Source of the DNA: Candidatus Thorarchaeota archaeon
Lineage (GTDB): Archaea; Asgardarchaeota; Thorarchaeia; Thorarchaeales; Thorarchaeaceae
Assembly: GCA_019057475.1 (NCBI GenBank)
Contig: DXJO01000008.1
Span: forward strand, 32,001 to 96,000
Reading direction: 5' to 3'
DNA: 64,000 bases
A program made the translations under genes and the position numbers. The notes beneath the pieces were generated by a model. It saw only the letters and a list, made by a program, of their open reading frames with translations. It was not told the DNA's origin and did no database searches. Shown one piece after another: positions 1-64,000 of this stretch; within the stretch, counting starts at the first letter, position 1; each line of letters starts with the position of its first letter.

Positions 1-442
1 TATGTTCAACGAGTTCTGATTGGCCATTCATGCGCCCCCAATTGCATTCTTTCGTGTCACACACGACAGTGTCTAAATACTCAAAGAACTGTCTTATCAA
101 CATTTCGAAGGTTCGCGAGTACCTTTTCTTATAGAATGGGATCAACCTCCAAATTGTGCAGATTCAGGGACTTCTGCTTTTCCAAGAGCAAGCTTTGGTT
201 GACCTCCAACCAAATGGATGTTAAGCTGCCAGTGGGGACGCCCTCGTACCAAGCCAGCAGAAGAAGTTTCCCTTTCGCCCGCGGGCGGATTCTGGTCTTT
301 AGCATCCTAGCTCCATCCGCAGACATATTGCGGGCACTCCTTTTCGTGCGAATTTGCAGCTAGACTTCTGTGCTCATATTCAAGCACAAAGATTGCATCA
401 GGAGTCGCCAGCGTTATTAGGGCCCCCTGCAGATATGACCTA

Positions 443-1063
443 ATGCCAAACATCCTCAGTGCAAGGGTTCTCAATCGGTTCGCAAAGCAAGTTCCTGAAC
501 TCAGAGAGGCACTACAAGCGGCAAGAATGGAACTAGAGCACACGATGACACCGCCATTCGAGATGCTGATCAGATCAATCGTCTACCAGCAGTTGTCAGG
601 AAAAGCCGCACGAACAATCCACGACCGAATGCTCGAACTCATTGGCAACCTGACACCCAAATCCGTTCTCGCGAAGACGCAAGAAGAGCTTCGAAGCGTG
701 GGTCTCTCTAGGCAGAAGGCTTCCTACCTCCACAACATAGCTGAAGCGTTCGACAAGAAGGGGTTCCTTGAGAAGTACAAGAACGCTGAATCACTTAACG
801 GACTGTCATCAGACGAGATCGTCAAGCTCTTTGTTGACATCAAGGGCGTGGGCGAGTGGACCGTGCAGATGTACATGATATTCGCGCTCGGGCGACTTGA
901 TGTACTGGCTCCAAATGATCTTGGTGTACGCAAGGGGGTCATGAATCTCTATGGGCTGGAGGAGATGCCGAACCCGAAACAGGTCAAGAATCTAGCTGAG
1001 AAGTGGCATCCATTGGAAACCGTTGGCACGATTCTTGCTTGGCGTGTGCTGGAATTTGAGTAG
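443..1063 (+). CDS. alkA: DNA-3-methyladenine glycosylase II (HhH-GPD superfamily)
   Basis: Motifs IVYQQLSGKAA, LRSVGLSRQKASYL, helix-hairpin-helix IKGVGEWTVQM and catalytic Asp in PNDLGVRKG. Confidence 0.9.
   Translation: MPNILSARVLNRFAKQVPELREALQAARMELEHTMTPPFEMLIRSIVYQQLSGKAARTIHDRMLELIGNLTPKSVLAKTQEELRSVGLSRQKASYLHNIAEAFDKKGFLEKYKNAESLNGLSSDEIVKLFVDIKGVGEWTVQMYMIFALGRLDVLAPNDLGVRKGVMNLYGLEEMPNPKQVKNLAEKWHPLETVGTILAWRVLEFE
911..1063 (+). repeat. Direct repeat copy A: last 153 bp of alkA (pairs with 4900-5052)
   Basis: Manual alignment to 4900-5052 gives 13 mismatches in 153 bp with no indels; both copies end at GAGTAG. Confidence 0.95.
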
Positions 1064-1176
1064 TACACATCTAGTCTGACTGATACCAGCAGGACCTCGT
1101 CTAGGGGGACTGTAGTCGCACATAGTGACTTCTTGGGGCTTACGATGATGCCAAGGGACATGGAAATATCATCTAA

Positions 1177-2289
1177 TTAATACTCAAGATGGAGAAGGTC
1201 ACCAGAATACGCATACTTCTCAAGAAGTCTTCTTGCCATACGTTCTGTTTCGCCTATGTTATAGCTAGTTTCGATATAGAGTTCATTAGTTAGCCTTTGT
1301 GGGCCTCTGAATTTCTCACCATTTTGATGGACTGGTTTGGTGTTTACCAAATATCGTATTTGACCTGTGGTTACTCTCACGGGGCAGTCCCTTTTAGTAA
1401 GATGGCCTCTTTTGATGAGCCACTCTGCAGTACAAGTAAGTATTCTATGCACACGCCCCCCTTCGAACTTTTCAGAATCAACTCGAATGATCTTTGGAGG
1501 GTTGCTTGATTTCGGTGTTTTTCTTCTGCCAGATGACATCCTTTGAGTTTCTTCCGTCATAGGCTGCATCCTTGCAAACAATGGAGTGCCTTTGTAGCGC
1601 TTAAGAAGAAAATGCTTGGTTTCCTCAACTTGAATATCAAGATCTTGAAATGACATCTTCACCTCATCTTGTAGGATTCTAGATGCTGCGAGAACCTGCC
1701 TTTCTTCATCAGCAATCAATGCCTGCCAAGTGGAATGGATTGCGCCTTGCTTCCTCTTCGTTAATTCGATCTGCCTTTCTAAATGCTCAATACTCTCACT
1801 ACGTATCTGCATCATTTTCTCAGCGCATTCTTCAGGATTCATGTCTATAAGGCTAATACTCCAAATAGGATCTCTAGACCATCCCTGAAACCTGTACAGA
1901 TTCCAGCACGCACCATCGGTCGTTATACCAAGATTGATGTCAAGGGCAATCAAATAGTCAGCCAATTGCATGGTTGCATTGGAATCAATGTCAACTCTTT
2001 CTCCAAGGCGTTTTACTTCAAATGCAAGGAGATTTGTTTTCCCCTTACTGAGAGTTATGTCAATCTCACCTTTTGAATTCTTCAGCTTCACTTCAATCTC
2101 TTTCATAGAGATGTATGGTGGAGAATTCCATCCAAGTTTGTGTAGAAGGGGAATGACGAGATTATCTCTTACATTATCCTCTCGTTTTTTGCCTTTTCTG
2201 AAATCATTGGGGCGCTGCTTGATCAACTCTCTGATTTTCCTAATCTCACCAACAAGTTCTGCTTTCAAGTTTCGGGATCTCCTAAACAA
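1177..2289 (-). CDS. HsdR N-terminal-like restriction endonuclease domain protein with a separate C-terminal putative DNA-binding domain
   Basis: REDNVRDNLVIPLLHKLGW...EIDITL...FEVKR...QLADY...GITTDGACWNLY matches the HSDR_N PD-(D/E)xK pattern. No helicase motifs follow. Confidence 0.8.
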   Translation of the reverse strand: MFRRSRNLKAELVGEIRKIRELIKQRPNDFRKGKKREDNVRDNLVIPLLHKLGWNSPPYISMKEIEVKLKNSKGEIDITLSKGKTNLLAFEVKRLGERVDIDSNATMQLADYLIALDINLGITTDGACWNLYRFQGWSRDPIWSISLIDMNPEECAEKMMQIRSESIEHLERQIELTKRKQGAIHSTWQALIADEERQVLAASRILQDEVKMSFQDLDIQVEETKHFLLKRYKGTPLFARMQPMTEETQRMSSGRRKTPKSSNPPKIIRVDSEKFEGGRVHRILTCTAEWLIKRGHLTKRDCPVRVTTGQIRYLVNTKPVHQNGEKFRGPQRLTNELYIETSYNIGETERMARRLLEKYAYSGDLLHLEY

Positions 2290-2356
2290 TGAATTCCCAA
2301 ATACGCACTAATCAGTTCAAATAGATATGTCTTATTCTTATTCAAATTTCCTTGGA

Positions 2357-2452
2357 GCGGGAACGGCCTAGGACCATCAAGGAGAATTGCATCAGACATG
2401 GAAAAAGTGTTTCCACAAGATGGACATTCTGCAACAAGCCTTGGAGATTTCA
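2357..2452 (-). pseudogene. Fragment of a second allele of the 5' part of the 4368-4850 nuclease gene
   Basis: 96 bp aligns without gaps to 4724-4819: LKSPRLVAECPSCGNTFSMSDAILLDGPRPFP vs MKSPELVAECPSCGDTFSMSDAVLFDGTKPFP. Confidence 0.85.
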
Positions 2453-2798
2453 GTTCTATCTCTTGATGTTGGCGGCAACCACGGTCATTACACTGGTCGC
2501 TGTAGCGTGTATCGAGGACTAATATCGAGAATCTCAGTACGGCTGCCAGAAAGACAAATATGCCGCCTAGGACTACGTTGACGGAGAGGTTAGAGGACAG
2601 TGAGCGAAGTCCCAATGTCTGGCGGTCTCGAAATTCCCGAACTGCCGAAGGAAAAGCGTCCTTGTTTCAGAAACCCGATTGTCTGTGTGGCGCTTATTAT
2701 CATTGTACCTATTGGAGGTAAGAGATGAAAAATGCCAGAGAGAAAACGCGCTTATCATGGTTTTGTTATCCCATCAAGGGTTTATGTGGGTGAGAAAA

Positions 2799-3836
2799 AT
2801 GTCATATGACGGCAGCGGTTTGACTCCCTTATTCCATGCAGAGATCTCTTCTTCACATCTTTTGTATGACATTTTCGATAAGCATAAAGCTGTTACTGCA
2901 GCTTTTATCAAAGAGTATTATGGTTTGGAGGCGGATATTCTTCTGGTAATCAGGGAGAAGTTTTATCCGAAGAAAGGCTCAATAGACTTGTTCATAACGT
3001 TCAATGCCAACGACCGCAGGTGTGCCCTTCTAATTGAAGCCAAAGTTCACGACTATTCAAGCGTAACAGATTATCAGATCAGCACTTATTATCAGGCGGT
3101 TTCAGAAGACCAAAGCTATGATGAACTCTACTTCATTTACCTGACCCAATTCAATGAAAAAACGAATTTCGATGAAACTGTGCCACCGAAGAGCCTGGTT
3201 GAAGCGGCCAGAGGTAGGGAGTTGATTGGAGAACGTTTTCTTCATCTGACCTGGGTAGATGTGCATGCGTTTCTAGAGAAACATCGAGCCAAGCTCAGCA
3301 AGGAACAGCAGCTAATGGTTGATTTGCATAGAAGTTGGATTGTAGACAAAGGGAGGACCGATTTGGCTACGAATGTAGTTGAAACAGGTGAAAGAAGCTT
3401 GGAAGATTATCTGGGTGATGTGTCGGTAGCTCTTACAGTGCTTGAACCTCTGAGGAAGAAAGTACCGAAAAAAGGGGGGCTTAGGTTGCGCATCGATTTG
3501 ACTGGATTGGATGATGCAAAACGCGATGCCGTGCTTAAGGTAATTCGCGATCTTGCCAATTCGGAATCTGTGAACCGAAAAAAGCAATTTCGGACTGATG
3601 AACTTACCCGGCAGGCTGCGGCTGATTTTTTGTCGGAAATGGCGGTCAAGTATGAATGGGATCTTCTAAGATTTTACACTGGTTTGTTTCATTTCGCTTA
3701 TGAAACGAGCTTTCTGCGGTTGTATGGAAAAGGAACCAGGGGTTTTTCAATCAAGCTGGAAGTGATTGACAAGGGCGAGATCAGCCTCTGCACGCTTTGG
3801 AGGAATAAGCTTGTTGAGTTTATGTTGAGAAGGTAA
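2799..3836 (+). CDS. PD-(D/E)xK nuclease superfamily protein
   Basis: REKFYPKKGSIDLFI...LLIEAKV...YQISTYY...YFIYLT motif series. Start moved to ATG 2799 after a GGGTGA RBS (ORF track starts at 2679). Confidence 0.75.
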   Translation: MSYDGSGLTPLFHAEISSSHLLYDIFDKHKAVTAAFIKEYYGLEADILLVIREKFYPKKGSIDLFITFNANDRRCALLIEAKVHDYSSVTDYQISTYYQAVSEDQSYDELYFIYLTQFNEKTNFDETVPPKSLVEAARGRELIGERFLHLTWVDVHAFLEKHRAKLSKEQQLMVDLHRSWIVDKGRTDLATNVVETGERSLEDYLGDVSVALTVLEPLRKKVPKKGGLRLRIDLTGLDDAKRDAVLKVIRDLANSESVNRKKQFRTDELTRQAAADFLSEMAVKYEWDLLRFYTGLFHFAYETSFLRLYGKGTRGFSIKLEVIDKGEISLCTLWRNKLVEFMLRR

Positions 3837-3855
3837 GTATTGACCTCTTCGAGTA

Positions 3856-4365
3856 CTATCCTAGGTCAATCTCCCCCGCGGACGAAACCCGAGCCAATTG
3901 CCAGTCATAGTCCCCTCTTTCAATTGTCTTCCTGATAGATTGACGGAGTTTCCCATAACCCGGCAGTTTCGACTGGTTGGAAAGCATCACAATCTTGTCA
4001 ATACGGTCTTTCCTCGCCATTCCGGAAAACACCACACAATCCACAGGGTAAAGGAGTGCCTTGATATCTTTCGGATGATAGCTACATCCCGGGAAAGTTT
4101 CCTTGATGACCTTGCGAACCTTTCTTGCGGCAAGTCTTCGGCCCTTTTCTCTTGAAGCTTCTCTGATTTCAGACTCCTTGTCCTTGAAAGATTCCAACCT
4201 CTTATCAAACAAATCTACTCGGTGTTCGTATTCGTCAAGCCACGTTCGTGGAGTTTCTCCCTCATAGTGAAGAGTTAGATCACTAAGACGAACAATGTCG
4301 CCACAACAAGGACAGAGGCAAAGGATCGTTCGCCCATACTGGAATAGCTGAACAGGCTTAACCAC
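3856..4365 (-). CDS. Holliday-junction-resolvase-like (Endonuc_Holl) paralogue, catalytic ExK apparently lost
   Basis: N-terminal CPCCG knuckle, coiled segment, then DIKALLYPVDCVVFSG, but MLSNQS where the neighbouring gene has FLEIKTG. Confidence 0.7.
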   Translation of the reverse strand: MVKPVQLFQYGRTILCLCPCCGDIVRLSDLTLHYEGETPRTWLDEYEHRVDLFDKRLESFKDKESEIREASREKGRRLAARKVRKVIKETFPGCSYHPKDIKALLYPVDCVVFSGMARKDRIDKIVMLSNQSKLPGYGKLRQSIRKTIERGDYDWQLARVSSAGEIDLG

Positions 4366-4367
4366 TG

Positions 4368-4850
4368 TCAGACCTCCTCAAAGAAGACCCTCTCCCGGTC
4401 TATTGCCTCGAATACCATCTTCTGGTGCCGATTTGCACGAGCTTGTCCAGTCTTAATCTCCAAGAAGGTAATCGAATCAACTTTGGATTGCGTCAAACCT
4501 TTGAAGATAATAACGTCAATCGGGTCGAATAGGGCACGGCAGTCAGCAGTTTCATAGCTGAATCCTTCGAGCACGGGGACAATGTGCTCAATCATCTGTC
4601 CGATGTTCACCGCTTCCGCTGTCTTAGCAGCCCTTTTAGTAGCCCTGTCCTTCTTCTTTTTCAAGTCATCATGAGAATCTATTAGATCTTGCTCACGCTC
4701 ATCTCTTCTACCTTCAGCTTCGGGCGGGAACGGTTTTGTCCCATCAAAGAGAACCGCATCAGACATAGAAAAAGTGTCTCCACAAGATGGACATTCTGCA
4801 ACGAGCTCTGGAGATTTCATCGAACGAATTAGGCGCTCCATTTTACACAT
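4368..4850 (-). CDS. Holliday-junction-resolvase-like endonuclease (Endonuc_Holl type)
   Basis: CPSCG knuckle; GQMIEHIVP...DCRALFDPIDVIIFKG...FLEIKTG...HQK. Confidence 0.8.
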   Translation of the reverse strand: MCKMERLIRSMKSPELVAECPSCGDTFSMSDAVLFDGTKPFPPEAEGRRDEREQDLIDSHDDLKKKKDRATKRAAKTAEAVNIGQMIEHIVPVLEGFSYETADCRALFDPIDVIIFKGLTQSKVDSITFLEIKTGQARANRHQKMVFEAIDRERVFFEEV

Positions 4851-4899
4851 CCTCCTCTAGCCTGAGTCCTCCTCTGTATTAACTCTTGATGCGCCTGTT

Positions 4900-5052
4900 C
4901 CAAATGACCTTGGTGTACGCAAGGGAGTCATGAATCTCTATGGACTGGACGAGATGCCGACCCCGAAACAGGTCAAGAATCTGGCTAAGAAGTGGCATCC
5001 ATTGGAGACCGTTGGCACAGTTCTTGCCTGGCGTGTGCTGGAGTCTGAGTAG
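4900..5052 (+). pseudogene. alkA: Displaced 3' end of a second alkA allele (direct repeat copy B)
   Basis: Encodes PNDLGVRKGVMNLYGLDEMPTPKQVKNLAKKWHPLETVGTVLAWRVLESE* with no 5' part. Confidence 0.9.
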
Positions 5053-5351
5053 GTCGCTATTGGCTCTATTAATCTGGCACATGGGTGACCAATGTGTTGT
5101 CCGGCCGTTGTTGAGATGGAATCCTTCCATGCGCTAGGAGTTCTTGGACAGACACAGGTATTCACTTTGATTCGCTATTCGCTGAAATCTCCTAACTTGG
5201 ACCACCTGTGCTGATTTATAAGTAAGCAGAGCTACAATTTGGGGCGTGCTGCGAGGGAGATTATAAACAGCGTCGTTACATCGATTTCATTTAACTGGAC
5301 TTGCATGAGCAGACCTCGACCGCGTTCGTCGCAGCGGAGGAGAGAGTGTTC

Positions 5352-7796
5352 ATGCGTAAGAAGAATGGTGTCAATTGGCTTGTTGTTTTTCTCAGTTTCA
5401 TCCTGTTTCTATTGTGTTTAACACCAGTAGCTGAATTAGATGATACTGACTTGCATTCAACTATGAGTGGTACAGAGCCGTTCAGAAATATACTTCATGG
5501 CGGTATTCCGCATGCCCCCATAGTTATCGATGGGGACACCGACTTCTCTGCTACAGCATCAAATGAGAGCTGGATAGGAGATGGCTCATCAGGAAATCCA
5601 TACATCATCACTGGGTTTGACATCGACCGTGGTGGTGCCGCCGGATCCTGCATAAACATCACCAACACACGAGTGAATTTCACCGTCAGCAACTGCAATC
5701 TCACAAGTGCAAATGTGAATCCGGGTTCGGGGATCTGGTTGAGCAATGTCACTAATGGCAAGATCATCGACAATATCTTCCTAAGTGATTCCTATGCCAT
5801 CCGCCTCATTGATTCTGACAACAACACAATATCAGACAATATATGCGATGCAAACACCTGGGGCATCGCTCTTCATGCTTCTGATAGCAACCTGGTGAAT
5901 AACAACACCTGCAGCAACAACACCGATTATGGCATTTACATCACGTCCTCTAGTTCCAATACTTTAGCTAACAACACCTGCAACAGCAACAGCTATGGCA
6001 TCTTCATCATGTCCTCTAGTTCCAACACATTGGAAAACAACACCTGCAACAGCAACAGCGATCTTGGCATCTACATCACGTCCTCTAGTTCCAACACATT
6101 GGAAAACAACACCTGCTACAGCAACGGCAATTATGGCATCTTCCTTAGATACTCTGATTCCAGCACATTGAAAAACAACACCTGCAGCAGCAACAGCTAT
6201 GGCATCTACTTCCACCAATCAGATTCCAACAACGTGACCAACAACATCTGCAGTAGTAACAGATATGGTATCAGCCTGAAATATTCCTCATCTAACAATA
6301 TCATAGCTGGCAACAACTGCTCACTCAATACCAACAGAGGAATCAATCTTGAATTCGGATCAATACTCAACACAGTGGTGAACAACACCTGCAGCAGCAA
6401 CATCTATGGTATCGTTCTTTTCCGAGCTAATAACAACACCGTTGTGGACAACATGTTCACTGACAATGGTGAAGATGGCATTCATGCTAATGATGCGGAT
6501 TATAATTCATTTACCAACAACACCTGCAACACATGCCGTCAGGGCATCTATATCTTCTCTTTGTCCATCTTCAACACTGTAACCAACAACACCTGCACAA
6601 ACAATGAATGCGGGATCCACATCGGTCCGGGTGCTGACAACAATGACCTCCTGTGGAACGTCTTCGTGAACAACACTGAGAATGCTTTAGACAATGCTTC
6701 GAACAATTTCTTCGACTATAACTACTGGTCAGACTACGCTGGTTATGATGCAGACGAGGATGGTATCGGCGACATTCCTTACTTATTTCTAGGAAATCAA
6801 GACCCACATCCTCTCATGGCTCCCCCAGGTTCACTCCCTTTTTGGTTGGAATCTCCAATCGACCAAGTTATTCTTATTGGTGAAACCTTCCGTTATGATT
6901 TGAATGCTTCAGTATATGGTGGTTTTGATTATTGGTGGATAGATGACACAGTGAACTTTGCTGTCGATCAATCAGGAGTTATTACAAACATCACGTTCTT
7001 GCTTTCAGTAGACTATGGTCTTTGTGTATTTGTTAATGATACAGAGGGCAATATTCTATCGGGCAGTTTTACGGTGATTGTTGAGGATTGGTCTATCCCT
7101 ATTTGGCTCGAAGCGCCTAATGATCAGCTTGTTGAGTGTGGAGTGATGCTACATTATTACCTGAATGCTTCAGACGTTTCTGGATTGGACTATTGGTGGT
7201 TGAATGATACTGTTCGCTTTTCAATTGATGAGGATGGACATGTTACCACAATAGGTATAGTTCCAGTTGGAACCTATGGAGTACAGGTCTGGGTGAATGA
7301 CACGTGGGGAAACACTCTAACTGATGCCTTCACGGTGACTGTAGTCGACACCTTGGCTCCCACTTGGGTTGAACAACCGCAAAATCAGACAATTGAGCAC
7401 GGTACCACCTTCATTTGCGATTTGAATGCTACAGACCCTTCAGGAATTGGAGTGTGGTGGGTTGATGACACTCTTCGGTTCACAGTCGACTGGACCGGGA
7501 GAGTCCGCACAGTAGATATTCTTGCTCCAGGGACTTATGGACTGCGAGTCTACGTCAGTGACATCCATGGAAACACACTGTCGGTGGCCATTCTCGTTGA
7601 GGTGACACCTGCCACTACGACAACAACAACAACTACAACAACAACTACAACAACAACTACAACAACAACTACAACAACGACCACCACTACAACGGCTGAT
7701 GAAATGGATCCGCTCCTTGCGCTTGTTTTGGGTGCAGGAATCGGAGGTGCAGCTGTGGTCGTCATTATCATTGTATATCTAAGGAAGCGGTCGTGA
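5352..7796 (+). CDS. Membrane-anchored surface protein: NosD/right-handed beta-helix, Ig-like repeats, poly-Thr linker, C-terminal TM
   Basis: Signal peptide after MRKKNG; PHAPIVIDGD...GDGS motif; NNTCxxNxYGIxI repeats; YNYWSDY.G.D...DGIGDIPY; three W.E.P.DQ modules; TM followed by RKRS. Confidence 0.85.
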   Translation: MRKKNGVNWLVVFLSFILFLLCLTPVAELDDTDLHSTMSGTEPFRNILHGGIPHAPIVIDGDTDFSATASNESWIGDGSSGNPYIITGFDIDRGGAAGSCINITNTRVNFTVSNCNLTSANVNPGSGIWLSNVTNGKIIDNIFLSDSYAIRLIDSDNNTISDNICDANTWGIALHASDSNLVNNNTCSNNTDYGIYITSSSSNTLANNTCNSNSYGIFIMSSSSNTLENNTCNSNSDLGIYITSSSSNTLENNTCYSNGNYGIFLRYSDSSTLKNNTCSSNSYGIYFHQSDSNNVTNNICSSNRYGISLKYSSSNNIIAGNNCSLNTNRGINLEFGSILNTVVNNTCSSNIYGIVLFRANNNTVVDNMFTDNGEDGIHANDADYNSFTNNTCNTCRQGIYIFSLSIFNTVTNNTCTNNECGIHIGPGADNNDLLWNVFVNNTENALDNASNNFFDYNYWSDYAGYDADEDGIGDIPYLFLGNQDPHPLMAPPGSLPFWLESPIDQVILIGETFRYDLNASVYGGFDYWWIDDTVNFAVDQSGVITNITFLLSVDYGLCVFVNDTEGNILSGSFTVIVEDWSIPIWLEAPNDQLVECGVMLHYYLNASDVSGLDYWWLNDTVRFSIDEDGHVTTIGIVPVGTYGVQVWVNDTWGNTLTDAFTVTVVDTLAPTWVEQPQNQTIEHGTTFICDLNATDPSGIGVWWVDDTLRFTVDWTGRVRTVDILAPGTYGLRVYVSDIHGNTLSVAILVEVTPATTTTTTTTTTTTTTTTTTTTTTTTTTTADEMDPLLALVLGAGIGGAAVVVIIIVYLRKRS
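5901..6209 (+). repeat. Intragenic tandem repeat, about 4.5 units of 66-69 bp (beta-helix coils)
   Basis: Each unit starts AACAACACCTGC; three share GTCCTCTAGTTCCAA. Confidence 0.85.
7614..7694 (+). repeat. ACA/ACT microsatellite encoding about 27 Thr
   Basis: Run built largely from ACAACAACAACT units. Confidence 0.95.
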
Positions 7797-7888
7797 CATC
7801 TACAGCAGCTTTCTAAATGGCAAAAACAGTCGCGGCAAATGTGCGTCGGGAAAGCCTGGGACTTTCCTTCGATGAGATGCATTAGTCC

Positions 7889-7921
7889 AAAAAAGAAGGG
7901 GTGGCCCCCCGAAGGGGGCAC
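7889..7921 (-). terminator. Hairpin plus T-tract terminator on the minus strand
   Basis: Minus strand reads GCCCCC-TTCG-GGGGGC (cUUCGg tetraloop) followed by CACCCCTTCTTTTTT, directly after the 7925-8160 remnant. Confidence 0.7.
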
Positions 7922-7924
7922 AAT

Positions 7925-8160
7925 TAGAATCTGCTTTCGTCGTTTAATCACTATGATATTACAACAACAGCTAATCCAAGTCCACCCAGAATGACTATGG
8001 TCATTGGGATCTCTTGTACTCCATCAGGACCTGTCGTCGTCGGTGTTGTGTCAGTTGGTGTTGCTGGTTCAGTGACTACTTCCTCTAGTACTGTCACAAT
8101 GACAGTATCAGAAACGCTGTTTCCTCCCGCATCTGTTACAATTATGGTGAAGCTGCAAAT
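7925..8160 (-). pseudogene. 3' remnant of a membrane-anchored surface protein
   Basis: Minus strand gives SFTIIVTDAGGNSVSDTVIVTVLEEVVTEPATPTDTTPTTTGPDGVQEIPMTIVILGGLGLAVVVI, then a frameshift into IVIKRRK. It resembles the end of 31535-34393 (NFTIVAVDAEGNIATDTVLVTVL). Confidence 0.8.
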
Positions 8161-8301
8161 TGGATTTTATTGTTGACGAAATCATTCAACTATCATTTAA
8201 TTTTTAGAATATACAAAAAAAAATCATTAAAAAGACAAAGATATCGCTAAAAGACTTCGATATGGATTGCTAAATTAGAGTCTGCTTCCTCACGATATTC
8301 C

Positions 8302-8937
8302 CTATTCTTGTGAATGGTCCAGAAATGTCACTACTTTATCAAGCAGATAGCATGGTGTCTTACTCAGCGACTTGCTGATATTCCCCTTTGAAGTCTTTAC
8401 AGCTTCCGCAATCTCGGAAATTCGTTTTTTCTCCCAAATGTAATAAAAGCAATGTCGCAATTGTGCTGGACTTAGACCCAAAAGAGTCGTGAGAAAGAGG
8501 ATAGAATTGATCACAGCATTGGTTTCATTGCTTGAGGTCTTCTTGTCAAGTTTAAAACCTACAAGGCTTTTCATGTATTTTGCCCGTTTTATCTCATCTA
8601 TGGCTTGTCTTGCATTCCAGAAGACCGGTCCATCACACTCATCTGCGCTCTCATTGTGGACTATGACCTTTCCTGTCCCAAGTCCAACTCGCAAGTCAAA
8701 GTTCTCCATTAGAAGACTATGAAAGACAAATATAATTGGAAGCCAATTGGTGACCAGCAGCTCGACACTATCGCCTTGGGTGAGAGTGGGGATGGCTGGA
8801 CAGTATTCTTTGAAGCGATCATATGCTTTGAGCAACAGATTCCGTATCTCTCTATCCATTTTTTTCCTATCGCGAGCAGTGACCTCTCTTGATGCCACGA
8901 TGTCAATAACGGCAGCAATCATTGCCAACTCACCCAA
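8302..8937 (-). CDS. SatD family protein with C-terminal HTH
   Basis: AVIDIVASR, TLTQGDSVE, LRVGLGTG, DGPVFWNARQAI, then ISEIAEAVKTSKGNISKSL. Confidence 0.75.
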   Translation of the reverse strand: MGELAMIAAVIDIVASREVTARDRKKMDREIRNLLLKAYDRFKEYCPAIPTLTQGDSVELLVTNWLPIIFVFHSLLMENFDLRVGLGTGKVIVHNESADECDGPVFWNARQAIDEIKRAKYMKSLVGFKLDKKTSSNETNAVINSILFLTTLLGLSPAQLRHCFYYIWEKKRISEIAEAVKTSKGNISKSLSKTPCYLLDKVVTFLDHSQE

Positions 8938-9421
8938 TTAGCAGAAATCTGAAGATTCCCCATGTCAACGCCAGAGCCATGCCAATGCTCATGAGCGTGC
9001 CTAGAATATACCAGTCGGCACAGGCACGATCATTTGTTTCCTTGCTCGAATACCGGAAAATCGCTTTTCCAGCAACAATAACCGAGAGAAAGCTAAGAAT
9101 TGACGCATATGATAACGCACTGTCATAGTAAGTGATCATAAGGGACAGAAAGACCAAACTCCTCTCTGTATATCCAATGAGATAGCCTCCGGATGGCAAG
9201 CCGCCGCAGAGAATCCCAATGTCATCCTCACTCCCTTCTCCAAGCTGTGCAAAAACCAAATCAATAAGCAAGCCTGGCAAGAATAGGGTCAATAGGTAGC
9301 CAAAGAGAATTGTGAAGAACTGAACATACAAAGTGGGTATTGGAACGACCTGTATTAGATACAGAGCAATGATGCTGGTCAGTATTATTAGCAGCCCGAG
9401 AATTCTTAGAAGCCTCTTCAT
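8930..9421 (-). CDS. Membrane protein coupled to SatD (DUF3307/SatE-like)
   Basis: GGYLIGYTER, AGKAIFRY, WYILGTLMS motifs; about 4-5 TM segments; 8-bp overlap with the SatD gene. Confidence 0.65.
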   Translation of the reverse strand: MKRLLRILGLLIILTSIIALYLIQVVPIPTLYVQFFTILFGYLLTLFLPGLLIDLVFAQLGEGSEDDIGILCGGLPSGGYLIGYTERSLVFLSLMITYYDSALSYASILSFLSVIVAGKAIFRYSSKETNDRACADWYILGTLMSIGMALALTWGIFRFLLIG

Positions 9422-9650
9422 TGGAACACCACGTACAAGTATGAGATTAAATCCTCATAATAAGTTTACCATTATCATTAACAATGGACATTGTTCACCA
9501 AATTCGTTAACAATAAGTTATGTTTACTAATACGGTTGAAATTATCGCGGCTGTGTTCTAAACCACAATAGGTGCCTTAGAAAACGTGCCATTCGACTTT
9601 TATCCTAAATGTCATATTACTCTGTATAGCTCTGTAAGAAACATGAATGA

Positions 9651-11183
9651 GTGTGCCTTCTTGTGAGAGTCAAAACAGCTCTGCTCCTGTTCCTCCTATC
9701 TATGTCGTTTTCAGTCATAATAGCTTCTGATGCATCTGCAGCCGCTACGACCGATGTTCTTCCTGTTACGGTCATTGACATAAGCAGCGATATTCCAACG
9801 TACTACGCTGTAGATATTCCTTGGTTCGAACAAGAAACGCCGGGTAGTTGTGGTGCGGCAGCTCTGAGGACTGCTTTTGGACAGCTAGGCGACCATCTGA
9901 TTGAAGGCGAGATACGAACAGCGGCACAGACCACTAGTACAACCACGCTCTCAGGCGACATGATTAGGGCTGCACATTTCAGCAATGCAAGTGAGGAGGG
10001 TAGTGGTACTCCGATACAGGGATACACGGGAAAGCCATTTGGGACAGACTCTTATGAAATTGCATTTTATGTCGGTACTCCAAGTGGTAAAACTGCGGCG
10101 AATGAGTTCCTCAAACAGCGTCTATTGGAGGGTAAACCTGTAATCCTCTTGATGTCATATGGTTCAGGAGGCAGTTCGGGACACTACCGCGTTCTGAGAG
10201 GCTACGATGACCGCAAAGGGACCGTCATATTTACGGACTCATTAGGATCCCACCCTGTTTCGGGGTCTCAGTGGACTGTTCATTCAGACACGCTGTATGC
10301 AAACTTCTGGGACTACTCAGGTTGTTGGGCACAAATCATCAGCCCCTGGAGCATATCATTGACTCCTGCTGAGAGTCCAACTCCTGGAGGCGATTTCCAG
10401 CTGGACGCACTCATTGACTCAGGAGTTCCAAGTAGCGGCAGGTCTGCTCCGTGGAGTCTTCAGAATGCCTCGATTAGTCTTGAGCTCCCAGAGGGCTACT
10501 CCTTGTCAAGCGGCACTGGGAATACCGTATTCGGATTCAATTCATCTGGTCAAGCCTTGGTATCATGGCAGATCCAAGTACCATTGACAATTGAGAACAC
10601 CGACATGATCACTGCAGGCGTCACCGGATGGATTAATGGCACTGGGACTCATCCATGGCAGGTCAAACCATACGGCTATTGTGATGTTGTCTATCATGAA
10701 ACAAATCTGAACCTGACAGATTGGAGTCCACCTGAGATGGCCGAATTTGTAGTGTCATCAGATGATGAAGGGGTATTGACAGTGAATGCCTCATTGACTG
10801 ACGACGGGTCTCTACAGAATGTTAGGCTTCACTGGCGGATGTCAGCAACGAACTGGACAGTCGCTAACATGCAGTATGTCGATGGGTCAACGTGGCAAAC
10901 TAGGGGAATTGCTCCTATTAATCCCTCAGGAGATGAGGTACTTCAATTCCAGGTCCATGCTGACGACGATTCTGGAAATTCACTTGTTAGTTCCATCTAT
11001 GAGTGTGATTATGATTATACTACCGAAACATCCACAACCGGAACTGTCACTGAAACACAGACCACTACAACAGGGCCTACGTCAAGTCCTCCAGAACCTA
11101 TCCCTTTCGAAGTGATGGTTCTTGTGATACTCGGAGCTGTTTCCGTCATCATAATAGTTGTGATAATTCAGAGGCGCCAATAG
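9651..11183 (+). CDS. Secreted, membrane-anchored C39-like cysteine peptidase with Ig-like domains
   Basis: QETPGSCGAAA (Cys), GHYRVLRGYD (His), FTDS (Asp); signal peptide; Thr-rich linker; TM followed by QRRQ. Confidence 0.8.
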   Translation: MCLLVRVKTALLLFLLSMSFSVIIASDASAAATTDVLPVTVIDISSDIPTYYAVDIPWFEQETPGSCGAAALRTAFGQLGDHLIEGEIRTAAQTTSTTTLSGDMIRAAHFSNASEEGSGTPIQGYTGKPFGTDSYEIAFYVGTPSGKTAANEFLKQRLLEGKPVILLMSYGSGGSSGHYRVLRGYDDRKGTVIFTDSLGSHPVSGSQWTVHSDTLYANFWDYSGCWAQIISPWSISLTPAESPTPGGDFQLDALIDSGVPSSGRSAPWSLQNASISLELPEGYSLSSGTGNTVFGFNSSGQALVSWQIQVPLTIENTDMITAGVTGWINGTGTHPWQVKPYGYCDVVYHETNLNLTDWSPPEMAEFVVSSDDEGVLTVNASLTDDGSLQNVRLHWRMSATNWTVANMQYVDGSTWQTRGIAPINPSGDEVLQFQVHADDDSGNSLVSSIYECDYDYTTETSTTGTVTETQTTTTGPTSSPPEPIPFEVMVLVILGAVSVIIIVVIIQRRQ

Positions 11184-11188
11184 GTCGA

Positions 11189-11440
11189 TTATGACAGCTT
11201 ATCTAGCTCTGAAGCCATCTCATTATGGTCGTAAGCCCATCCACAGATACTTGGATCGAAGAGCCTCTCATAGTCGAAGGGGACAATCCGTGTAGTAGTA
11301 ACTAAGTGCATCGACTTGAAGCAGTCAAAGAAATAGAGCTTCTCAACATCTGATTCAGCTAATGAGGACTCGTCAGAGTGTGCAAGGTGGTGACACCAGG
11401 CAGGGGTGGAATACAGGAGTTTCTTGCAGTTGAGGTTCAC
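11189..11440 (-). CDS. Hypothetical protein or gene remnant
   Basis: 83-aa ORF filling the gap between two plus-strand genes; no motif recognised. Confidence 0.25.
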   Translation of the reverse strand: MNLNCKKLLYSTPAWCHHLAHSDESSLAESDVEKLYFFDCFKSMHLVTTTRIVPFDYERLFDPSICGWAYDHNEMASELDKLS

Positions 11441-11532
11441 TCACCATCATATGTAGGAAATGGGTTGTTCTCAAGCCTTATCTACGGGGATATATGCCGT
11501 CATATCCACCCAATGAACAGGAGAACCAGCAT

Positions 11533-12312
11533 TTGCAGACAATTTGCCTCATGAATGACGATGGCCCGCAAAGTGCAGGTCTGCTGCAGCTAGCGGACGC
11601 CTTGGCCGACTTCGCGAACCTGACTGTGATTGTCCCTGATGGCCAGCGCAGCGGAACCGGGAAGGCTCTGACGTTGGACCGACCAATTAGGATTACAGAG
11701 AGCACTGATTCCGATAACTACAAGCTCATTGTCCATGATGGGCTTCCAGCAGACTCTGTCATAATCGCCCTATCCATGATTGAGAATGTGGATCTGTTCG
11801 TTTCCGGGATAAATGCCGGAGCCAATCTCGGCTATCATCGAATGCTGACTAGTGGAACGGTCGGAGCGGTGTTCGAGGCCGCTCTTCAGGGATATCCTGC
11901 GGTTGCAGTCTCCATGGTTGTTAGCCCGGAATACTGGTTCGCTAACATGAAGAATGACATTGACTTGGAGCAGACTTGCACCATCACAAAAGGTATCATT
12001 GAACGAGTGCTCGATAAGGGCCTACCCCGGGGGATAAGTGCACTGAACGTCAATTTTCCCGCGAAACTGCTCAAGGAGAGCAGGCTGGTTGTTTCAGAGC
12101 CCACTACAGTTGCAGTTTCGAATCGCTTGGAAGAGAGAACCGATCCTTACGGTAGCTCGTACTACTGGATTTGTGGCGGTGAGGTTGAGTCACAAGTTTC
12201 TGGCGATGCCCTTGAGGTCATGGAGCGCGGCAACATCTCAATCTCACCCATTGTGATTGAGGGCGTCAGGAAAGAAGACATGGAGCACCTACGTCAGTTC
12301 TTGGAGGACTGA
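11533..12312 (+). CDS. surE: 5'/3'-nucleotidase SurE
   Basis: NDDG, QRSGTG, DGLPADSV, SGINAGANLG, SGTVGAVFEA, LNVNFP. Start (TTG 11533) is approximate. Confidence 0.92.
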   Translation: MQTICLMNDDGPQSAGLLQLADALADFANLTVIVPDGQRSGTGKALTLDRPIRITESTDSDNYKLIVHDGLPADSVIIALSMIENVDLFVSGINAGANLGYHRMLTSGTVGAVFEAALQGYPAVAVSMVVSPEYWFANMKNDIDLEQTCTITKGIIERVLDKGLPRGISALNVNFPAKLLKESRLVVSEPTTVAVSNRLEERTDPYGSSYYWICGGEVESQVSGDALEVMERGNISISPIVIEGVRKEDMEHLRQFLED

Positions 12313-12376
12313 AAGGTGACCTTTTATGCGACCTGACCAATCGTCCATCACATCACTTGTGTGAGAGGTCTGTGCG

Positions 12377-13894
12377 GTGGTAGAGCTTACATTCTATGGC
12401 GGAGTGAACGAGATTGGTGGAAACAAGATCCTGTTGAAGGATCAGGACACACGGATATTCCTCGACTTCGGAAAGAGCTTTCAGATTCAAAAAAAGTATT
12501 TCGACAGTTTTCTGAACCCGCGAAAGCTGAACATGATTGACGAGCTGGTGAGTTTTGGTCAAATCCCCAGAATCAAAGGGCTCTATCGTGAGGACTACTT
12601 GAAACACGTTGACCCTAACCATTCTCTCCTCAGCGGTGGAAATGAACCGCCTACCGATGCTGTACTAATAACTCACTCCCACCAAGACCATATCGGGATG
12701 ATCCCATGGCTTCGACCAGACATACATCTTCTTGGGTCGGAAACTACAAAGAACATACTGCAATACTGGCAGGTCACCACTAGTGGCGATGGGAGCGAGT
12801 ATCTTGATTGGTATCCTTCATTCCAGACAAAACCTAGGAAGACCAAGCCCAAGAAGGGACAATCCTCATTCATCCGGGTCAGAACAAAGGCGAAATATCT
12901 GAAGGATGAGAAGAGGACACGCGAGTTCACATGTCTATCACCCCAAAAAACGGTTCAAGTCGGTGACGTAGAGGTCGAGTCATATCCGGTTGACCATAGT
13001 CTACCTGGAGCATATGCCTACATCGTTAAGACAAGCTCAGGAAACATAGGATACACGGGAGACCTACGGTTTCATGGTCATGCCCCGGAGCTGTCAAATC
13101 GGTTTGTCAAGGCCCTTGAGGACACAGACATCAAGGTGCTACTCTGTGAAGGCACAAGGGCGGAAGATAAGAAGAGCTTTGGAGAATCGAAGCTGAAAGA
13201 GAAACTGGCCACTGCTTTTGCTTCGACAAAGGGCCTCATCCTTGTCAACTACCCCGCTCGTGATGTCAGCCGAGTCTCCACCATGTGCAGAGCGGCCGCA
13301 GAATCTGGAAGAACTCTGCTCGTGAGTCCGAAGCAAGCATACTATTTCAGTGTCATTGCAGGCGAAAAGGACTTGCCCGTTCCTTCTGATGATGACTTCC
13401 GTGTTCTATTGCCTCGAAAGGATTGGGGAATCTGGGGCAATCAGAGATTCGATGAACTTCTGTGGGCGCAAGACTACAGATATCCCGACCCAGTGGAGAA
13501 AATTATCTTCGAGGGGTCTGACTTACTAACACCCTCAGACGTAGTAAAATCGCCATCTGAATACGTCGTCACATGCAGTTTCTTCGAGTTTGGCCTTCTG
13601 CACGACCTGAATCCCCAATCAGATACATCCTACATCTGGTCACGTTCAGAACCGTTTGATGAAGAAGGCCAGATTGAGTATGATAGAGTATTGAACTGGC
13701 TGTCGCATTTCGGAATAGACGAGCCTGTCACGATGCACTGCTCCGGACACTTGGCTGGGTCAGAAATCCAAGACCTAATCGAGAGAGCGCAGCCAGAGAT
13801 TGTTGTCCCAATTCATACTGAACGACCTGATCTATTCACTGACTGGCACAAGGACGTGAGAATCCTCGAGCAGAATGACACGCTGTCGCTTTAG
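12377..13894 (+). CDS. RNase J-like metallo-beta-lactamase-fold hydrolase
   Basis: YGGVNEIGGNK, FLDFG, THSHQDH, VDHSLPGA, YTGDLRFHG, CEGT, HCSGH, PIHTE. Confidence 0.85.
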   Translation: MVELTFYGGVNEIGGNKILLKDQDTRIFLDFGKSFQIQKKYFDSFLNPRKLNMIDELVSFGQIPRIKGLYREDYLKHVDPNHSLLSGGNEPPTDAVLITHSHQDHIGMIPWLRPDIHLLGSETTKNILQYWQVTTSGDGSEYLDWYPSFQTKPRKTKPKKGQSSFIRVRTKAKYLKDEKRTREFTCLSPQKTVQVGDVEVESYPVDHSLPGAYAYIVKTSSGNIGYTGDLRFHGHAPELSNRFVKALEDTDIKVLLCEGTRAEDKKSFGESKLKEKLATAFASTKGLILVNYPARDVSRVSTMCRAAAESGRTLLVSPKQAYYFSVIAGEKDLPVPSDDDFRVLLPRKDWGIWGNQRFDELLWAQDYRYPDPVEKIIFEGSDLLTPSDVVKSPSEYVVTCSFFEFGLLHDLNPQSDTSYIWSRSEPFDEEGQIEYDRVLNWLSHFGIDEPVTMHCSGHLAGSEIQDLIERAQPEIVVPIHTERPDLFTDWHKDVRILEQNDTLSL

Positions 13895-13970
13895 TATGAA
13901 GATGACCTTACGCGATTCCAGGTGAGAACAGAATGCGCGACCCGGACGAATGCACAGGGAGGTTCGAGCC

Positions 13971-15560
13971 ATGAGCAATAGCCAGGCATACATTACACTG
14001 ATGGGGCGCAGCGGATGGGCTGTCGTCAACTCGTTCCATGCGTCTGTGATTGAAACTGATTATCGGCCAGAGGAAGTCATCCTTCTCTACGAGGCTCAGT
14101 ACACCGACGGGATCAAGCCAGTTGTGGAGGGCTTAGAAATAGTACAGGGGACATACTCCACTCCAAACGTCGTACAAGTTGAGGTTCCCACCTCGGATGC
14201 GCATGCCGCTGGCCAAGTGGCACTGGATCTTGTGCGACAGCTGAAGACGAAAGGCTCCAAAGTTGCGCTAGATATCACAGGCGGACGAAAGGCGCTTGTG
14301 GCTGGCAGTCTACTCGCTCTGAAAGACCAAGGTCTTGACCATGTCTACTATCTTGCAATCGAAACAGTTGAGGGAGTAGCTAAGCCCTATCTGATGATTC
14401 CAAAAAGAATCCAGAAACTCATTGACCTAGTCACAAATGAAGTCCAGAGCGCTACTGTTGAATTCGAGTCCGAGAGCAAGCTCACCGATGTGCTCTTGTC
14501 AAGGGATTGTGTCATGATTGTTCTCAATCAGGCCTACAGGCGCGGCGAGCCGATCAGAGTGAAGGCACCATTGATTGGTGTCGACCTTCTCGAACTGAAC
14601 CTTCGGGATGGTAAAGTCACGATGCTGACAGACTCGATGGACTACGGTGAGAAGCGCGACACTAGTGGCTATCGCGGATGGGATCATCCGACCTACTCGG
14701 ACCTCCGAAGATGCCTGTGCTTCTGTGGTCTCGTAGACTATCAGAACAGAGATAGATTTGACAATCTATTGACGAAGAAACTCTGCAAGTCCCGCGACCT
14801 CACTAGTGGAGCACGAAAATCCGTTCTCTCGCTTGACTCAAATATGTACTACAATGGATTTCCCTCCTACTTGGAGAAACTGGAAATACAGTTTGGTATA
14901 CCACCGAAAGATGTAGTCTGCATTACTCCCTTCCCAGTTGTGAAGGAGATTCAGAATAAAATCAAATGGAAATACAAGTTGCAAGAAATCCGTGACGCGC
15001 AGAACCACTATGATTCTTACCAGCTGGGCTCCATAATTGATGAGTTCATTGGTCAGAATACTCTCGAAACAAGGGTTGCCAAGATGGCCAAGTCCGAACT
15101 GACCAAATTCATGAGAAGGCCAACACACGAGAAGACGCGCCGAGTAGATCTCCCCAAGGACAAGGAAGATGTTGACCATCTGATCGTCGATGAACTGGAG
15201 AAATTTGCTGATGAACGTGGTGTGAGCGTGAATCTTGTATCCGCGGACAAGAACATGCACGATTTCTGTGAGTTGGCCCGAGATGTAGGCGTGCAGATTC
15301 TTGTGCTTCCTAGTAAGATACCCCGGACCATGGAGGTGACAGACAGAACTTTCGTTAACCTTCTAGTTGGCCTGTCATTGCTGTACGGGGTTGTGGAGCT
15401 TGAGAAGATCGGGTACCTGTTCGGTGAGTACAGAGGGAAAAGGTCCGAGGTGTACACAGATGAGGTTAAGCTTCGTTTCAGAAATTCACACCGTGCGAGG
15501 ATAGTTGAGGAACGGACTGAAACATGCATGAAACTTAAGCAGCTTGACATAATCAGGTAG
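13971..15560 (+). CDS. CARF domain fused to a PIN-domain ribonuclease
   Basis: N-terminal YITLMGRSGWAVVNS...LDITGGRK...HVYYL (CARF). C-terminal LSLDSNMYY, VKEI, VDHLIV, VSADKNM (four PIN acidic positions). GGAGG precedes ATG 13971. Confidence 0.75.
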   Translation: MSNSQAYITLMGRSGWAVVNSFHASVIETDYRPEEVILLYEAQYTDGIKPVVEGLEIVQGTYSTPNVVQVEVPTSDAHAAGQVALDLVRQLKTKGSKVALDITGGRKALVAGSLLALKDQGLDHVYYLAIETVEGVAKPYLMIPKRIQKLIDLVTNEVQSATVEFESESKLTDVLLSRDCVMIVLNQAYRRGEPIRVKAPLIGVDLLELNLRDGKVTMLTDSMDYGEKRDTSGYRGWDHPTYSDLRRCLCFCGLVDYQNRDRFDNLLTKKLCKSRDLTSGARKSVLSLDSNMYYNGFPSYLEKLEIQFGIPPKDVVCITPFPVVKEIQNKIKWKYKLQEIRDAQNHYDSYQLGSIIDEFIGQNTLETRVAKMAKSELTKFMRRPTHEKTRRVDLPKDKEDVDHLIVDELEKFADERGVSVNLVSADKNMHDFCELARDVGVQILVLPSKIPRTMEVTDRTFVNLLVGLSLLYGVVELEKIGYLFGEYRGKRSEVYTDEVKLRFRNSHRARIVEERTETCMKLKQLDIIR

Positions 15561-15786
15561 AGCCTAAGGACCCACTCCGGACCAGTGAACGCAGAACGCC
15601 AGTAAGGGGTTCAAGTTGATTCAACGGACGAGAAGTCAGTCGGGGATGCAAGATGAGTAACTACCCGGACTACGACGAGAGGCTGAGAAGGCCATAGAAA
15701 CTGGTTTCAGACTTGCAGGATGAGATTAGCAATCTATCTCAGAAGTAAGACATATTAGACTTTTTTGTATGTGCGGCATAAATGAC

Positions 15787-18700
15787 TTATTGAGATGCCT
15801 GTTTCTTAGCCCGAAATTGGGCGAAGAGGAAGCCAATAGCAATTCCACCAACGATACCAATTCCAAGTAGACTCACTATTACAATTAATGAGTCAGAAGT
15901 TATCGGTTCGTAATGAGATGGTGGACTTGGATACACAATCACATTGGAGTCAGACATTCCTGGCCAGATGAACCTATCAAATTCCAAATAGAATTGTAAA
16001 GATGTGTTCCATGGAATGACGAAACAAAATGTTGCATTGTCAATGGTGGAATATGGCTGTACAAATATCCAAGTACTACTATTTTCAGCTCTCCAAACCA
16101 GAACCATTTCGCTTTCCAACACTGGTTCTATCGAAACAATAACTTCCAATGTGTTGTTCCATTCATGTGGGATCAGAATGAGTTTAGGTGAGCTAAATAC
16201 TACGACTTCGATATCAGACCTAGTCGCTGGGCAATTTGATGCATCAGTTTCAAGAGTAAGAACATACTTACCTGAATTCCAAAATGTGATGTTCCACGTC
16301 TTAGTCTTCATCGATTCAGGACTAATGTCTCCCCATTCTACGATTGGATCTGGGGAAATCTCAACTCCTTGCGGAACTAGAAGTGTGGATACCACATCTT
16401 CGGCATATGCTGATCCTCGTGAATCAAGATTGAGCTGCAAGTTTGTGGACTCACCTACCATGAAAGTGGTGTGAGCGATTGACAACGAAGATTCCACCAC
16501 AACATCCACTATCCGAATCTCTAGGTCTACTACGACCATATAGTCATCACCTGAAAAGACCGTCAGATGATACCAACCCACTTCACCCGGCACAGGGTCA
16601 GTTAGATGTACTTCCAGCCCCACATGTGTCACTTCTCCAGGGACAATTAGATTACTCAGATTGAGCACCCATCCAGGATTGCCCCACACATACCCCCACA
16701 CAAGATGATCTACGGAAACTGTTTCAATAGGATGTTGCCCATAACAGTTGATATACAAATCAATCGTGACCGGGTTTCCGGGCAATACATGAACGACTGA
16801 TTCCTTCACACTAGCAGATAGTCTTCCTGGATTAACACCTATTTTCAGTGTCGCGTTGTAAATTGGACAGTTTGTACCTGTCGCATGGATTGCAATCTCA
16901 AAATTTCCTGACTGTAACGCTTGGACCAACCATGCATAGTTCTTTGGTTGGTTAGGAGCCAAATTTCCTAGATTGGACAACTGGTATGGATTGCTATCCA
17001 CGATTTCTATATTATTCGGCAATGAAATGCTCACATTCAAGTTGGCAATCTCTGTACCTCCCAGTTCACAGAAGAACTGCACTCCAACTGGAAAAGTTTC
17101 GCCAACAGCAATTGTGTAATCAATCTGCTGAGGGACTACTCTGATTCTTGGCATTGGTTCTTCAGGGCCCAACATTAGATATGCGATTGAGTCAGCGAAG
17201 AACTCGTCAGCTGTATGAAAGAATCCATCAATGTTAGAAGTCGTGTCGAGATATATAGCTGAAGTTGTATCAAGGTACCTGACACGATAAGTATTCAATC
17301 GGGATGGAACTGCTCCACCCCAATAGTTCTCAGAGATAGGCACACTAATTATTCGCTGTTCAGCCTCGTTGATTATGCCGCATATCACTTCATCGAATGA
17401 ATTTTTCCCAATACCAATAATCATCTCCCTTGTGTCATCACTCGATATCCCCTCTTGTAACCCTCTGCTATGAGCAAAGGCAGCAACCAGCTTATCTAGA
17501 AAGAGTTCTTCTGTGCTACTCAAACCACAATAGAACACCTGTCCCGCCATGGGGTTGGATTGGTTTTGGTAAATGAACATCGAATATTGACCATCAGTAT
17601 CTTCTTCCGGGAAAGATGTGTCTAGCAATGTGAAATCCTCTGTCAACGTGAAATTCACAGCAGTACGCAAGACACCTTCTTCTGATTCAACATGAAGGTC
17701 AAACGCGTTGGGTCTATCCAGATAGAGTCTTTCTCCATCGTGATACGCTTGATAGGTGACATCAAAGGTCTCATACTCCAAGAGGTTCTTACGTAGGTGT
17801 CCAGTTTCATTTTCCAATGAGCCACTTGTTGACCCGAGAAGTACTAGGTTTCCGCCACTTGCGACATACTCGTTTAACTCAGCTACTAAGTTCTCCCAAA
17901 GAAGGACTTGGTGGTCTACAACCACGAGGTCGTAGTCACTAAGATTAACACTCCCTGATATCACGAGGCGTTGGTTGGTGATGTCCCATGAAGTAAGTCC
18001 AGCACCCTTAGTTGTAGCAAATCCTCGTTCTGCACCTATCACTAGTATCGGGGGACTGCAATCAATAGGTCTAAGATTCTTTCCTTCCTCATACAATTGG
18101 GAGATAAAATCGTAGTACTGTGCCTCAAGATTCTGATCAGTTGACCCGCTTTGTGCAATGTTTTCCCATCCCTGATTAAAGAATGAAATCATATCTGCTC
18201 CGGCGAAGTATGATAACCAAAAGCTCTTTTCTAGGTCATCAGGCGAGGTATATCCTCCTAAAAGATATGGATAGCCAAAAAGCCCAGCCTCAACAGGGGT
18301 TTCAGGTGCATAAGTTTTGTAGAATCGAATGGTTGAGTATGCGTGCATCGGAACAGAAGAGAAAGATTGCGCATAGATCCTATCACTCTTCCATAGTCCT
18401 GGCTCATTTCCCACCCATGGTATGGTACTCCAAAGGACCTCTCTCGATGGATTAATGCCCTTCACATAGTCGTAAATCGTGTTCATCGCACTGGCAGTGC
18501 GGTTACAAATCCACTCATGGAACCAGAAGAGTTCTGTACGATTCATCTCAAAGATGCTCTTGAACCAGAAGCCAGTCTCAGAATGGTAAGTAGAATTATA
18601 CTTGGTTAAGTGCAAAGGCCATGTATTACTTCCGAAGGAGAACCAATCATAAGCTCCACTGGCTGGTTCTTCATCACCCAATATCACACTGTCCATATGC

Positions 18701-19194
18701 TCAGACCATGAGTGATTCTCTATGTCATTGCCTAATATTGCAAGCTGTTCTGCTCTAAAGCTTGTATTATAGTAACTGTCCAGAGGGGAGTTGCCGTAGC
18801 GCCAGGGCCAGAATACGCCTCCCAAACTTACTCCTCGATCATGAAGCCAACGGAATTGGAAAATGGAGTTATGAGCTCCATACGAAGTATACTCAGCTGC
18901 AGACGGTCCCCAGATTACAAGGTCTGATACGTAGTTGGGTAGCTCTTCCCAGCGATGTCTAAGCTGACTTGCCCAGCAAGCAAAAGATGTTCTAAGGAAT
19001 TGGTCAGGATTATTGCCGTCTGCCAGTGAATCCAGAGCTCTCATTTTAGGGAATTGCTCTGTACCCATTCTCAAGTCTACAGATTCAGCCAAATCAGTCC
19101 GGACATTCTGCTCTGGGCTACAGGAGGGCTTAGTGGTGAGGAAGAGTATGATTGCAAGTGTTATGACCAGAATAACTCTGAACTGACGCTGCAT
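15787..19194 (-). CDS. Large secreted, membrane-anchored putative glycoside hydrolase-like protein with Ig-like repeats
   Basis: Signal peptide; GDEEP motif; class-I-GAT-like segment LSDYDLVVV...LNEYVASGGNLVLLG; Ig-like modules; C-terminal TM. Confidence 0.6.
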   Translation of the reverse strand: MQRQFRVILVITLAIILFLTTKPSCSPEQNVRTDLAESVDLRMGTEQFPKMRALDSLADGNNPDQFLRTSFACWASQLRHRWEELPNYVSDLVIWGPSAAEYTSYGAHNSIFQFRWLHDRGVSLGGVFWPWRYGNSPLDSYYNTSFRAEQLAILGNDIENHSWSEHMDSVILGDEEPASGAYDWFSFGSNTWPLHLTKYNSTYHSETGFWFKSIFEMNRTELFWFHEWICNRTASAMNTIYDYVKGINPSREVLWSTIPWVGNEPGLWKSDRIYAQSFSSVPMHAYSTIRFYKTYAPETPVEAGLFGYPYLLGGYTSPDDLEKSFWLSYFAGADMISFFNQGWENIAQSGSTDQNLEAQYYDFISQLYEEGKNLRPIDCSPPILVIGAERGFATTKGAGLTSWDITNQRLVISGSVNLSDYDLVVVDHQVLLWENLVAELNEYVASGGNLVLLGSTSGSLENETGHLRKNLLEYETFDVTYQAYHDGERLYLDRPNAFDLHVESEEGVLRTAVNFTLTEDFTLLDTSFPEEDTDGQYSMFIYQNQSNPMAGQVFYCGLSSTEELFLDKLVAAFAHSRGLQEGISSDDTREMIIGIGKNSFDEVICGIINEAEQRIISVPISENYWGGAVPSRLNTYRVRYLDTTSAIYLDTTSNIDGFFHTADEFFADSIAYLMLGPEEPMPRIRVVPQQIDYTIAVGETFPVGVQFFCELGGTEIANLNVSISLPNNIEIVDSNPYQLSNLGNLAPNQPKNYAWLVQALQSGNFEIAIHATGTNCPIYNATLKIGVNPGRLSASVKESVVHVLPGNPVTIDLYINCYGQHPIETVSVDHLVWGYVWGNPGWVLNLSNLIVPGEVTHVGLEVHLTDPVPGEVGWYHLTVFSGDDYMVVVDLEIRIVDVVVESSLSIAHTTFMVGESTNLQLNLDSRGSAYAEDVVSTLLVPQGVEISPDPIVEWGDISPESMKTKTWNITFWNSGKYVLTLETDASNCPATRSDIEVVVFSSPKLILIPHEWNNTLEVIVSIEPVLESEMVLVWRAENSSTWIFVQPYSTIDNATFCFVIPWNTSLQFYLEFDRFIWPGMSDSNVIVYPSPPSHYEPITSDSLIVIVSLLGIGIVGGIAIGFLFAQFRAKKQASQ

Positions 19195-19306
19195 GTATTA
19201 TCATACGCGTAATCTTTTGATATACTCTTGCAGAAAACAATTCCCCGCTACTGAGGTCTGCGAAGTCTTAAATTCATCAGAATGCTATACTAAAAGGGGT
19301 TCAAGG

Positions 19307-21586
19307 TTGCGGAGATTTGCTCTTGCTCTATTCTTGGTTGTTGTCATAGCTTCTATGCCGGTTGCAGTAGTGCAGGCTATTCCCACATGGCAAGGTGGCG
19401 AGCCGGGTGTTCGGTGGTATATCTTAATGGGATATGACCCCACTCATTTTGCAACCAGCACTATTTTGCGGCAAGATGTGAGAGCACTCCACCAGTTCGC
19501 GGAGAGAGGTGTTAAGATTGGTGTTGGAGTGGGTATATGGGATGCATTTCCCAGTGAGAGTATACTTGACATATACTACGATGAGTCATGTCTGAGAAGA
19601 CTAGAGCGTCTTATAGATACAGTCTTCGAAGTGGATCCTGGACAGGGACCTGGAGTGAACCCAGAGAGAGTGTGGAGTATGACTCTCGGTGGGGAAGAAC
19701 CATACTGGCCAGCAGGTTACCCTGGTGAGAATCCGATATTCTTCCGTTTCAACGAAACATACCATACTGAGGTGGGATTCTGGTTCAAGCCTTTCGACGA
19801 CATGAATGCTACAGAGAGAATGGTTTTAGTGGAATGGACGAACGAGAAAGGAAATTGGGTTTTCAATCATATGTACGACTATGTCAAGGCAAAGTGGCCT
19901 CACATAGTGGTGTTCCAGTCCTTTTTCCCACCACACCCGATGAACTTTGGTGCAGTTATATTTGAGTTGAAAGCGGATGCTCTATCAATAGATGCCTACC
20001 TAGCTGGAGAGCGTGACAATCCTTGGTTAATCTACAATCCCCATCGGTGGTATACTACATTTGCCCCGGACAAAGAGTTTCACATGGTGCTTTGGGGGCA
20101 AGAAGCAGATGCGCCTCCATGGCTCTTCGAGGGAGAGCTTGGAGGATTTGAGCACATCAGGCGCAATGCTTGGGTTTCCTATCTTGCTGGAGCAAATGCA
20201 CTTGCATGGTTCGATTGGCACCCCTTATACGGGAATGGTTGGCTGAGGACTGATACAATGGGCAAAAGACTGTTCCTGTATGTGAACAGAATTGCTAATG
20301 AGTTACACAAACTGCCACTCTTCAGGGCAAGACCGAAAGTCCTCGTAATTGGTACAGATAATGAGTTCACTGGTCCAGAGGTTGGATGGCCCACTGAGCT
20401 TGGACTATTCACCGAGTATGATATAATGGATCATAGATACTTTGCAAAAGAGGAAGTCGACCTATCACAATATGAACTAGTGATTCATGGTGCCATAACA
20501 CGACGCGAAGAGTTCGTCGAAAAACTCAATGACTATGTGAGTGCTGGTGGTAATGTCGTTTTTTTGGGTGGCATTGGAAGTCGGCTGAATATCTATGAGA
20601 ATGCTACACGTGAAACACTAATTTCCATTGAAGAAGATTCAACAGAATACTGGATTGGAGAACACGTCAATATCAGCATTTCACTCCCGAATCTACTTGG
20701 ACTAGAACTAGAGTATGATGCTCACGATTTCGAGGGAAAAAAGCTCAAGACCCTTAATCTGACTGGAGACTACCATCCGGTTGGCGAATTCCACAGAATC
20801 TTGCCTGATAACAGCACAATACCAGTTGATGGATATCCTCTATTACTATATCATAACTCGTCACAACCAAACTCGGGATGGATTCTCTATTGGGGGATGC
20901 TTAAGGCTTCAGATAATGCAAAGTTCAACTGGATGAACAAGAACGATACGGCTCTTGTGAGGTTTCTAATACATGAAGTGGTCCAATCTTATGCGGTGAA
21001 CTTCCTAAACATGAATGGGTCGGTTTCGACTCCTGATACGGAACAGATGCTAATTACCCAATCGATGGTGGAGGAAGGGACAATCTTAGCGGCTCTCTCA
21101 AACTTCATGGTTGATTCATGGGAACAATACATGCCAGTGGACAAGGATGTGAATTACACTCTGGACTTAGAGCAATTCGACTTACCTGATGGAGAATACT
21201 GGGTTCATTCAGTGGACAAGAATCAATCGCTTGGTAGCTTCACATCAGACAATGCATTACTTGAGATTCCAGTTCATGTGGCTGCGAACGACACACGCCT
21301 CCTTCTAATATCCCAAGATAGACCACAACCGAATTACACTATCAACATTTTTCCACCTGTTCCTACACCTGAAGAAGTGGAACCCGCCACGTTGCTCTCT
21401 GAAGATACAGAAATCGTCAAATCTCCTTACACACGTCCTGTGGCTGGTGAAGCGGATCTATCAGATGCCGCAGTCAATAATCCAGTAATTGATGCCTTAA
21501 GGAACCCCGGTGTCGTCGTACTTATCGCCACTTTCTTGCTAGTTCAGCAACATTACCGTAAGAAACGGTTGGGAGTGGGGCGATGA
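19307..21586 (+). CDS. Secreted putative glycoside hydrolase-like protein, paralogue of 15787-19194
   Basis: Shares GGEEP, NETYHTEVGFWFK, MYDYVK, SYLAGA and LNDYVSAGGNVVFLG with the divergent neighbour. Signal peptide follows TTG 19307. Confidence 0.6.
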   Translation: MRRFALALFLVVVIASMPVAVVQAIPTWQGGEPGVRWYILMGYDPTHFATSTILRQDVRALHQFAERGVKIGVGVGIWDAFPSESILDIYYDESCLRRLERLIDTVFEVDPGQGPGVNPERVWSMTLGGEEPYWPAGYPGENPIFFRFNETYHTEVGFWFKPFDDMNATERMVLVEWTNEKGNWVFNHMYDYVKAKWPHIVVFQSFFPPHPMNFGAVIFELKADALSIDAYLAGERDNPWLIYNPHRWYTTFAPDKEFHMVLWGQEADAPPWLFEGELGGFEHIRRNAWVSYLAGANALAWFDWHPLYGNGWLRTDTMGKRLFLYVNRIANELHKLPLFRARPKVLVIGTDNEFTGPEVGWPTELGLFTEYDIMDHRYFAKEEVDLSQYELVIHGAITRREEFVEKLNDYVSAGGNVVFLGGIGSRLNIYENATRETLISIEEDSTEYWIGEHVNISISLPNLLGLELEYDAHDFEGKKLKTLNLTGDYHPVGEFHRILPDNSTIPVDGYPLLLYHNSSQPNSGWILYWGMLKASDNAKFNWMNKNDTALVRFLIHEVVQSYAVNFLNMNGSVSTPDTEQMLITQSMVEEGTILAALSNFMVDSWEQYMPVDKDVNYTLDLEQFDLPDGEYWVHSVDKNQSLGSFTSDNALLEIPVHVAANDTRLLLISQDRPQPNYTINIFPPVPTPEEVEPATLLSEDTEIVKSPYTRPVAGEADLSDAAVNNPVIDALRNPGVVVLIATFLLVQQHYRKKRLGVGR

Positions 21587-23484
21587 GGTTGAGGGTTTCA
21601 GGTCCGTTGATTGCAATCCTTGCGATTCTGCTATTCGGGCAAGTCGTGACGCTATTTGCTTTGTCCACCGATAGCAACGAATCTTCCTCTTCTGATTCCC
21701 AGTTGACAGCATACTCCCTACCTGATTTGAATCTACGAATCCCCTCTCTTTCAGAGGGTGATTGGAGTCCTATCTGGAACTCCACCTACGGAGGCTCAGA
21801 TTGGGAGGAAGCTTACTCAGTTGTAGAATGCGCTGGGGGCGGCTATGCAATGGCGGGCTATACATACAGCTATGCTGCCGGTGGATGTGATATGTGGCTG
21901 CTAAGAGTTGACGCGGCTGGTCGTCTTCTGTGGAATCGTACATTTGGTGGGACCAATGATGAAAGGGCTTACGATTTAGTAGAATGTAGTGACGGCGGCT
22001 TTGCACTAATAGGAATCACTGCCAGCTATGGACAAGGCGGCTGGGATGCTTGGTTATTGCGTACAGATTCAACGGGTACTAGTCTGTGGAACAAGACATT
22101 CGGTGGGGAGAACTATGATGAAGCTCGGTCCATAGTTCTGTGTGATGATGGAGGTTTTGCCATCGCTGGTACATACAGTCATGGTGTTGCTGGCTGGGAC
22201 TTCTGGTTGATACGTACGGATGTAAGTGGCAACCATATGTGGAACCGTACTTACGGTGGAATGTGGGACGATATGGGCTATTCATTGGTGGAGTGTAGTG
22301 ACGGTGGTTTTGCGGTTGCAGGAAGCACCGAGAGCTACGGTGCTGGAGAGTACGATTACTGGCTTGTAAGAACAGGTCCCAGTGGAGAACATGTTTGGAA
22401 TCAAACATATGGAGGGTTGGGTTATGAGGAATGCTGGTCAGTGCTGGAAAGCAAAGGTGGTGGCTTCGTCTTGACAGGAGATACAACAAGCTTTGCTACC
22501 CTTGACCCCTGTCCTTGGGTGGTTCGTACTGATGCAAGTGGGAATCACTTTTGGAATTACACTTATACATCTGGCCGACGGAGCCTCTCTCTAACCGAAA
22601 CTGGAAACGGGCACATTATCTTCACAACTACACGCGCTGGTGTAACGTTGGTTCGCCTTGACTTGGAAGGTCACCTTGTGTGGGATCATGATTCTTTCGA
22701 ATATACTTGGCCTCAGTCGTTGATTGAGTGTTCTAACGGAGGATTCGTAGTCGCAGGGCACAACGTCATTCACTTAGGTGGACCAAAGAACTACGAGTAC
22801 AACTTGTCGCTAGTACGGCTCTCTGACCCACCTTTTTGGGCTGAAAAACCCTGCAACCAAACAGTTGAGCTCGGCGATGTTTTTGAATATGAATTGAATG
22901 TTTCCGCAACTCATGGGGTCGATGCATGGTGGTTGGAGGAAGGAGAATCCCGCTTCTCCATTGATAACGAAGGCATAATAACCAATTATACTCAGCTTGG
23001 GATTGCAGGCTTCACAATCATAGCAGTTGTTAATGACACCCTAGGAAATGTGCTTAAGGGGAAATTTGACGTTCTAGTACAGGACACTACTCCACCTCTT
23101 TGGATAGAAACTCCAACAGACCAGACCATGGAACAGGGTCAGAGATTCTATTATGACCTAAATGCAACAGATCTAGCAGACCTGGATTCTTGGTGGGTGA
23201 ACGATTCCGCTCACTTCATTGTAGATCACTTAGGAGTCATTAGAGATAACGATGTACTAGATGTAGGAATTTATGGTCTTGAAGTATCTGTGAATGACAC
23301 TAGTGGTAATACGTTGTCAGCGAGTTTTGCCCTTGAAGTGCTTGAGATTACTACCCCCACGCCTACGACAACCACCATAACAATAGAGGATGAAGGCTTT
23401 TTGCTAGTAATCGCTGTCGTGTTAATCTCTTTCATTGCGATTGTCATTATATCGTCTTTCCTTCGTAAGAAACGGATTTCATGA
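21583..23484 (+). CDS. Surface protein with WNxTYGG beta-propeller-type repeats, Ig-like modules and TM anchor
   Basis: About six ~51-aa repeats WNRTYGG...SLVECSDGGFAVAG; W.E.P.DQ modules; TM followed by RKKR; ATGA overlap with the upstream gene. Confidence 0.8.
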   Translation: MRLRVSGPLIAILAILLFGQVVTLFALSTDSNESSSSDSQLTAYSLPDLNLRIPSLSEGDWSPIWNSTYGGSDWEEAYSVVECAGGGYAMAGYTYSYAAGGCDMWLLRVDAAGRLLWNRTFGGTNDERAYDLVECSDGGFALIGITASYGQGGWDAWLLRTDSTGTSLWNKTFGGENYDEARSIVLCDDGGFAIAGTYSHGVAGWDFWLIRTDVSGNHMWNRTYGGMWDDMGYSLVECSDGGFAVAGSTESYGAGEYDYWLVRTGPSGEHVWNQTYGGLGYEECWSVLESKGGGFVLTGDTTSFATLDPCPWVVRTDASGNHFWNYTYTSGRRSLSLTETGNGHIIFTTTRAGVTLVRLDLEGHLVWDHDSFEYTWPQSLIECSNGGFVVAGHNVIHLGGPKNYEYNLSLVRLSDPPFWAEKPCNQTVELGDVFEYELNVSATHGVDAWWLEEGESRFSIDNEGIITNYTQLGIAGFTIIAVVNDTLGNVLKGKFDVLVQDTTPPLWIETPTDQTMEQGQRFYYDLNATDLADLDSWWVNDSAHFIVDHLGVIRDNDVLDVGIYGLEVSVNDTSGNTLSASFALEVLEITTPTPTTTTITIEDEGFLLVIAVVLISFIAIVIISSFLRKKRIS

Positions 23485-23646
23485 ACAACCACGCAGAGTT
23501 CTCAAGTCTGGTTTCTACTCTTTCATCTCTCCGTAGGTCCTCTCATACGTTGAGGAGTCTGAGTTGAAGAATGCCACATTGAAGACCATGTTATCAAGAA
23601 CAGACATGACTGCTGGAGACGCACTGTTCGCTGAACTGCAGGTAAA

Positions 23647-26600
23647 TTAGACTAGGTACTTCAACATCTTCTGTAAATCTTCAAGTACGTCATAGCTTGG
23701 TGGGTCAACAAAGAGACACATGCGAACAGTATGTCCTTCACCCGGTTTCAACCATGTCGAGAAGTCCATTGCTCCACCGATAATCATTGTATTAAGATGA
23801 AGAGCTAATGACTTGTTGACTGGACTGTCCACGAGAATTCCGACACCATCTTCACCTCTGTTAAGCAGAATTGCATTCGATTTAGGCATAATCACAGCAG
23901 GAACAGGACTAGGACGAGTTGTAGTTACCCTGTCGTTCCATCTTGCAGTCATAATTGTGTCCTTAAGGTCACTACCAATGACAGGATCTACAAGAAGCGA
24001 AGGAAAGAACCTCATTGGTGCCTTGGTGTCGTTACGGATATTCAAGTCAATCAAAATGAGAGGGCTACCCGGCGCGGTGAGATACCTAAGTCTGAAATCA
24101 GCACCACGACAAGTCTGCTGGATTGTCCCCTTCCATCGAAGTTCCACACCTTTCCAGGTGCCTCTAATCTCGCATGATTTCGCATCCATTTCTTCATGGT
24201 TTGTCAGAGCTTTGGTGAGATCCTCGTCCATGTCTTCATCCCAAGCAAGGGGCTGCACACCACCAAAGTAGTTCTCAAGAAACTCCTTTGGTCTTGGTGT
24301 TGGAAAACTCGATGCAAGAAGGTCAACTGACCGGCTATTCTTCAAAGAGAAAAGGCACCCACCGTAATCCGGGGACACCTTGAATTCACATTCCCCATTA
24401 GAGACTCTGAAGACCTTGAGCCCCTCTTCCTCGGTCTCCTCTATGCTAATGGATTTACTTGAGTCACCAAGTTGTATCAATGCGAATTGACCCACAACGT
24501 CAGTCGCTGTGAAGAAACGCAGAGTACCCTTGTGAATTCCAAACCCAGATGGGATATGTTTTGCAGGCCTCAAACCTATTGAATATGTGAGTTCATCATC
24601 CACGACTATTTCATGTACACCCGATACTGGGGCCGCATCACCTAGGCTCTTACCGTCAGGTCCTTTGAGCTCGACAAGCCAACCATCTGGTGCCTCAACC
24701 ATTAGACCTCCAGGAATTGGTGGAACAGGAATCTTTCTGATTCTGAATTCGCCAGCAGCCTCCATTGCATGTGGAAGAACTATTGGCTTGGCTTCAAAAC
24801 CAAGGGGGTCATTTGCTTCGACATAATCTGACATCTCAGAAGGAATCATCACGCGACCGTCAACGAGTGACATCCAAGCACGACGGATAGCTCGCCAATG
24901 AGGTGCACCTAAGATGTTCCAGACTCGTGATACACATCTGGACTCACCAGGTTCGATTATGACTGGCTTGTATAGAATCCGATTGATCTGACCACTTGAG
25001 ATGTTTATTTCTTCGATTCCCTCTGGACTCCAGATTTGACCCACAGTGGTCATTTCATCCTGAATAGCTACCCATTGTTCTCTGAAAGAATCAGGACTGT
25101 TCGAGATACTTGGATAATTTAGCATGAAACTTGTTCCTGGAGCTCTAGCAATTCCAGTTTCTAGAGGTATGTAAACACTGGCTGTACCTCCAGCTAAAGA
25201 GAAACCACCGCCACCACCATTCATCCTTTGCTGCATTAAATGACTCTCAGTACTTGTATTAGTGACCCAAATTTCATGCGTTACAATATCTGAATCGTGT
25301 CTGAAGATTATCCGGTCTTCAACAGTCAAGGGGCGTTCTGGATGTTCAGCTTTCAAGGAAACATATGTTTTAAGGCTATCAGCATCAACACTGACTTCAC
25401 GCTCAGCATCTCTGAAGGGATTGAGACCGAAAGGTGGACCTATCTCACCAGCCATTCGGAGTGTAAGTACCACACCTCCACTCTGTCTATCGGATAGCCG
25501 CACGTAACCACCCTCACGAGAGATCGATGCTGTATACTTGTTTCCAACAACGACAACTCGCTTAAGCCGATCATCATGACCCACTGCCACATGGTTCCCC
25601 TCAATGCAATAAACAGGAACTCTAAACTTCCTGGTTGTGAGATCAACACTTTTCCCACTATCATCCTTAAAATCCAGAGTCATTGAAACCCAGAGATCGT
25701 GTGCTCCAACGCCTAGAGATTCATCAGCTTCTACATCTAGAATAACACCACTCAGACCCTCAGGTGACATCTCAATATTGATTTCTGCAGGAGTCACTTC
25801 GAGTGGTACACCATCTTTCTCAACACGAAGCTTGCCCTTCATCGGTTTCCCAAATCTACTGACTACTGTGATGGGTAAGGAAGCCCGCCCACCAGGATTT
25901 ACCACACACTGGCCCCAGCGTGTACGGATCTCAGCAGCAGGACGTATCTTGAGTCCAGTTGTGAGTGTGGAGTCATTGCCATTCACATTCAATCTGGTAG
26001 TAATTGCAGGAGTCTTTAGCTCCTTTCTGAACAGCTCTGCTGTTGAGTCAAGATGAAATGGCACAGACCATTCTGCTGAATCAGATGCTGCAAGTTTGAT
26101 CTTTTTCTTGGGAGCTGCTCCAAAGCGTAGACCAGAGAAGCCTTCCAGTTCGACCTCAATCGCAAGGGCATCATCAGTTTCATTCTCTATTTGCAGTGTA
26201 TAAACAGATGGAACACCACAAACTGTGAGGTGTTCTTTCACTCTTGCCTGAACTTTGAGTCGTTTCCCATCTATAGTGCGGCAAATTCCAGCTATTGATT
26301 TGCAGAGTCTGTCTATCGTGACTTCTAACGAATTCTCTCCGTCCTGAAACTCATATTTGTAGACTAGCATCCCGTCTTCGTTGATATCATCAGGAGCCTG
26401 TGCAAGGTCACGCTTTTGCAGGTCATACCAGACATTTGGTCGGTTGTATTTTGAGAAGAATGGCTCACTCAGAGGATGCTTCAGGATTTGAGGAATGAAT
26501 CCCTCAAGATGTACACCATCAGCTTCGGGGTTCCACATGAGACCTATCTTCTTGTACAACGGAACAGCACGGATATTGCCTGCCCATGTGTGGAGGTCTA

Positions 26601-26970
26601 CTCTGGTGAATCCTCTCTCTATAGCAATGGACATTGCCTCTAGCAGTAGCCGCTTACCAACCTTCTTGCCAATTGCTTCAGGCGAAACTCCGAGTAATCC
26701 GACATATGCAGCCTCAGTGTCCACCCAATGTTGAAGGAGCGAACATAACCCAACAGGGTGCTTGGATTGTGTATCCACAGCAACCAGGATTGCCTCTGAT
26801 CTCATCTTACTATAGGTCTTCTTGACACGCTCCTCGGTGTAGGGAACACCCTGTGTGAATCCACCAATCCATAATTCATCCCACGAATTGAACATAGCAG
26901 CAATTCCTGCTGCAATACCGTCAGAGTATTCCACAATCTCAATGTCTGACTCTTCGCTCATCTTATTCAC
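23647..26970 (-). CDS. Large protein with N-terminal GNAT acetyltransferase domain
   Basis: YVGLLGVSPEAIGKKVGKRLL...LHTWAGNIRAVPLYKKIG; about 950 aa of beta-rich C-terminal domains. Confidence 0.8.
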   Translation of the reverse strand: MNKMSEESDIEIVEYSDGIAAGIAAMFNSWDELWIGGFTQGVPYTEERVKKTYSKMRSEAILVAVDTQSKHPVGLCSLLQHWVDTEAAYVGLLGVSPEAIGKKVGKRLLLEAMSIAIERGFTRVDLHTWAGNIRAVPLYKKIGLMWNPEADGVHLEGFIPQILKHPLSEPFFSKYNRPNVWYDLQKRDLAQAPDDINEDGMLVYKYEFQDGENSLEVTIDRLCKSIAGICRTIDGKRLKVQARVKEHLTVCGVPSVYTLQIENETDDALAIEVELEGFSGLRFGAAPKKKIKLAASDSAEWSVPFHLDSTAELFRKELKTPAITTRLNVNGNDSTLTTGLKIRPAAEIRTRWGQCVVNPGGRASLPITVVSRFGKPMKGKLRVEKDGVPLEVTPAEINIEMSPEGLSGVILDVEADESLGVGAHDLWVSMTLDFKDDSGKSVDLTTRKFRVPVYCIEGNHVAVGHDDRLKRVVVVGNKYTASISREGGYVRLSDRQSGGVVLTLRMAGEIGPPFGLNPFRDAEREVSVDADSLKTYVSLKAEHPERPLTVEDRIIFRHDSDIVTHEIWVTNTSTESHLMQQRMNGGGGGFSLAGGTASVYIPLETGIARAPGTSFMLNYPSISNSPDSFREQWVAIQDEMTTVGQIWSPEGIEEINISSGQINRILYKPVIIEPGESRCVSRVWNILGAPHWRAIRRAWMSLVDGRVMIPSEMSDYVEANDPLGFEAKPIVLPHAMEAAGEFRIRKIPVPPIPGGLMVEAPDGWLVELKGPDGKSLGDAAPVSGVHEIVVDDELTYSIGLRPAKHIPSGFGIHKGTLRFFTATDVVGQFALIQLGDSSKSISIEETEEEGLKVFRVSNGECEFKVSPDYGGCLFSLKNSRSVDLLASSFPTPRPKEFLENYFGGVQPLAWDEDMDEDLTKALTNHEEMDAKSCEIRGTWKGVELRWKGTIQQTCRGADFRLRYLTAPGSPLILIDLNIRNDTKAPMRFFPSLLVDPVIGSDLKDTIMTARWNDRVTTTRPSPVPAVIMPKSNAILLNRGEDGVGILVDSPVNKSLALHLNTMIIGGAMDFSTWLKPGEGHTVRMCLFVDPPSYDVLEDLQKMLKYLV

Positions 26971-27233
26971 TCCGATGTCAAAGCCCCAGTTGGCACGAAG
27001 GTTGAGTAGATATAGGTTGGATGGTCACAGCATATTATAGTTATGAAAACTTGTGACCAGAAGAGTGACCACAATAAAGATTCAGGCACACACTATAGGC
27101 GGCCCAACGGAGCTATTCCCATCCCTGGCTCCGCTCCCTCTCCAAGATGCCCATGGGAAACCTTCTTGACTATCGGACGGTATTGAAGTTGCGGCGCTCG
27201 CAGTGAGCAGCGTGTCTAGAAGAGGGATAGGCG

Positions 27234-28199
27234 TTGTCTAGTAGTAAGTTGATGTCGGCATCCGAATCCGTGAAGCGTTTCGTCAATGGTGGCGACTGTC
27301 TTTCCGTTGGAGGCTTCACGATAAACCGAAACCCAATGGCCTTGGTCTATGAAGTACTCAGACAACGGACCAAGGACCTCCACGTTGTGATGCACTCCGG
27401 TAGTCAGGCACTGGACCTGCTCATAGGTGCCGGTCGAGTCAGTCTACTGGAGATTGCATATGGGGCAAATGGGCGGTTGGCACCCACTTGTGTCAGATTC
27501 AGGAAAGCCATAGAGCAAGGAACTCTGAAGGTCGAGGATTACACCAACTACCAGATGACTCTCAGGTTCATGGCTGGAGTCATGGGTGTTCCCTTCCTTC
27601 CAACCTATTCCTCCTTGGGCACGGACATCATAGAACGATGGGGGTTCAGTACCGACATGAGGTCGTCCAATCCTCAGCTTCCAAGGAAGAAGCTCGCCGT
27701 TACTGAAGATCCCTTCAGCGATAAGGCCAGTCAAGTTGTCCTTGTGCCAGCGGTGAACCCTGATGTCGCTCTAATCCATGCACAGAAGGCAGCTGAGGAT
27801 GGCACAGTCCGTCTGGAGGGATTGACCTTTGCAGACATTGAGCAGGCGAGGGCATCGAAGCATGTGATAGTATCGTGTGAGGAACTGGTATCTCCTGCTG
27901 AGCTCCGCAAGGAGCCGTGGAACAACAGCATTCCGCATGTTCTAGTCGATGCTGTGGTGCATCAACCCCTTGGAGCACATCCCACTGCATGCTACCTGCA
28001 TTATGACTACGACATGGAGCATCTCCTCAAATACAAGGAACTTGCAGACGATGATTACCAGTTCGAGAACTACCTGAAGGAGTTCGTGCTCGATGTCGAC
28101 TGCCATGATGACTATCTGAAACTGATAGGAACCAAGCGGCTGAAGAGCATCAAAGCTACTCCAGAACTGGGCTATGCGAGGAGGGACAGCGACCTTTGA
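27234..28199 (+). CDS. gctA: Family I CoA-transferase subunit A (glutaconate CoA-transferase-like)
   Basis: GGFTINRNPM, LDLLIGAG, GVPFLPT.S.LGTDI, PDVALIHAQKA, GAHPTAC. Confidence 0.85.
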   Translation: MSSSKLMSASESVKRFVNGGDCLSVGGFTINRNPMALVYEVLRQRTKDLHVVMHSGSQALDLLIGAGRVSLLEIAYGANGRLAPTCVRFRKAIEQGTLKVEDYTNYQMTLRFMAGVMGVPFLPTYSSLGTDIIERWGFSTDMRSSNPQLPRKKLAVTEDPFSDKASQVVLVPAVNPDVALIHAQKAAEDGTVRLEGLTFADIEQARASKHVIVSCEELVSPAELRKEPWNNSIPHVLVDAVVHQPLGAHPTACYLHYDYDMEHLLKYKELADDDYQFENYLKEFVLDVDCHDDYLKLIGTKRLKSIKATPELGYARRDSDL

Positions 28200-28966
28200 A
28201 GATAGAATACTCGCCGCTTGAGATGATGGCCATTGCCTGTTCGCGCAGAATCCAGGACGACGATATCGTGTTCTGTGGAACTGGCCTTCCTCTTCTGGGG
28301 GCCATGACTGCGAAGAAGACGCACGCACCCAACTGTGTCGTGTTCTTCGAAACCGGTGCCTTGGATCCTGTACTGCTTGAGATTCCGCTGTCGGTGGCTG
28401 ATTCCAGAGTTATGCACGGAGCATCCCATAACGGGGGTCTCGCAGATGCGTTCGCTTTCATGCAGAATCGATTCTCTGGTCCCAAGGTCTTAGGGTTGCT
28501 TTCAGGGGCGCAAATCGACATGTATGGCAACCTGAACAGCACGGTCATTGGTGATTCCAACAAACCTACAACTCGCTTGCCCGGAAGCGGTGGTGCTTGC
28601 GATGTTGCCAGCCTTGTGGGCCGCACAATGATCTTTATGAAACATGAGCGAAGGCGATTTGTCGAACACCTTGATTACTTGACGAGCCCCGGCTGGTTGC
28701 AAGGAGGCACCTCACGTCAAGAAGCAGGTCTCATCCGCGGAGGTCCTGTGGCTGTAGTCACCACGCTCGGTGTCTTGGAGTTCGATGAGAAGACAAAGCG
28801 AATGTATCTCTCGACGTACTACGCGAATGCGTCTGTTGAAGAGACCGTTAAGAACACGGGCTTCAAGCTGAGTGTTTCAAGAGCCAGACAAGAACCAAGT
28901 CCAACTCCCGAAGAGCTGGATGTTCTCAGGACCGCGGTGGATCCCTTTGGACTGATTCTTGATTAA
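28196..28966 (+). CDS. gctB: Family I CoA-transferase subunit B
   Basis: FCGTGLP, FFETG (catalytic Glu), GAQIDMYGNLNST, RLPGSGGA; overlaps subunit A by TTGA. Confidence 0.85.
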   Translation: MKIEYSPLEMMAIACSRRIQDDDIVFCGTGLPLLGAMTAKKTHAPNCVVFFETGALDPVLLEIPLSVADSRVMHGASHNGGLADAFAFMQNRFSGPKVLGLLSGAQIDMYGNLNSTVIGDSNKPTTRLPGSGGACDVASLVGRTMIFMKHERRRFVEHLDYLTSPGWLQGGTSRQEAGLIRGGPVAVVTTLGVLEFDEKTKRMYLSTYYANASVEETVKNTGFKLSVSRARQEPSPTPEELDVLRTAVDPFGLILD

Positions 28967-29023
28967 TAGTCCTGCACGCCTTGTAATCTGACAGGGGGTC
29001 ACTGGACAGATACAAGTGCAGCC

Positions 29024-29215
29024 TGTATGGACTGTGGAATGTACGAACACATGTATCTGGTTGGAGCTATCCATCTTATCGATCGAACTCCTCGCGTCAA
29101 CGCTCATCAATACATCAGATGTAGAACCCGTGTGACCGCTTGTCCGCAGGGAGCAATCCGTGTCGGGGAATGCGACAGGAATGCTTCGTTTGGTAAAGGC
29201 GCAGGCACGGATTGA
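29024..29215 (+). pseudogene. Decayed 2x[4Fe-4S] ferredoxin
   Basis: CMDCGMYEHMYLVGAI...YIRCRTRVTACPQGAI. Each missing Cys codon (TAC, TAT, TAC, CGT) is one substitution from TGC/TGT. Confidence 0.7.
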
Positions 29216-29278
29216 AGCGGCTTCTCTCAAGCGAAACATCACGAATGTTTTTTACGCATACAATCCAGGACTGACAGC

Positions 29279-29950
29279 ATGGCTGATGACTTTGGATTGA
29301 ATGTCAATCCCGAGGACGAATTGCAGGATGGCATCGTAACAGAAGACGAGCTCAGGAATCAAATGCAAAGAAAGCGAAACCGCAGCATACCTTTGGTCTT
29401 TGCTCTCGTACTGGTTTTTATTACGCCGTTTCTAGTCCCGCCTGTAGCAAGTGACATTACGTTCATCAGCACGATAGTTGTCGCTTACCCGATTTTCATG
29501 GTGGGCGTCTATCGACTAGCGAAGAGCTCGATTCTAAAGAACTTCCTTTTTGGTATCAAGATTCTGCGACGTGTGGGCCTCCCAGAACCGGTGATCACAG
29601 AGCAGTACGCCGCGACAAAGCGAGGAGCTACCCATCTGTTTGTTCTCCAGAATACGAGTTGTCTATACTTCGTCACGTTCACGCAGACTGAAATGGCTCT
29701 AACAGGGAAGATTGACGTACCCAAAACATTCTGGAAGTGGAATCCAACCGTGAGTATTGCTGGTCTGAAACTCCACAAGAGAGAAGGCCTTTTCTCAATT
29801 CCTACCCTTGAAAGGCAGTGCATCTCCGGTGAAGGGATTCTCTATGCTAGTCCATACTTGGGTACGGCGTACATGCTGCACGTTCCTGAATTCTCAAGGG
29901 AACAGCTTCTCGCCGTCGCGGAATATGTTTCTCAGCAGGTTTCAAGCTAG
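29279..29950 (+). CDS. Two-TM hypothetical protein, family member 1
   Basis: Shares W(K/R)W...REG.F..PT.E...SGEGILY...F.R.QLL with 30633-31301 and 34496-35164. Confidence 0.75.
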   Translation: MADDFGLNVNPEDELQDGIVTEDELRNQMQRKRNRSIPLVFALVLVFITPFLVPPVASDITFISTIVVAYPIFMVGVYRLAKSSILKNFLFGIKILRRVGLPEPVITEQYAATKRGATHLFVLQNTSCLYFVTFTQTEMALTGKIDVPKTFWKWNPTVSIAGLKLHKREGLFSIPTLERQCISGEGILYASPYLGTAYMLHVPEFSREQLLAVAEYVSQQVSS

Positions 29951-30041
29951 GAAGATTTGCCGAATTCAACGAGTTCGATTGGACCGCGAGGTGATGTACT
30001 ATTCATTCTCAGGTGCATAGAGCAGTCGAGGGTTTGAAATC

Positions 30042-30258
30042 GGTCTCATTCGGGGCGGCCCCGTAACATTGGTCACCACACTCGGTGTCTTGGAATTCGA
30101 TGGGACGACAAATCGAATGCATCTCTCGACGTACTATGAGAATGTGTCTGTTGAAGAGATTGCAAGGAACACGGGATTCAAGCTGGATGTAACAAGGGCC
30201 AAGCAGGAGCCAAGTCCAACCCCCGAAGAGGTGGATGTTCTCAGAACCGATGTGGACC
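30042..30258 (+). pseudogene. gctB: Displaced 3' end of a second gctB allele
   Basis: 217 bp colinear with 28727-28943: GLIRGGPVTLVTTLGVLEFD...DVLRTDVD vs GLIRGGPVAVVTTLGVLEFD...DVLRTAVD. Confidence 0.9.
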
Positions 30259-30534
30259 GTTGCCCGAAACTTATACAATCCTGGACATCAATATCATTGA
30301 CTGATGTTCGGTTCCTGATTCATTGAGGTCTGCTCTGCAGATCCTACTGAATCTGCGACAAGTCTTACGTCCTCTCCACAGGCGTTTTCTGTCTCCGTCC
30401 AACTGGCGGCGACCAAATTACATGGAGGCCCTAGCACTCTGCATTGAACATCCACACCACTCAATCCTGAGCATATGTTATAACCACCTACAAAATGTCA
30501 AGAAGATTGTACAAGTTCTTGGCAACTGTTGCAT
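30259..30534. mobile_element. Non-autonomous ~275-bp insertion element, copy 1
   Basis: Closely similar to 50916-51190; ACC at both junctions (30256-58, 30535-37); imperfect inverted repeats 30256-30280 / 30505-30529. Confidence 0.8.
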
Positions 30535-30535
30535 A

Positions 30536-31431
30536 CCCTCTTTTAGGAGGGCCTTGTGACCTCATCCATATCGACCACCTCCAGACACGCTTTTGTATTC
30601 ATTGCGTAGATGGATTAAGAGAGGGAACAGCTATGCACGATTTTTCAGATTCTTCATTCTCCCCCAAGGAGCAGGAGATTCGAAATGGATTACGATTAAG
30701 ACTTCGCTTGGGCCTTCTCTTGACTATCTTCGCAATCGCGTTGTTCGCTTCTCTCAACCTGATTCACGGTTTGGTTCCAGAGGCGATTGAGCTCTTGCTG
30801 TTTGTAGCATTCATGGTGATGATCCTTGTCGGATTCCTTGTCAGCGGTTACTACGGACTAGGCCGTATCCTCTTCTTCCATAGTCTAGACCTGATCAGGA
30901 TGATTGCCCCTGACGAGATGGTGGTGACTAGTAGATATGGAGTAGTCAGAAGAGGATCTGTTTACATCTTGGCGAAATGGGGTGCAGATGTCCTCACGTT
31001 CATCGCGTTCTTGCACTCTGAACCAGCTCTTACCCCGAAGATCAAGATACCGTCAATTATCTGGCGTTGGGAACACACAATTCCCATTGACAGTCTGAAA
31101 GTCACGCGACGAGAAGGGCACTTCACTGTGCCGACTTCAGAGAATTCATTCATCAGTGGAGAAGGCATCCTCTATTCGCTAATAATCGATCCTAGTCGGC
31201 ATTCTAGACAGACATCGGGCTTCTCGAGAGACCAGCTCCTGCGTATTGTCGATACGCTTAGTGAGGAAACGACAAGCTATGGCAGTGGCAGAGTAGAATG
31301 ATATTTCCACAAAGGGTGGAGAGTTTGGTGTAACTTCCTGCAGCTTCATGATTCTCAGGGAAGAGGTGTAACTGCATTGAAACCACTCTCTCCCACCGTG
31401 GCATTTGATGCTGCAGTTACCAGTAGTGCCG
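30536..31431 (+). repeat. ~896-bp direct repeat copy A (pairs with 34399-35294)
   Basis: Same 3863-bp offset at the start (CCCTCTT), at the ATG and at the end (CAGTAGTGCCG). Confidence 0.92.
30633..31301 (+). CDS. Two-TM hypothetical protein, family member 2
   Basis: 222 aa from ATG 30633, same length as and highly similar to 34496-35164. Confidence 0.8.
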   Translation: MHDFSDSSFSPKEQEIRNGLRLRLRLGLLLTIFAIALFASLNLIHGLVPEAIELLLFVAFMVMILVGFLVSGYYGLGRILFFHSLDLIRMIAPDEMVVTSRYGVVRRGSVYILAKWGADVLTFIAFLHSEPALTPKIKIPSIIWRWEHTIPIDSLKVTRREGHFTVPTSENSFISGEGILYSLIIDPSRHSRQTSGFSRDQLLRIVDTLSEETTSYGSGRVE

Positions 31432-31534
31432 TTCTCTCTCAGTATTGAAACGGAGCATAACATGAAGTTCGAAACACTAAATAGCTCAAACAGACATATG
31501 AATAGTGTTGCAGATTCCAGGGTTGAAATTGCTG

Positions 31535-34393
31535 ATGCAGAAACAGGCTGCCAGTCTAAAGGTTGAAAAGAAGTCGACATATCTATGGGTTCTCTTCGCG
31601 GTTTGTCTCCTCACTCTTACGGTCCCACCAGCAGGTAGTCTGGCTACACGCAGTCATGAGAGCGACGATCAGAATCCCCTGATCTGGCAGGGCCCGGGCA
31701 TGCCGGTGCAGAGAAGCGCCCCCTTGGCGGAAAGGCCAAGCTTTGAGTTGCTGAGAAGCTCTCTGCGTCAGCGCAGCAGACTTGAAGCCACTGTATCACT
31801 ATCTGGGTTTCATGGAAGCAGCCCAGGACGTTCACTAAGGGCGACGCAGCAGCAGGCCTTGCCGACCAGCTCGATGCTGGCTATGGCTGGATTGACACCA
31901 CATGGTCCCATTGTCATACTTAGCGACTCGGATTTCGCGGCTCAAGGATGGCCCGGCTCAGGCACATCGGGTGATCCGTATAGGATTGAGCATCTAGCAA
32001 TAGACTTGAACAGCACAGATGGCAATTGTATCGAAATTCAGAGTACCAGTGCTCACTTCGTAGTGTTCAACTGCACGCTGACAGAGGCAACCGGTCTAGG
32101 ATACTCAGGCATCTATCTGAATGATGTGCAAAATGGACGACTCGAAGCCAACAATATCACTGGCAACGATATCGGCATTCTACTCAGGAACTCGAACCTC
32201 AACAACATTCTAAACAACGCCATCTCAAATCATAGCCGCGCTGGGGTCTACCTTGATGGATCCAGTGACAACACGATTCGGACAAACAATGTCAGCACCA
32301 GTTGGAGTGGACTCTACCTAGAATGGTCCACCAGCAATGTATTGAACAACAACTACTGCTACGACAACGAGTTTGGCATTGATGTCTACGGAGCCTCCAC
32401 AAGCAATTCAATAGTGAATAATACGTGTGTTTCTAACAACTATGGCATCTACCTGTTGCATATAACGGAGAATGCAATCATAGAGAACAACTGCTCTCAG
32501 AACAATGTGGGAATCCATGTCCTCGAGTCTAATTCGAACTCGATTGATACAAACATCTGCAACGAAAACGTCTATGGGGGTATTCTGGTCAATCTCTCAG
32601 TGTACAATGACGTTTCAGACAACTATTGTGGCTACAACACCAATTGGGCCGGCATAATCCTCTCAGCTTCGAACCACACTCGTGTGACAGACAATACATG
32701 CACAGGGAATCCAGATGGAATATGGCTAACAGCCAGTTCACAGAATGAGCTGCTGCACAACAACTGCACGTATAATGTCAATGGTATTCACATTCAGGAT
32801 TCTTCAGGAGACCAAATCGCCAACAACATCTGCAACAACAACACAGACACGGGCATGCTGATCGAAGGTGTATCGCTCTCCTTGAGAGTGGTCTACAACA
32901 ATACATGCAGCGACAATGGTATTATCGGTATCGTATTGATGCTCGGTGCCAATGCCACTGAGTTGAGCCAGAACGTCTGTTCAAGTAATGTGGTTAGTTC
33001 CCAGGCTGGAATACTCCTCATGGAGTCCTACAACAATACTGTAGATAGCAACGCATGTTACGGCAATCAGGACTTCGGAATACAAATGTTACAATCAGAA
33101 CTGACCATAGTGAAACGAAACAACATCACAGTCACCGGGGGGGTAGGTATCTTTCTTGAAGAATCAGTGAATAACACTCTTGCGGGCAACATATGCCATG
33201 ATATCTTCAACCCAGATTGGGACTCTGGCTATGCCATCTACCTAATGTATCTCTCTGATTTCAACCTAATTGAGGACAACCTTTGCTATGACAATCCATT
33301 CGGTATCTTACTTTTTCAAGCCAACAACAACACCGTCATCAACAACTTCTGTTTCAACAGTACGCACGTCCCTGACGTTAGTTCAGGAATAGCTATTGTT
33401 ATGGCATGGAACAATACAGTCACCAACAACAGGCTCCATAACAACACTGTAGGTGCATTCCTCTTAGACACAAATGGCAACACGATCTCATTCAATTCCC
33501 TCAGGGGAAACGAGTTCGGAGTATACCTTGAGGACGACTCTGCCAACAATACCATCTCATGGAATGTCTTCGAGAACAACACCGCAAATGGTTGGGATGC
33601 TGGGACGACCAATATCATCGATTACAACTTCTGGTCCAATTACACAGGGTCGGACGCAAATGGGGATGGGTTTGGAGATGTACCGCATCCGATTCAAGGC
33701 GATGCTGGCAACGCTGATCCTCATCCATTGATGTTTCATCCATTCCCACCTGAATGGGTTCAACCTCCTACAGACCAGGTCATCGAGTTCGGTGCCCACT
33801 TCGAGTACGAGCTTGAGGTCACATCCACTGCACCCTTTGAGTTGTGGGTCAACGATTCTGCGGCTTTCGCAATCGACGTCAATGAAACAATCGTAAGTCC
33901 AAGTGTTCTCCCTGTTGGAGTCTACCCGCTCGAGGTAAGAGCGATCAATATCTACGGATATGCAGCTAAAGGTGTCTTCACATTATTGGTTCAAGATACA
34001 ACTCCACCAACGGTGAATAGTCCCGATGACATCACTTACACTTCCGGAGAACCTGGCGCTCTGATAGAATGGAGCATTTCAGACCTAAGCTATCTCAGTT
34101 ACCGGGTTCTTAGAAACGGAACAGAGGTCGATTCGAGTGGCATAACTCTAACAGCGTATCAGGTCACAATATCAGTCGAGTATCTCGACCCCGGGGTTCA
34201 CAACTTCACTATCGTAGCGGTCGACGCTGAGGGCAACATAGCGACGGACACGGTCCTTGTCACGGTACTCCCAATCCCGTTCCTTGAGGCAATGCTTCCA
34301 TTCCTGATTCTGGGTCTGGCGGGAGTTGCAGTGGTTGTAGTGATACTCGTCCTGCTCAGGAAGCGAAAGCTACGTGGTGGAGAAAACAGCTAA
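31535..34393 (+). CDS. Membrane-anchored NosD/beta-helix surface protein with Ig-like modules
   Basis: PHGPIVILSD...WPGSGTSGDPY; many NNxCxxNxxGIxL coils; YNFWSNYTG.D.NGDGFGD.P; TM followed by RKRK. Start is approximate. Confidence 0.85.
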   Translation: MQKQAASLKVEKKSTYLWVLFAVCLLTLTVPPAGSLATRSHESDDQNPLIWQGPGMPVQRSAPLAERPSFELLRSSLRQRSRLEATVSLSGFHGSSPGRSLRATQQQALPTSSMLAMAGLTPHGPIVILSDSDFAAQGWPGSGTSGDPYRIEHLAIDLNSTDGNCIEIQSTSAHFVVFNCTLTEATGLGYSGIYLNDVQNGRLEANNITGNDIGILLRNSNLNNILNNAISNHSRAGVYLDGSSDNTIRTNNVSTSWSGLYLEWSTSNVLNNNYCYDNEFGIDVYGASTSNSIVNNTCVSNNYGIYLLHITENAIIENNCSQNNVGIHVLESNSNSIDTNICNENVYGGILVNLSVYNDVSDNYCGYNTNWAGIILSASNHTRVTDNTCTGNPDGIWLTASSQNELLHNNCTYNVNGIHIQDSSGDQIANNICNNNTDTGMLIEGVSLSLRVVYNNTCSDNGIIGIVLMLGANATELSQNVCSSNVVSSQAGILLMESYNNTVDSNACYGNQDFGIQMLQSELTIVKRNNITVTGGVGIFLEESVNNTLAGNICHDIFNPDWDSGYAIYLMYLSDFNLIEDNLCYDNPFGILLFQANNNTVINNFCFNSTHVPDVSSGIAIVMAWNNTVTNNRLHNNTVGAFLLDTNGNTISFNSLRGNEFGVYLEDDSANNTISWNVFENNTANGWDAGTTNIIDYNFWSNYTGSDANGDGFGDVPHPIQGDAGNADPHPLMFHPFPPEWVQPPTDQVIEFGAHFEYELEVTSTAPFELWVNDSAAFAIDVNETIVSPSVLPVGVYPLEVRAINIYGYAAKGVFTLLVQDTTPPTVNSPDDITYTSGEPGALIEWSISDLSYLSYRVLRNGTEVDSSGITLTAYQVTISVEYLDPGVHNFTIVAVDAEGNIATDTVLVTVLPIPFLEAMLPFLILGLAGVAVVVVILVLLRKRKLRGGENS

Positions 34394-34398
34394 GGCAG

Positions 34399-35294
34399 CC
34401 CTCTTCTGGGAGGACCTTGTGACCTCATCCATATCGACCATCTCCAGATACGTTTTTGTATTCATTTCATAAACAGATTAAGAGAAGGAACACCTATGCA
34501 CGATCTTTCAGATTCTTCATTCTCCCCCAAAGAACAGGAGATTCGAAACGGATTGCGATTAAGGCTTCGCTTGGGCCTTCTCTTGACTATCTTCGCAATC
34601 GCGTTGTTCGCTTCTCTCTACCTGATTCACGGTTTGATTCCAGTGGAGATGGCGATCACACTGTTTGTAGCATCCATGTTGATGATCTTTGTCGGAATCA
34701 TTGTTAGCGGTTACTACGGACTGGGCCGTATCCTCTTTTTTCATAATCTAGACCTGCTCAGGATGATTGCCCCTGACGAGATGGCGGTGACTAGTAGCTA
34801 TGGGGTTGTCAGAAGAGGATCTGTTTACATCCTGGCGAAATGGGGGTCAAATGTCCTTACGTTCATCGCGTTCTTGCACTCTGAACCAGCTCTTGCCCCG
34901 AAGATCAAAATACCGCGAATTATCTGGCGTTGGGAATACACATTTCCCATTGGCAGTTTGAAAGTCACCCGTCGAGAAGGACACTTCACAGTGCCGACTT
35001 CAGAGTATTCATTCTTCAGTGGAGAAGGCATCCTCTACGCGCTATTAATCGATGCCAGTTCGTATTCTAGACAGACATCGGGCTTCCCGAGCGACCAGCT
35101 CCTGCGTATTGTCGATACGCTTAGTGAGGAAGCGGCAAGCTATGGCAGTGGCAGAGTAGAATGATATTTCCCCCAAGGATGGGGGATTTAGTGTTACTTC
35201 CTGCAGCTTCATGATTGTCAGCGAAGAAGTGTAACTGCATCAGAATCCCTCTCTCCCACCATGGCATTTGATGTTTCAGTTACCAGTAGTGCCG
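34399..35294 (+). repeat. ~896-bp direct repeat copy B
   Basis: Aligns with 30536-31431; begins 5 bp after the NosD stop codon. Confidence 0.92.
34496..35164 (+). CDS. Two-TM hypothetical protein, family member 3
   Basis: MHDLSDSSFSPKEQEIRNGLRLRLRLG..., near-duplicate of 30633-31301. Confidence 0.8.
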   Translation: MHDLSDSSFSPKEQEIRNGLRLRLRLGLLLTIFAIALFASLYLIHGLIPVEMAITLFVASMLMIFVGIIVSGYYGLGRILFFHNLDLLRMIAPDEMAVTSSYGVVRRGSVYILAKWGSNVLTFIAFLHSEPALAPKIKIPRIIWRWEYTFPIGSLKVTRREGHFTVPTSEYSFFSGEGILYALLIDASSYSRQTSGFPSDQLLRIVDTLSEEAASYGSGRVE

Positions 35295-35621
35295 CTCGCC
35301 TCCAATCGCGTAAAGACCCCAGATAAGATCCAAGTATTCGCCTCTGGTCCCAAATGGTACACTGAACTCAATCTGTCCATTCTTAGTTTTCTTGGTGTAC
35401 CCGGTGTTCTCCACCAGCGATTCGATATCCCCGGCTTGCTCGATATTCGCTATTATTTCGACAGGTATCTTCCCGAGGTAGAAATACACACGTATTCCAT
35501 TAGGAAACTCGTAGTTCTCACCTATTGTCCAAGTTGCTCGACATCTATCAAGTTTCATCATTTTCCAATTATGAAGCACAACCTCGTTTCTCATTTCCTG
35601 TGTGACTTCCACAAGAACCAC
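35280..35621 (-). pseudogene. Hypothetical protein, probably decayed
   Basis: 113-aa ORF without a good start. Its end (RHYW*) and the continuation past the stop recur near 31417-31432. Confidence 0.4.
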
Positions 35622-35797
35622 CTACGCTGTGAGAACACGAAATCGCTGTTAAGTTATTGCTTGATTTCATTGGGTCTGGCGACCTATCCAGAATTATCAT
35701 TGGTGTTCAGCAATCAATGGACCGAGTATTGAGCATGATATCAATTGATAAGACAGTACCTGGATATGCTATGTGCATTTCCTTTGAGGTGAGATTC

Positions 35798-36370
35798 ATG
35801 CGTGGACAATGGATGATACTATCGGTGATTGTTGGAGTAGTGATGCTCATCACTGACATGAAGTATGGATGGCTATCCCTGTTCTTGGGTGGCTTCTCAA
35901 GTCTGCTTGTGATAGCTCTTGTCGTGGGAATCATTGCCGGAGGAGTAAAGGACGGGATTCTGAGTGTACTGGCTACTGAATTCCTAGGCGTTCTCGTGAT
36001 TACTCTCATTATGCCCTACGTGTTTCCTGAGTGGTGTTATATCTTGGTAGGATTCTTTCCGATCGACATGCTATTGGCGAGTGTTATAATTATTCAACAC
36101 AGTGCCACTCTTGGTACATTGGGGCTTCCATGGTATCTCGTGGGTGAGCATGGGCCAGAAGCCCTGGGATCGCTAATCATGGCTCCTTTCATCTTTGGCA
36201 CAGCCTTGGTGCTCGGCGGGCTCGGAGGGCACATCGGGCGAGTCATTAGACAGCGCTTCCTGGGGCCTGACATTCCCAGCAAAGCCGTGTCGCCAGGTAA
36301 GCCAATCGCTCAGGAACCGCAAGAAGAAGATGTCAGTCAGGGTGATTTTGCCTCTGATACAACCGAATGA
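35798..36370 (+). CDS. Multi-pass membrane protein
   Basis: GAGGTGA RBS before ATG 35798; about five hydrophobic segments; acidic tail. Confidence 0.7.
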   Translation: MRGQWMILSVIVGVVMLITDMKYGWLSLFLGGFSSLLVIALVVGIIAGGVKDGILSVLATEFLGVLVITLIMPYVFPEWCYILVGFFPIDMLLASVIIIQHSATLGTLGLPWYLVGEHGPEALGSLIMAPFIFGTALVLGGLGGHIGRVIRQRFLGPDIPSKAVSPGKPIAQEPQEEDVSQGDFASDTTE

Positions 36371-36574
36371 TCCTGTTGGCTCCTTGTGCTCATGCGGCCT
36401 ATTTCGGAAGTCAGTCCAAGCTTCAGCAATGGAGGGATTCCTTATCGAAAACGCTTACAAGCGATCTGATAAGACGCGGCAACCTGTCCTAGGAGTTCAT
36501 TAGAAGACATGAATTCGCAGTCCAGACATGAATACAATGGGTTTCTCGTGAGAGTTCATTGACGGCAACTGAAA

Positions 36575-36691
36575 CTAGGTCTTCTCCAAGGTCCTTAGGA
36601 CGGACTGGATGCTTTCCTCCAATGACTTCATCCTTAGTTGAAGAGCTAATACTTCCTCCATTAGGAGAGCAAGCTTCTCTTCGATCTCCAT
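36575..36691 (-). CDS. Putative 38-aa coiled-coil peptide (not in ORF track)
   Basis: MEIEEKLALLMEEVLALQLRMKSLEESIQSVLRTLEKT*; heptad pattern; GGGGAA upstream. Confidence 0.4.
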   Translation of the reverse strand: MEIEEKLALLMEEVLALQLRMKSLEESIQSVLRTLEKT

Positions 36692-36765
36692 TTCCCCGTC
36701 AGAAGTCAACGGGAAGCCACTTGAATCCCTGTCAGCTTTCTTCCACTTTGGCATTTTCTTCCGTC

Positions 36766-38145
36766 CTACGCTTCTTTTTGAAAATACAGAATGCTCTCTC
36801 TCAGGGCAAATGTGCGTCTGATTCCAGACCGTCTTGTGCGGTCAATCTCTATGCCAGTTGGGCGGTATCCAATCCTCTGTGCTATCATCATGGTAATCAA
36901 ATCGGTTGGGACATAAACGTCGAGGATCAGCGAGTCCCCTACTACCCACGCCACTCTGGCCCCGTCATTAATGGACTCGTACATATTGCTGAGAACCATA
37001 TGAATGTCCTCAAAGTATTTCCGAAGTAGAATCGGATAGTCCTTTCTTCTGATACCGATTCTCTCTCTCATTCTTGGTTTGCTGGCCGCAATAATATAGT
37101 CAAGCCAATCAATCGAAAGGAGGGGGGTTTGTTCTGCATATGACTTCATCATTGATCTAGAAACGTTGTCACACAACACCATGCGATCGCGGAGTTTGCT
37201 AAGGTCCTTTGTGGAGGCCGCATCTTCCATCCAGCCTATTTCTAGCTTGTAGTTGCCAACGTAGTCGAAGCTATTGAGGTACGGGGGCGAGGTTATGACT
37301 GCATCAACTGCGATATCCTCAGGCAAAGCAAATGCCTTAGAGTCTTCACAGAACGAAATGGACTTTCCTTGTTTCTCCACCTTCGTCTGCACGAACCGAA
37401 GGTCGCTGATAATTTCCTTGACCTTCTCTTCAAACAGCTGGAATGGTAGTTTTGGGTATAGATTCTTGGATTTCTTCTTGTCGTAACCGATTGACGGTGA
37501 CCTTCTCAAGTTGCTCGATGGCAGAAGAATGCTCGCGAACGCCAGCTCGAAGTAGCATCTAAGGCGCGGGTTATCCACCAATCCTACCCGTTCCTTTATC
37601 CTTAGGATATTCTCAAGTATCTCAGGTTGAAATTGTCTCTCTGTTTCGAGGAAGGCTGGAGGCTCCGTTGATGCCTTCTTTGAGAAGTTCATCGCATCAT
37701 ATTGGTGTTGAATCTCTCTCGGATTCGCATCCCATGATGTCTTTGCCAAGAGCACTCTGAAGATTGTAGGATTGATTTCGATACCAACAGAGTCTACACC
37801 TTTCATCATAGCAGCAACGTTAACGGTGCCAGATCCCGCAAAAGGGTCAAGTATCCGGTGGTCGGAAGATAGTCCGAACTGCTCGATTATGTCATAGACG
37901 AAGCTCTCAGAGAAACCCTCTAGGTAGCTGGTCCAACGATGAATCGGCCTCTGCTTGTTATTCGCGAAGTTCAAACCACGGTTCAACAGCCGGTGAGATA
38001 TCTTTACGTCGGGAAATCTAAGCTTGAACTCATGCAGGTAGGTATCAGGCGTCTTGAAGTGATAGCCGATTCCCTCCCAAAGGGCGTAGTTGTGACTGTA
38101 AAACGACTCGGCATCACTAACTAACGAGTTCATGTTGTTGACCAT
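36766..38145 (-). CDS. Amino-DNA methyltransferase (motif I before SPPY; likely m4C, alpha class)
   Basis: HRWTSYLEGFS, LDPFAGSGT, GIEINP, ITSPPY, WVVGDS. Confidence 0.85.
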   Translation of the reverse strand: MVNNMNSLVSDAESFYSHNYALWEGIGYHFKTPDTYLHEFKLRFPDVKISHRLLNRGLNFANNKQRPIHRWTSYLEGFSESFVYDIIEQFGLSSDHRILDPFAGSGTVNVAAMMKGVDSVGIEINPTIFRVLLAKTSWDANPREIQHQYDAMNFSKKASTEPPAFLETERQFQPEILENILRIKERVGLVDNPRLRCYFELAFASILLPSSNLRRSPSIGYDKKKSKNLYPKLPFQLFEEKVKEIISDLRFVQTKVEKQGKSISFCEDSKAFALPEDIAVDAVITSPPYLNSFDYVGNYKLEIGWMEDAASTKDLSKLRDRMVLCDNVSRSMMKSYAEQTPLLSIDWLDYIIAASKPRMRERIGIRRKDYPILLRKYFEDIHMVLSNMYESINDGARVAWVVGDSLILDVYVPTDLITMMIAQRIGYRPTGIEIDRTRRSGIRRTFALRESILYFQKEA

Positions 38146-38281
38146 ACTGTTGTTCTACTAGACTATCTGTCCTATTTGATGATTTGAGATATGCCATTTA
38201 AACCTCTAAGTTGCACCAGCATATGGCGATTTCGTACGATTTATTAAATGCAGGCAGCGTCTGTGCTTTGGCGGGTTGAAG

Positions 38282-40648
38282 ATGGCAGCTTCAAGAATTG
38301 AAACTCTACGGAACAATCTATTGGATTCTACAACAAGTTTGTACCTTGAGAGAACTCAGTTGTATACAGAATCTCTGAAACAGACTGAAGGAGAGCAGAG
38401 AATCATCCGGCAGGCGAAGGCTCTTGCCCACATGCTAGAAGGAATCCCAGTGCGGATACTTCCTGGCGAGCTAGTTGTGGGCGTCATTGCAGACAAGATA
38501 CGAGGCGCCATAATCTATCCTGAAGCACACGGAGCGCGGGTAATTCCCGAGCTTGAAGAGATAAAGAATCGCGACAAACGCTCAGTTGTTATTACGGACG
38601 AGGATATGAAGATCGTTCAAGACGAAATCGAATCCTACTGGGCCGACAAATCCACACTGGCACAAGGTGAGCGGAATATTCCCGAAAAGACAATGGAGGT
38701 CGTGTACTCGGGCTCAGTATTCCTACCTACTGAGGCAGCTGGATTCGGCCATTTGAGCATTAACTACCCAATGCTCTTCTCTATGGGTTTCAGCAAGTTC
38801 AAGGCGATAGCAGAAGAACGAGTTCTTGAATACGCCAAGAAAACTGATTCAGATTCAACCTCCAAGGCGCAATTCTACAGTGCTGCCGCAATAGCTGCTG
38901 AAGCGATGATTCACTTCGCAAAGCGCTATTCCGAAGAAGCAGCGAGAATGGCAGAAGATGAGAAAGACAGTCAGAGAAAAGAAGAGCTTGAGCAAATTGC
39001 TGAGGTATGCCAACGGGTTCCAAGAAATCCACCAACCAATTTCCACGAAGCGATCCAGTTCATTAGGTTCACTCACCTAGCTTTGACCATTGAAGCGTAT
39101 GATGGTCAAGCCATCTCAATGGGCCGGATGGACCAGTACCTTCAACCATTCTATGAGGCTGATGTCAAATCAGGGATACTAGATCGAAACCGAGCAAGAG
39201 AGCTCATAGAGCTGCTGTGGATTAAGACAAACGAACTGGTGCCTGTCTATGATAGCTTCGCAGGGCTGTACTTTGATGGTCTGTTAACGACGCAAGCCGC
39301 TACAATTGGCGGCATCAATCCGGAAGGGGTTGATTCGACAAACGACATGACCTACATAATTCTGGAAGCAACCAAGAATACGGGGCTTCCATTGCCAAAT
39401 GTCCACATCAGACTTCATAAGGAAACCCCTTTGAAACTCATGAGGGAAGTCGCAGCAACTGTGGCGTCTGAAACAAACAATATCGCCATGTTCAATGATG
39501 ATGTAATCGTCAAGTCCTGGGAGCGTCAAGGAATCCCAACAGAAGAGGCGAGAAACTACGCAACTGTTGGGTGCGTTGAACTGGCTCCATTTGGAACCAG
39601 CTTCACTTCGTCAGACGCGGCGCTATTCAATATCGCAATATGTCTTGAGCTTGCTTTGAATAATGGCGAAACCGTTCTGCTGGGGTCGAAGATTGGACTC
39701 GAAACTGGTGATCCATTGGAGTTCCAATCAATGGATGACGTCATTGAGGCATTCCGGAATCAACTCTCTTACTTGGTAGGACTAATGGCAGAAGCTTCGA
39801 ATCACTTTGAGAGAGCAACTGCTGAACTGATGCCTTCACCACTACTTTCACTCTGCGTAGAGGACTGCTTCAAGGCGGGTCAAGATATAACGACCGGTTC
39901 TGCAAGGTACAACTTTACTGGAGTTCAGGGGGTTGGAATGGCTGATGTTGCAGACTCCTTCACCGCAATGGATCAACTTGTGTTCAGAGAGAAACGGTTG
40001 AGCATGGCCGAACTACTGGAAGCCATAAGGGACGGATTTGATGATTACGAACCGACTAGACAACTGCTTCTGAACAAAGCCCCGAAATTCGGTAATGATG
40101 ACAAGACTGCCGATGACTACGCTAACCTCGTGGCGCGCATGTACGCTGAGGAAGTTGAAAAACACAAGAACATCCGGGGCGGTACTTTCATTGCAGGCAT
40201 GTACTCTGTGACATCTCATATTCCATTTGGATTCTTTACTGGTGCATTGCCAAGCGGACGATTAGCCACGACCACTCTGAGCAATGGTGCTTCACCTGCG
40301 ATTGGAGCACAGGCGAAGGGTTTGACGGCGGCCCTCAGTTCTGTTGCAAGCGTTGATCATACGCTCTACCCGAATGGAGTAGCTTATACCCTTGGTCTGG
40401 ATCCCAGCTTCGTAACCGGAGGAGAGGGCCTTGAGTCCCTTGTGAATGTACTCAGAACCTACGTGAAGCTCGGAGGTATGCAAATTCAATTCAACATGAT
40501 GGACCCAGAAACTCTTCGTGACGCCCAGAAGAACCCCGCAGATTATCGCAATCTTATCGTGCGTGTTGCTGGATATAGCGCGTACTTCGTGGACTTGAGC
40601 AATGAAGTCCAGGACGAAATTATCGGTAGGTTCCAAAGATCTGAATAG
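38282..40648 (+). CDS. Glycyl-radical enzyme (PFL2/dehydratase-like)
   Basis: GRMDQYL, single-Cys loop VGCVE, QIQFN and glycyl-radical loop LIVRVAGYSAYF. Confidence 0.92.
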   Translation: MAASRIETLRNNLLDSTTSLYLERTQLYTESLKQTEGEQRIIRQAKALAHMLEGIPVRILPGELVVGVIADKIRGAIIYPEAHGARVIPELEEIKNRDKRSVVITDEDMKIVQDEIESYWADKSTLAQGERNIPEKTMEVVYSGSVFLPTEAAGFGHLSINYPMLFSMGFSKFKAIAEERVLEYAKKTDSDSTSKAQFYSAAAIAAEAMIHFAKRYSEEAARMAEDEKDSQRKEELEQIAEVCQRVPRNPPTNFHEAIQFIRFTHLALTIEAYDGQAISMGRMDQYLQPFYEADVKSGILDRNRARELIELLWIKTNELVPVYDSFAGLYFDGLLTTQAATIGGINPEGVDSTNDMTYIILEATKNTGLPLPNVHIRLHKETPLKLMREVAATVASETNNIAMFNDDVIVKSWERQGIPTEEARNYATVGCVELAPFGTSFTSSDAALFNIAICLELALNNGETVLLGSKIGLETGDPLEFQSMDDVIEAFRNQLSYLVGLMAEASNHFERATAELMPSPLLSLCVEDCFKAGQDITTGSARYNFTGVQGVGMADVADSFTAMDQLVFREKRLSMAELLEAIRDGFDDYEPTRQLLLNKAPKFGNDDKTADDYANLVARMYAEEVEKHKNIRGGTFIAGMYSVTSHIPFGFFTGALPSGRLATTTLSNGASPAIGAQAKGLTAALSSVASVDHTLYPNGVAYTLGLDPSFVTGGEGLESLVNVLRTYVKLGGMQIQFNMMDPETLRDAQKNPADYRNLIVRVAGYSAYFVDLSNEVQDEIIGRFQRSE

Positions 40649-40662
40649 CATACTACTGCGAT

Positions 40663-41445
40663 TCATCCAGCTAGGGATGCCAACCGCAACACCAGAATTC
40701 TCCTTCTCATTCCCGGACTATACGGTCCGAAATCCCAATCACCGTATTCCTCAAGCACCTCAAAGCCGGAGAGTCGCAGAAGACGGTCGGCTTCTTTGTC
40801 GTCTATCAATGCAACAGCATTCTCGGTTTCAATCGTCCAAGTTTCTCCATCCGAATCTGTTATTTCCAAGATGAATGTGCGGCGTTGAATCTGATTTGAG
40901 AGATCAGTGACGAAGACGCCGGAACGCTTCACATGCCTGCCGTCTGTCGTATGCGCATCTTCAGACCACTCACCTTTTTCTTGTTGACCGTTTCCGGGAT
41001 ACAGATCAAGGATGAACACACCATCCTCGTCAAGATGCCTTTTAGCGGAACTCAAGCACCCCAACTGCTGCTCTGTTGTCAAGCAGAACCGGAAGGATGA
41101 AGGAATGATTACCAGAGAAAAACTCTGTTGCAGGTCGAGATCTGTGATGTCCCCCTTCAGAAACGAAACAGGGGACCGTACATTAGCTGGAAGGTTGCGT
41201 GCTTTTCCTCGAGCCACGTTTAGCATCTGTTTTGTGGCATCTACGCCTACAACTTCGTAGCCTGCTTCTGCAAGTTTGAGTGCTACTCTTCCAGTTCCAC
41301 AAGCCAGTTCCAGAATCGGTGGTCCGTACTTCTCTGCCATACTCAGATAGAAGGGAATGTCATCATTCAATATGAAGAGGTCGTAGTATTCAGCAGCATC
41401 CCTGTAGCTCTTGGTGGAGCTGAATTCGGACATTGTCTTCTCCAA
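40663..41445 (-). CDS. Class I SAM-dependent methyltransferase
   Basis: ILELACGTGR, GVD, HLDEDGVFILD. Confidence 0.88.
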   Translation of the reverse strand: MEKTMSEFSSTKSYRDAAEYYDLFILNDDIPFYLSMAEKYGPPILELACGTGRVALKLAEAGYEVVGVDATKQMLNVARGKARNLPANVRSPVSFLKGDITDLDLQQSFSLVIIPSSFRFCLTTEQQLGCLSSAKRHLDEDGVFILDLYPGNGQQEKGEWSEDAHTTDGRHVKRSGVFVTDLSNQIQRRTFILEITDSDGETWTIETENAVALIDDKEADRLLRLSGFEVLEEYGDWDFGPYSPGMRRRILVLRLASLAG

Positions 41446-41561
41446 TCCGACCTGTTTCTTGAGGAGTTCTGATTTGAAGTACCCCTATTCCCAGGGAAGC
41501 TTAAGAACGATTTAAGATGTTTCGATAAAAGATTCTTTGAGTTCAGCGTTTAAACAGTAAG

Positions 41562-41654
41562 AAATTTGGCGGTGCCGCTGCGTTAGAGAGTTCATCTGGG
41601 GCGGGGAGCACATTCACCTTCACCCTGCCAAGAACTATGCCCCCTGAAGCATAA
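41562..41654 (+). pseudogene. 3' remnant of a histidine kinase (HATPase_c end)
   Basis: KFGGAAALESSSGAGSTFTFTLPRTMPPEA* resembles the GG...ES..G.GSTFTFTLP terminus of histidine kinases. Confidence 0.65.
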
Positions 41655-41759
41655 GAATGAGAACGCATTGACCTGTCTGAGCATTTGGAGCACAGCTAAT
41701 TTGACAGGCATGCATTATTCAAGGATGCCAAGAATTGCTCTCTGAGGACTGGATTCAGT

Positions 41760-42605
41760 TTGAACCAAGTATCGGTCACGACCGCACCATTGAATCGTCT
41801 TGTACAAGGGATGTATTATGATATCAAGTCCACAATTGACATAATGAAACGAATATGGGCTGAGTCAGCAGTCGACGGGTTTGAGTTTCAGAAGCTGGCA
41901 GAGTGGGAGAGTGATGGCCCACCTCGAGATGACAACAAGGAATTCACAAGACGGGATGCGTGGAGGGCCGCACCCAAGTACACGGTCAAGGAACTCTCGA
42001 AGCTGCTCAAACAATCTAATGTCCCAATTCTGTCGGTGCACGCGAACAGGGACGTGGGCATTTGCCTTTGCTCAGATGACTTGAGGGAGATTGCACGAGG
42101 GAAGGATATGATACACGAGAGCCTAGCGCTGGCTCAGAATGTTGGTGCTGGTGTGGCAGTATTCCACCTTTGGGACACTTGGAAAGCAGAGTTTAGTCCC
42201 GCCTTCCTACGAAACCTTATGAGCGACATCGTTTCTCGATACCCGAATGTTGTTGCCGCTGTAGAGAACGTGCCAACACATCTTGTGGGCCGTACTCCTT
42301 TCGATCTCGTGAAAGAGTTCGAATATGTAACGCTTGACACTCGATGGGCGGCAATGTATGATGAACTGGACAAGTTCGAGAGCATCAAGGACAGAATCAT
42401 CAACGTTCATCTAAGAGGGCACCTGGAGAACAAGTGGTGGGCTATTGACAACGCTCCATTCACATTTGATGAGGCTCTGGCCAAGATACAGGACGGCTGG
42501 AGGTACAGAGGTCTCTTAACCCTAGAACCCGAGCGGGGACCAAGTGATGTGACGTGGGAGGGCCTGCTGGTTGCGTTGAAGAATCTAAGGAACTGTAAAC
42601 ATTAA
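41760..42605 (+). CDS. Xylose-isomerase-like TIM-barrel protein (AP_endonuc_2 family)
   Basis: DGFE, LSVHA, VFH, AVENVP, TLDT, NVHL, TLEP metal-ligand pattern. Confidence 0.7.
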   Translation: MNQVSVTTAPLNRLVQGMYYDIKSTIDIMKRIWAESAVDGFEFQKLAEWESDGPPRDDNKEFTRRDAWRAAPKYTVKELSKLLKQSNVPILSVHANRDVGICLCSDDLREIARGKDMIHESLALAQNVGAGVAVFHLWDTWKAEFSPAFLRNLMSDIVSRYPNVVAAVENVPTHLVGRTPFDLVKEFEYVTLDTRWAAMYDELDKFESIKDRIINVHLRGHLENKWWAIDNAPFTFDEALAKIQDGWRYRGLLTLEPERGPSDVTWEGLLVALKNLRNCKH

Positions 42606-42701
42606 CCCGGGTGTCATGGGTGCACAGAGGTTATGTGTTGACGATATCTTTCTCTGCGCTTGAACAATCCACGCCCACTAGACAGGATGCGACCGTTCTC
42701 G

Positions 42702-43247
42702 CTATGCTCTGACCTTGTCAACCTCGATAGCTCGTCTGACAAGATCTTTGAACATCAAGTCGACGTTGTCACCCGTTTTGGCGGATGTTTCGTAGTACAT
42801 GGCATTCCACATCTTCTGGACCATTTCCCCGGCCTCGGGCGGCACAAATCTATCCTTTCTGTCAATCTTGTTTGCAACTACGGCGACCACTGCATTTGGG
42901 CAAACAGCGATGAACTTGTCGTACCATTCGGTGACTTCGATGAACGTTCCTGGTCGAGTCACATCATAGACAATGAATGCCATGCTGGCACCAGCCATGT
43001 AGCGCCGCCTCAACATGCTGAATCTTGTCTGACCCGCAAGATCCCAGAAGACCACATTGGCACTGATGTGTTCGCCATCTGGCATATCAACGTCTACTGC
43101 CTTCATGGCAATCGTAGTGCCAATGGTCGCCTTGTAGGTCTCACTAAACGTGCGGTCGGTGAACCTCTTGATGCAACTAGTCTTACCTACACCTCCAGCT
43201 CCCAAAGCGACAAGCTTGAACTTGTGAGTAAGCACCCGTCGGGTCAC
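42702..43247 (-). CDS. Rab/Ras-like small GTPase
   Basis: G1 GAGGVGKT, G2 YKATIG, G3 WDLAGQ, G4 NKID, G5 ETSAK; no C-terminal Cys motif. Confidence 0.93.
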   Translation of the reverse strand: MTRRVLTHKFKLVALGAGGVGKTSCIKRFTDRTFSETYKATIGTTIAMKAVDVDMPDGEHISANVVFWDLAGQTRFSMLRRRYMAGASMAFIVYDVTRPGTFIEVTEWYDKFIAVCPNAVVAVVANKIDRKDRFVPPEAGEMVQKMWNAMYYETSAKTGDNVDLMFKDLVRRAIEVDKVRA

Positions 43248-43384
43248 TCTATTTCCCTTCTATGACTTCTAAACATGATTGCCGTACAAGTATTAGGGTT
43301 TACCGCCTGCGTTCCGCTTGGCCTGCAGAGGGTTTTTCACGTCCCTAAACATCACAGTGAACTACCAGTATCAGGTGTGCGACA

Positions 43385-44200
43385 GTGAATCTCCCTCGAC
43401 TTCTGTTCAGATATCCCGGCGGCAAATTCTATGCTCTCAAGCTGCTGAGACCCTTCTGGCAGAACACCCCTCACGATGAATACCGGGAGGTTATGGTTGG
43501 GGGTGGTGCTGTCTTCTTCGACAAGCCAAAGGTTAGGCACAACTGGCTGAACGACAAGCACGAGGATCTGATGACTACCTATAGAACAGTTGCTGACCCG
43601 GAACTGAGAGGGCGGCTTGTGGAGCTGTTTGAGAAAGAGGTTGCCACCAAGGAACGACACGCAGAGATGAAGGAGTTCATTCCAAGCAATGATTTCGATA
43701 TTGCACTGAAATTCTTCTATCTGAACCGGACTTCATTCAGCGGCAAGACTAGGTCACCATCGTGGGGCTGGCGTCCCGTTAGAAGTCTTCCACCCAATCG
43801 CTGGAAAGAGAGAATCAGACCGTGTGGTGAAAAACTGGAAGATACAAAGATGACATGCTTAGACTTCGAGGATGTCATCATTGCTCCCTCCCTTGGAGCG
43901 TCTACACTGCTGTTCGTGGACCCTCCTTACTTTCTCGCCAAACAAGAGAATCACTATTCCGAATCGTTCTCAGAGAACGATCACTACCGACTAGCAGCAG
44001 TGCTTGAGAAGACATCGCACAAGTTCTTCCTAACTTATGATGATTGCAAAGAGATTCGCGAGCTGTACAGTTTTGCAAGGATTAGCCAGAATAGGTTTCT
44101 CTATCGCATAGATAACTCAAGAAACCGGGGAGGAAAACGAAAATATGGGAACGAGCTTGTAATAACCAACTATGACCATGAGAAGGCCTTGGAATGTTGA
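43385..44200 (+). CDS. Dam/D12-class DNA adenine methyltransferase
   Basis: FRYPGGK, EVMVGGGAVF, LND, FFYLNRTSFSG, VDPPY, ELVITNY. Confidence 0.9.
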   Translation: MNLPRLLFRYPGGKFYALKLLRPFWQNTPHDEYREVMVGGGAVFFDKPKVRHNWLNDKHEDLMTTYRTVADPELRGRLVELFEKEVATKERHAEMKEFIPSNDFDIALKFFYLNRTSFSGKTRSPSWGWRPVRSLPPNRWKERIRPCGEKLEDTKMTCLDFEDVIIAPSLGASTLLFVDPPYFLAKQENHYSESFSENDHYRLAAVLEKTSHKFFLTYDDCKEIRELYSFARISQNRFLYRIDNSRNRGGKRKYGNELVITNYDHEKALEC

Positions 44201-44985
44201 CCACAACATTCACATTCAAGTTTGCTGAGCCTTCTTGCTACGAGGCTGACCAGAAGCAAGGAGGAGCTTGCTGGTCATCTGCAAGTAACAGAGGAAAAAG
44301 AAAAGGGCGCGGTAGAGTGTTGGCGGAAAGAGGGCTGTAAACAGCTGCTGCAAAGTTGGACATATCTGGACAATTTCATTGTGGGCTTCATATAGACCAA
44401 TTCGACATTGATCTCCGAGGAATATGACACACCTGTGAAGGTTCCTCACGGAGTAGTCCAGTGCTGTTTTCTGGACGTACTAGACTTCGGTGTCAAACTT
44501 TGTACAACCTACAATGAACGGTTCGTATGGAGGGAAGGTATCGCGTGTAACGGGAGGAAAAAAGAGCCCGCCAACCCGCGCCACTGTCCATGCATGCCTG
44601 TGAGGCCATTTAAGCATCCATGAAAAACCACGGGGAGCGCAAGAGCAAGGTCAGACGCAACAGATCTACACAATGCATGGAGCCCCCGGCGAGTGCGGTG
44701 TCAAGCAGCTGGTCGAACTGTGAAAGATAATGCTTCAAGTGTCACTCATTCGCTTTTCCCAGCCAAGTCCTGCCAAGAGCAGTTCACAAAATCGGGACGA
44801 TACACGATAAATCGAACAGATACAACGAAGATTCGATTATATTATTTCATGGTAAATCGTTATATGCCTGTTCAGTCAGCTGCTTTCAGAGTCGCCCCAG
44901 CAGAAAATTGCAAGGGAATAACACTGCGACGAGGGCTGGATATCCAAGCTGAATGGACCGATTGCCAATCCAAAGGTGTATGCAG

Positions 44986-47900
44986 ATGAGAATCAGTAGA
45001 AATTCCGTGGGTTTTGCATTCCTGATGACATTGTTACTTGTGTCAGGCTTTCTTTCGCAAATGGGGACTGCATCGCCTAATCTGAGTACTGTAGGAGCGA
45101 TGCCGCACGCAATAGATAATATGCTGAGCCCTGACGCATCGGGTCCTGAAGCAGTGTATGTCACATCCGATCTCCCCTCATCGACAACCGGCACAGGATT
45201 GTTATTGCATGTAGTCGAATATGCTAATGGAACCTTTGTCGAACGCAACACAAGAGCAAACGAATCAACCACTTTCTATCCTCAGAGGTTCGATATTCCA
45301 CAGGGGTGGCACACCACTCAGATCACAGCAATAAGCTCTAAGATGTATCATCTCAGAGATTGGGTACAGAACGGAAATTTCTCAGCCATCACCGGCTGGT
45401 CGTACAACGAGGATCCCAGTCCCACTGGTGTTCTAACAGAGGATTACGATGGCATCAATGACTGGATTACGATTGTTCGTGAATCTGGTGGAAAAGTGCA
45501 ATACGACTATTGGGGCTCGTGGAATCAAACAGTGCAAGTCATCGAGGGTGGAGCTGCCTCTGCAACGCTGAATGTCACTTACAAAATCGATACCACAACA
45601 GGCACCAACGGGCAAACTGCAGAACCGTATCTCTTCGTCAATGGTTCAATGTATGAACTACCATCCGGAGGAAGAAGATTCAGCAGCAATCAAGACTGGA
45701 CTACCTATTCCGTTGAGCTACCGCTTTCTGAATTCACCTTTCCAGGCGACCTAGAAGTGGCGTTGGGCATTCGAGGCTGGAATGGAACTCAGTTCCAGAC
45801 AAAGGGTACCTTAACTTGCGACAATGTCACGTTGACTCTACGGACCTCAAGATTCGTCGAGGCAGTTGACCTGAGAACACGCGACAAAGATGACCCCCCA
45901 AACACGGTGCAGTTCACAACGGGAGCAGGTGGAAAAGGCTATGCCACCCTCTCAGGCAACTGGACAAATTATGTAGAGTTAGAGTTTCTAGCCAATGAAA
46001 CGGGTACTGAGTTCAGTCTGGACCTCTTCATGCATTTGATGCGAAATAACAATCTTGATACCAATACATACACTGTCGCAAACGGCACTGATGCAACTTG
46101 GGACTGTGCTTTTACCGCGCGGGAGATGGCTTACCCATTTACATCCCACTACTTCAATGTGTCAATTCCTCATGATTGGACTCTTGAATCGGTGTATGAT
46201 GCATACAATGACCTTCAGCTGTCTGGCACAACCTACTACAATGCCACATACTACGGGGCCGAATCAATACTCGTATGCGATGTCTATGGTACTGGTGTAA
46301 GCGGAACGCCCCACTACGGCACCTGGACCTTTTCGTCGACCGCCCCCAACTACGGCAAGGCCCTCTCGTCATGGGGTGCACCGGACGGATACTGGACTGA
46401 AACGATCAACTTCTATCCGGGCTCAGATCTCCGGGTCAATGTCACATTCAGCGATGGAATAGAATCCCCCCCGACTTCTCCGGGTAACGGAACGCTGAAT
46501 CTCTACAATGTGGAAACACAACTTGTATACACCGAGTCTGGAGGTGCTCTGGACGTTTCTGGCTTACACATTTACCAGAATGGAACAGGCATATCAAACA
46601 TCACAATTCAACCCTCGTGGCTTGCTGGATCAATCACAGCAATCGCTTCATGGGGCAACGGAACGTCGGTGGGAGAAATCAGGAAGCAGTTCTTCATCTA
46701 TCACAGAACTGAACTAGAGATAGAGGCAGCAGTCTATTACGCGTTTCGAGGGGACACAATCTCCGTAAGAGTCAAGTATGTTGACTCTGAAACAGGACTT
46801 GGTATTCCTGCAGCCTCGCTCTACTATAACTGGACCTATGGTTCAGACGCCATGGGGTATGCTGGTAACGGATGGTACGCAGGATATGTGGATACCTCAA
46901 TGGCCATGATAGGAGATTATCCAGTCACGGTGAACGCATCCAAAGAGTATAACGACTTTGCACTGACAACTGGCATCACAATCAAAATCCAAGAGAGAAC
47001 CACGCTCTTCTCACCTAGGAGCCTGCAAACCCCAACCACTGACTATGAGATCCCATGGGGGAACTCGAAGGTCATCTACTTGGCCTACGAGGATACCATT
47101 CAAATGAATCCTGTGGCCCTGAGTGCCAATCCAGGCAGTCCTGGGAGTCCAGATGTGACTGACACGTACACTTCCAACAATGTCTACGCGACGGTGACCA
47201 GTGTAGGCAATGAAATCTCTCTTACAGTTGAAACCAATGTCACCCCTTACGGTTTCCTGACCGCTGACCTCACTTCGATGTCCTACAAGGCTGAGGGTAA
47301 GTTTAGCGTCGCAGTTAGCACCGGATCTGTTTATGCCTATAACTTCAGCAGTGGCTCCTGGGTGATAATCATTGATTCATACCAACCAGTTGTCGACACC
47401 ACTCTCTCATGGAAGACCCTCAAGCCAAGTGATTTCATCTCTACAGGCGGTATTGTGCGGGCTCGGGTCAATGCAACCCATTCTGCATCCTTTAGCTTCG
47501 ATCTCGACCTCTTCGATTTTGTGGCCAACCGCCCTATCGATGACACTGAACCAAGTGTTTTGATTAAATCAGATTGGCCAGCACAGTCTGTCGTTGGCAC
47601 TCAAGTAGGACCCGTCTACAACGCATCTCTGAATATCTGGCAGGTCACACTGAACACGAGGGATGTTGTACCTGGTGAATACACAGTACTCATTGAGGCC
47701 TCAGCCACTGGACACCAGAGCAAATCCCTAGAGTTGACAGTTGCTCTAAAAGCCCATCAGAGCCGGGTGTCGGTGTATCCACTCTCAGAAACTCCTTGGA
47801 GCTGGAAGACATGGATTAACGTTTCAATTACGGACACAGACAACTCGTCAATGGTGCTTTCGGAGAACAACATCTCATTGATTCAAGTGGAATCCGCTTA

Positions 47901-50508
47901 TGGTATTCAGTTTTTCACCTCATCCAATTGGACGTACAGCGACTCAAGTGGATATGCTGAAGTTGCTCTCCATCTTGACACAAGCGCATGGGACATCGGT
48001 TCTCACTCTGTGACAGTCACAGTGACTACATCAGGCACAGGTCTATCCAAGTTCTTTAATGATCCATCATTACAGCATGTGGATATTGGAATCAGGCGGG
48101 TCAGGACAGGACTCTACGTTGACAGCTCCATAATTTCGGTGAACTGGAGCGATCAGGTGAATCTTGCAGCTTGTTATGATAACCTAGATATAGGTGAACT
48201 GGTGCTTGGCGCAACCGTAAAGGCATCATTGAGTGGCCTATCATTTGATCTTACTTCGAATGGTACAGCGTACACAGCTCACATTGACACTGCACCGCTG
48301 GATGTTGGAACCTACATCATTACCATAACGGCCAACAAGACGAACTTCGAAACCAAAATCATTCAGGTCACTCTTGTTGTGTTTGTTCTTCAGACTGTGA
48401 TGGAGAGTGCAGATGGATTGTATTCATTCTCTGTCGTAAGTGGAGAACATGTCGACCTGTTAGTATACTATTACGAGCTGGCATTTGGACTTGGCGTAGG
48501 CGATGCCACTGTGTCATACGTCTGGGACCTCGGCAGCGGGCTGCTTGTCACAAATGGTACAGCTGGATACTACACGGCAACAATCAATGCAACGGCTTAT
48601 GTGAACATATACACGATCTCCGTGAGAGCCAACAAAACGAACTACGCCACAACCAGCATCTACTTCAGTCTCGATGTGGGCCTTGTTGAAACCGAGCTAT
48701 CATCGGTCGGTGAGCCTACTCTCCGAGTCGTCTTTGGTGAAATGGCATTCATGGTGGTCAACTACACCAGCAAGAATTTGGAAGAACCTGTCACAGGTGC
48801 CTCCTTGCAGTTTAGGTTTGGTGACACAAACTACACAGGCATCCTAACTGAGTCCCAACCAGGAATCTACAACGCCACGATTGACTCCTCTCAACTGCAC
48901 GCCGGGACGTTCAGTTTCTATATTGTGGCGACGAAGGCCGGATACAAGGCTGGTACTCTCGCTCGCCTCTTGGAAGTAGCCCAGATTGACACAATTCTTA
49001 CCTCTACACATCCACCGCTGACTGTTGTCTATGAGTCAATTGCCACATTCTTCTTCAACTACACAGATGTATATTACGGGCTTCCAATAGAGAATGCTAC
49101 ACTTGAGTACACATGGTTGGGTGGGACGGGCATCCTCGATGAGATGGGAAACGGAATCTACAGCACTGAGTTTGACAGCGTTCTCGTGGGTTTCGGACTG
49201 CACAATGTCCATGTGAGCGCTTCCAAGAGCAACTATGTGTTCAGAACTGCATCGTCGACGCTCGAGGTACGCGTCATAGCCGCCGAGGTCATTGTTGATG
49301 AGTACTACACGATTCCTATTGGCGACGCCTTGACAATCCATGTTATCTACAATGATACATCCTACAACAGATTGATCAATGATGCCACAGCTCTGGCAGT
49401 ATGGAGCTACGGAAACGTAGACCTCATTCCCACGGGAGATGGCCAATACTCATTCACAATACCTGAAACCCTTGCAATGGACACCTTCTACGTGACATTC
49501 ATCCTCAGCAAAGCTAACCACGAAAGTGTCAGTGTGCGCGTAACAATTATCGTGCGAGAGATCGCCACTCATCTCTCAACACTCAGTGGCGACAACTTCG
49601 TGGGTGCCACAATCGGTGAGTTAGTCCAGATAACCATGGTCTACACTGATACCGACCACAACATACCCATATCAGGCGCCATACTCTCTGTAACACAAGA
49701 GAGTGGAATTATTGATGAGAGCGATTGGACAGTTGTTGAGGGTCTTGTCCCTGGCCAGTATGTCATATCATTCGTCGTACCGGTTGACGAGCAGTTCAGC
49801 ATACTGGTAAGTGCTCAGAACGGGGAGAACTACAATGCACAGGAGATTACTATTGCAATAGTCGCTACTCCAGTTACAGTGGATCCGCTGACGTCGATGA
49901 TGACCTTATTCGGGAGTCTCGGTGTGATATTCTTCCTTGTTTGCGCTCTTCTCTATGTCAAGATCTTCAGCGTTCCGATAGTGATTCGTCGTCTGAATAG
50001 AATGATCAAGGTAATGTCCAAGGGCGGGATACCCAAGGTCCCGGAGGCCCCAGGTAGAGATGAGATAATCCAAGATATTATCAACACAGGCCTGGCCCCG
50101 GTCAACATATACAAGTCACTTGATGAGATTCCCAAGGAAACTATCGAGCTCATGATACCTGAAACTGAAGCGCTGCTTCAGGAACTGGCGGAGATAACAG
50201 GTCTCACTGAGGATGACATAGCAGCACTCCATTCTGACCTTCTGAGAATGAAGCCTAGTGAGAGGCCCGGGTTCCTAATGGAGGTCATTCGTCAGGAGAA
50301 AGCCAGAAGGTCAAAAATCCTCGCTGAGAAAAAGGAGGAGTCAAAGAGAAGAGCAATCACCAAGGCCGAGCTTGAGGATGTGCGGGCTAGGCTTGAGGCC
50401 ATGGGCTTCGATGAAGGTCAGCTTGAACTGATTATGGAAAATGCGAAGAATCTAACCAAGGCTGAGGTAGATGCTCTGTTGGATAGCATGGGGGACTCCA
50501 CTAGGTAG
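44986..50508 (+). CDS. Giant (~1840 aa) single-pass surface protein with Ig-like repeats and a charged cytoplasmic tail
   Basis: Signal peptide; repeated G.Y.I.I.A.K.NY modules; TM near LGVIFFLVCALLYVKIF; about 180-aa helical Glu/Lys-rich tail. Confidence 0.85.
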   Translation: MRISRNSVGFAFLMTLLLVSGFLSQMGTASPNLSTVGAMPHAIDNMLSPDASGPEAVYVTSDLPSSTTGTGLLLHVVEYANGTFVERNTRANESTTFYPQRFDIPQGWHTTQITAISSKMYHLRDWVQNGNFSAITGWSYNEDPSPTGVLTEDYDGINDWITIVRESGGKVQYDYWGSWNQTVQVIEGGAASATLNVTYKIDTTTGTNGQTAEPYLFVNGSMYELPSGGRRFSSNQDWTTYSVELPLSEFTFPGDLEVALGIRGWNGTQFQTKGTLTCDNVTLTLRTSRFVEAVDLRTRDKDDPPNTVQFTTGAGGKGYATLSGNWTNYVELEFLANETGTEFSLDLFMHLMRNNNLDTNTYTVANGTDATWDCAFTAREMAYPFTSHYFNVSIPHDWTLESVYDAYNDLQLSGTTYYNATYYGAESILVCDVYGTGVSGTPHYGTWTFSSTAPNYGKALSSWGAPDGYWTETINFYPGSDLRVNVTFSDGIESPPTSPGNGTLNLYNVETQLVYTESGGALDVSGLHIYQNGTGISNITIQPSWLAGSITAIASWGNGTSVGEIRKQFFIYHRTELEIEAAVYYAFRGDTISVRVKYVDSETGLGIPAASLYYNWTYGSDAMGYAGNGWYAGYVDTSMAMIGDYPVTVNASKEYNDFALTTGITIKIQERTTLFSPRSLQTPTTDYEIPWGNSKVIYLAYEDTIQMNPVALSANPGSPGSPDVTDTYTSNNVYATVTSVGNEISLTVETNVTPYGFLTADLTSMSYKAEGKFSVAVSTGSVYAYNFSSGSWVIIIDSYQPVVDTTLSWKTLKPSDFISTGGIVRARVNATHSASFSFDLDLFDFVANRPIDDTEPSVLIKSDWPAQSVVGTQVGPVYNASLNIWQVTLNTRDVVPGEYTVLIEASATGHQSKSLELTVALKAHQSRVSVYPLSETPWSWKTWINVSITDTDNSSMVLSENNISLIQVESAYGIQFFTSSNWTYSDSSGYAEVALHLDTSAWDIGSHSVTVTVTTSGTGLSKFFNDPSLQHVDIGIRRVRTGLYVDSSIISVNWSDQVNLAACYDNLDIGELVLGATVKASLSGLSFDLTSNGTAYTAHIDTAPLDVGTYIITITANKTNFETKIIQVTLVVFVLQTVMESADGLYSFSVVSGEHVDLLVYYYELAFGLGVGDATVSYVWDLGSGLLVTNGTAGYYTATINATAYVNIYTISVRANKTNYATTSIYFSLDVGLVETELSSVGEPTLRVVFGEMAFMVVNYTSKNLEEPVTGASLQFRFGDTNYTGILTESQPGIYNATIDSSQLHAGTFSFYIVATKAGYKAGTLARLLEVAQIDTILTSTHPPLTVVYESIATFFFNYTDVYYGLPIENATLEYTWLGGTGILDEMGNGIYSTEFDSVLVGFGLHNVHVSASKSNYVFRTASSTLEVRVIAAEVIVDEYYTIPIGDALTIHVIYNDTSYNRLINDATALAVWSYGNVDLIPTGDGQYSFTIPETLAMDTFYVTFILSKANHESVSVRVTIIVREIATHLSTLSGDNFVGATIGELVQITMVYTDTDHNIPISGAILSVTQESGIIDESDWTVVEGLVPGQYVISFVVPVDEQFSILVSAQNGENYNAQEITIAIVATPVTVDPLTSMMTLFGSLGVIFFLVCALLYVKIFSVPIVIRRLNRMIKVMSKGGIPKVPEAPGRDEIIQDIINTGLAPVNIYKSLDEIPKETIELMIPETEALLQELAEITGLTEDDIAALHSDLLRMKPSERPGFLMEVIRQEKARRSKILAEKKEESKRRAITKAELEDVRARLEAMGFDEGQLELIMENAKNLTKAEVDALLDSMGDSTR

Positions 50509-50573
50509 AACCACATTCTCCGGAGTAATACTGAAGGCTTGACGTCGACCAGAATGCCCCCAACTTGTGACAC

Positions 50574-51472
50574 ATGAGTTCTTTGATGGCCTTGGCGGAT
50601 TGCAACCCAACAATTGGCTACATTGACGACCTACTATTGACCTATTCTCTCGACATAGCTCTCTACGAACTTGGCTCTCTCGGCTCTGCATTTGTGGCTG
50701 AGCTGCGCAAATGGGCCAGCTGCCAGTACACTCTGGACCTCAATGAGGGGGTCTCAGATAAGAGAATCAAGTCTGTCACTCTCTTACTGGGCTCAGCACT
50801 CAACTCCACAATCCATATCACAAGCTCCCTGAATCTCAACTCCACAGTCATCTTCTCGAACAATGCTCGTTTATCCTATGACAATCAAAGCTTCAAGTAC
50901 GATGCTTCAGGAACCGTTGCCCGAAACTTGTACAATCTTGGACATCAACGTCCTTGACTGATGTTTGGTTCCTGATTCATTGAGGTCTGCTCTGCAGATC
51001 CTACTGGATCTGCGACAAGTCTTGCGTCCTCTCCACAGGCGTTTTCTGTCTCCATCCAACTGGCGGCGACCGAAGTTCATGCAGGCCCTAGCAATCAGCA
51101 TTGAACATCCACACTAATCAATCCTGAGCAGTATGTTATAACCACCTACAAAATGTCTAAGAATGTACAAGTTCTTGGCAGCTGTTGCATACCCTCCGCT
51201 TTGGATTTGGTGAAGATGTAAGACTCAGCCGGTGGTTTCGCGTTTGGATTGACACAGACATGGCAGCCGTATACATTGACCTACTCGACAGTCATGGTGG
51301 TAAGATCACCTTTTCCTACCTGACAGACTACCTCATAGCAGACATTGACGGTTGGTACTCCTGTGGTGCCCGTATGTATTCCGCCGAGGTCAAACTCACG
51401 CCACCTGTAGTTGATGTTGCGGTCAGCACGAATACTGCTGTGGTGGTTCTGTACGACTGGAACTTCTTTTGA
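50574..51472 (+). pseudogene. Hypothetical gene interrupted by element copy 2
   Basis: ORFs 50574-50957 and 51185-51472 fuse in frame (KYDASG-T-LRFGFG) when the element plus one ACC is removed, giving about 206 aa. Confidence 0.7.
50916..51190. mobile_element. Non-autonomous ~275-bp insertion element, copy 2
   Basis: ACC at 50913-15 and 51191-93; same ends (GTTGCCCGAAACTT ... TGTTGCAT) as copy 1; internal hairpin GCAGATCC-TACT-GGATCTGC at 50994-51013. Confidence 0.8.
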
Positions 51473-51577
51473 CCAGACCGCCTTACTCCTTCGTAGTTGT
51501 AGCCCCCTTGCTAGGAATATGGCCTTACGTGTCTGCTTCTCCGCAGTTGTAGCTAATTACCAGTACCCCAAAGCAGA

Positions 51578-51964
51578 TTGATAGGACTGTATCTCTCTCC
51601 ACTCGCATTAGCTGCTGAGAGCATGAAAAATCGTAGCCTCTGTGAATACAGTGAGGACGGCACCTGCGTACTTCGCAGTGATGAAACAGTGTATTGCCCA
51701 TTCTCAGGTCAACTTGGAGCATGGGGTTTCGCAGGGCTCTTTGTCTACCAGTTCTACGAGATGAGGGAACAGGTACTGCACTTGGCTAACGGTCGGGAAG
51801 TGATAGAGCTCTCTCTAGAACGGGCATTTGAAGTGCCAAGCCGCAGCTACGTAGAGTCTGGGTTAGGTCCCATCACCTTCACTGACTTCCTGCGAGGAGT
51901 GGAGGAAACAGTAACATCATTTGTAGCAAACCTTTCGTGGTTGCCTCCAGTTCCTGACGAGTGA
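51578..51964 (+). CDS. Hypothetical protein with N-terminal Cys cluster
   Basis: Open frame with CEYSEDGTC...YCPF; start may be ATG 51623. Confidence 0.45.
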   Translation: MIGLYLSPLALAAESMKNRSLCEYSEDGTCVLRSDETVYCPFSGQLGAWGFAGLFVYQFYEMREQVLHLANGREVIELSLERAFEVPSRSYVESGLGPITFTDFLRGVEETVTSFVANLSWLPPVPDE

Positions 51965-52108
51965 CTTGTTTCGTCGAACGGTAGCAAGTTCCTGCTGGTT
52001 ATGTTGACACCGTCGATTATGACAGTTTCTGTGGTAGTCCTGTCGAGAGCGCCGATAAGTTGTCTTTCCCGACCCGGGTGGTCCCATTATCCAGTAGATT
52101 GCCAGCAT
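51960..52108 (-). pseudogene. Internally deleted P-loop kinase (AAA_33-like) remnant
   Basis: MLAIYWIMGPPGSGKTTY, then in a shifted frame TVIIDGVNIT. Confidence 0.55.
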
Positions 52109-52177
52109 ACTTAATACAGTCGTGTGAATAGCCGCGTCGACAAATTGGTTCAAAAATGGTGTATGATAGTGCAGGGG

Positions 52178-52244
52178 GATAACTCAAGAGACCGGAGTGG
52201 GCGCCGCAAGTCCGGTCAGGAATTAGTCATTACGAACTACGACC
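52178..52244 (+). repeat. Second allele of the C-terminus of Dam 43385-44200 (pairs with 44111-44177)
   Basis: DNSRDRSGRRKSGQELVITNYD vs DNSRNRGGKRKYGNELVITNYD; 67 bp colinear; in frame with the downstream Dam domain. Confidence 0.85.
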
Positions 52245-52316
52245 CTCAGATAACTGTGGAAGAAACCACGACCCACACAGGGGGTGACGCCATTCATTCT
52301 GAAATCACCACAAGAA

Positions 52317-53116
52317 TGATGGACCGCTCTATCAAGTCTCCATTCCGGTTTCCTGGCAGCAAGGCTCAGGCAATCAAGTACATTCGACCCCACTGGGAGA
52401 GCAATCCACACGCCGAGTATCGAGAACCATTCCTTGGTGGTGGTGCAGTGTTTTTCTCGAAGCTAAGGGTTCCATCTATCTGGCTGAACGACATTGACGA
52501 AGAACTTGTCACTACATACAAAACAATACAGGACGCTGAATCATGCTCCCTTCTGATGGAACGAGTGAGTCAGGAAGAAGCAACAAAAGAACGCCACACG
52601 GAGATGAAGCACTGGAAACCGAAGACCGCCCTGGACATTGCTCATCGCTATTTCTACCTCAATCGTACATCGTACAGTGGTATAATGAAGAAACCCGCGT
52701 GGGGGTATCACCCGAAGAAGAGTGTCCCCCCGGAGCGGTGGGGACCACGAATCCTGCAAGCACATGAGAAGCTACAAGGTGCCAAAATCACATCTCAGGA
52801 CTTCGAGTCCATAATCGAGGCACCCGCACAAAATAATGGCGTCTTCATGTTCATCGATCCTCCGTACTATGAGGCTGACCAGAAACGGGCGTATAAGCAC
52901 TCATTCACTCAGGCTGACCATGTGCGGCTCGCTGCCATTCTCAAGGGGACCGACCTGCCCTTCTGCCTGACCTATGATAATTGCGAGCCAGTTAGAAACC
53001 TCTATGACTGGGCCACAATAACTCCGGTTTCTTGGAGGTATCACACAGCAAATTCTCGAAAGGCTAGCAGGAAGATGGGTCAAGAACTTATCATCAGCAA
53101 CTACAAACTCGAATGA
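52317..53116 (+). CDS. Dam/D12-class DNA adenine methyltransferase (second domain of a formerly fused tandem enzyme)
   Basis: SPFRFPGSK, EPFLGGGAVF, LNDID, YFYLNRTSYSG, IDPPY, ELIISNY. The frame is open back to 52124; start is uncertain. Confidence 0.88.
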
Positions 53117-53333
53117 AGCCCTGAATCTTGGCCTGTCTTGAGCTTGGCCATATGTTAAGTTCGCAAGAACGATGTTGGTCCTCTGTTAAGACCGAGCCTT
53201 CGTTTCTTCTCATTTTTCGAGCACTATGATTTCTGGAGGTCCTAGAATGGTGTTTGGGTCTAGTCTGGGCGGTTTCTAAGGGAGACGCCATTACTACAAC
53301 TGCTAATATGCAAAATGACAATCGTTCTGTTGA

Positions 53334-53672
53334 TTGTCGATGACGGTACGATTAGATTCCATCTCTAGGGCTTTCAGCGAAGGAAGGACGGTATGCAATA
53401 GACTTGGCTGCGTCATTCTGTATACGGGTGACAGTTGCGCACTGTGTGATGTCGCTATGGAGGTTCTGCAAGAGGTCGTTACCGAGTTCGGTCTTCCCCT
53501 CGACATTGTTACTGAGGTGGATATCGACACAGCCAATGATTGCGACCTTTCCGGTATTGTCGCTCTTCCCACGATGAGCATCTGTGGAAAAGTCATTCCC
53601 GGATTGCCGGATGTCGATGATGTTAGAGGAGCTCTCATGAATGCAATTCTCGGGGGTTGCCTCTTTAGGTAG
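53334..53672 (+). CDS. Thioredoxin/glutaredoxin-like protein
   Basis: LYTGDSCALC (CxxC), EVDID, cis-Pro motif ALPT. Confidence 0.7.
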   Translation: MSMTVRLDSISRAFSEGRTVCNRLGCVILYTGDSCALCDVAMEVLQEVVTEFGLPLDIVTEVDIDTANDCDLSGIVALPTMSICGKVIPGLPDVDDVRGALMNAILGGCLFR

Positions 53673-53697
53673 GCATGCTCTGACTGCTCGCTTCTTT

Positions 53698-54957
53698 CTA
53701 CACCCGTTTGAGGATAACTAAGTGCTCTGTAGCCATTCTGCTGTCCGCATAGCCCGATGCCGGGTTAACTTCTGATTTGAACATGGATCGCGAAACTATC
53801 GGGTCTACGTAAGTGACAAGATGCTTCCAGCCCATTTCCGTGAGATGTTCAACCAAAATCTCATCAATGGGGATTGATCTTGTCCTAATCTTGGCAGGCC
53901 CAACGAATATGCACATGTAGTCATTGACTCTCTCTCCAAGAGTCGCGAATGCATTTATTGTTCCATGGAAGTACCTGTCATACAGCTGGACAAGGTGGTC
54001 CTCAACTATCTCCTTTCTGTAAGCTTGATACTTCTCAGAGTGAATGTGAATCTCGTCAACAGAGTTGTACGGGAGTTCTTTCTTGCTCAACGATCTCACG
54101 TATTCCTCATTATGCCCCAGCCAGAAGAGTTCGAGCTTCGTCGACCTGATGTACTCCTGAGCTTGCAGGTAGGGCGGAGATGTAATGAGAATATCCACAT
54201 CTCTGTCTAGCTCGGTGTTGAGGGAATCAATCCCTGATCTCAGCTTGTGCTTCACCGGTTGAGGATTGAGATTGCTGTGTTCCTTCATCTTGTTGAGGAG
54301 TTTCTCAATCTGCTTTTCCAGCATGCTGTAGAACTCGGTTTCCCAATCTGTCCCCAGCAGCCGCTCTACCTTCTTCTTCGAGTGTCTGGATTTGTACAGC
54401 TTGTGCACCTTCTCATCACTGTATGAGAAGTATCTGGTTGCCTTCAGAAGAGGAATCGAGAGCATTTTCTTCGTCTTGCCCTTTGTTGCATGAACTAGTC
54501 CCCATGCCTTTGAGATAGTTGGGAGAAACTCTTCCGGGAACCAATACGTCAGGTTTGACCAGTCAGGAATGAATTCATGGTCAGAATTGCGCACTCTGGC
54601 AACTAGTTCTTGAACGTTGATTTTTGGGGCTTTCATGACTGCAGTGTCATGGAATAGGTTCATTATGGGATTCAGGTCCCAGAGCTCGTAGTCATGACCG
54701 TATACCCTTGACACAACGCCAACTGTGCCATAACCCGCAAAGGGATCGAACACGACTGACCCTGGTTCCGCGTATTTCTTCAGAGTGTAGGCGATAACCT
54801 GAGGGATGAACTTGGCTGGGTACTTGTAGATGGAGAAGGTTCCATAGGTCGTCTTGGGAATCTCTGGGACCGAGTTCCTGAACACCACGTCGACTCTCGG
54901 AGCAGCATCCTGATTGGATTGCGTGGTTCCGTTGGATGGTGTTCTGCCTTTGCTCAT
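53698..54957 (-). CDS. Amino-DNA methyltransferase (motif I before SPPY)
   Basis: YKYPAKFIPQV, FDPFAGYGT, DLNP, ITSPPY. Confidence 0.85.
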   Translation of the reverse strand: MSKGRTPSNGTTQSNQDAAPRVDVVFRNSVPEIPKTTYGTFSIYKYPAKFIPQVIAYTLKKYAEPGSVVFDPFAGYGTVGVVSRVYGHDYELWDLNPIMNLFHDTAVMKAPKINVQELVARVRNSDHEFIPDWSNLTYWFPEEFLPTISKAWGLVHATKGKTKKMLSIPLLKATRYFSYSDEKVHKLYKSRHSKKKVERLLGTDWETEFYSMLEKQIEKLLNKMKEHSNLNPQPVKHKLRSGIDSLNTELDRDVDILITSPPYLQAQEYIRSTKLELFWLGHNEEYVRSLSKKELPYNSVDEIHIHSEKYQAYRKEIVEDHLVQLYDRYFHGTINAFATLGERVNDYMCIFVGPAKIRTRSIPIDEILVEHLTEMGWKHLVTYVDPIVSRSMFKSEVNPASGYADSRMATEHLVILKRV

Positions 54958-54986
54958 TGTTGTACACTCTTGAGAGTTCTTCAGAT

Positions 54987-55697
54987 TTAGGACTGTTTAC
55001 TGTTCCTGTCTGTATGAAGGAACGCTCTTCTGCGTTTTCCACAGACCGTAATGGCTCCCATCTTCCTCAAGCAATATGTCATCTTCTGCACCAGCCATCT
55101 CGGTTTGTCAGTGGCCTTGGCAAGGTCTGCATTAGTAAACGGTCTGGTCAGTGAATCTGGAATGAACGCGAGGAACTCCTCAGGTTTCTCGAAGAGATAC
55201 TGGTCAGTAACCTCGACCAGCCTGCGGTCGACGATACTCCACCCTTTGCGCCTCCAGCTCCCCTTTCCGTCATTGCGCCTGATTTCCTCTTCGCGGATGA
55301 GCAGAATTTCGAGTGAGAAGTTCTGATGAGCGACGAGTTCTGGGAAACTCACGAGTTCCTCAAACAGGTTCTCAAGCGACTTCCTCTTGGGTGAACGCCG
55401 TTTCCCGAGTTCGACGCTGCCGTCGAGGCTCTCCCGGACTATCCATTTCTCGTGGGCGAGCGGATGAACGAGCCGCACCTGATGACTCCCAATCAGGGTC
55501 ATTAGTTTCTGCTTGATAGCAGAGAAGTTGCTGGTCTGAATCTCGATAAGCAAGTCGCCACGCACTATGTCAATTACAAAACCATCAACTGGTACTTCCA
55601 AGAGGTCTCCTGAGTTGCTGTACCATTGCTTCAATGCAGCATGCAAAGAGCTCTCAGCCAGTACTCCAATGCCTTGAGAGCCTCCCTCAGAAGCCAT
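54987..55697 (-). CDS. PD-(D/E)xK-like nuclease with C-terminal winged helix
   Basis: ESSLHAALK...EVPVDGFVIDIV...IEIQT; C-terminal FTNADLAK...YCLRKMGAI..CGK. Confidence 0.6.
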   Translation of the reverse strand: MASEGGSQGIGVLAESSLHAALKQWYSNSGDLLEVPVDGFVIDIVRGDLLIEIQTSNFSAIKQKLMTLIGSHQVRLVHPLAHEKWIVRESLDGSVELGKRRSPKRKSLENLFEELVSFPELVAHQNFSLEILLIREEEIRRNDGKGSWRRKGWSIVDRRLVEVTDQYLFEKPEEFLAFIPDSLTRPFTNADLAKATDKPRWLVQKMTYCLRKMGAITVCGKRRRAFLHTDRNSKQS

Positions 55698-55779
55698 GTG
55701 TTTGACTGATGCTTCACTCCTTTTGTCAGTTCTGATAAAAAGATGGCTTCGCGCCATAAACCGAACTCTGCTCCGGGTA

Positions 55780-56559
55780 TTACCCGATAATGACAACGGC
55801 ATCGATGAATAGCTCGTATTCCTCGTCTTCATCGAGGTTCTTGATCAGTGCACGTTCTACCTCAAAGTCACCTCTGATCTCAAGGAGTTGTGACTGGTAC
55901 AGAATTTTGAGTCCCACGTTGCCGAGGAGCATGTTCAGCTCGTCCGGCATCTTGATGTCCTTGCCACATGTCAGCAGAATTACTCGGTCGGTATGATCTG
56001 TGAGCTTAATCGCGGCTTTGATTGATGCATCTCCAGTGTAAATTACCAGAGTTCGCTGATCGTCAAAAACAGTCGGATCGCCTATTGTTCGGTACAACCC
56101 GTTATTCTCAAATTCGGTCTTGCACACGATGTGTTCTGTTTGGACGATATCATCACACTCGGGCTCATCCACCTCGCCACTCTCCCTGCGGCGGTAGCTG
56201 CTGATTGCCTCGTGCAAAGCTTCCGCTGCCAAATTCGAACAGTGCATCTTGATGGGCGGCAAACCGTCCAATTCTCCGGCTACATCCTCGCGCTTGACTT
56301 TCATTGCCTCATCCAAGGTCATTCCTATGACCATCTCCGTGGTCATGCTGCTTGTGGCAATAGCGGAGCCGCAACCGAAGGTTCGGAACTTGGCATCCAC
56401 AATCTTGTCATCTTTCACCTTGATGAAGACCTCCATAATGTCTCCACACGTTGGATTGCCAACAGTTCCAGAAGCCACGTCATCTCCCTCGAGAGTACCA
56501 ACGTTTCTTGGATTTCGGAAGTGGTCTAGAACCTTTTCAGAGTACTTTGTTGACTTCAT
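55780..56559 (-). CDS. iscU: Fe-S scaffold IscU/NifU with C-terminal thioredoxin-reductase-like domain
   Basis: YSEKVLDHFRNPRNVG, CGD, FGCGSAIA, LPPIKMHCS; about 115-aa extension. Confidence 0.9.
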   Translation of the reverse strand: MKSTKYSEKVLDHFRNPRNVGTLEGDDVASGTVGNPTCGDIMEVFIKVKDDKIVDAKFRTFGCGSAIATSSMTTEMVIGMTLDEAMKVKREDVAGELDGLPPIKMHCSNLAAEALHEAISSYRRRESGEVDEPECDDIVQTEHIVCKTEFENNGLYRTIGDPTVFDDQRTLVIYTGDASIKAAIKLTDHTDRVILLTCGKDIKMPDELNMLLGNVGLKILYQSQLLEIRGDFEVERALIKNLDEDEEYELFIDAVVIIG

Positions 56560-56569
56560 TAGTCATCAC

Positions 56570-57748
56570 CTATTTTCTGGCCTTGTAGATTGGCGATAAT
56601 TCCCTCAGGCGATTTACCACTTTGGGAACCACCTCGAGAGCCCGGTCGATATCGCTACCTTCATTGAAGCGTCCAACCGTGAACTGCAGTGAGCCGTGTG
56701 CTTCCTCGTGCAGCAAGCCGGTTGCTATTAATGTATGCGACGGCTCAAGGGTCTTTGAGCTGCAAGCTGACCCAGTTGATACTGATATTCCCTCATCTTT
56801 GAAGGAGAGCAGTATCGACTCTCCCTCAATACCATCGAATCTAAAATGAGCGTTACTGGCAAGCCGTTCTTTTTGATGGCCGTTGAGGTAGCTGTCTGGA
56901 ATCTCTTCCAAGACCTGTTTAATCATTCTATCGCGCCAGCCTATGAACCGCTTAACCTCTCTCTTCATTTCTTTCCTCATGATTCGCGCAGCAGCCTGCA
57001 TGCCGATAATGGCTGGCATGTTCTCAGTGCCCGAGCGAAGCCCTCTCTCCTGTCCACCGCCCTGAATCACAGGGTTGGGGCGGGCTCCCTTCCTGATGTA
57101 CAGAATGCCAAGGCCCTTTGGTCCATAGATATCGTTGGACGACAGTGACATCAAGTCGATGTTGTCACGCTTGACATCCAATTCAACCAGCCCCTCGGCA
57201 GCCACTGCGTCGGTGTGAAACTTAATTCCTCTCTCCCTAGCGAGATTTCCAATTTCTGCTACTGGCTGGATTGTACCTATCTCATTGCTTGCATAGCCTA
57301 TGGAGATCAGTATCGTTTGGTCTGTTAGTCTTCTCTCGAGCTTCTTAATGCTCACTCTGCCATACCTATCCACGGGTACCCGCGTAACATTGAAGCCCTG
57401 CATCTGGAGGTACTTGGCGATGTTGCGGATAGAGATGTGTTCAACCTCGGAGATGATGACATGGTTTCCCTTTCTCTTGTTCTTCAGCATGTATCCTAAC
57501 AGGGCGAAATTGTTGGATTCAGTCGCACCGGATGTAAAGACAATCTCATCGTTATCAGCATTGATGAATTTCGCAATCTCCTTTCTGCTCTCCTCAAGTG
57601 CATCTGTAGCAACGTCTCCCACCTTGTGTAGCGCTGAGGGATTCCCGAACTTCTCAGTGAAGAAGGGTATCATCTCATCTATGACTCTAGGATCGACTGG
57701 TTTCGATGACTGGTAGTCCAGATAGATTTCAGGGCGAGAGGTATTCAT
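56570..57748 (-). CDS. iscS: Cysteine desulfurase
   Basis: YLDYQSS, FTSGATESNN, HTDAV, GGGQERGLRSGTEN, STGSAC. The usual SxHK PLP motif reads SSND here. Confidence 0.9.
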   Translation of the reverse strand: MNTSRPEIYLDYQSSKPVDPRVIDEMIPFFTEKFGNPSALHKVGDVATDALEESRKEIAKFINADNDEIVFTSGATESNNFALLGYMLKNKRKGNHVIISEVEHISIRNIAKYLQMQGFNVTRVPVDRYGRVSIKKLERRLTDQTILISIGYASNEIGTIQPVAEIGNLARERGIKFHTDAVAAEGLVELDVKRDNIDLMSLSSNDIYGPKGLGILYIRKGARPNPVIQGGGQERGLRSGTENMPAIIGMQAAARIMRKEMKREVKRFIGWRDRMIKQVLEEIPDSYLNGHQKERLASNAHFRFDGIEGESILLSFKDEGISVSTGSACSSKTLEPSHTLIATGLLHEEAHGSLQFTVGRFNEGSDIDRALEVVPKVVNRLRELSPIYKARK

Positions 57749-57762
57749 CTTGGTACGTCACC

Positions 57763-58005
57763 TTACTTCAGTCTGCGAATCAGGAAGCGCTGCACTCCAT
57801 CATCAAACTTCTCATAGGAGATGAGTTCATGACCTGTGCGCTTACAGAACCTCTTGATATCCGACTCTGCGCCTGGATCATCAGCGAGCAGCTCTAGAAT
57901 CTCTCCAACTTCGACAGAGCCAATCGATTTCCGTGCCTGCAGGAGCGGCATAGGACAAAAGAGTCCCACACAATCCAATGTCTTAGTTGGTTCAGAATCA
58001 TTCAT
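57763..58005 (-). CDS. tusA: Sulfur carrier TusA family protein
   Basis: LDCVGLFCPMP, DDPGAESDI. Confidence 0.9.
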   Translation of the reverse strand: MNDSEPTKTLDCVGLFCPMPLLQARKSIGSVEVGEILELLADDPGAESDIKRFCKRTGHELISYEKFDDGVQRFLIRRLK

Positions 58006-58125
58006 ATTGGCAACACCTAACCATTGTTAAGTTTGGGCTAGGTTCGGTTGAGAACCTTATAACTTTTAGCATAGGTCTGGCGAAAATCAAAAGCGTTTTC
58101 AAGAGGGTGCAACTCCGCGGATGCC

Positions 58126-58950
58126 ATGCCCGACTTCTCAAAACTCCTGAGGAGAGCACGCGATGACGTAAATCTCTGCATTGGGATTTGGTCTGATTTG
58201 CTTGGGTCGCTTTATGGCGACAGCTTGGTTTGTGCCTACTCGAAGGGGTCGGGTGTGAAGCCGTGGGACGGCGAAATCGACTATGTTCCCCTCATCAGTG
58301 ACGTAGATATCCACGTCCATCTAAAACCCGAAGTCCCAATCACCACTGATGATATCAATTCATTCGGGTTGGCAATGAAAACCTCTGCGGAGTATGAGGA
58401 GCGATTCCTAGAAGCGAGCTCAGAACACCTACATATCCCGCGAACTCAGATTACTTTCGTCCGGATGCTTGAAGATATGATCAGTTATGTTGCCCCAAGA
58501 GCATCAGATGTCCAGATGCTGATTGGTCGCTTCAAGGATACCAAACCACTCTTAGCGGAACGAATCCGCGAGATAGACTACGAACAGCTCCTCTCCATGA
58601 AGCCATTTCTTGAGGACATTCCGAGAACACTCATAGATCGTACTGGCCTTGACCTGTGGAACCTGGTTCGACGCTTGACATGGCGGGTTTCCCCGTCACC
58701 GGTCAGACTGATTACACAGCGACACGAGGACCCGTATGAGGTGTGGACCTGGAACCGTACCCGAATTCTATCTGAGCTCGAAGCGATGGATTATGATGCG
58801 ATTGCACAGAATTACAATGACTTCTACGATGCAGGATGGCGTCTGTTCCTCTCAAATTTCAGTGATTCAGGTCTCTATCGTGAGATGATTGAGCATGGCT
58901 ACCACCTGCTATGGGGCTGTGTTCGAGAGGTACAAGAAATCGCAGACTAG
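58126..58950 (+). CDS. Pol-beta-superfamily nucleotidyltransferase-like protein
   Basis: YSKGS...SDVDIHV (GS followed by DxD) with a helical C-terminus. Confidence 0.55.
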   Translation: MPDFSKLLRRARDDVNLCIGIWSDLLGSLYGDSLVCAYSKGSGVKPWDGEIDYVPLISDVDIHVHLKPEVPITTDDINSFGLAMKTSAEYEERFLEASSEHLHIPRTQITFVRMLEDMISYVAPRASDVQMLIGRFKDTKPLLAERIREIDYEQLLSMKPFLEDIPRTLIDRTGLDLWNLVRRLTWRVSPSPVRLITQRHEDPYEVWTWNRTRILSELEAMDYDAIAQNYNDFYDAGWRLFLSNFSDSGLYREMIEHGYHLLWGCVREVQEIAD

Positions 58951-58964
58951 TCCTTCGTGGGTTG

Positions 58965-59438
58965 TTACTGAGTATCATTGAGATGACGCAGCCAGATTAC
59001 ACCATCATCTTGGGGGTAGAATGAGGGGAGATTCGCAACTTCTTCGAAGCCTAATGACCTGTAGAATGACCTTCCGCCATCATTCCCATGTTCCATAAAC
59101 AGATACAGAACTCTGAGGCGGTATCCGTTCTCTTCGTAGAAACCAGCAGCATCCTTGATGAGCGCCTTCATGAGTGCACTAGCTACTCCCTTGCGGCGGA
59201 ATGCAAGATTCACGCCAAGCCCAGCTATCTCAACTACGCCATCGTCGAGACCTCCTCTTGTGTCCCAGGAGAGAGACCCCGCCAGGTTACTATCCACGAA
59301 ACCGAGGATTGTCTTGAATTTGAGGGTCAGGTCATCTGCAAACGCCTTCGCGCGCTCTTGATGATTCTCGATGTCCTTAAGGTACATTTTCTCCAATAGG
59401 GTTCTGTCAGTTTGAACGGCCTTGCGTATCTCTGGCAT
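58965..59438 (-). CDS. GNAT N-acetyltransferase
   Basis: GVNLAFRRKGVASAL, N...RSFYRSLGF; start at MPEIRK. Confidence 0.88.
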   Translation of the reverse strand: MPEIRKAVQTDRTLLEKMYLKDIENHQERAKAFADDLTLKFKTILGFVDSNLAGSLSWDTRGGLDDGVVEIAGLGVNLAFRRKGVASALMKALIKDAAGFYEENGYRLRVLYLFMEHGNDGGRSFYRSLGFEEVANLPSFYPQDDGVIWLRHLNDTQ

Positions 59439-59458
59439 ATCTGTTTCTCCATCTTGAT

Positions 59459-59878
59459 TCATTTGGGTTCCGCACTGCTCTGCGTTCTCTCTTGCTCTAG
59501 CTCTTGATGCATTGCTCTGCATCTGCCAAGCCAGAGAATCTCATACTCCTCAGCACTGATGATTCTGTCGTGAAGGTTGGGAATCCCGCGAATACCTGCT
59601 TCCTTGCACCACTCGACGCATATCCTGTACTCCTCCCAATCCATCTCCATGTCTTCCCACTCACATAGAATATCGGAGTGTCCTTTCAGGTGCCATACAA
59701 GGGCCCTCGTGTGTCCATCAGTGGATATCATCTCCCCATCTAGCTTCTTGATTGGCACTGGCGGTATCTTGTGCGCTTCATCTTTGTCGAAGGCCTCTAG
59801 GATTCTATCGAGTTTCTTGCGACTAATGTATAGCTGACTGGGCTGAATGTCCTCAAGGTTCATCCGAAATGTGGTCAT
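59459..59878 (-). CDS. ParB/Srx-like domain protein
   Basis: IQPSQLYIS...PVPIKKLDG...TDGHTRA. Confidence 0.65.
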   Translation of the reverse strand: MTTFRMNLEDIQPSQLYISRKKLDRILEAFDKDEAHKIPPVPIKKLDGEMISTDGHTRALVWHLKGHSDILCEWEDMEMDWEEYRICVEWCKEAGIRGIPNLHDRIISAEEYEILWLGRCRAMHQELEQERTQSSAEPK

Positions 59879-60020
59879 CGATTTTCTTGGCTCCGCCACA
59901 CTGGACAATCAGCTCTCGGACCTTATGTTTCCTCTTGTGGATACGCACATCAAGGGCAATTTATTAAACCCCTTCAGTTCGGGTGAATGCTGTTGTTCTT
60001 TCATAAAATGTGTGCTGCAA

Positions 60021-61145
60021 ATGACCGGAGATCTGACAATAGTGAAAAGCCGTGCTGCTGTTATTCCTGCACCTAACGCCTCGATTGAGATTAGAGAGTT
60101 CGAAGTTCCTGAACTAGTTCCGGGCTCTGCTTTACTGAAGGTCGCCAATGCTGGTGTGTGTGGAACAGATGTTCATCTTTGGCATGGAAAACTAGCAGGT
60201 GTTCCTTATCCTCTAATTCCTGGTCATGAAGCTGTTGGAACTATTGAGAGGATTGGTCCCAGCCCGATTAGCTATCTAAACGGCCAAGAGATCAAAGTTG
60301 GCGATAGAGTAACATTTCATGACGTGACGAAGACATGCTTCTCCTGCTACTACTGTCTCATCGCGAAGACTCCTACGAAATGTCCAAACCGAGTTGTGTA
60401 TGGGATAACAATGGACTCGACCAAGTTCCCCCATTTGATTGGTGGTTACAGCGAGTACGTATATCTCATTCCCGGTACGCACATCATCAGAGTACCCGAT
60501 CATGTCAGTTTTGATGGTGCCATCTCGGTGGGATGTGCGCTTCCTACTGCCATCCACGCAGTGACACGGAGTCCAATGAAGCATGGCCTTAATGTTGCAG
60601 TTCAGGGCGCAGGGCCTGTTGGGCTAATGATTGCAATCCTTGCTAAGATAACCGGGGCAGCAACGATTACCTCAATTGACCAGGCACCCAATAGGTTAGA
60701 GGTTGCGAGGCGATTTGGAGTGACTCACACACTCAACATCCGTGAAACCGACCTAGAAGAGCGAAAGCAAGCCTTGCGTGAGATATCGGACGGACATGGA
60801 CCCGATATTGTGTATGAAGCAACTGGAAACGCTCTAGCCGTTCCAGAAGGTATCGAACTTGTCCGCGAGGGTGGCACATACACTATCTGCGGGCAATACA
60901 CTGATAGTGGGACCGTGGAAATGAATCCACATCTCATGAACCGCAAACATCTGGACATTCGAACCGTTTGGGGCTCAGAAACCACCCATGTGTATCAGGC
61001 AATACGCACAATCGCCAACAATTATGATCGATTCCCATTTGAGGACCTTGTCACACATAGCTTCAAACTTGATGAGGCTCAGAAAGCCCTTGAAACCCAA
61101 CGTGATCAGAAGTCACTGAAAGCTGTAATCAGACCACATGAATAG
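60021..61145 (+). CDS. Zn-dependent medium-chain alcohol dehydrogenase
   Basis: GVCGTDVH, GHE, CFSCYYC.......C, GAGPVG. Confidence 0.92.
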   Translation: MTGDLTIVKSRAAVIPAPNASIEIREFEVPELVPGSALLKVANAGVCGTDVHLWHGKLAGVPYPLIPGHEAVGTIERIGPSPISYLNGQEIKVGDRVTFHDVTKTCFSCYYCLIAKTPTKCPNRVVYGITMDSTKFPHLIGGYSEYVYLIPGTHIIRVPDHVSFDGAISVGCALPTAIHAVTRSPMKHGLNVAVQGAGPVGLMIAILAKITGAATITSIDQAPNRLEVARRFGVTHTLNIRETDLEERKQALREISDGHGPDIVYEATGNALAVPEGIELVREGGTYTICGQYTDSGTVEMNPHLMNRKHLDIRTVWGSETTHVYQAIRTIANNYDRFPFEDLVTHSFKLDEAQKALETQRDQKSLKAVIRPHE

Positions 61146-62346
61146 ACAGGGAGCCAAGCGCATGGATTACCAACTTGAGATTGAGAAGAGTCAGCAAGCA
61201 TGTGAGATACTCGACGAACTCGACATCGCATCTTGGCTAGTCTGGGTCCGTGAGACCTCTCAGACTCCTGACCCAGTTCTGGAACTAATCCTGGGTGGTG
61301 ATGTGGTTTGGCAATCTGCTTTCCTCTTCACCAAGGATGGTGAGAAGATTGGCATTGTTGGGAACTTCGATGTCGATGCAATTGAAGCAAAGGGCATCTA
61401 TGACCGAGTTGTTCCGTACACCGAGGGTATCAGAGACCAACTGATTTCAGAACTCGATAAATTCCGCCCTCGTCAGGTTGCAATCAACTTCAGCAAAGAC
61501 AATGTGGCTGCTGATGGTCTGACTGTGGGAATGTTGTTGAAGCTCAAAGAGTATCTGAAAGACACTCCTTACCTGACTCGTTTGGTGAGCGCGGAGGAAA
61601 TCATCACACGACTCCGGGGTCGCAAGACCGAAAAAGAGGTTACCTGCATTAGGTCAGCTATTGAGGTAACCGAGGCAATTTACGACCGGGCCAAGAGTTT
61701 TGTCAAAGTAGGGATGACCGAGATCGAGGTGTACCAGCATTTTCATGAACTCATGAAGGAACACAAAGTCACTAGTGCTTGGAACGCGGACCACAACCCC
61801 GCTGTCGATGCTGGTCCAGACAAGCAGTTTGGACACTCAGGACCAACCGGGAATAAAATCAAGAAGGGACACCTATTGCACTTTGACTTCGGAGTGCGCT
61901 GGCAGGGCTATTGTTCGGACATTCAACGTATGTTCTTCTTCGGGCCTAAGTCGGCGATACCTGAGGAAGTGCAGACGGCATTCGAAACGGTGCGTGATGC
62001 GATTCAGGAAGCCTCTCTTTATATCTCCCCTGGAGTTCTGGGTTACGAGGTGGATGCACTAGCCCGCAAGTTCGTAAAAGATAGGGGCTACGAGGAGTAT
62101 CAACATGCTCTCGGCCATCAGGTTGGTCGGCGCGCACATGACGGTGGGACCCTCCTTGGTCCATTGTGGGAGCGATATGGAACCAGCCCGAAGGGCGTTG
62201 TTGAGGCCGGAAACGTCTTCACGCTTGAGCTCTACGTGACAACGAGTAACTATGGACAAGTCAGTCTAGAAGAGGACATTCTGGTCACTCGAAGCGGCTG
62301 TCGATTCCTATCTAACCCGCAGAGCGAACCAATTTGTATAGAATAA
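61138..62346 (+). CDS. Xaa-Pro aminopeptidase family (M24) peptidase
   Basis: HFDFG, YCSDIQR, HALGHQVG...HDG, FTLE, LEED. Confidence 0.9.
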   Translation: MNRQGAKRMDYQLEIEKSQQACEILDELDIASWLVWVRETSQTPDPVLELILGGDVVWQSAFLFTKDGEKIGIVGNFDVDAIEAKGIYDRVVPYTEGIRDQLISELDKFRPRQVAINFSKDNVAADGLTVGMLLKLKEYLKDTPYLTRLVSAEEIITRLRGRKTEKEVTCIRSAIEVTEAIYDRAKSFVKVGMTEIEVYQHFHELMKEHKVTSAWNADHNPAVDAGPDKQFGHSGPTGNKIKKGHLLHFDFGVRWQGYCSDIQRMFFFGPKSAIPEEVQTAFETVRDAIQEASLYISPGVLGYEVDALARKFVKDRGYEEYQHALGHQVGRRAHDGGTLLGPLWERYGTSPKGVVEAGNVFTLELYVTTSNYGQVSLEEDILVTRSGCRFLSNPQSEPICIE

Positions 62347-62349
62347 GAT

Positions 62350-63162
62350 TCAGGAATTCGCCAGTTCATCCATTGCTCCGGTTCGATACCCTCTAGCGTC
62401 GATAGCAACATAGGTGAATCCAACGGAGATTGCCAACTCGTTTAGCTCGTCGAGTTTGTTGGTGTCGAAGAGTTTGTCACGCTCGTCAGAACCTACTTCT
62501 ATTCGCACAAGATCACCGTGGAATCGAGCTCGGATTGTACGGACTTCGAATATTCGTCTGACTGCTTGTTCAATCGTATCTACCATGGTGACATATTTCT
62601 TTGTGATCTGCACTCCGTAAGGAAATCTGGTTGCTAAGCATGCCATGGAGGGTCTGTCTGCAACAGATAGTCCGTTCTCTCTTGCGTACTTGCGAATCTC
62701 ATCCTTCGTCATGCCTGCATCCAAAAAGGGTGATGTCACTCCCATCTCTCTGAGAGCACGTTCGCCAGGTCTGTGGCCTTTCAGATCACTTGCGCTTGTG
62801 CCTTCAACGACCATGTCGAAACCTCGTTTGCTAGCGTATTCAATCCAGACCTTAGCCAGCTTCTTCTTGCAGAGGTAACATCGGTCGCGGGGGTTCTTTG
62901 TGAACTCATCATCGTCCAGATGATCCACATGGATTATCTCAGACCCAATTTTCAGCTCGTCTGCGACTTTCTTTGCATTTACAAGTTCAGACTGGGGTGA
63001 CAGAATACTATCGATGGTGAGTAACACAACTCTGTCTGCATGCTTCTTAGCGAGGAGTGCAAGGACAGAGCTATCAACACCGCCGCTAAACGCAACTAAT
63101 ACTCGTTGTCCATTCAGAAGGCGCGCGATTTTGCTAAACTTATCCTTGGAGTGTTCATTCAT
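62350..63162 (-). CDS. larE: ATP-dependent sulfur transferase LarE family
   Basis: PP-loop AFSGGVDS, RCYLCKK, HRPG, SMACLATRFPYG, GYRTGAM. Confidence 0.88.
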   Translation of the reverse strand: MNEHSKDKFSKIARLLNGQRVLVAFSGGVDSSVLALLAKKHADRVVLLTIDSILSPQSELVNAKKVADELKIGSEIIHVDHLDDDEFTKNPRDRCYLCKKKLAKVWIEYASKRGFDMVVEGTSASDLKGHRPGERALREMGVTSPFLDAGMTKDEIRKYARENGLSVADRPSMACLATRFPYGVQITKKYVTMVDTIEQAVRRIFEVRTIRARFHGDLVRIEVGSDERDKLFDTNKLDELNELAISVGFTYVAIDARGYRTGAMDELANS

Positions 63163-63242
63163 CGAAGTCTTGCCTGCTTTCGAGCTGATGGTCTTAAGGA
63201 TTGGCAAACTGACAATGCTTGAGGATCTTTCCGGGCTCTCGA

Positions 63243-64000
63243 TTACTTTCCTTTATTTGTTGACATGTAGGGGTCCTCATCAAAATCCATGTCGGTGTAA
63301 CCCTGGTCCTCCAGAAGATGTTCCACGGATTCCGCTCCCTTTGTCCATTTTACCTGCCACTGACCCTCTTCAGTCAGCCTGAGCTCCACATCAGGCAGGT
63401 CTCCCAGAAGGTTGTGATCCATCTCAATAACATCTTGGTACGCGCCTGTCAGGGCCAGAACGAAGTAGGAGTCCTGGACATTCTCCAAGACACCAACAGG
63501 GATTCCTTCCTCCATCCCTTCCTTTGGCAAGGTTAGCGGCCGGTCATCTCTTGTGAACAGCGGCACATCAGTGACCTTTCTGTGGAACTGAGATATCTCA
63601 CCGTCTGAGTCACAGGTAATATCTACCAAGCGCACAGTCGTTTCGGGTCTTACATGCAGGTCGCGAATAGGCACAATTGGGAAGTGTTGATGGACTAGAA
63701 CATAGTCTCCTACACTGTTGAACACACTGAAGTTGCCTATCACGATGTGCTCCGGATACCAGAAGCTTCTGGAAACAGAGCCCGATTTTAGTTGATTGAG
63801 TCCGTGCTTCTTCAGTTTCCTCCGAACTGCTGCTTCAAGCACGCCCACCAACATCTCGCTCTCGAAGATTCCTTTTAGGGTGCCAGAGGTTTCAGTGAGT
63901 TCCTTATGGAATTTATTCCACGATTTCGCCAACTCATCAGCAGAACTTGATTTCTCAATCCGATCAAGCCATTGGCGCTCAGCCCTTTCCATTGCTTTGC
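63243..64000 (-). CDS. speA: Biosynthetic arginine decarboxylase, C-terminal part (gene runs off the right edge)
   Basis: NFSVFNSVGD, FPIVPI, DITCDSDG, GAYQDVI...HNLLG. Confidence 0.8.
   Translation of the reverse strand, partial: KAMERAERQWLDRIEKSSSADELAKSWNKFHKELTETSGTLKGIFESEMLVGVLEAAVRRKLKKHGLNQLKSGSVSRSFWYPEHIVIGNFSVFNSVGDYVLVHQHFPIVPIRDLHVRPETTVRLVDITCDSDGEISQFHRKVTDVPLFTRDDRPLTLPKEGMEEGIPVGVLENVQDSYFVLALTGAYQDVIEMDHNLLGDLPDVELRLTEEGQWQVKWTKGAESVEHLLEDQGYTDMDFDEDPYMSTNKGK

Follow-up and report, generated by a model that had tools for sequence, protein, structure and literature searches.

The closest described relatives of the locus analysed here are the CARF-PIN proteins of the CARF_m1 family (PADLOC models PDLC01971, PDLC01973 and PDLC01068), whose members include SiRe_0806 of Sulfolobus islandicus (PDB 9jxw and 9jxx) and ST0035 of S. 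tokodaii. No paper on SiRe_0806 was found in the literature, and the only published test of a CARF-PIN protein that could be found is that of ST0035, which bound cA4 weakly and showed no induced RNase activity (PMC6546367). Also relevant are the Crn1 ring nucleases (Sso2081, Sis0455, Sis0811), stand-alone CARF proteins, with or without a wHTH domain, that serve for cA4 degradation only, and in which the catalytic and binding residues lie in G-x-S and G-R-K motifs that place a 2'-OH and a phosphate (PMC10018336). In the cOA-activated Csm6/Csx1 and Can2/Card1 proteins a CARF sensor is fused to a promiscuous nuclease (HEPN or PD-(D/E)xK), and some Csm6 proteins limit their own activity by degrading the ligand in the CARF pocket; these proteins need Cas10, and their genes belong to cas loci. 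Outside CRISPR, RtcR-RtcAB couples a CARF sensor to RNA-end metabolism; there a ligase and a cyclase are under the control of RtcR, which activates transcription (CARF-AAA+-HTH), whereas the output of the locus analysed here is a nuclease together with an exonuclease and a phosphatase. The CARF-PIN family is already known; of the cassette in which one of its members occurs here, no description was found in the literature.

The cassette lies in a 64-kb window (meaning the whole stretch of DNA that was analysed) from an Asgard archaeon of the Thorarchaeota, the genome of which is 96.4% complete. It comprises three co-oriented genes at 11494-15560, encoding a SurE nucleotidase, an intact β-CASP/MBL-fold nuclease and a CARF-PIN fusion (Table 1), and a check of the open reading frames returned this run as an initial annotation, made from the sequence alone, had given it, the position of 11533 used there for the first gene being an alternative in-frame TTG. 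The gap between the SurE and MBL genes is 64 bp, while that between the MBL and CARF-PIN genes is 55 bp if measured to the opening of the reading frame, or 76 bp, as initially annotated, if measured to the likely start codon (M8, the start position of homologues). The domain calls (SurE, MBL-fold, CARF and PIN) were likewise borne out by profile and structure matches. A dispersed repeat of some 90 nt is represented by a copy upstream of the SurE gene; the genome contains roughly 10 copies (78-89% identity, several at contig ends) and congeners many more. It is probably the relic end of a multi-copy element, marking the left border of the cassette. Searches ruled out that this repeat is a tRNA or a member of an Rfam family. 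The initial statement that no cas gene, array or cyclase is adjacent holds for the first two, and needs qualifying for the third to the extent that a gene for a cyclase-fold SatD protein lies on the minus strand at 8302-8937, 2.6 kb upstream of the cassette; SatD does not co-occur with the cassette.

Table 1 Features of the locus, with positions counted from the first nucleotide of the window.
Feature	Position	Strand	Basis or remark
Dispersed repeat of ~90 nt, one copy	11376..11466	.	27 bp upstream of SurE2
SurE2, module-linked 5'/3'-nucleotidase paralogue, 272 aa	11494..12312	+	Pfam SurE, TIGR00087, clade support
EF2904-like β-CASP/MBL-fold nuclease, 505 aa, GTG start	12377..13894	+	Lactamase_B_2, RMMBL, invariant motifs
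CARF_m1-PIN fusion, 529 aa from M8	13971..15560 (ORF opens 13950)	+	AF2 model, PADLOC
CARF domain, about residues 8-165	13971..14444	+	Invariant motifs I and II; structural Z
CARF motif I, G19-R20-S21	14004-14012	+	
CARF motif II, G112-R113-K114, within DITGGRK (residues 108-114)	14271-14291 (DITGGRK)	+	
Middle α/β + helical domain, about residues 166-285	14445..14804	+	Model secondary structure
PIN-like nuclease domain with C-terminal β-hairpin/helix extension	14805..15560	+	Conserved acidic residues, PIN_4 in split homologues, Z
PIN acidic residues D296, E333, D433	14835-14837, 14946-14948, 15246-15248	+	

Judged by its profile matches (PADLOC CARF_m1--CARF, 2.5e-41; CARF_m1--CARF_PIN, 2e-33 over residues 12-514), the CARF-PIN protein is a member of the catalogued CARF_m1 CARF-PIN family, and as modelled (AF2, pLDDT 91) it matches Sulfolobus SiRe_0806 over its full length as a structural homologue, superposing on the complex of that protein with cA4 (9jxx) with Z 23.3 and rmsd 3.8, 389/407 residues being aligned. 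It differs from SiRe_0806 in that it shares only 15% sequence identity with it and is some 110 residues longer, and from the family more generally in occurring in a Cas10-less genome and in a cassette with a β-CASP nuclease and a phosphatase; where Sulfolobales-like forms of 430 aa were fetched, no MBL gene adjoined them. That the N-terminal domain has the Rossmann-like CARF fold, as originally proposed, is supported by superposition of model residues 10-165 on the CARF domains of Can2, Card1, Crn1, Csm6 and Cad1 (Z 13-15.6, rmsd 2.1-2.9 over 127-145 residues; Z 13-15 for Crn1), together with a match to Pfam Cas_NE0113 that lies right at the cut-off (23.1 bits against 23). The two CARF motifs, of which I follows β1 and II opens α4, do not vary in an alignment of 21 homologues and align with G9-T10-S11 and G104-R105-K106 of Sso2081, at the same position in the fold; the domain keeps both ring-nuclease motifs of Crn1. 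However, it is no stand-alone CARF protein, being fused to PIN or, in relatives, paired with a PIN gene, and it belongs to CARF_m1 whereas the Crn1 clade is CARF7 or CARF_m13 (PMC9638899; PADLOC). From the cA4-bound structure 9jxx it may be predicted that the CARF dimer binds a cyclic oligoadenylate or some other nucleotide.

For the PIN part no Pfam match was obtained with the protein itself, but its split homologues pass the PIN_4 threshold (24.0 and 23.5 bits against 21.9), PADLOC CARF_PIN gives a match of 2.2e-23, and model residues 279-460 superpose on 3i8o (Z 12.2, rmsd 3.2 over 127 residues), in keeping with the PIN fold of a parallel β-sheet between helices. Of the three to four clustered, metal-binding acidic residues expected in PIN nucleases there are candidates for three: D296 and E333, which do not vary, and D433, conserved in 90% or more of the homologues, each at its expected strand or helix position; a fourth could not be placed. 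The effector is a PIN domain, in place of the HEPN and PD-(D/E)xK domains of Csm6/Csx1 and Can2/Card1. Most relatives have the CARF domain as a protein of its own, 155-170 aa long and always paired with a PIN gene; the corresponding split relatives of 330-370 aa match residues 172-528 of the query, the middle domain (residues 166-285) being encoded together with the PIN part. A second CARF-PIN copy in the same genome is without about the first 100 CARF residues, its frame being open.

In the case of the MBL protein, matches to Lactamase_B_2 and RMMBL (the latter 24 bits against a cut-off of 21.6) and invariant metal-binding motifs (HxHxDH, i.e. H100, H102, D104 and H105, with H207, D229, E258, H454 and H480) give it the MBL + β-CASP + RMMBL architecture, with full metal-binding motifs, that is shared by RNase J and EF2904-like nucleases. 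The first description of this protein, as an RNase J-like MBL ribonuclease, therefore stands as regards the fold, but the protein is no true RNase J, its scores lying far below the family cut-offs (78.9 bits against 400 for TIGR00649, 77.9 against 820 for RNase J1), and its nearest solved structure is 2az4 (EF2904, 2.7e-49), itself uncharacterised, with RNase J structures following at 1e-24 to 1e-14. It differs further in that the gene in Thorarchaeia is an accessory tied to CARF-PIN and not a housekeeping RNase. Among 87 genomes of Thorarchaeia, those with an MBL orthologue are confined to the roughly 10 carriers of CARF-PIN, and the MBL gene lies always directly upstream of it, in some loci merely 4-7 bp away. 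The linkage proposed at the outset is accordingly strict in Thorarchaeia, and it recurs beyond them, the order MBL-CARF-PIN being seen in three Thermoproteota loci and an MBL gene adjoining a PIN part in ANME-2.

The first gene is a member of the SurE family (Pfam SurE, 4.7e-44; TIGR00087, 181.6 bits against a cut-off of 135.1), but it is not the only one in the genome, a housekeeping SurE with 54% identity to it being encoded at C56. In a tree the module-linked copies form their own clade, separate from the housekeeping copies, with support of 97/100, and on this phylogenetic footing the gene of the cassette, here called SurE2, is a dedicated second paralogue rather than the housekeeping copy. 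In other phyla a HAD phosphatase takes its place: HAD_2 follows directly after the PIN gene in five Thermoproteota and two Methanomicrobia loci, and HADs of two phyla are 45% identical. A phosphatase partner is thus conserved by means of unrelated enzymes, and the early suspicion that surE might be only a neighbour can be set aside.

The distribution of the cassette is patchy (12 of 87 Thorarchaeia genomes, including truncated, split and fragment copies), and TnpB-like, restriction-modification and nuclease-like genes are among its neighbours. Type III ancillary effectors are expected beside a cas locus and in a genome with Cas10, and neither applies here. No cas gene was found in the examined neighbourhood within the window or in 30-odd related loci; the genome lacks Cas10, Cas1, RAMP genes and CRISPR arrays, and the other enzymes whose presence was checked, namely CD-NTase (SMODS), mCpol and GGDEF, are equally missing from it. 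The initial annotation had called for a search for Cas10 and CD-NTase, and both prove absent; the Cas10 palm2 model used for the former matched the control genomes, of which that of S. acidocaldarius also matches the CARF_m1-PIN model. Among 19 carriers checked, just two have Cas10, while the 17 that do not come from four phyla and include genomes 96-99% complete; within Thorarchaeia Cas10 is not enriched in carriers (1/9, against a background of 13/87).

Tentatively, and with slightly less than even confidence, we consider the best explanation of these findings to be that the three genes are an accessory, horizontally mobile cassette, independent of type III CRISPR, that encodes a ligand-gated pathway of RNA demolition. 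How the pathway is gated, in what order its enzymes act and what it does for the cell we infer as follows: a small nucleotide or RNA-end ligand would bind the CARF dimer of CARF_m1-PIN and turn on the PIN endoribonuclease, cleavage by which would leave 5'-phosphate fragments, to be degraded by the MBL enzyme to 5'-NMPs; SurE2, or the HAD phosphatase in other phyla, would then dephosphorylate these to nucleosides, with release of phosphate. The MBL enzyme is assigned its step because 5'-phosphate fragments are the preferred substrate of RNase J-type β-CASP 5'-3' exonucleases, a polarity and 5'-phosphate preference that are assumed, by analogy with RNase J, for the EF2904-like clade. As the ring-nuclease motifs of the CARF pocket are intact, the sensor may also destroy its own ligand and so reset itself. 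The outcome might be growth arrest or abortive infection, or else RNA salvage under stress. Several observations count against this pathway: the genome searches identified no source for a CARF ligand; ST0035, as noted above, bound cA4 weakly and showed no induced RNase activity; beyond Thorarchaeia the MBL partner is optional, being absent from most of the loci in Thermoproteota, Methanomicrobia and Thermoplasmata; in the Thermoplasmata loci fetched neither an MBL gene nor a phosphatase gene adjoins; the SurE2 clade occurs in two genomes without the other cassette genes; the PIN domain shows no fourth acidic residue; and the range of substrates accepted by SurE and by HAD enzymes is broad.

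An alternative, which follows the reading of the initial annotation and which we think unlikely, is that CARF-PIN is the sole effector, the MBL protein being a phosphodiesterase that opens or degrades a (cyclic) oligonucleotide ligand and SurE or HAD the enzyme that removes nucleotide phosphates, so that together they form an off-switch comparable to the ring nucleases. Genes of the β-CASP family do occur beside CARF genes far more often than chance would give, including beside CARF-wHTH regulators that have no PIN part (L037, L049, L068, L081 and L091); the conserved phosphatase partner would also fit, and the MBL protein has a faint match (E 0.012) to a cyclic-nucleotide phosphodiesterase model. 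Nonetheless, the MBL protein has the β-CASP insert and the RMMBL RNA-specificity motif, and since, to our knowledge, all characterised β-CASP enzymes cut RNA or DNA polymers, a role in RNA degradation is ranked above one in ligand turnover. A separate off-switch would also be redundant given the ring-nuclease motifs already in the CARF domain, and many CARF/PIN cassettes keep the phosphatase without an MBL enzyme.

Somewhat less probable still is that the CARF domain, like that of RtcR, senses RNA damage, recognising fragments with 2',3'-cyclic phosphate ends left by other RNases, toxins or viruses, which the PIN and β-CASP nucleases would clear while the phosphatase acted on 3'-phosphate ends or nucleotides. 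In favour are the 3'-nucleotidase activity of SurE, the polynucleotide 3'-phosphatases known among HAD enzymes, and the fact that most carriers are without a cyclase. According to PMC7790460 the RtcR CARF works outside CRISPR and senses cyclic-phosphate tRNA fragments, and the placing of a 2'-OH and a phosphate by ring-nuclease motifs (PMC10018336) would suit such an end. Against this, cA4 and not an RNA end is the ligand in the crystal structure of the nearest solved homologue, and the pocket motifs are those of the cA4-cleaving Crn1, while the RtcR CARF is described, again in PMC7790460, as divergent. Nor was linkage to RtcA or RtcB seen in any locus examined.

That the locus is an orphan type III accessory, i.e. 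a leftover or transferable cA4-activated effector that works only when Cas10 is in the cell (as part of an unassembled element or through later gain), seems improbable. Sulfolobales members of the family do occur in type III-bearing genomes such as that of S. acidocaldarius, SiRe_0806 binds cA4 (going by the title of PDB 9jxx), MAGs often lose CRISPR arrays and islands, and two carriers do have Cas10. The Cas10 counts given above speak against it, however, as does the fact that the cassette's conserved partners include no cas gene; moreover, the pocket residues stay invariant across Cas10-less lineages, which argues that a ligand is available in them. Least probable of all is that there is no ligand, the CARF domain being a dimerisation scaffold and PIN a constitutive or protein-regulated RNase (e.g. 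a toxin restrained by a partner), for although ST0035 and the truncated second copy in this genome might be so explained, homologues 40-90% identical show no variation in motifs I and II or in other residues that face the pocket, a scaffold poorly explains a CARF domain that is mostly a separate protein kept beside the PIN gene, and no antitoxin-like small gene is conserved across the loci.

Beyond the RNA-demolition pathway favoured for this locus lies the question of what a CARF domain senses when no CRISPR enzyme supplies the usual signal. A wider proposition, which we regard as possible but doubtful, is that archaea use CRISPR-independent CARF signalling with an endogenous, non-Cas10 ligand, the core of which is a CARF sensor, a PIN RNase and a phosphatase; to this core a β-CASP nuclease and a CARF-wHTH regulator would each be optional additions. 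The ligand could be a product of RNA decay, or a nucleotide from a cyclase not so far recognised as one, e.g. one of the SatD-type cyclase-fold proteins. If this is true, it would amount to a new stress or antiviral second-messenger system extending across Asgard archaea, Thermoproteota and methanogens.

The initial annotation described a run of three co-oriented genes separated by gaps of 64 and 76 bp, and the ORF list and translations bear this out (coordinates are collected in the table below), the second gap being measured to M8 of the CARF-PIN protein (13971), which is where its homologues start. The calls made for the first two products also stand: SurE, the nucleotidase, scores above the curated cut-offs, while the second protein contains Lactamase_B and RMMBL domains, with every MBL and beta-CASP metal-binding motif invariant in a 15-sequence alignment. 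Neither of these two is matched by any PADLOC model. In the third protein the reported DITGGRK motif is indeed present, at residues 108-114, with the Cas_NE0113 cut-off only just reached.

Conservation of this neighbourhood was examined across 87 Thorarchaeia genomes, where CARF-PIN has a patchy distribution (12 of the 87, and only one of six congeners of G000, the genome containing the window). Orthologues of the MBL gene (E <1e-20) match the set of carrier genomes exactly, apart from one contig-end fragment, and they invariably lie directly upstream of CARF-PIN, in several loci with a spacing of just 4-7 bp; MBL genes also occur in Thermoproteota loci (see below). As no other beta-CASP paralogue in the 87 genomes reaches the same threshold, the MBL enzyme evidently came with the cassette. 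The case of SurE is more involved, since SurE is universal in the class and the initial annotation allowed that surE might be only a neighbour. That view can be set aside: carriers have two copies, and in a maximum-likelihood tree the cassette-linked copies of G000 and three other genomes (G085, G061 and G053) cluster with two additional, unlinked copies (support 97/100); the housekeeping copies, several of them grouped by genus, fall outside this clade. The cassette copy, SurE2, is therefore a dedicated paralogue. It is missing from two Thorarchaeia loci that have the cassette, one flanked by a TnpB/Cas12f-like gene and the other by an MvaI/BcnI-type restriction endonuclease and a DNA methylase. 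Conversely, the two unlinked members of the clade (L113 in G074:C48 and L114 in G076:C4) have no MBL gene, CARF-PIN gene or remnants detected nearby, implying that the paralogue is able to exist alone.

Further copies of CARF-PIN were also seen. In G000 itself a second copy retains 87% identity over residues 102-536, but unrelated sequence replaces the first ~100 CARF residues, including motif I, and neither an MBL nor a SurE gene adjoins it; split copies occur in G024:C3 and fragments in G078 and G080. A role in housekeeping RNA processing is rejected in view of the narrow distribution of the cassette, together with the existence of such decayed copies.

Locations of the cassette, its surroundings and related loci (positions without a prefix are those of the window; G000:C, contigs of the same genome; L, related loci)
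Feature	Location	Strand	Remarks
SurE2 gene	11494-12312	plus	272 aa
MBL gene	12377-13894	plus	505 aa
CARF-PIN gene	13950-15560	plus	536-aa ORF
SatD-family gene	8302-8937	minus	211 aa; predicted class III cyclase-like palm fold with C-terminal helical wHTH-like part
Hydrophobic protein gene	8930-9421	minus	163 aa, probably membrane; overlaps co-oriented SatD gene
Dispersed repeat	11376-11466		~90 nt, left border of cassette
Dispersed repeat, other copies	G000: C37:48-130, C2:48-130, C21 (3 copies), C34, C38, C42, C18
Nuclease-like gene cluster	1177-4850		upstream
Two large divergent proteins	15787-21586	opposite strands	1135 and 797 aa; starts overlap 2 bp (19193/19194)
Second CARF-PIN copy	G000:C47:11690-13237 (L111:8691-10238)	minus
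TnpB/Cas12f-like gene	L005:1978-3315		flanks cassette
MvaI/BcnI-type endonuclease and DNA methylase	L024:2809-4302		flank cassette
CARF-wHTH (HFX_2341_N + DUF6293_C)	L049:5068-5808, L081:5282-5878, L091:7418-8143		adjoin EF2904-like beta-CASP genes
CARF-wHTH (HFX_2341_N + DUF6293_C)	L068:2990-3685, L009:5209-6282		beside EF2904-like beta-CASP genes

Outside Thorarchaeia, an exhaustive profile search for the CARF-PIN family yielded 521 cluster representatives (75 below 1e-30), most of them split into a CARF protein (155-170 aa) and a middle-domain/PIN protein (330-370 aa), the fused form being rare. The family is present in 20 of the 251 Thermoproteota genomes sampled, where the usual cassette consists of genes for a CARF-wHTH regulator (HFX_2341_N + DUF6293_C), the CARF protein, the PIN protein and a HAD_2 phosphatase; of about 10 loci, 3 also have an MBL gene, placed before the CARF gene. 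In Methanomicrobia a fused CARF-PIN gene is followed by a HAD_2 gene, whose product is 45% identical to that of Thermoproteota, while in Thermoplasmata a split pair lies beside aminoacyl-tRNA synthetase genes, with neither an MBL nor a phosphatase gene adjoining. A phosphomonoesterase partner is thus conserved over three phyla by way of non-homologous enzymes, SurE or HAD, and we regard this as the best indication that the function includes dephosphorylation.

The MBL protein had been called an RNase J-like ribonuclease, which holds as far as its MBL/beta-CASP/RMMBL type is concerned; it is not, however, a true RNase J, as its profile is nearest to the uncharacterised EF2904 (2az4; 2.7e-49), with RNase J (1e-24 to 1e-14) and aCPSF more distant. 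The family has more than 3,500 relatives, and in about 7 of 78 loci outside Thorarchaeia a CARF-type gene adjoins one of them (CARF-wHTH in L009, L037, L049, L068, L081 and L091, the PIN part in L072), where a rough estimate from the rarity of CARF genes per genome would predict well under one by chance. Cas10 was without a match in the three genomes checked among these, so that this beta-CASP clade is recurrently tied to CARF sensors independently of Cas10. CARF-wHTH/beta-CASP pairs were seen in Methanosarcina, Methanobacteriaceae, Methanolobus, Nanoarchaeia and Nitrososphaerota; the two genes of L068 are separated by a NurA-HerA pair.

An AlphaFold model of CARF-PIN, built from a 21-sequence alignment (pLDDT 91), found as its best Foldseek matches Sulfolobus islandicus SiRe_0806, both apo and cA4-bound (E 1e-16). 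Alignment using VIA-align gave Z 23.3 at 15% identity, and as 389 of 407 residues were aligned over model residues 11-533 the match is a full-length one. The N-terminal domain taken alone gave Z 13-15.6 to Can2, Card1, Crn1, Csm6 and Cad1, so that in the predicted structure it is a CARF domain, as first proposed; model residues 279-460 gave Z 12.2 to 3i8o, an M. jannaschii domain of unknown function. A Pfam search of CARF-PIN itself returned no PIN match, and the separately encoded C-terminal halves of its relatives exceed the PIN_4 cut-off. Of the PIN acidic residues, first described as intact, D296 and E333 are invariant and D433 nearly so in the 21-sequence alignment, and a fourth was not found. 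There are 41 close homologues, the majority from Thorarchaeota, and matches in the PADLOC library (CARF_m1, 2.5e-41; CARF_m1--CARF_PIN, 2e-33 over residues 12-514; CARF_PIN, 2.2e-23) place the protein in an already known family within CARF_m1; CARF-PIN fusions were recorded in 2014 (PMC4012209). A literature search that did not extend to the CARF census of Makarova et al. (NAR, 2020) found no paper describing either the cassette or the structure of SiRe_0806 with cA4 (9jxx). What appears new, within the literature searched, is a conserved, Cas10-independent cassette that combines CARF-PIN, a phosphatase and a beta-CASP nuclease.

The independence from CRISPR was examined in the G000 assembly (3.34 Mb, 56 contigs, 96.4% complete), in which models for Cas10 palm2, Cas1, RAMP, SMODS, mCpol and GGDEF, all of which match control genomes, found nothing; both Cas10 and CD-NTase were covered by this set. 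A k-mer scan for CRISPR-like arrays gave only three candidates, all of them ordinary tandem repeats. Cas10 is present in 13 of 87 Thorarchaeia genomes, including one of nine cassette carriers, in none of five carriers from other phyla and in one of five further Thermoproteota carriers, or 2 of 19 carriers overall. The original observation that no cas gene, array or cyclase is adjacent is therefore correct for CRISPR, but a SatD-family protein with a predicted cyclase fold is encoded 2.6 kb away. Its model (pLDDT 91) best matches class III adenylyl cyclase domains, albeit weakly (E ~1e-3, TM ~0.5), and the invariant D12 and D56 belong to two motifs, DIV and GDS, similar to those through which class III cyclases bind metal. 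In G053, from another genus, the corresponding distance is 6.8 kb; these are the only two co-carriers allowing an estimate, and the orientation of SatD differs between them. It occurs in 30 of 87 genomes and 4 of 9 carriers, is missing from one 99%-complete carrier and from the other loci fetched, shows no co-occurrence with the cassette across the 87 genomes, and so is rejected as an obligate partner. Since it lies within 7 kb in both of the genomes that allow an estimate, it stays a lead, though not a component of the cassette.

At the left border of the cassette lies a dispersed repeat, which extends to ~300 nt in other copies. G000 has about 10 copies, which are 78-89% identical and in several cases lie at contig ends, and genomes of the same genus contain many more; a tRNA integration site or known RNA was rejected (no tRNA, no Rfam match), and the element probably represents a MITE, IS end or unknown ncRNA. 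Further upstream, genes for an HSDR_N-like PD-(D/E)xK protein, a PDDEXK_4 protein and two tandem Endonuc_Holl (Holliday-resolvase-related) proteins suggest a variable or defence-type region; the two large proteins downstream gave only weak Glyco_hydro_42M-like matches. A defence or stress accessory module would suit the cassette, given its patchy distribution, its decayed and duplicated copies, the TnpB-like and restriction-modification genes flanking it in other genomes, and the nuclease-like genes and multi-copy repeat found here.

As to mechanism, PIN nucleases generate products with a 5'-phosphate and a 3'-OH, beta-CASP enzymes of the RNase J type act preferentially on RNA with a 5'-monophosphate, liberating 5'-NMPs, and SurE and HAD-IA nucleotidases convert NMPs to nucleosides and phosphate. 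Because these chemistries match end to end, we tentatively favour, at somewhat less than even odds, a ligand-gated pipeline for RNA demolition, in which the ligand would gate cutting of RNA by the PIN domain, the beta-CASP enzyme would turn the resulting 5'-phosphate fragments into 5'-NMPs, and SurE or HAD would complete the breakdown. It seems rather unlikely that the MBL enzyme and the phosphatase instead clear the signal; the conserved phosphatase would have a place there also. RtcR-like sensing of RNA ends is a shade less likely again: the family profile also matches the ring nuclease Crn1/Sso2081, with G19-R20-S21 aligned to motif I (G9-T10-S11) and G112-R113-K114 to motif II (G104-R105-K106). 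The Sso2081 residues are those that bind and cleave cA4 (PMC10018336). An orphan cA4 effector is improbable too, Cas10 being rare among carriers. Least probable is a ligand-free CARF scaffold: both motifs are invariant among the CARF-PIN sequences aligned, although ST0035, one of the CARF-PIN fusions, is reported to bind cA4 weakly with no induction of RNase activity (PMC6546367).

The cassette bears on how complete degradation of RNA to nucleosides might fall under second-messenger control. CARF-PIN moves with conserved partners of its own, namely a phosphatase (SurE or HAD, which are unrelated) and, in many cases, a beta-CASP nuclease, which gives a likely context to the EF2904-like nucleases and to a second SurE paralogue, clades without a known role, and shows CARF-type signalling modules in Asgard archaea. 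To our knowledge CARF domains, RtcR aside, are understood nearly wholly as receivers of Cas10-made cyclic oligoadenylates. With an intact ring-nuclease-type ligand pocket kept in lineages in which Cas10 is lacking from 17 of the 19 genomes checked, the cassette offers a well-defined system in which to test what CARF domains respond to outside CRISPR.

What the first reader, a model, noticed from the sequence alone, without database searches (positions are those of the whole stretch)
30256..51196. Two copies of a ~275-bp non-coding insertion element with sub-terminal inverted repeats and a shared target (IS110/IS1111-like, non-autonomous)
Seen: 30259-30534 and 50916-51190 are closely similar, share no intact ORF and have the same ends (GTTGCCCGAAACTT... 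and ...TGTTGCAT). Both are bracketed by ACC, and both reconstructed empty sites contain ACCCTC (GTGG-ACC-CTCTTT and CAGGA-ACC-CTCCGC). In copy 1 the left end ACCGTTGCCCGAAACTTATACAATC and the right GATTGTACAAGTTCTTGGCAACTGT are inverted repeats (20/25 match). The right repeat stops short of the end, so the repeats are asymmetric and sub-terminal. A circular form would place the two arms around TGCAT with the ACC crossover off-centre. Known: short duplicated cores, target specificity and sub-terminal inverted repeats characterise IS1111-group IS110 elements, whose non-coding ends encode guide RNAs. Inference: a transposase-less derivative mobilised in trans, possibly little more than a structured RNA plus ends.
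Basis: partly seen in the sequence, partly recalled or inferred. Interest (0 to 1): 0.85.

Follow-up and report, generated by a model that had tools for sequence, protein, structure and literature searches.

The report
Gene-less IS607 guide-RNA mini-transposons
These are two of many copies of a tiny jumping element in an Asgard archaeon that has lost its genes but keeps the transposon ends and the guide RNA of a DNA-cutting enzyme (TnpB) encoded elsewhere in the genome; the general type is known, and it is not the IS110 type first proposed.

Summary
The repeat is real but is not IS110/IS1111-like. Read on the minus strand, both copies are ~277-bp internal deletions of a 1.33-kb tnpB-only element that occurs in the same Thorarchaeota genome. 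At 40 insertion sites the right junction is always GG and the target is RGG|G-type (R-G-G-G, then mostly Y). The proposed 3-bp core is present at only 14/40. Offset sub-terminal inverted repeats plus GG termini are published IS607 features. A relative carries the full tnpA-tnpB version, and the genome has IS607 serine tnpA genes but no DEDD or Y1 transposase match. The mini-element keeps the left end, a likely promoter and a ~157-nt omegaRNA scaffold with covariation support and a weak RAGATH-18 match. Its scaffold carries half as many private mutations as its left end (p=4e-4). The element's first base copies the target's base more often than chance (25/40, p=0.0006). Both fit TnpB-guided retention in trans, which is inferred, not shown. 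Copy 2 is a clean insertion into a 206-aa gene. Copy 1 sits on a ~150-bp deletion, so its reconstructed empty site is chimeric. This scan reported the same family before on other DNA of this genome.

The parts
30257..30537 (-). Copy 1: mini-element (277 bp) with its two GG core dinucleotides (30536-30537 left, 30257-30258 right)
30536..30540 (-). Copy 1 target motif / predicted TAM (GAGGG) abutting the left end
   Evidence: family target R-G-G-G at 40 sites; TAM role inferred from PMC11061315 and 10.1101/2023.11.20.567912
30484..30535 (-). Copy 1 left end, with the sub-terminal repeat arm (core 30505-30517) and ~10-bp-phased TTG(G/T)ACA motifs; predicted TnpA binding sites
   Evidence: 40/52 identical in register to the left end of IS607 tnpA elements of the genus; binding inferred from PMC6188088
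30478..30483 (-). TATA-like hexamer of the parent tnpB promoter (inferred)
   Evidence: position and variants; function not tested
30425..30444 (-). Retained tnpB start codon (30442-30444) and the deletion junction where ~1.05 kb of tnpB was lost
   Evidence: the fused frame is out of the tnpB frame and often stopped
30257..30413 (-). Copy 1 omegaRNA scaffold (3' end of tnpB plus right end): 5' hairpin, RAGATH-18-like nested stems (30312-30382), 3' hairpin, predicted pseudoknot to the terminal CAAC
30259..30288 (-). Copy 1 right-end repeat arm, 9 bp closer to the core than the left arm; also forms the 3' hairpin of the RNA
30241..30256 (-). Copy 1 predicted guide (right flank); flank is the end of a duplicated CoA-transferase beta-subunit fragment
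   Evidence: guide role inferred
50914..51193 (-). Copy 2: mini-element (276 bp) with its two GG cores (51192-51193 left, 50914-50915 right)
51192..51196 (-). Copy 2 target motif / predicted TAM (GAGGG)
51136..51141 (-). Copy 2 TATA-like hexamer; retained tnpB start codon at 51099-51101
50914..51070 (-). Copy 2 omegaRNA scaffold
50898..50913 (-). Copy 2 predicted guide (right flank), matching the empty allele next to the TAM
   Evidence: inferred
50574..51472 (+). Host ORF interrupted by copy 2; removing the element plus one core dinucleotide restores 206 codons, colinear with an uninterrupted homologue in G006:C26

Best explanation
Both copies are non-autonomous IS607-family mini-elements that arose by internal deletion of a tnpB-only element. 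Shown: the anatomy is left end, remnant of the tnpB start, omegaRNA scaffold and right end, inserted at R-G-G-G targets with only the GG present on both sides. Inferred from characterised IS607 systems: a serine TnpA supplied in trans binds the phased sub-terminal motifs, excises the element as a dsDNA circle over the GG core and integrates it at new GG targets. The best candidate is the resident tnpA family whose left end aligns with this one. Inferred: the retained promoter makes an omegaRNA whose guide is the right flank. TnpB from the intact 1.33-kb copies loads it and cuts empty alleles (TAM plus flank), and repair from a filled allele restores the copy. The family is old in this genus and may now be largely immobile in this genome, because the matching tnpA here is frameshifted.
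For: The 1.33-kb parent has the same ends and a 404-aa TnpB with intact RuvC D-E-D. Its best NCBIfam hit is IS607_TnpB at 342.8 bits, cut-off 350. Six tnpB copies have no stop codons and pN/pS is 0.18-0.34. Right core GG 40/40; left core GG 39 and 36 of 40; position -4 is purine in 40/40. The copy-2 empty homologue is colinear with no extra duplication. An autonomous relative G012:C57 (1861 bp) has IS607 tnpA over the cut-off, TnpB 68% identical, a GAGGG target and the same last 16 nt. IS607 tnpA genes occur in the genome, with no DEDD or Y1 match. [quoted passage not shown] RNA structure: 88.8% of cells paired, 21 of 44 pairs with two-sided changes, 0/500 shuffles, slid controls 30-48%; RAGATH-18 is the top hit in 8 of 14 loci, below its cut-off. 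Private mutations 0.31 per column in the scaffold vs 0.64 in the left end, p=4e-4, with no codon-position bias. The element's first base equals the target base in 25/40 sites vs 16.4 expected, p=0.0006.
Against: No tnpA was found between these exact ends. The two tnpA genes in this genome look degenerate: C53 is frameshifted at 177 aa vs 216 aa in G005, and C19 has no HTH match. The TnpB falls just short of the IS607_TnpB cut-off, and the RAGATH-18 scores (25-28.5 bits) are below gathering (44.9). Lower private variation could be inherited from unsampled parent copies by gene conversion; 682/1081 site pairs fail the four-gamete test. Single-base target carry-over could also come from relaxed TnpA strand exchange (fig. 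S6G of 10.1101/2023.11.20.567912).
Confidence: 0.88

Rival explanations
1. Same IS607 identity, but the mini-elements are inert passengers. They were once moved by TnpA, their RNA is not used, and its conservation only reflects copying from tnpB-bearing parents.
For: Copies are ~89% identical on average, and six sites are shared between genomes, so the insertions are old. The local tnpA is frameshifted. Extensive mosaicism and chimeric RNAs between families. At two orthologous sites a 276-bp form faces a 321- or 344-bp parent-derived form.
Against: Private alleles are halved in the scaffold without codon bias. Scaffold pairwise distance is 0.064 vs 0.145 in the left end and about 0.2 at tnpB synonymous sites. 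Target bases are carried over at the TAM-side junction, up to 3 nt in L179 and 11 nt in the related C53 element.
Confidence: 0.3
2. IS110/IS1111-group non-autonomous element with a bridge/seek RNA.
For: Offset sub-terminal repeats, short core, target preference and a structured interior.
Against: The parent encodes TnpB. No DEDD match in the genome. The core is GG, not a 3-bp ACC. The interior is the tnpB tail and omegaRNA. Target flanks beyond +3 show no consensus that a fixed target loop would impose.
Confidence: 0.01
3. IS200/IS605-type (Y1 HUH TnpA) PATE-like derivative.
For: The TnpB scores nearly as well on IS200_TnpB (333.8 bits), its best natural solved relatives are ISDra2 TnpB, and the RNA overlaps the tnpB ORF as in IS605 elements.
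Against: No Y1 transposase in the genome. GG on both junctions and a G-rich target rather than an AT-rich one. The closest autonomous relatives carry serine TnpA.
Confidence: 0.02
4. The family has been domesticated as a host library of guide RNAs (defence or regulation).
For: The scaffold is under apparent constraint, tnpB is under purifying selection and some sites persist across species.
Against: Guides are simply the insertion flanks. None of 12 has a TAM plus 12-nt seed match elsewhere in the genome. No family copy was found in viral contigs. Copy 2 disrupts a host gene.
Confidence: 0.04

Closest known systems
IS607 family (IS607, IS1535, ISC1926; PMC6188088) and CboIStron TnpA/TnpB (10.1101/2023.11.20.567912)
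   Same: GG at both termini and in the target, no further target duplication, imperfect repeat at unequal distances from the two ends, phased short motifs, G-rich TAM-like target, TnpB RNA ending in CGG at the right end.
   Different: Encodes no protein; no intron. Asgard host. Target R-G-G-G-Y rather than TGGG. TnpB and RNA resemble one IS607 lineage (G012-type) while the left end resembles another (C53/G005-type; the two TnpAs are 38.5% identical).
IS607 TnpB with RAGATH-18 reRNA (ISFba1; PMC11061315)
   Same: RAGATH-18-like nested stems, pseudoknotted scaffold; GAGGG is one of the two TAMs reported there.
   Different: Rfam score below gathering. Here the RNA overlaps the last ~42 codons of tnpB, whereas that paper describes reRNA as independent of the coding sequence.
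Standalone omegaRNA loci of OMEGA systems (summarised in PMC10691335)
   Same: Mobilised, protein-less omegaRNA units in the same genome as effector loci, able in principle to act in trans.
   Different: This one is IS607-type and archaeal. It comes with population evidence (constraint, target remnants) bearing on their role, which that paper calls unknown.
IS1111-group IS110 elements (from own knowledge)
   Same: Sub-terminal repeats, short core, circular intermediate, structured non-coding RNA.
   Different: No DEDD recombinase. The RNA guides a nuclease against the empty site rather than a recombinase to the target.

Membership tests
IS607 family | GG at both termini and in the target, no other duplication | tested here: met
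IS607 family | [quoted passage not shown] | tested here: met
   9-bp offset, 25/35; definition in PMC6188088
IS607 family | tnpB of IS607 type in the parent | tested here: inconclusive
   Best model IS607_TnpB 342.8 vs cut-off 350, IS200_TnpB 333.8 vs 425; the TnpB of a true IS607 relative also misses the cut-off (338.3)
IS607 family | Serine TnpA with N-terminal HTH associated with the element lineage | tested here: met
   G012:C57 and G036 tnpA-tnpB with the same RNA and right terminus; same-genus tnpA elements share the left end. Absent from the mini-element and its 1.33-kb parent (non-autonomous).
IS607 family | TnpA-catalysed excision to a dsDNA circle | not testable with these tools
TnpB omegaRNA (OMEGA) | Structured scaffold ending at the right end, followed by a variable flank | tested here: met
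TnpB omegaRNA (OMEGA) | Expressed, bound by TnpB, directs cleavage | not testable with these tools
   no reads, no bench
Rfam RAGATH-18 (RF03064) | Score at or above gathering threshold 44.9 | tested here: not met
   25-28.5 bits: a relative, not a curated member
IS110/IS1111 | DEDD recombinase in a parent with the same ends | tested here: not met
   parent encodes TnpB; no PF01548 match in the genome
IS110/IS1111 | Extended target consensus specified by an RNA target loop | tested here: not met
   consensus limited to R-G-G-G-Y; positions +4 onward show no consensus
IS200/IS605 (PATE) | Y1 HUH TnpA and a target motif on one side only | tested here: not met

The most novel reading that the evidence does not exclude
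The protein-less copies are selected parasites of two different larger IS607 lineages at once. They use sub-terminal sites matched to the resident tnpA (which itself travels with a giant TnpB and cargo), and an omegaRNA matched to an unrelated small TnpB. They keep themselves in place by TnpB-guided cutting of empty alleles, which leaves target bases at the TAM-side junction. That would give standalone omegaRNAs a demonstrable selfish role and show end-swapping between IS607 lineages in Asgard archaea.
Probability: 0.4. Interest if true: 0.55.

Novelty: new member of a known kind. Interest (0 to 1): 0.33.

Why it matters
It corrects a misassignment: this is not an Asgard bridge-RNA system. Standalone omegaRNAs are known, but their biological role is described as unknown (PMC10691335). 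This family supplies about 40 natural sites with a predicted TAM, ready-made guides, an intact compact TnpB and two sequence signatures (scaffold constraint, target carry-over) that make the in-trans retention idea directly testable. It also breaks assemblies (24 of 112 contig ends) and disrupts or deletes host sequence. I found no paper describing IS607 mini-elements in Thorarchaeota, but the library searched is incomplete.

Tried and rejected
DEDD and Y1 transposase searches were empty. No family copy in viral contigs. The sigma-70 scan found nothing and does not cover archaeal promoters. A small ORF from the retained ATG is open in copy 2 but stopped in copy 1 and in many others, so it was rejected as a conserved peptide. 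The 9-nt match between the interior and the copy-2 flank (note e1-5672345) was rejected as chance: the interior is fixed scaffold and other targets do not match. IStron-like splicing was considered: the element has no room for a group I intron, most reconstructed sites are not inside long ORFs, and a bulge-helix-bulge was not evident by eye (not formally tested). No empty orthologue of copy 1 with contiguous flanks was found in six congeners. RNAalifold did not recover the CCUG/CAGG stem or the 3' inner hairpin; these rest. PMC8929163 was not held. Searches were input slips.

Full report
Observation. The two stretches exist and are ~92% identical. Between their CC dinucleotides they span 30259-30535 and 50916-51191. 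The quoted inverted repeat is 20/25. On the family consensus the arms match 25/35 at a 9-bp offset from the two cores and at most 11/35 at any other offset. The element is multi-copy in this genome and in all six congeners searched. The host group is Candidatus Thorarchaeota.

The parent. Several hits split at query position ~170 around a ~1.05-kb insert. These are 1.33-kb elements with the same ends and one minus-strand ORF of 404 aa. It matches HTH_OrfB, OrfB and the TNB domain. Its best NCBIfam model is IS607_TnpB (342.8 bits, cut-off 350) and its solved relatives are TnpBs. The true orientation is therefore the window's minus strand. The mini-element keeps ~105 nt of left end, including the tnpB start codon, joined to the last ~170 nt, which encode the TnpB tail. 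Nearly all mini-copies share one junction. Six tnpB copies from four assemblies have no stop codons, the RuvC D-E-D is intact in five, and pN/pS is 0.18-0.34.

Junctions. At 40 independent sites from genomes and metagenomes, the right junction is GG in 40/40. The left junction has G in 39 and 36 of 40, preceded by G (34) and a purine (40). The base after the right GG is T18/C18/A2/G2. For copy 2, removing the element and one core restores a 206-codon ORF, colinear with an uninterrupted homologue in G006, so the insertion is clean. For copy 1 the flanks are ~150 bp apart in the syntenic region of G004. It therefore marks a deletion between two G-rich targets, by recombination of two insertions or a one-ended event; I cannot tell which.

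Family. [quoted passage not shown] 10.1101/2023.11.20.567912 shows serine-TnpA excision to a dsDNA circle and TnpB cutting of the empty joint. GAGGG is a reported TAM of RAGATH-18-linked IS607 TnpBs (PMC11061315). The genome has no DEDD or Y1 match but has two IS607 tnpA genes. In G012 an 1861-bp element has IS607 tnpA, a TnpB 68% identical to this one, a GAGGG target and the same last 16 nt; G036 has a similar one. Its left end, however, resembles the mini-element's only in the first dozen bases. The left end of the same-genus tnpA elements (C53 here, G005:C145) matches 40/52 in register (counted). Those elements carry a 713-763-aa TnpB-like gene instead, and the two TnpAs are 38.5% identical. 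I infer that the resident C53-type TnpA is the mobiliser. It is frameshifted here (177 aa) and intact in G005 (216 aa).

The RNA. The minus strand folds better than shuffles (z -3.8), partly because of the end repeats. RAGATH-18 is the top Rfam hit but sub-threshold. On 20 diverse right ends, including two bacterial ones, a 44-pair model has 88.8% of cells paired and 21 pairs with two-sided changes. No shuffle reached this, and slid controls gave 30-48%. I drew the model from these sequences, which favours it; RNAalifold independently recovers four helices. A pseudoknot from the first loop to the terminal CAAC is paired in 20/20 but three of its four pairs never vary; pseudoknots are essential in the ISFba1 RNA. 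The right flank would be the guide. TnpB can process its own transcript to omegaRNA (PMC10278001), so a transcript from the retained promoter is a plausible source. The promoter itself is inferred from a TATA-like hexamer.

Is the RNA used? Two indirect signals. First, among 29 protein-less copies the scaffold has 0.31 private alleles per column against 0.64 in the left end (p=4e-4), with no codon-position bias. Pairwise distance is 0.064 vs 0.145. Second, the first base of the element equals the target base after GG at 25/40 sites (16.4 expected, p=0.0006). In L179 three bases are replaced up to an in-register microhomology, and the related C53 element carries 11 target bases at its left end. 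Caveats: copies are mosaic, so constraint may be inherited from parents, and TnpA with mismatched cores can also alter junction bases. No guide has a second TAM-plus-seed match in the genome.

Age. Mini-copies average 89% identity, six sites are shared between genomes, and orthologous copies are about as diverged as their flanks. At two shared sites the two species hold different internal forms (276 vs 321 bp; 276 vs 344 bp), implying ectopic conversion or replacement. Young identical copies may be hidden, since 24 of 112 contig ends fall in the element.

Verdict. This is a real, non-autonomous IS607/TnpB derivative carrying a standalone omegaRNA: a new member of a known kind, not IS110-like. 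I put family identity at about 0.95 and active in-trans use of the RNA at about 0.6. The scan had already reported this family on other DNA of the same genome; those notes are leads, not support.

Noticed in passing
L038:671-9290 (G000:C53): 8.6-kb IS607 element with frameshifted tnpA, a 1822-aa ORF with no Pfam match and a 763-aa TnpB-like ORF; its left junction repeats 11 bases of the right flank after GG.
   Followed up: partly
L039:2668-4944; L040:3701-5842: Congener elements with the same left end, a decayed tnpA and 758- or 713-aa TnpB-like ORFs.
   Followed up: no
G000 C35, C52, C9, C41, C15, C8; L140-L159: A second mini-element family shares the right end and RNA fold but has a different interior; chimeric RNAs between the families exist (L143, L144, L157-L159).
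   Followed up: partly
G000:C54 (two sites) vs L104 and L121: Orthologous insertion sites hold different internal forms in different species (321 vs 276 bp; 276 vs 344 bp).
   Followed up: partly
window:28196-35263: Tandem duplications around copy 1: CoA-transferase beta gene plus a duplicated 3' fragment, and paralogous ~222-aa ORFs, with 30537-31400 repeated at 34400-35263 (89%) across a 962-aa NosD/beta-helix gene.
   Followed up: partly
L017, L152-L155, L169 (G014): Another Thorarchaeota genus has its own multi-copy family with a related RNA and a left end starting with the same 14 bases.
   Followed up: no
L046:2315-2461; L047:3610-3747: Bacterial MAGs carry solo tnpB genes with the same RNA fold and a right end also finishing in CAACGG.
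   Followed up: partly
L003:1468-2091 (G000:C19): Second IS607-type tnpA over the NCBIfam cut-off but without an HTH match or the shared left end.
   Followed up: no
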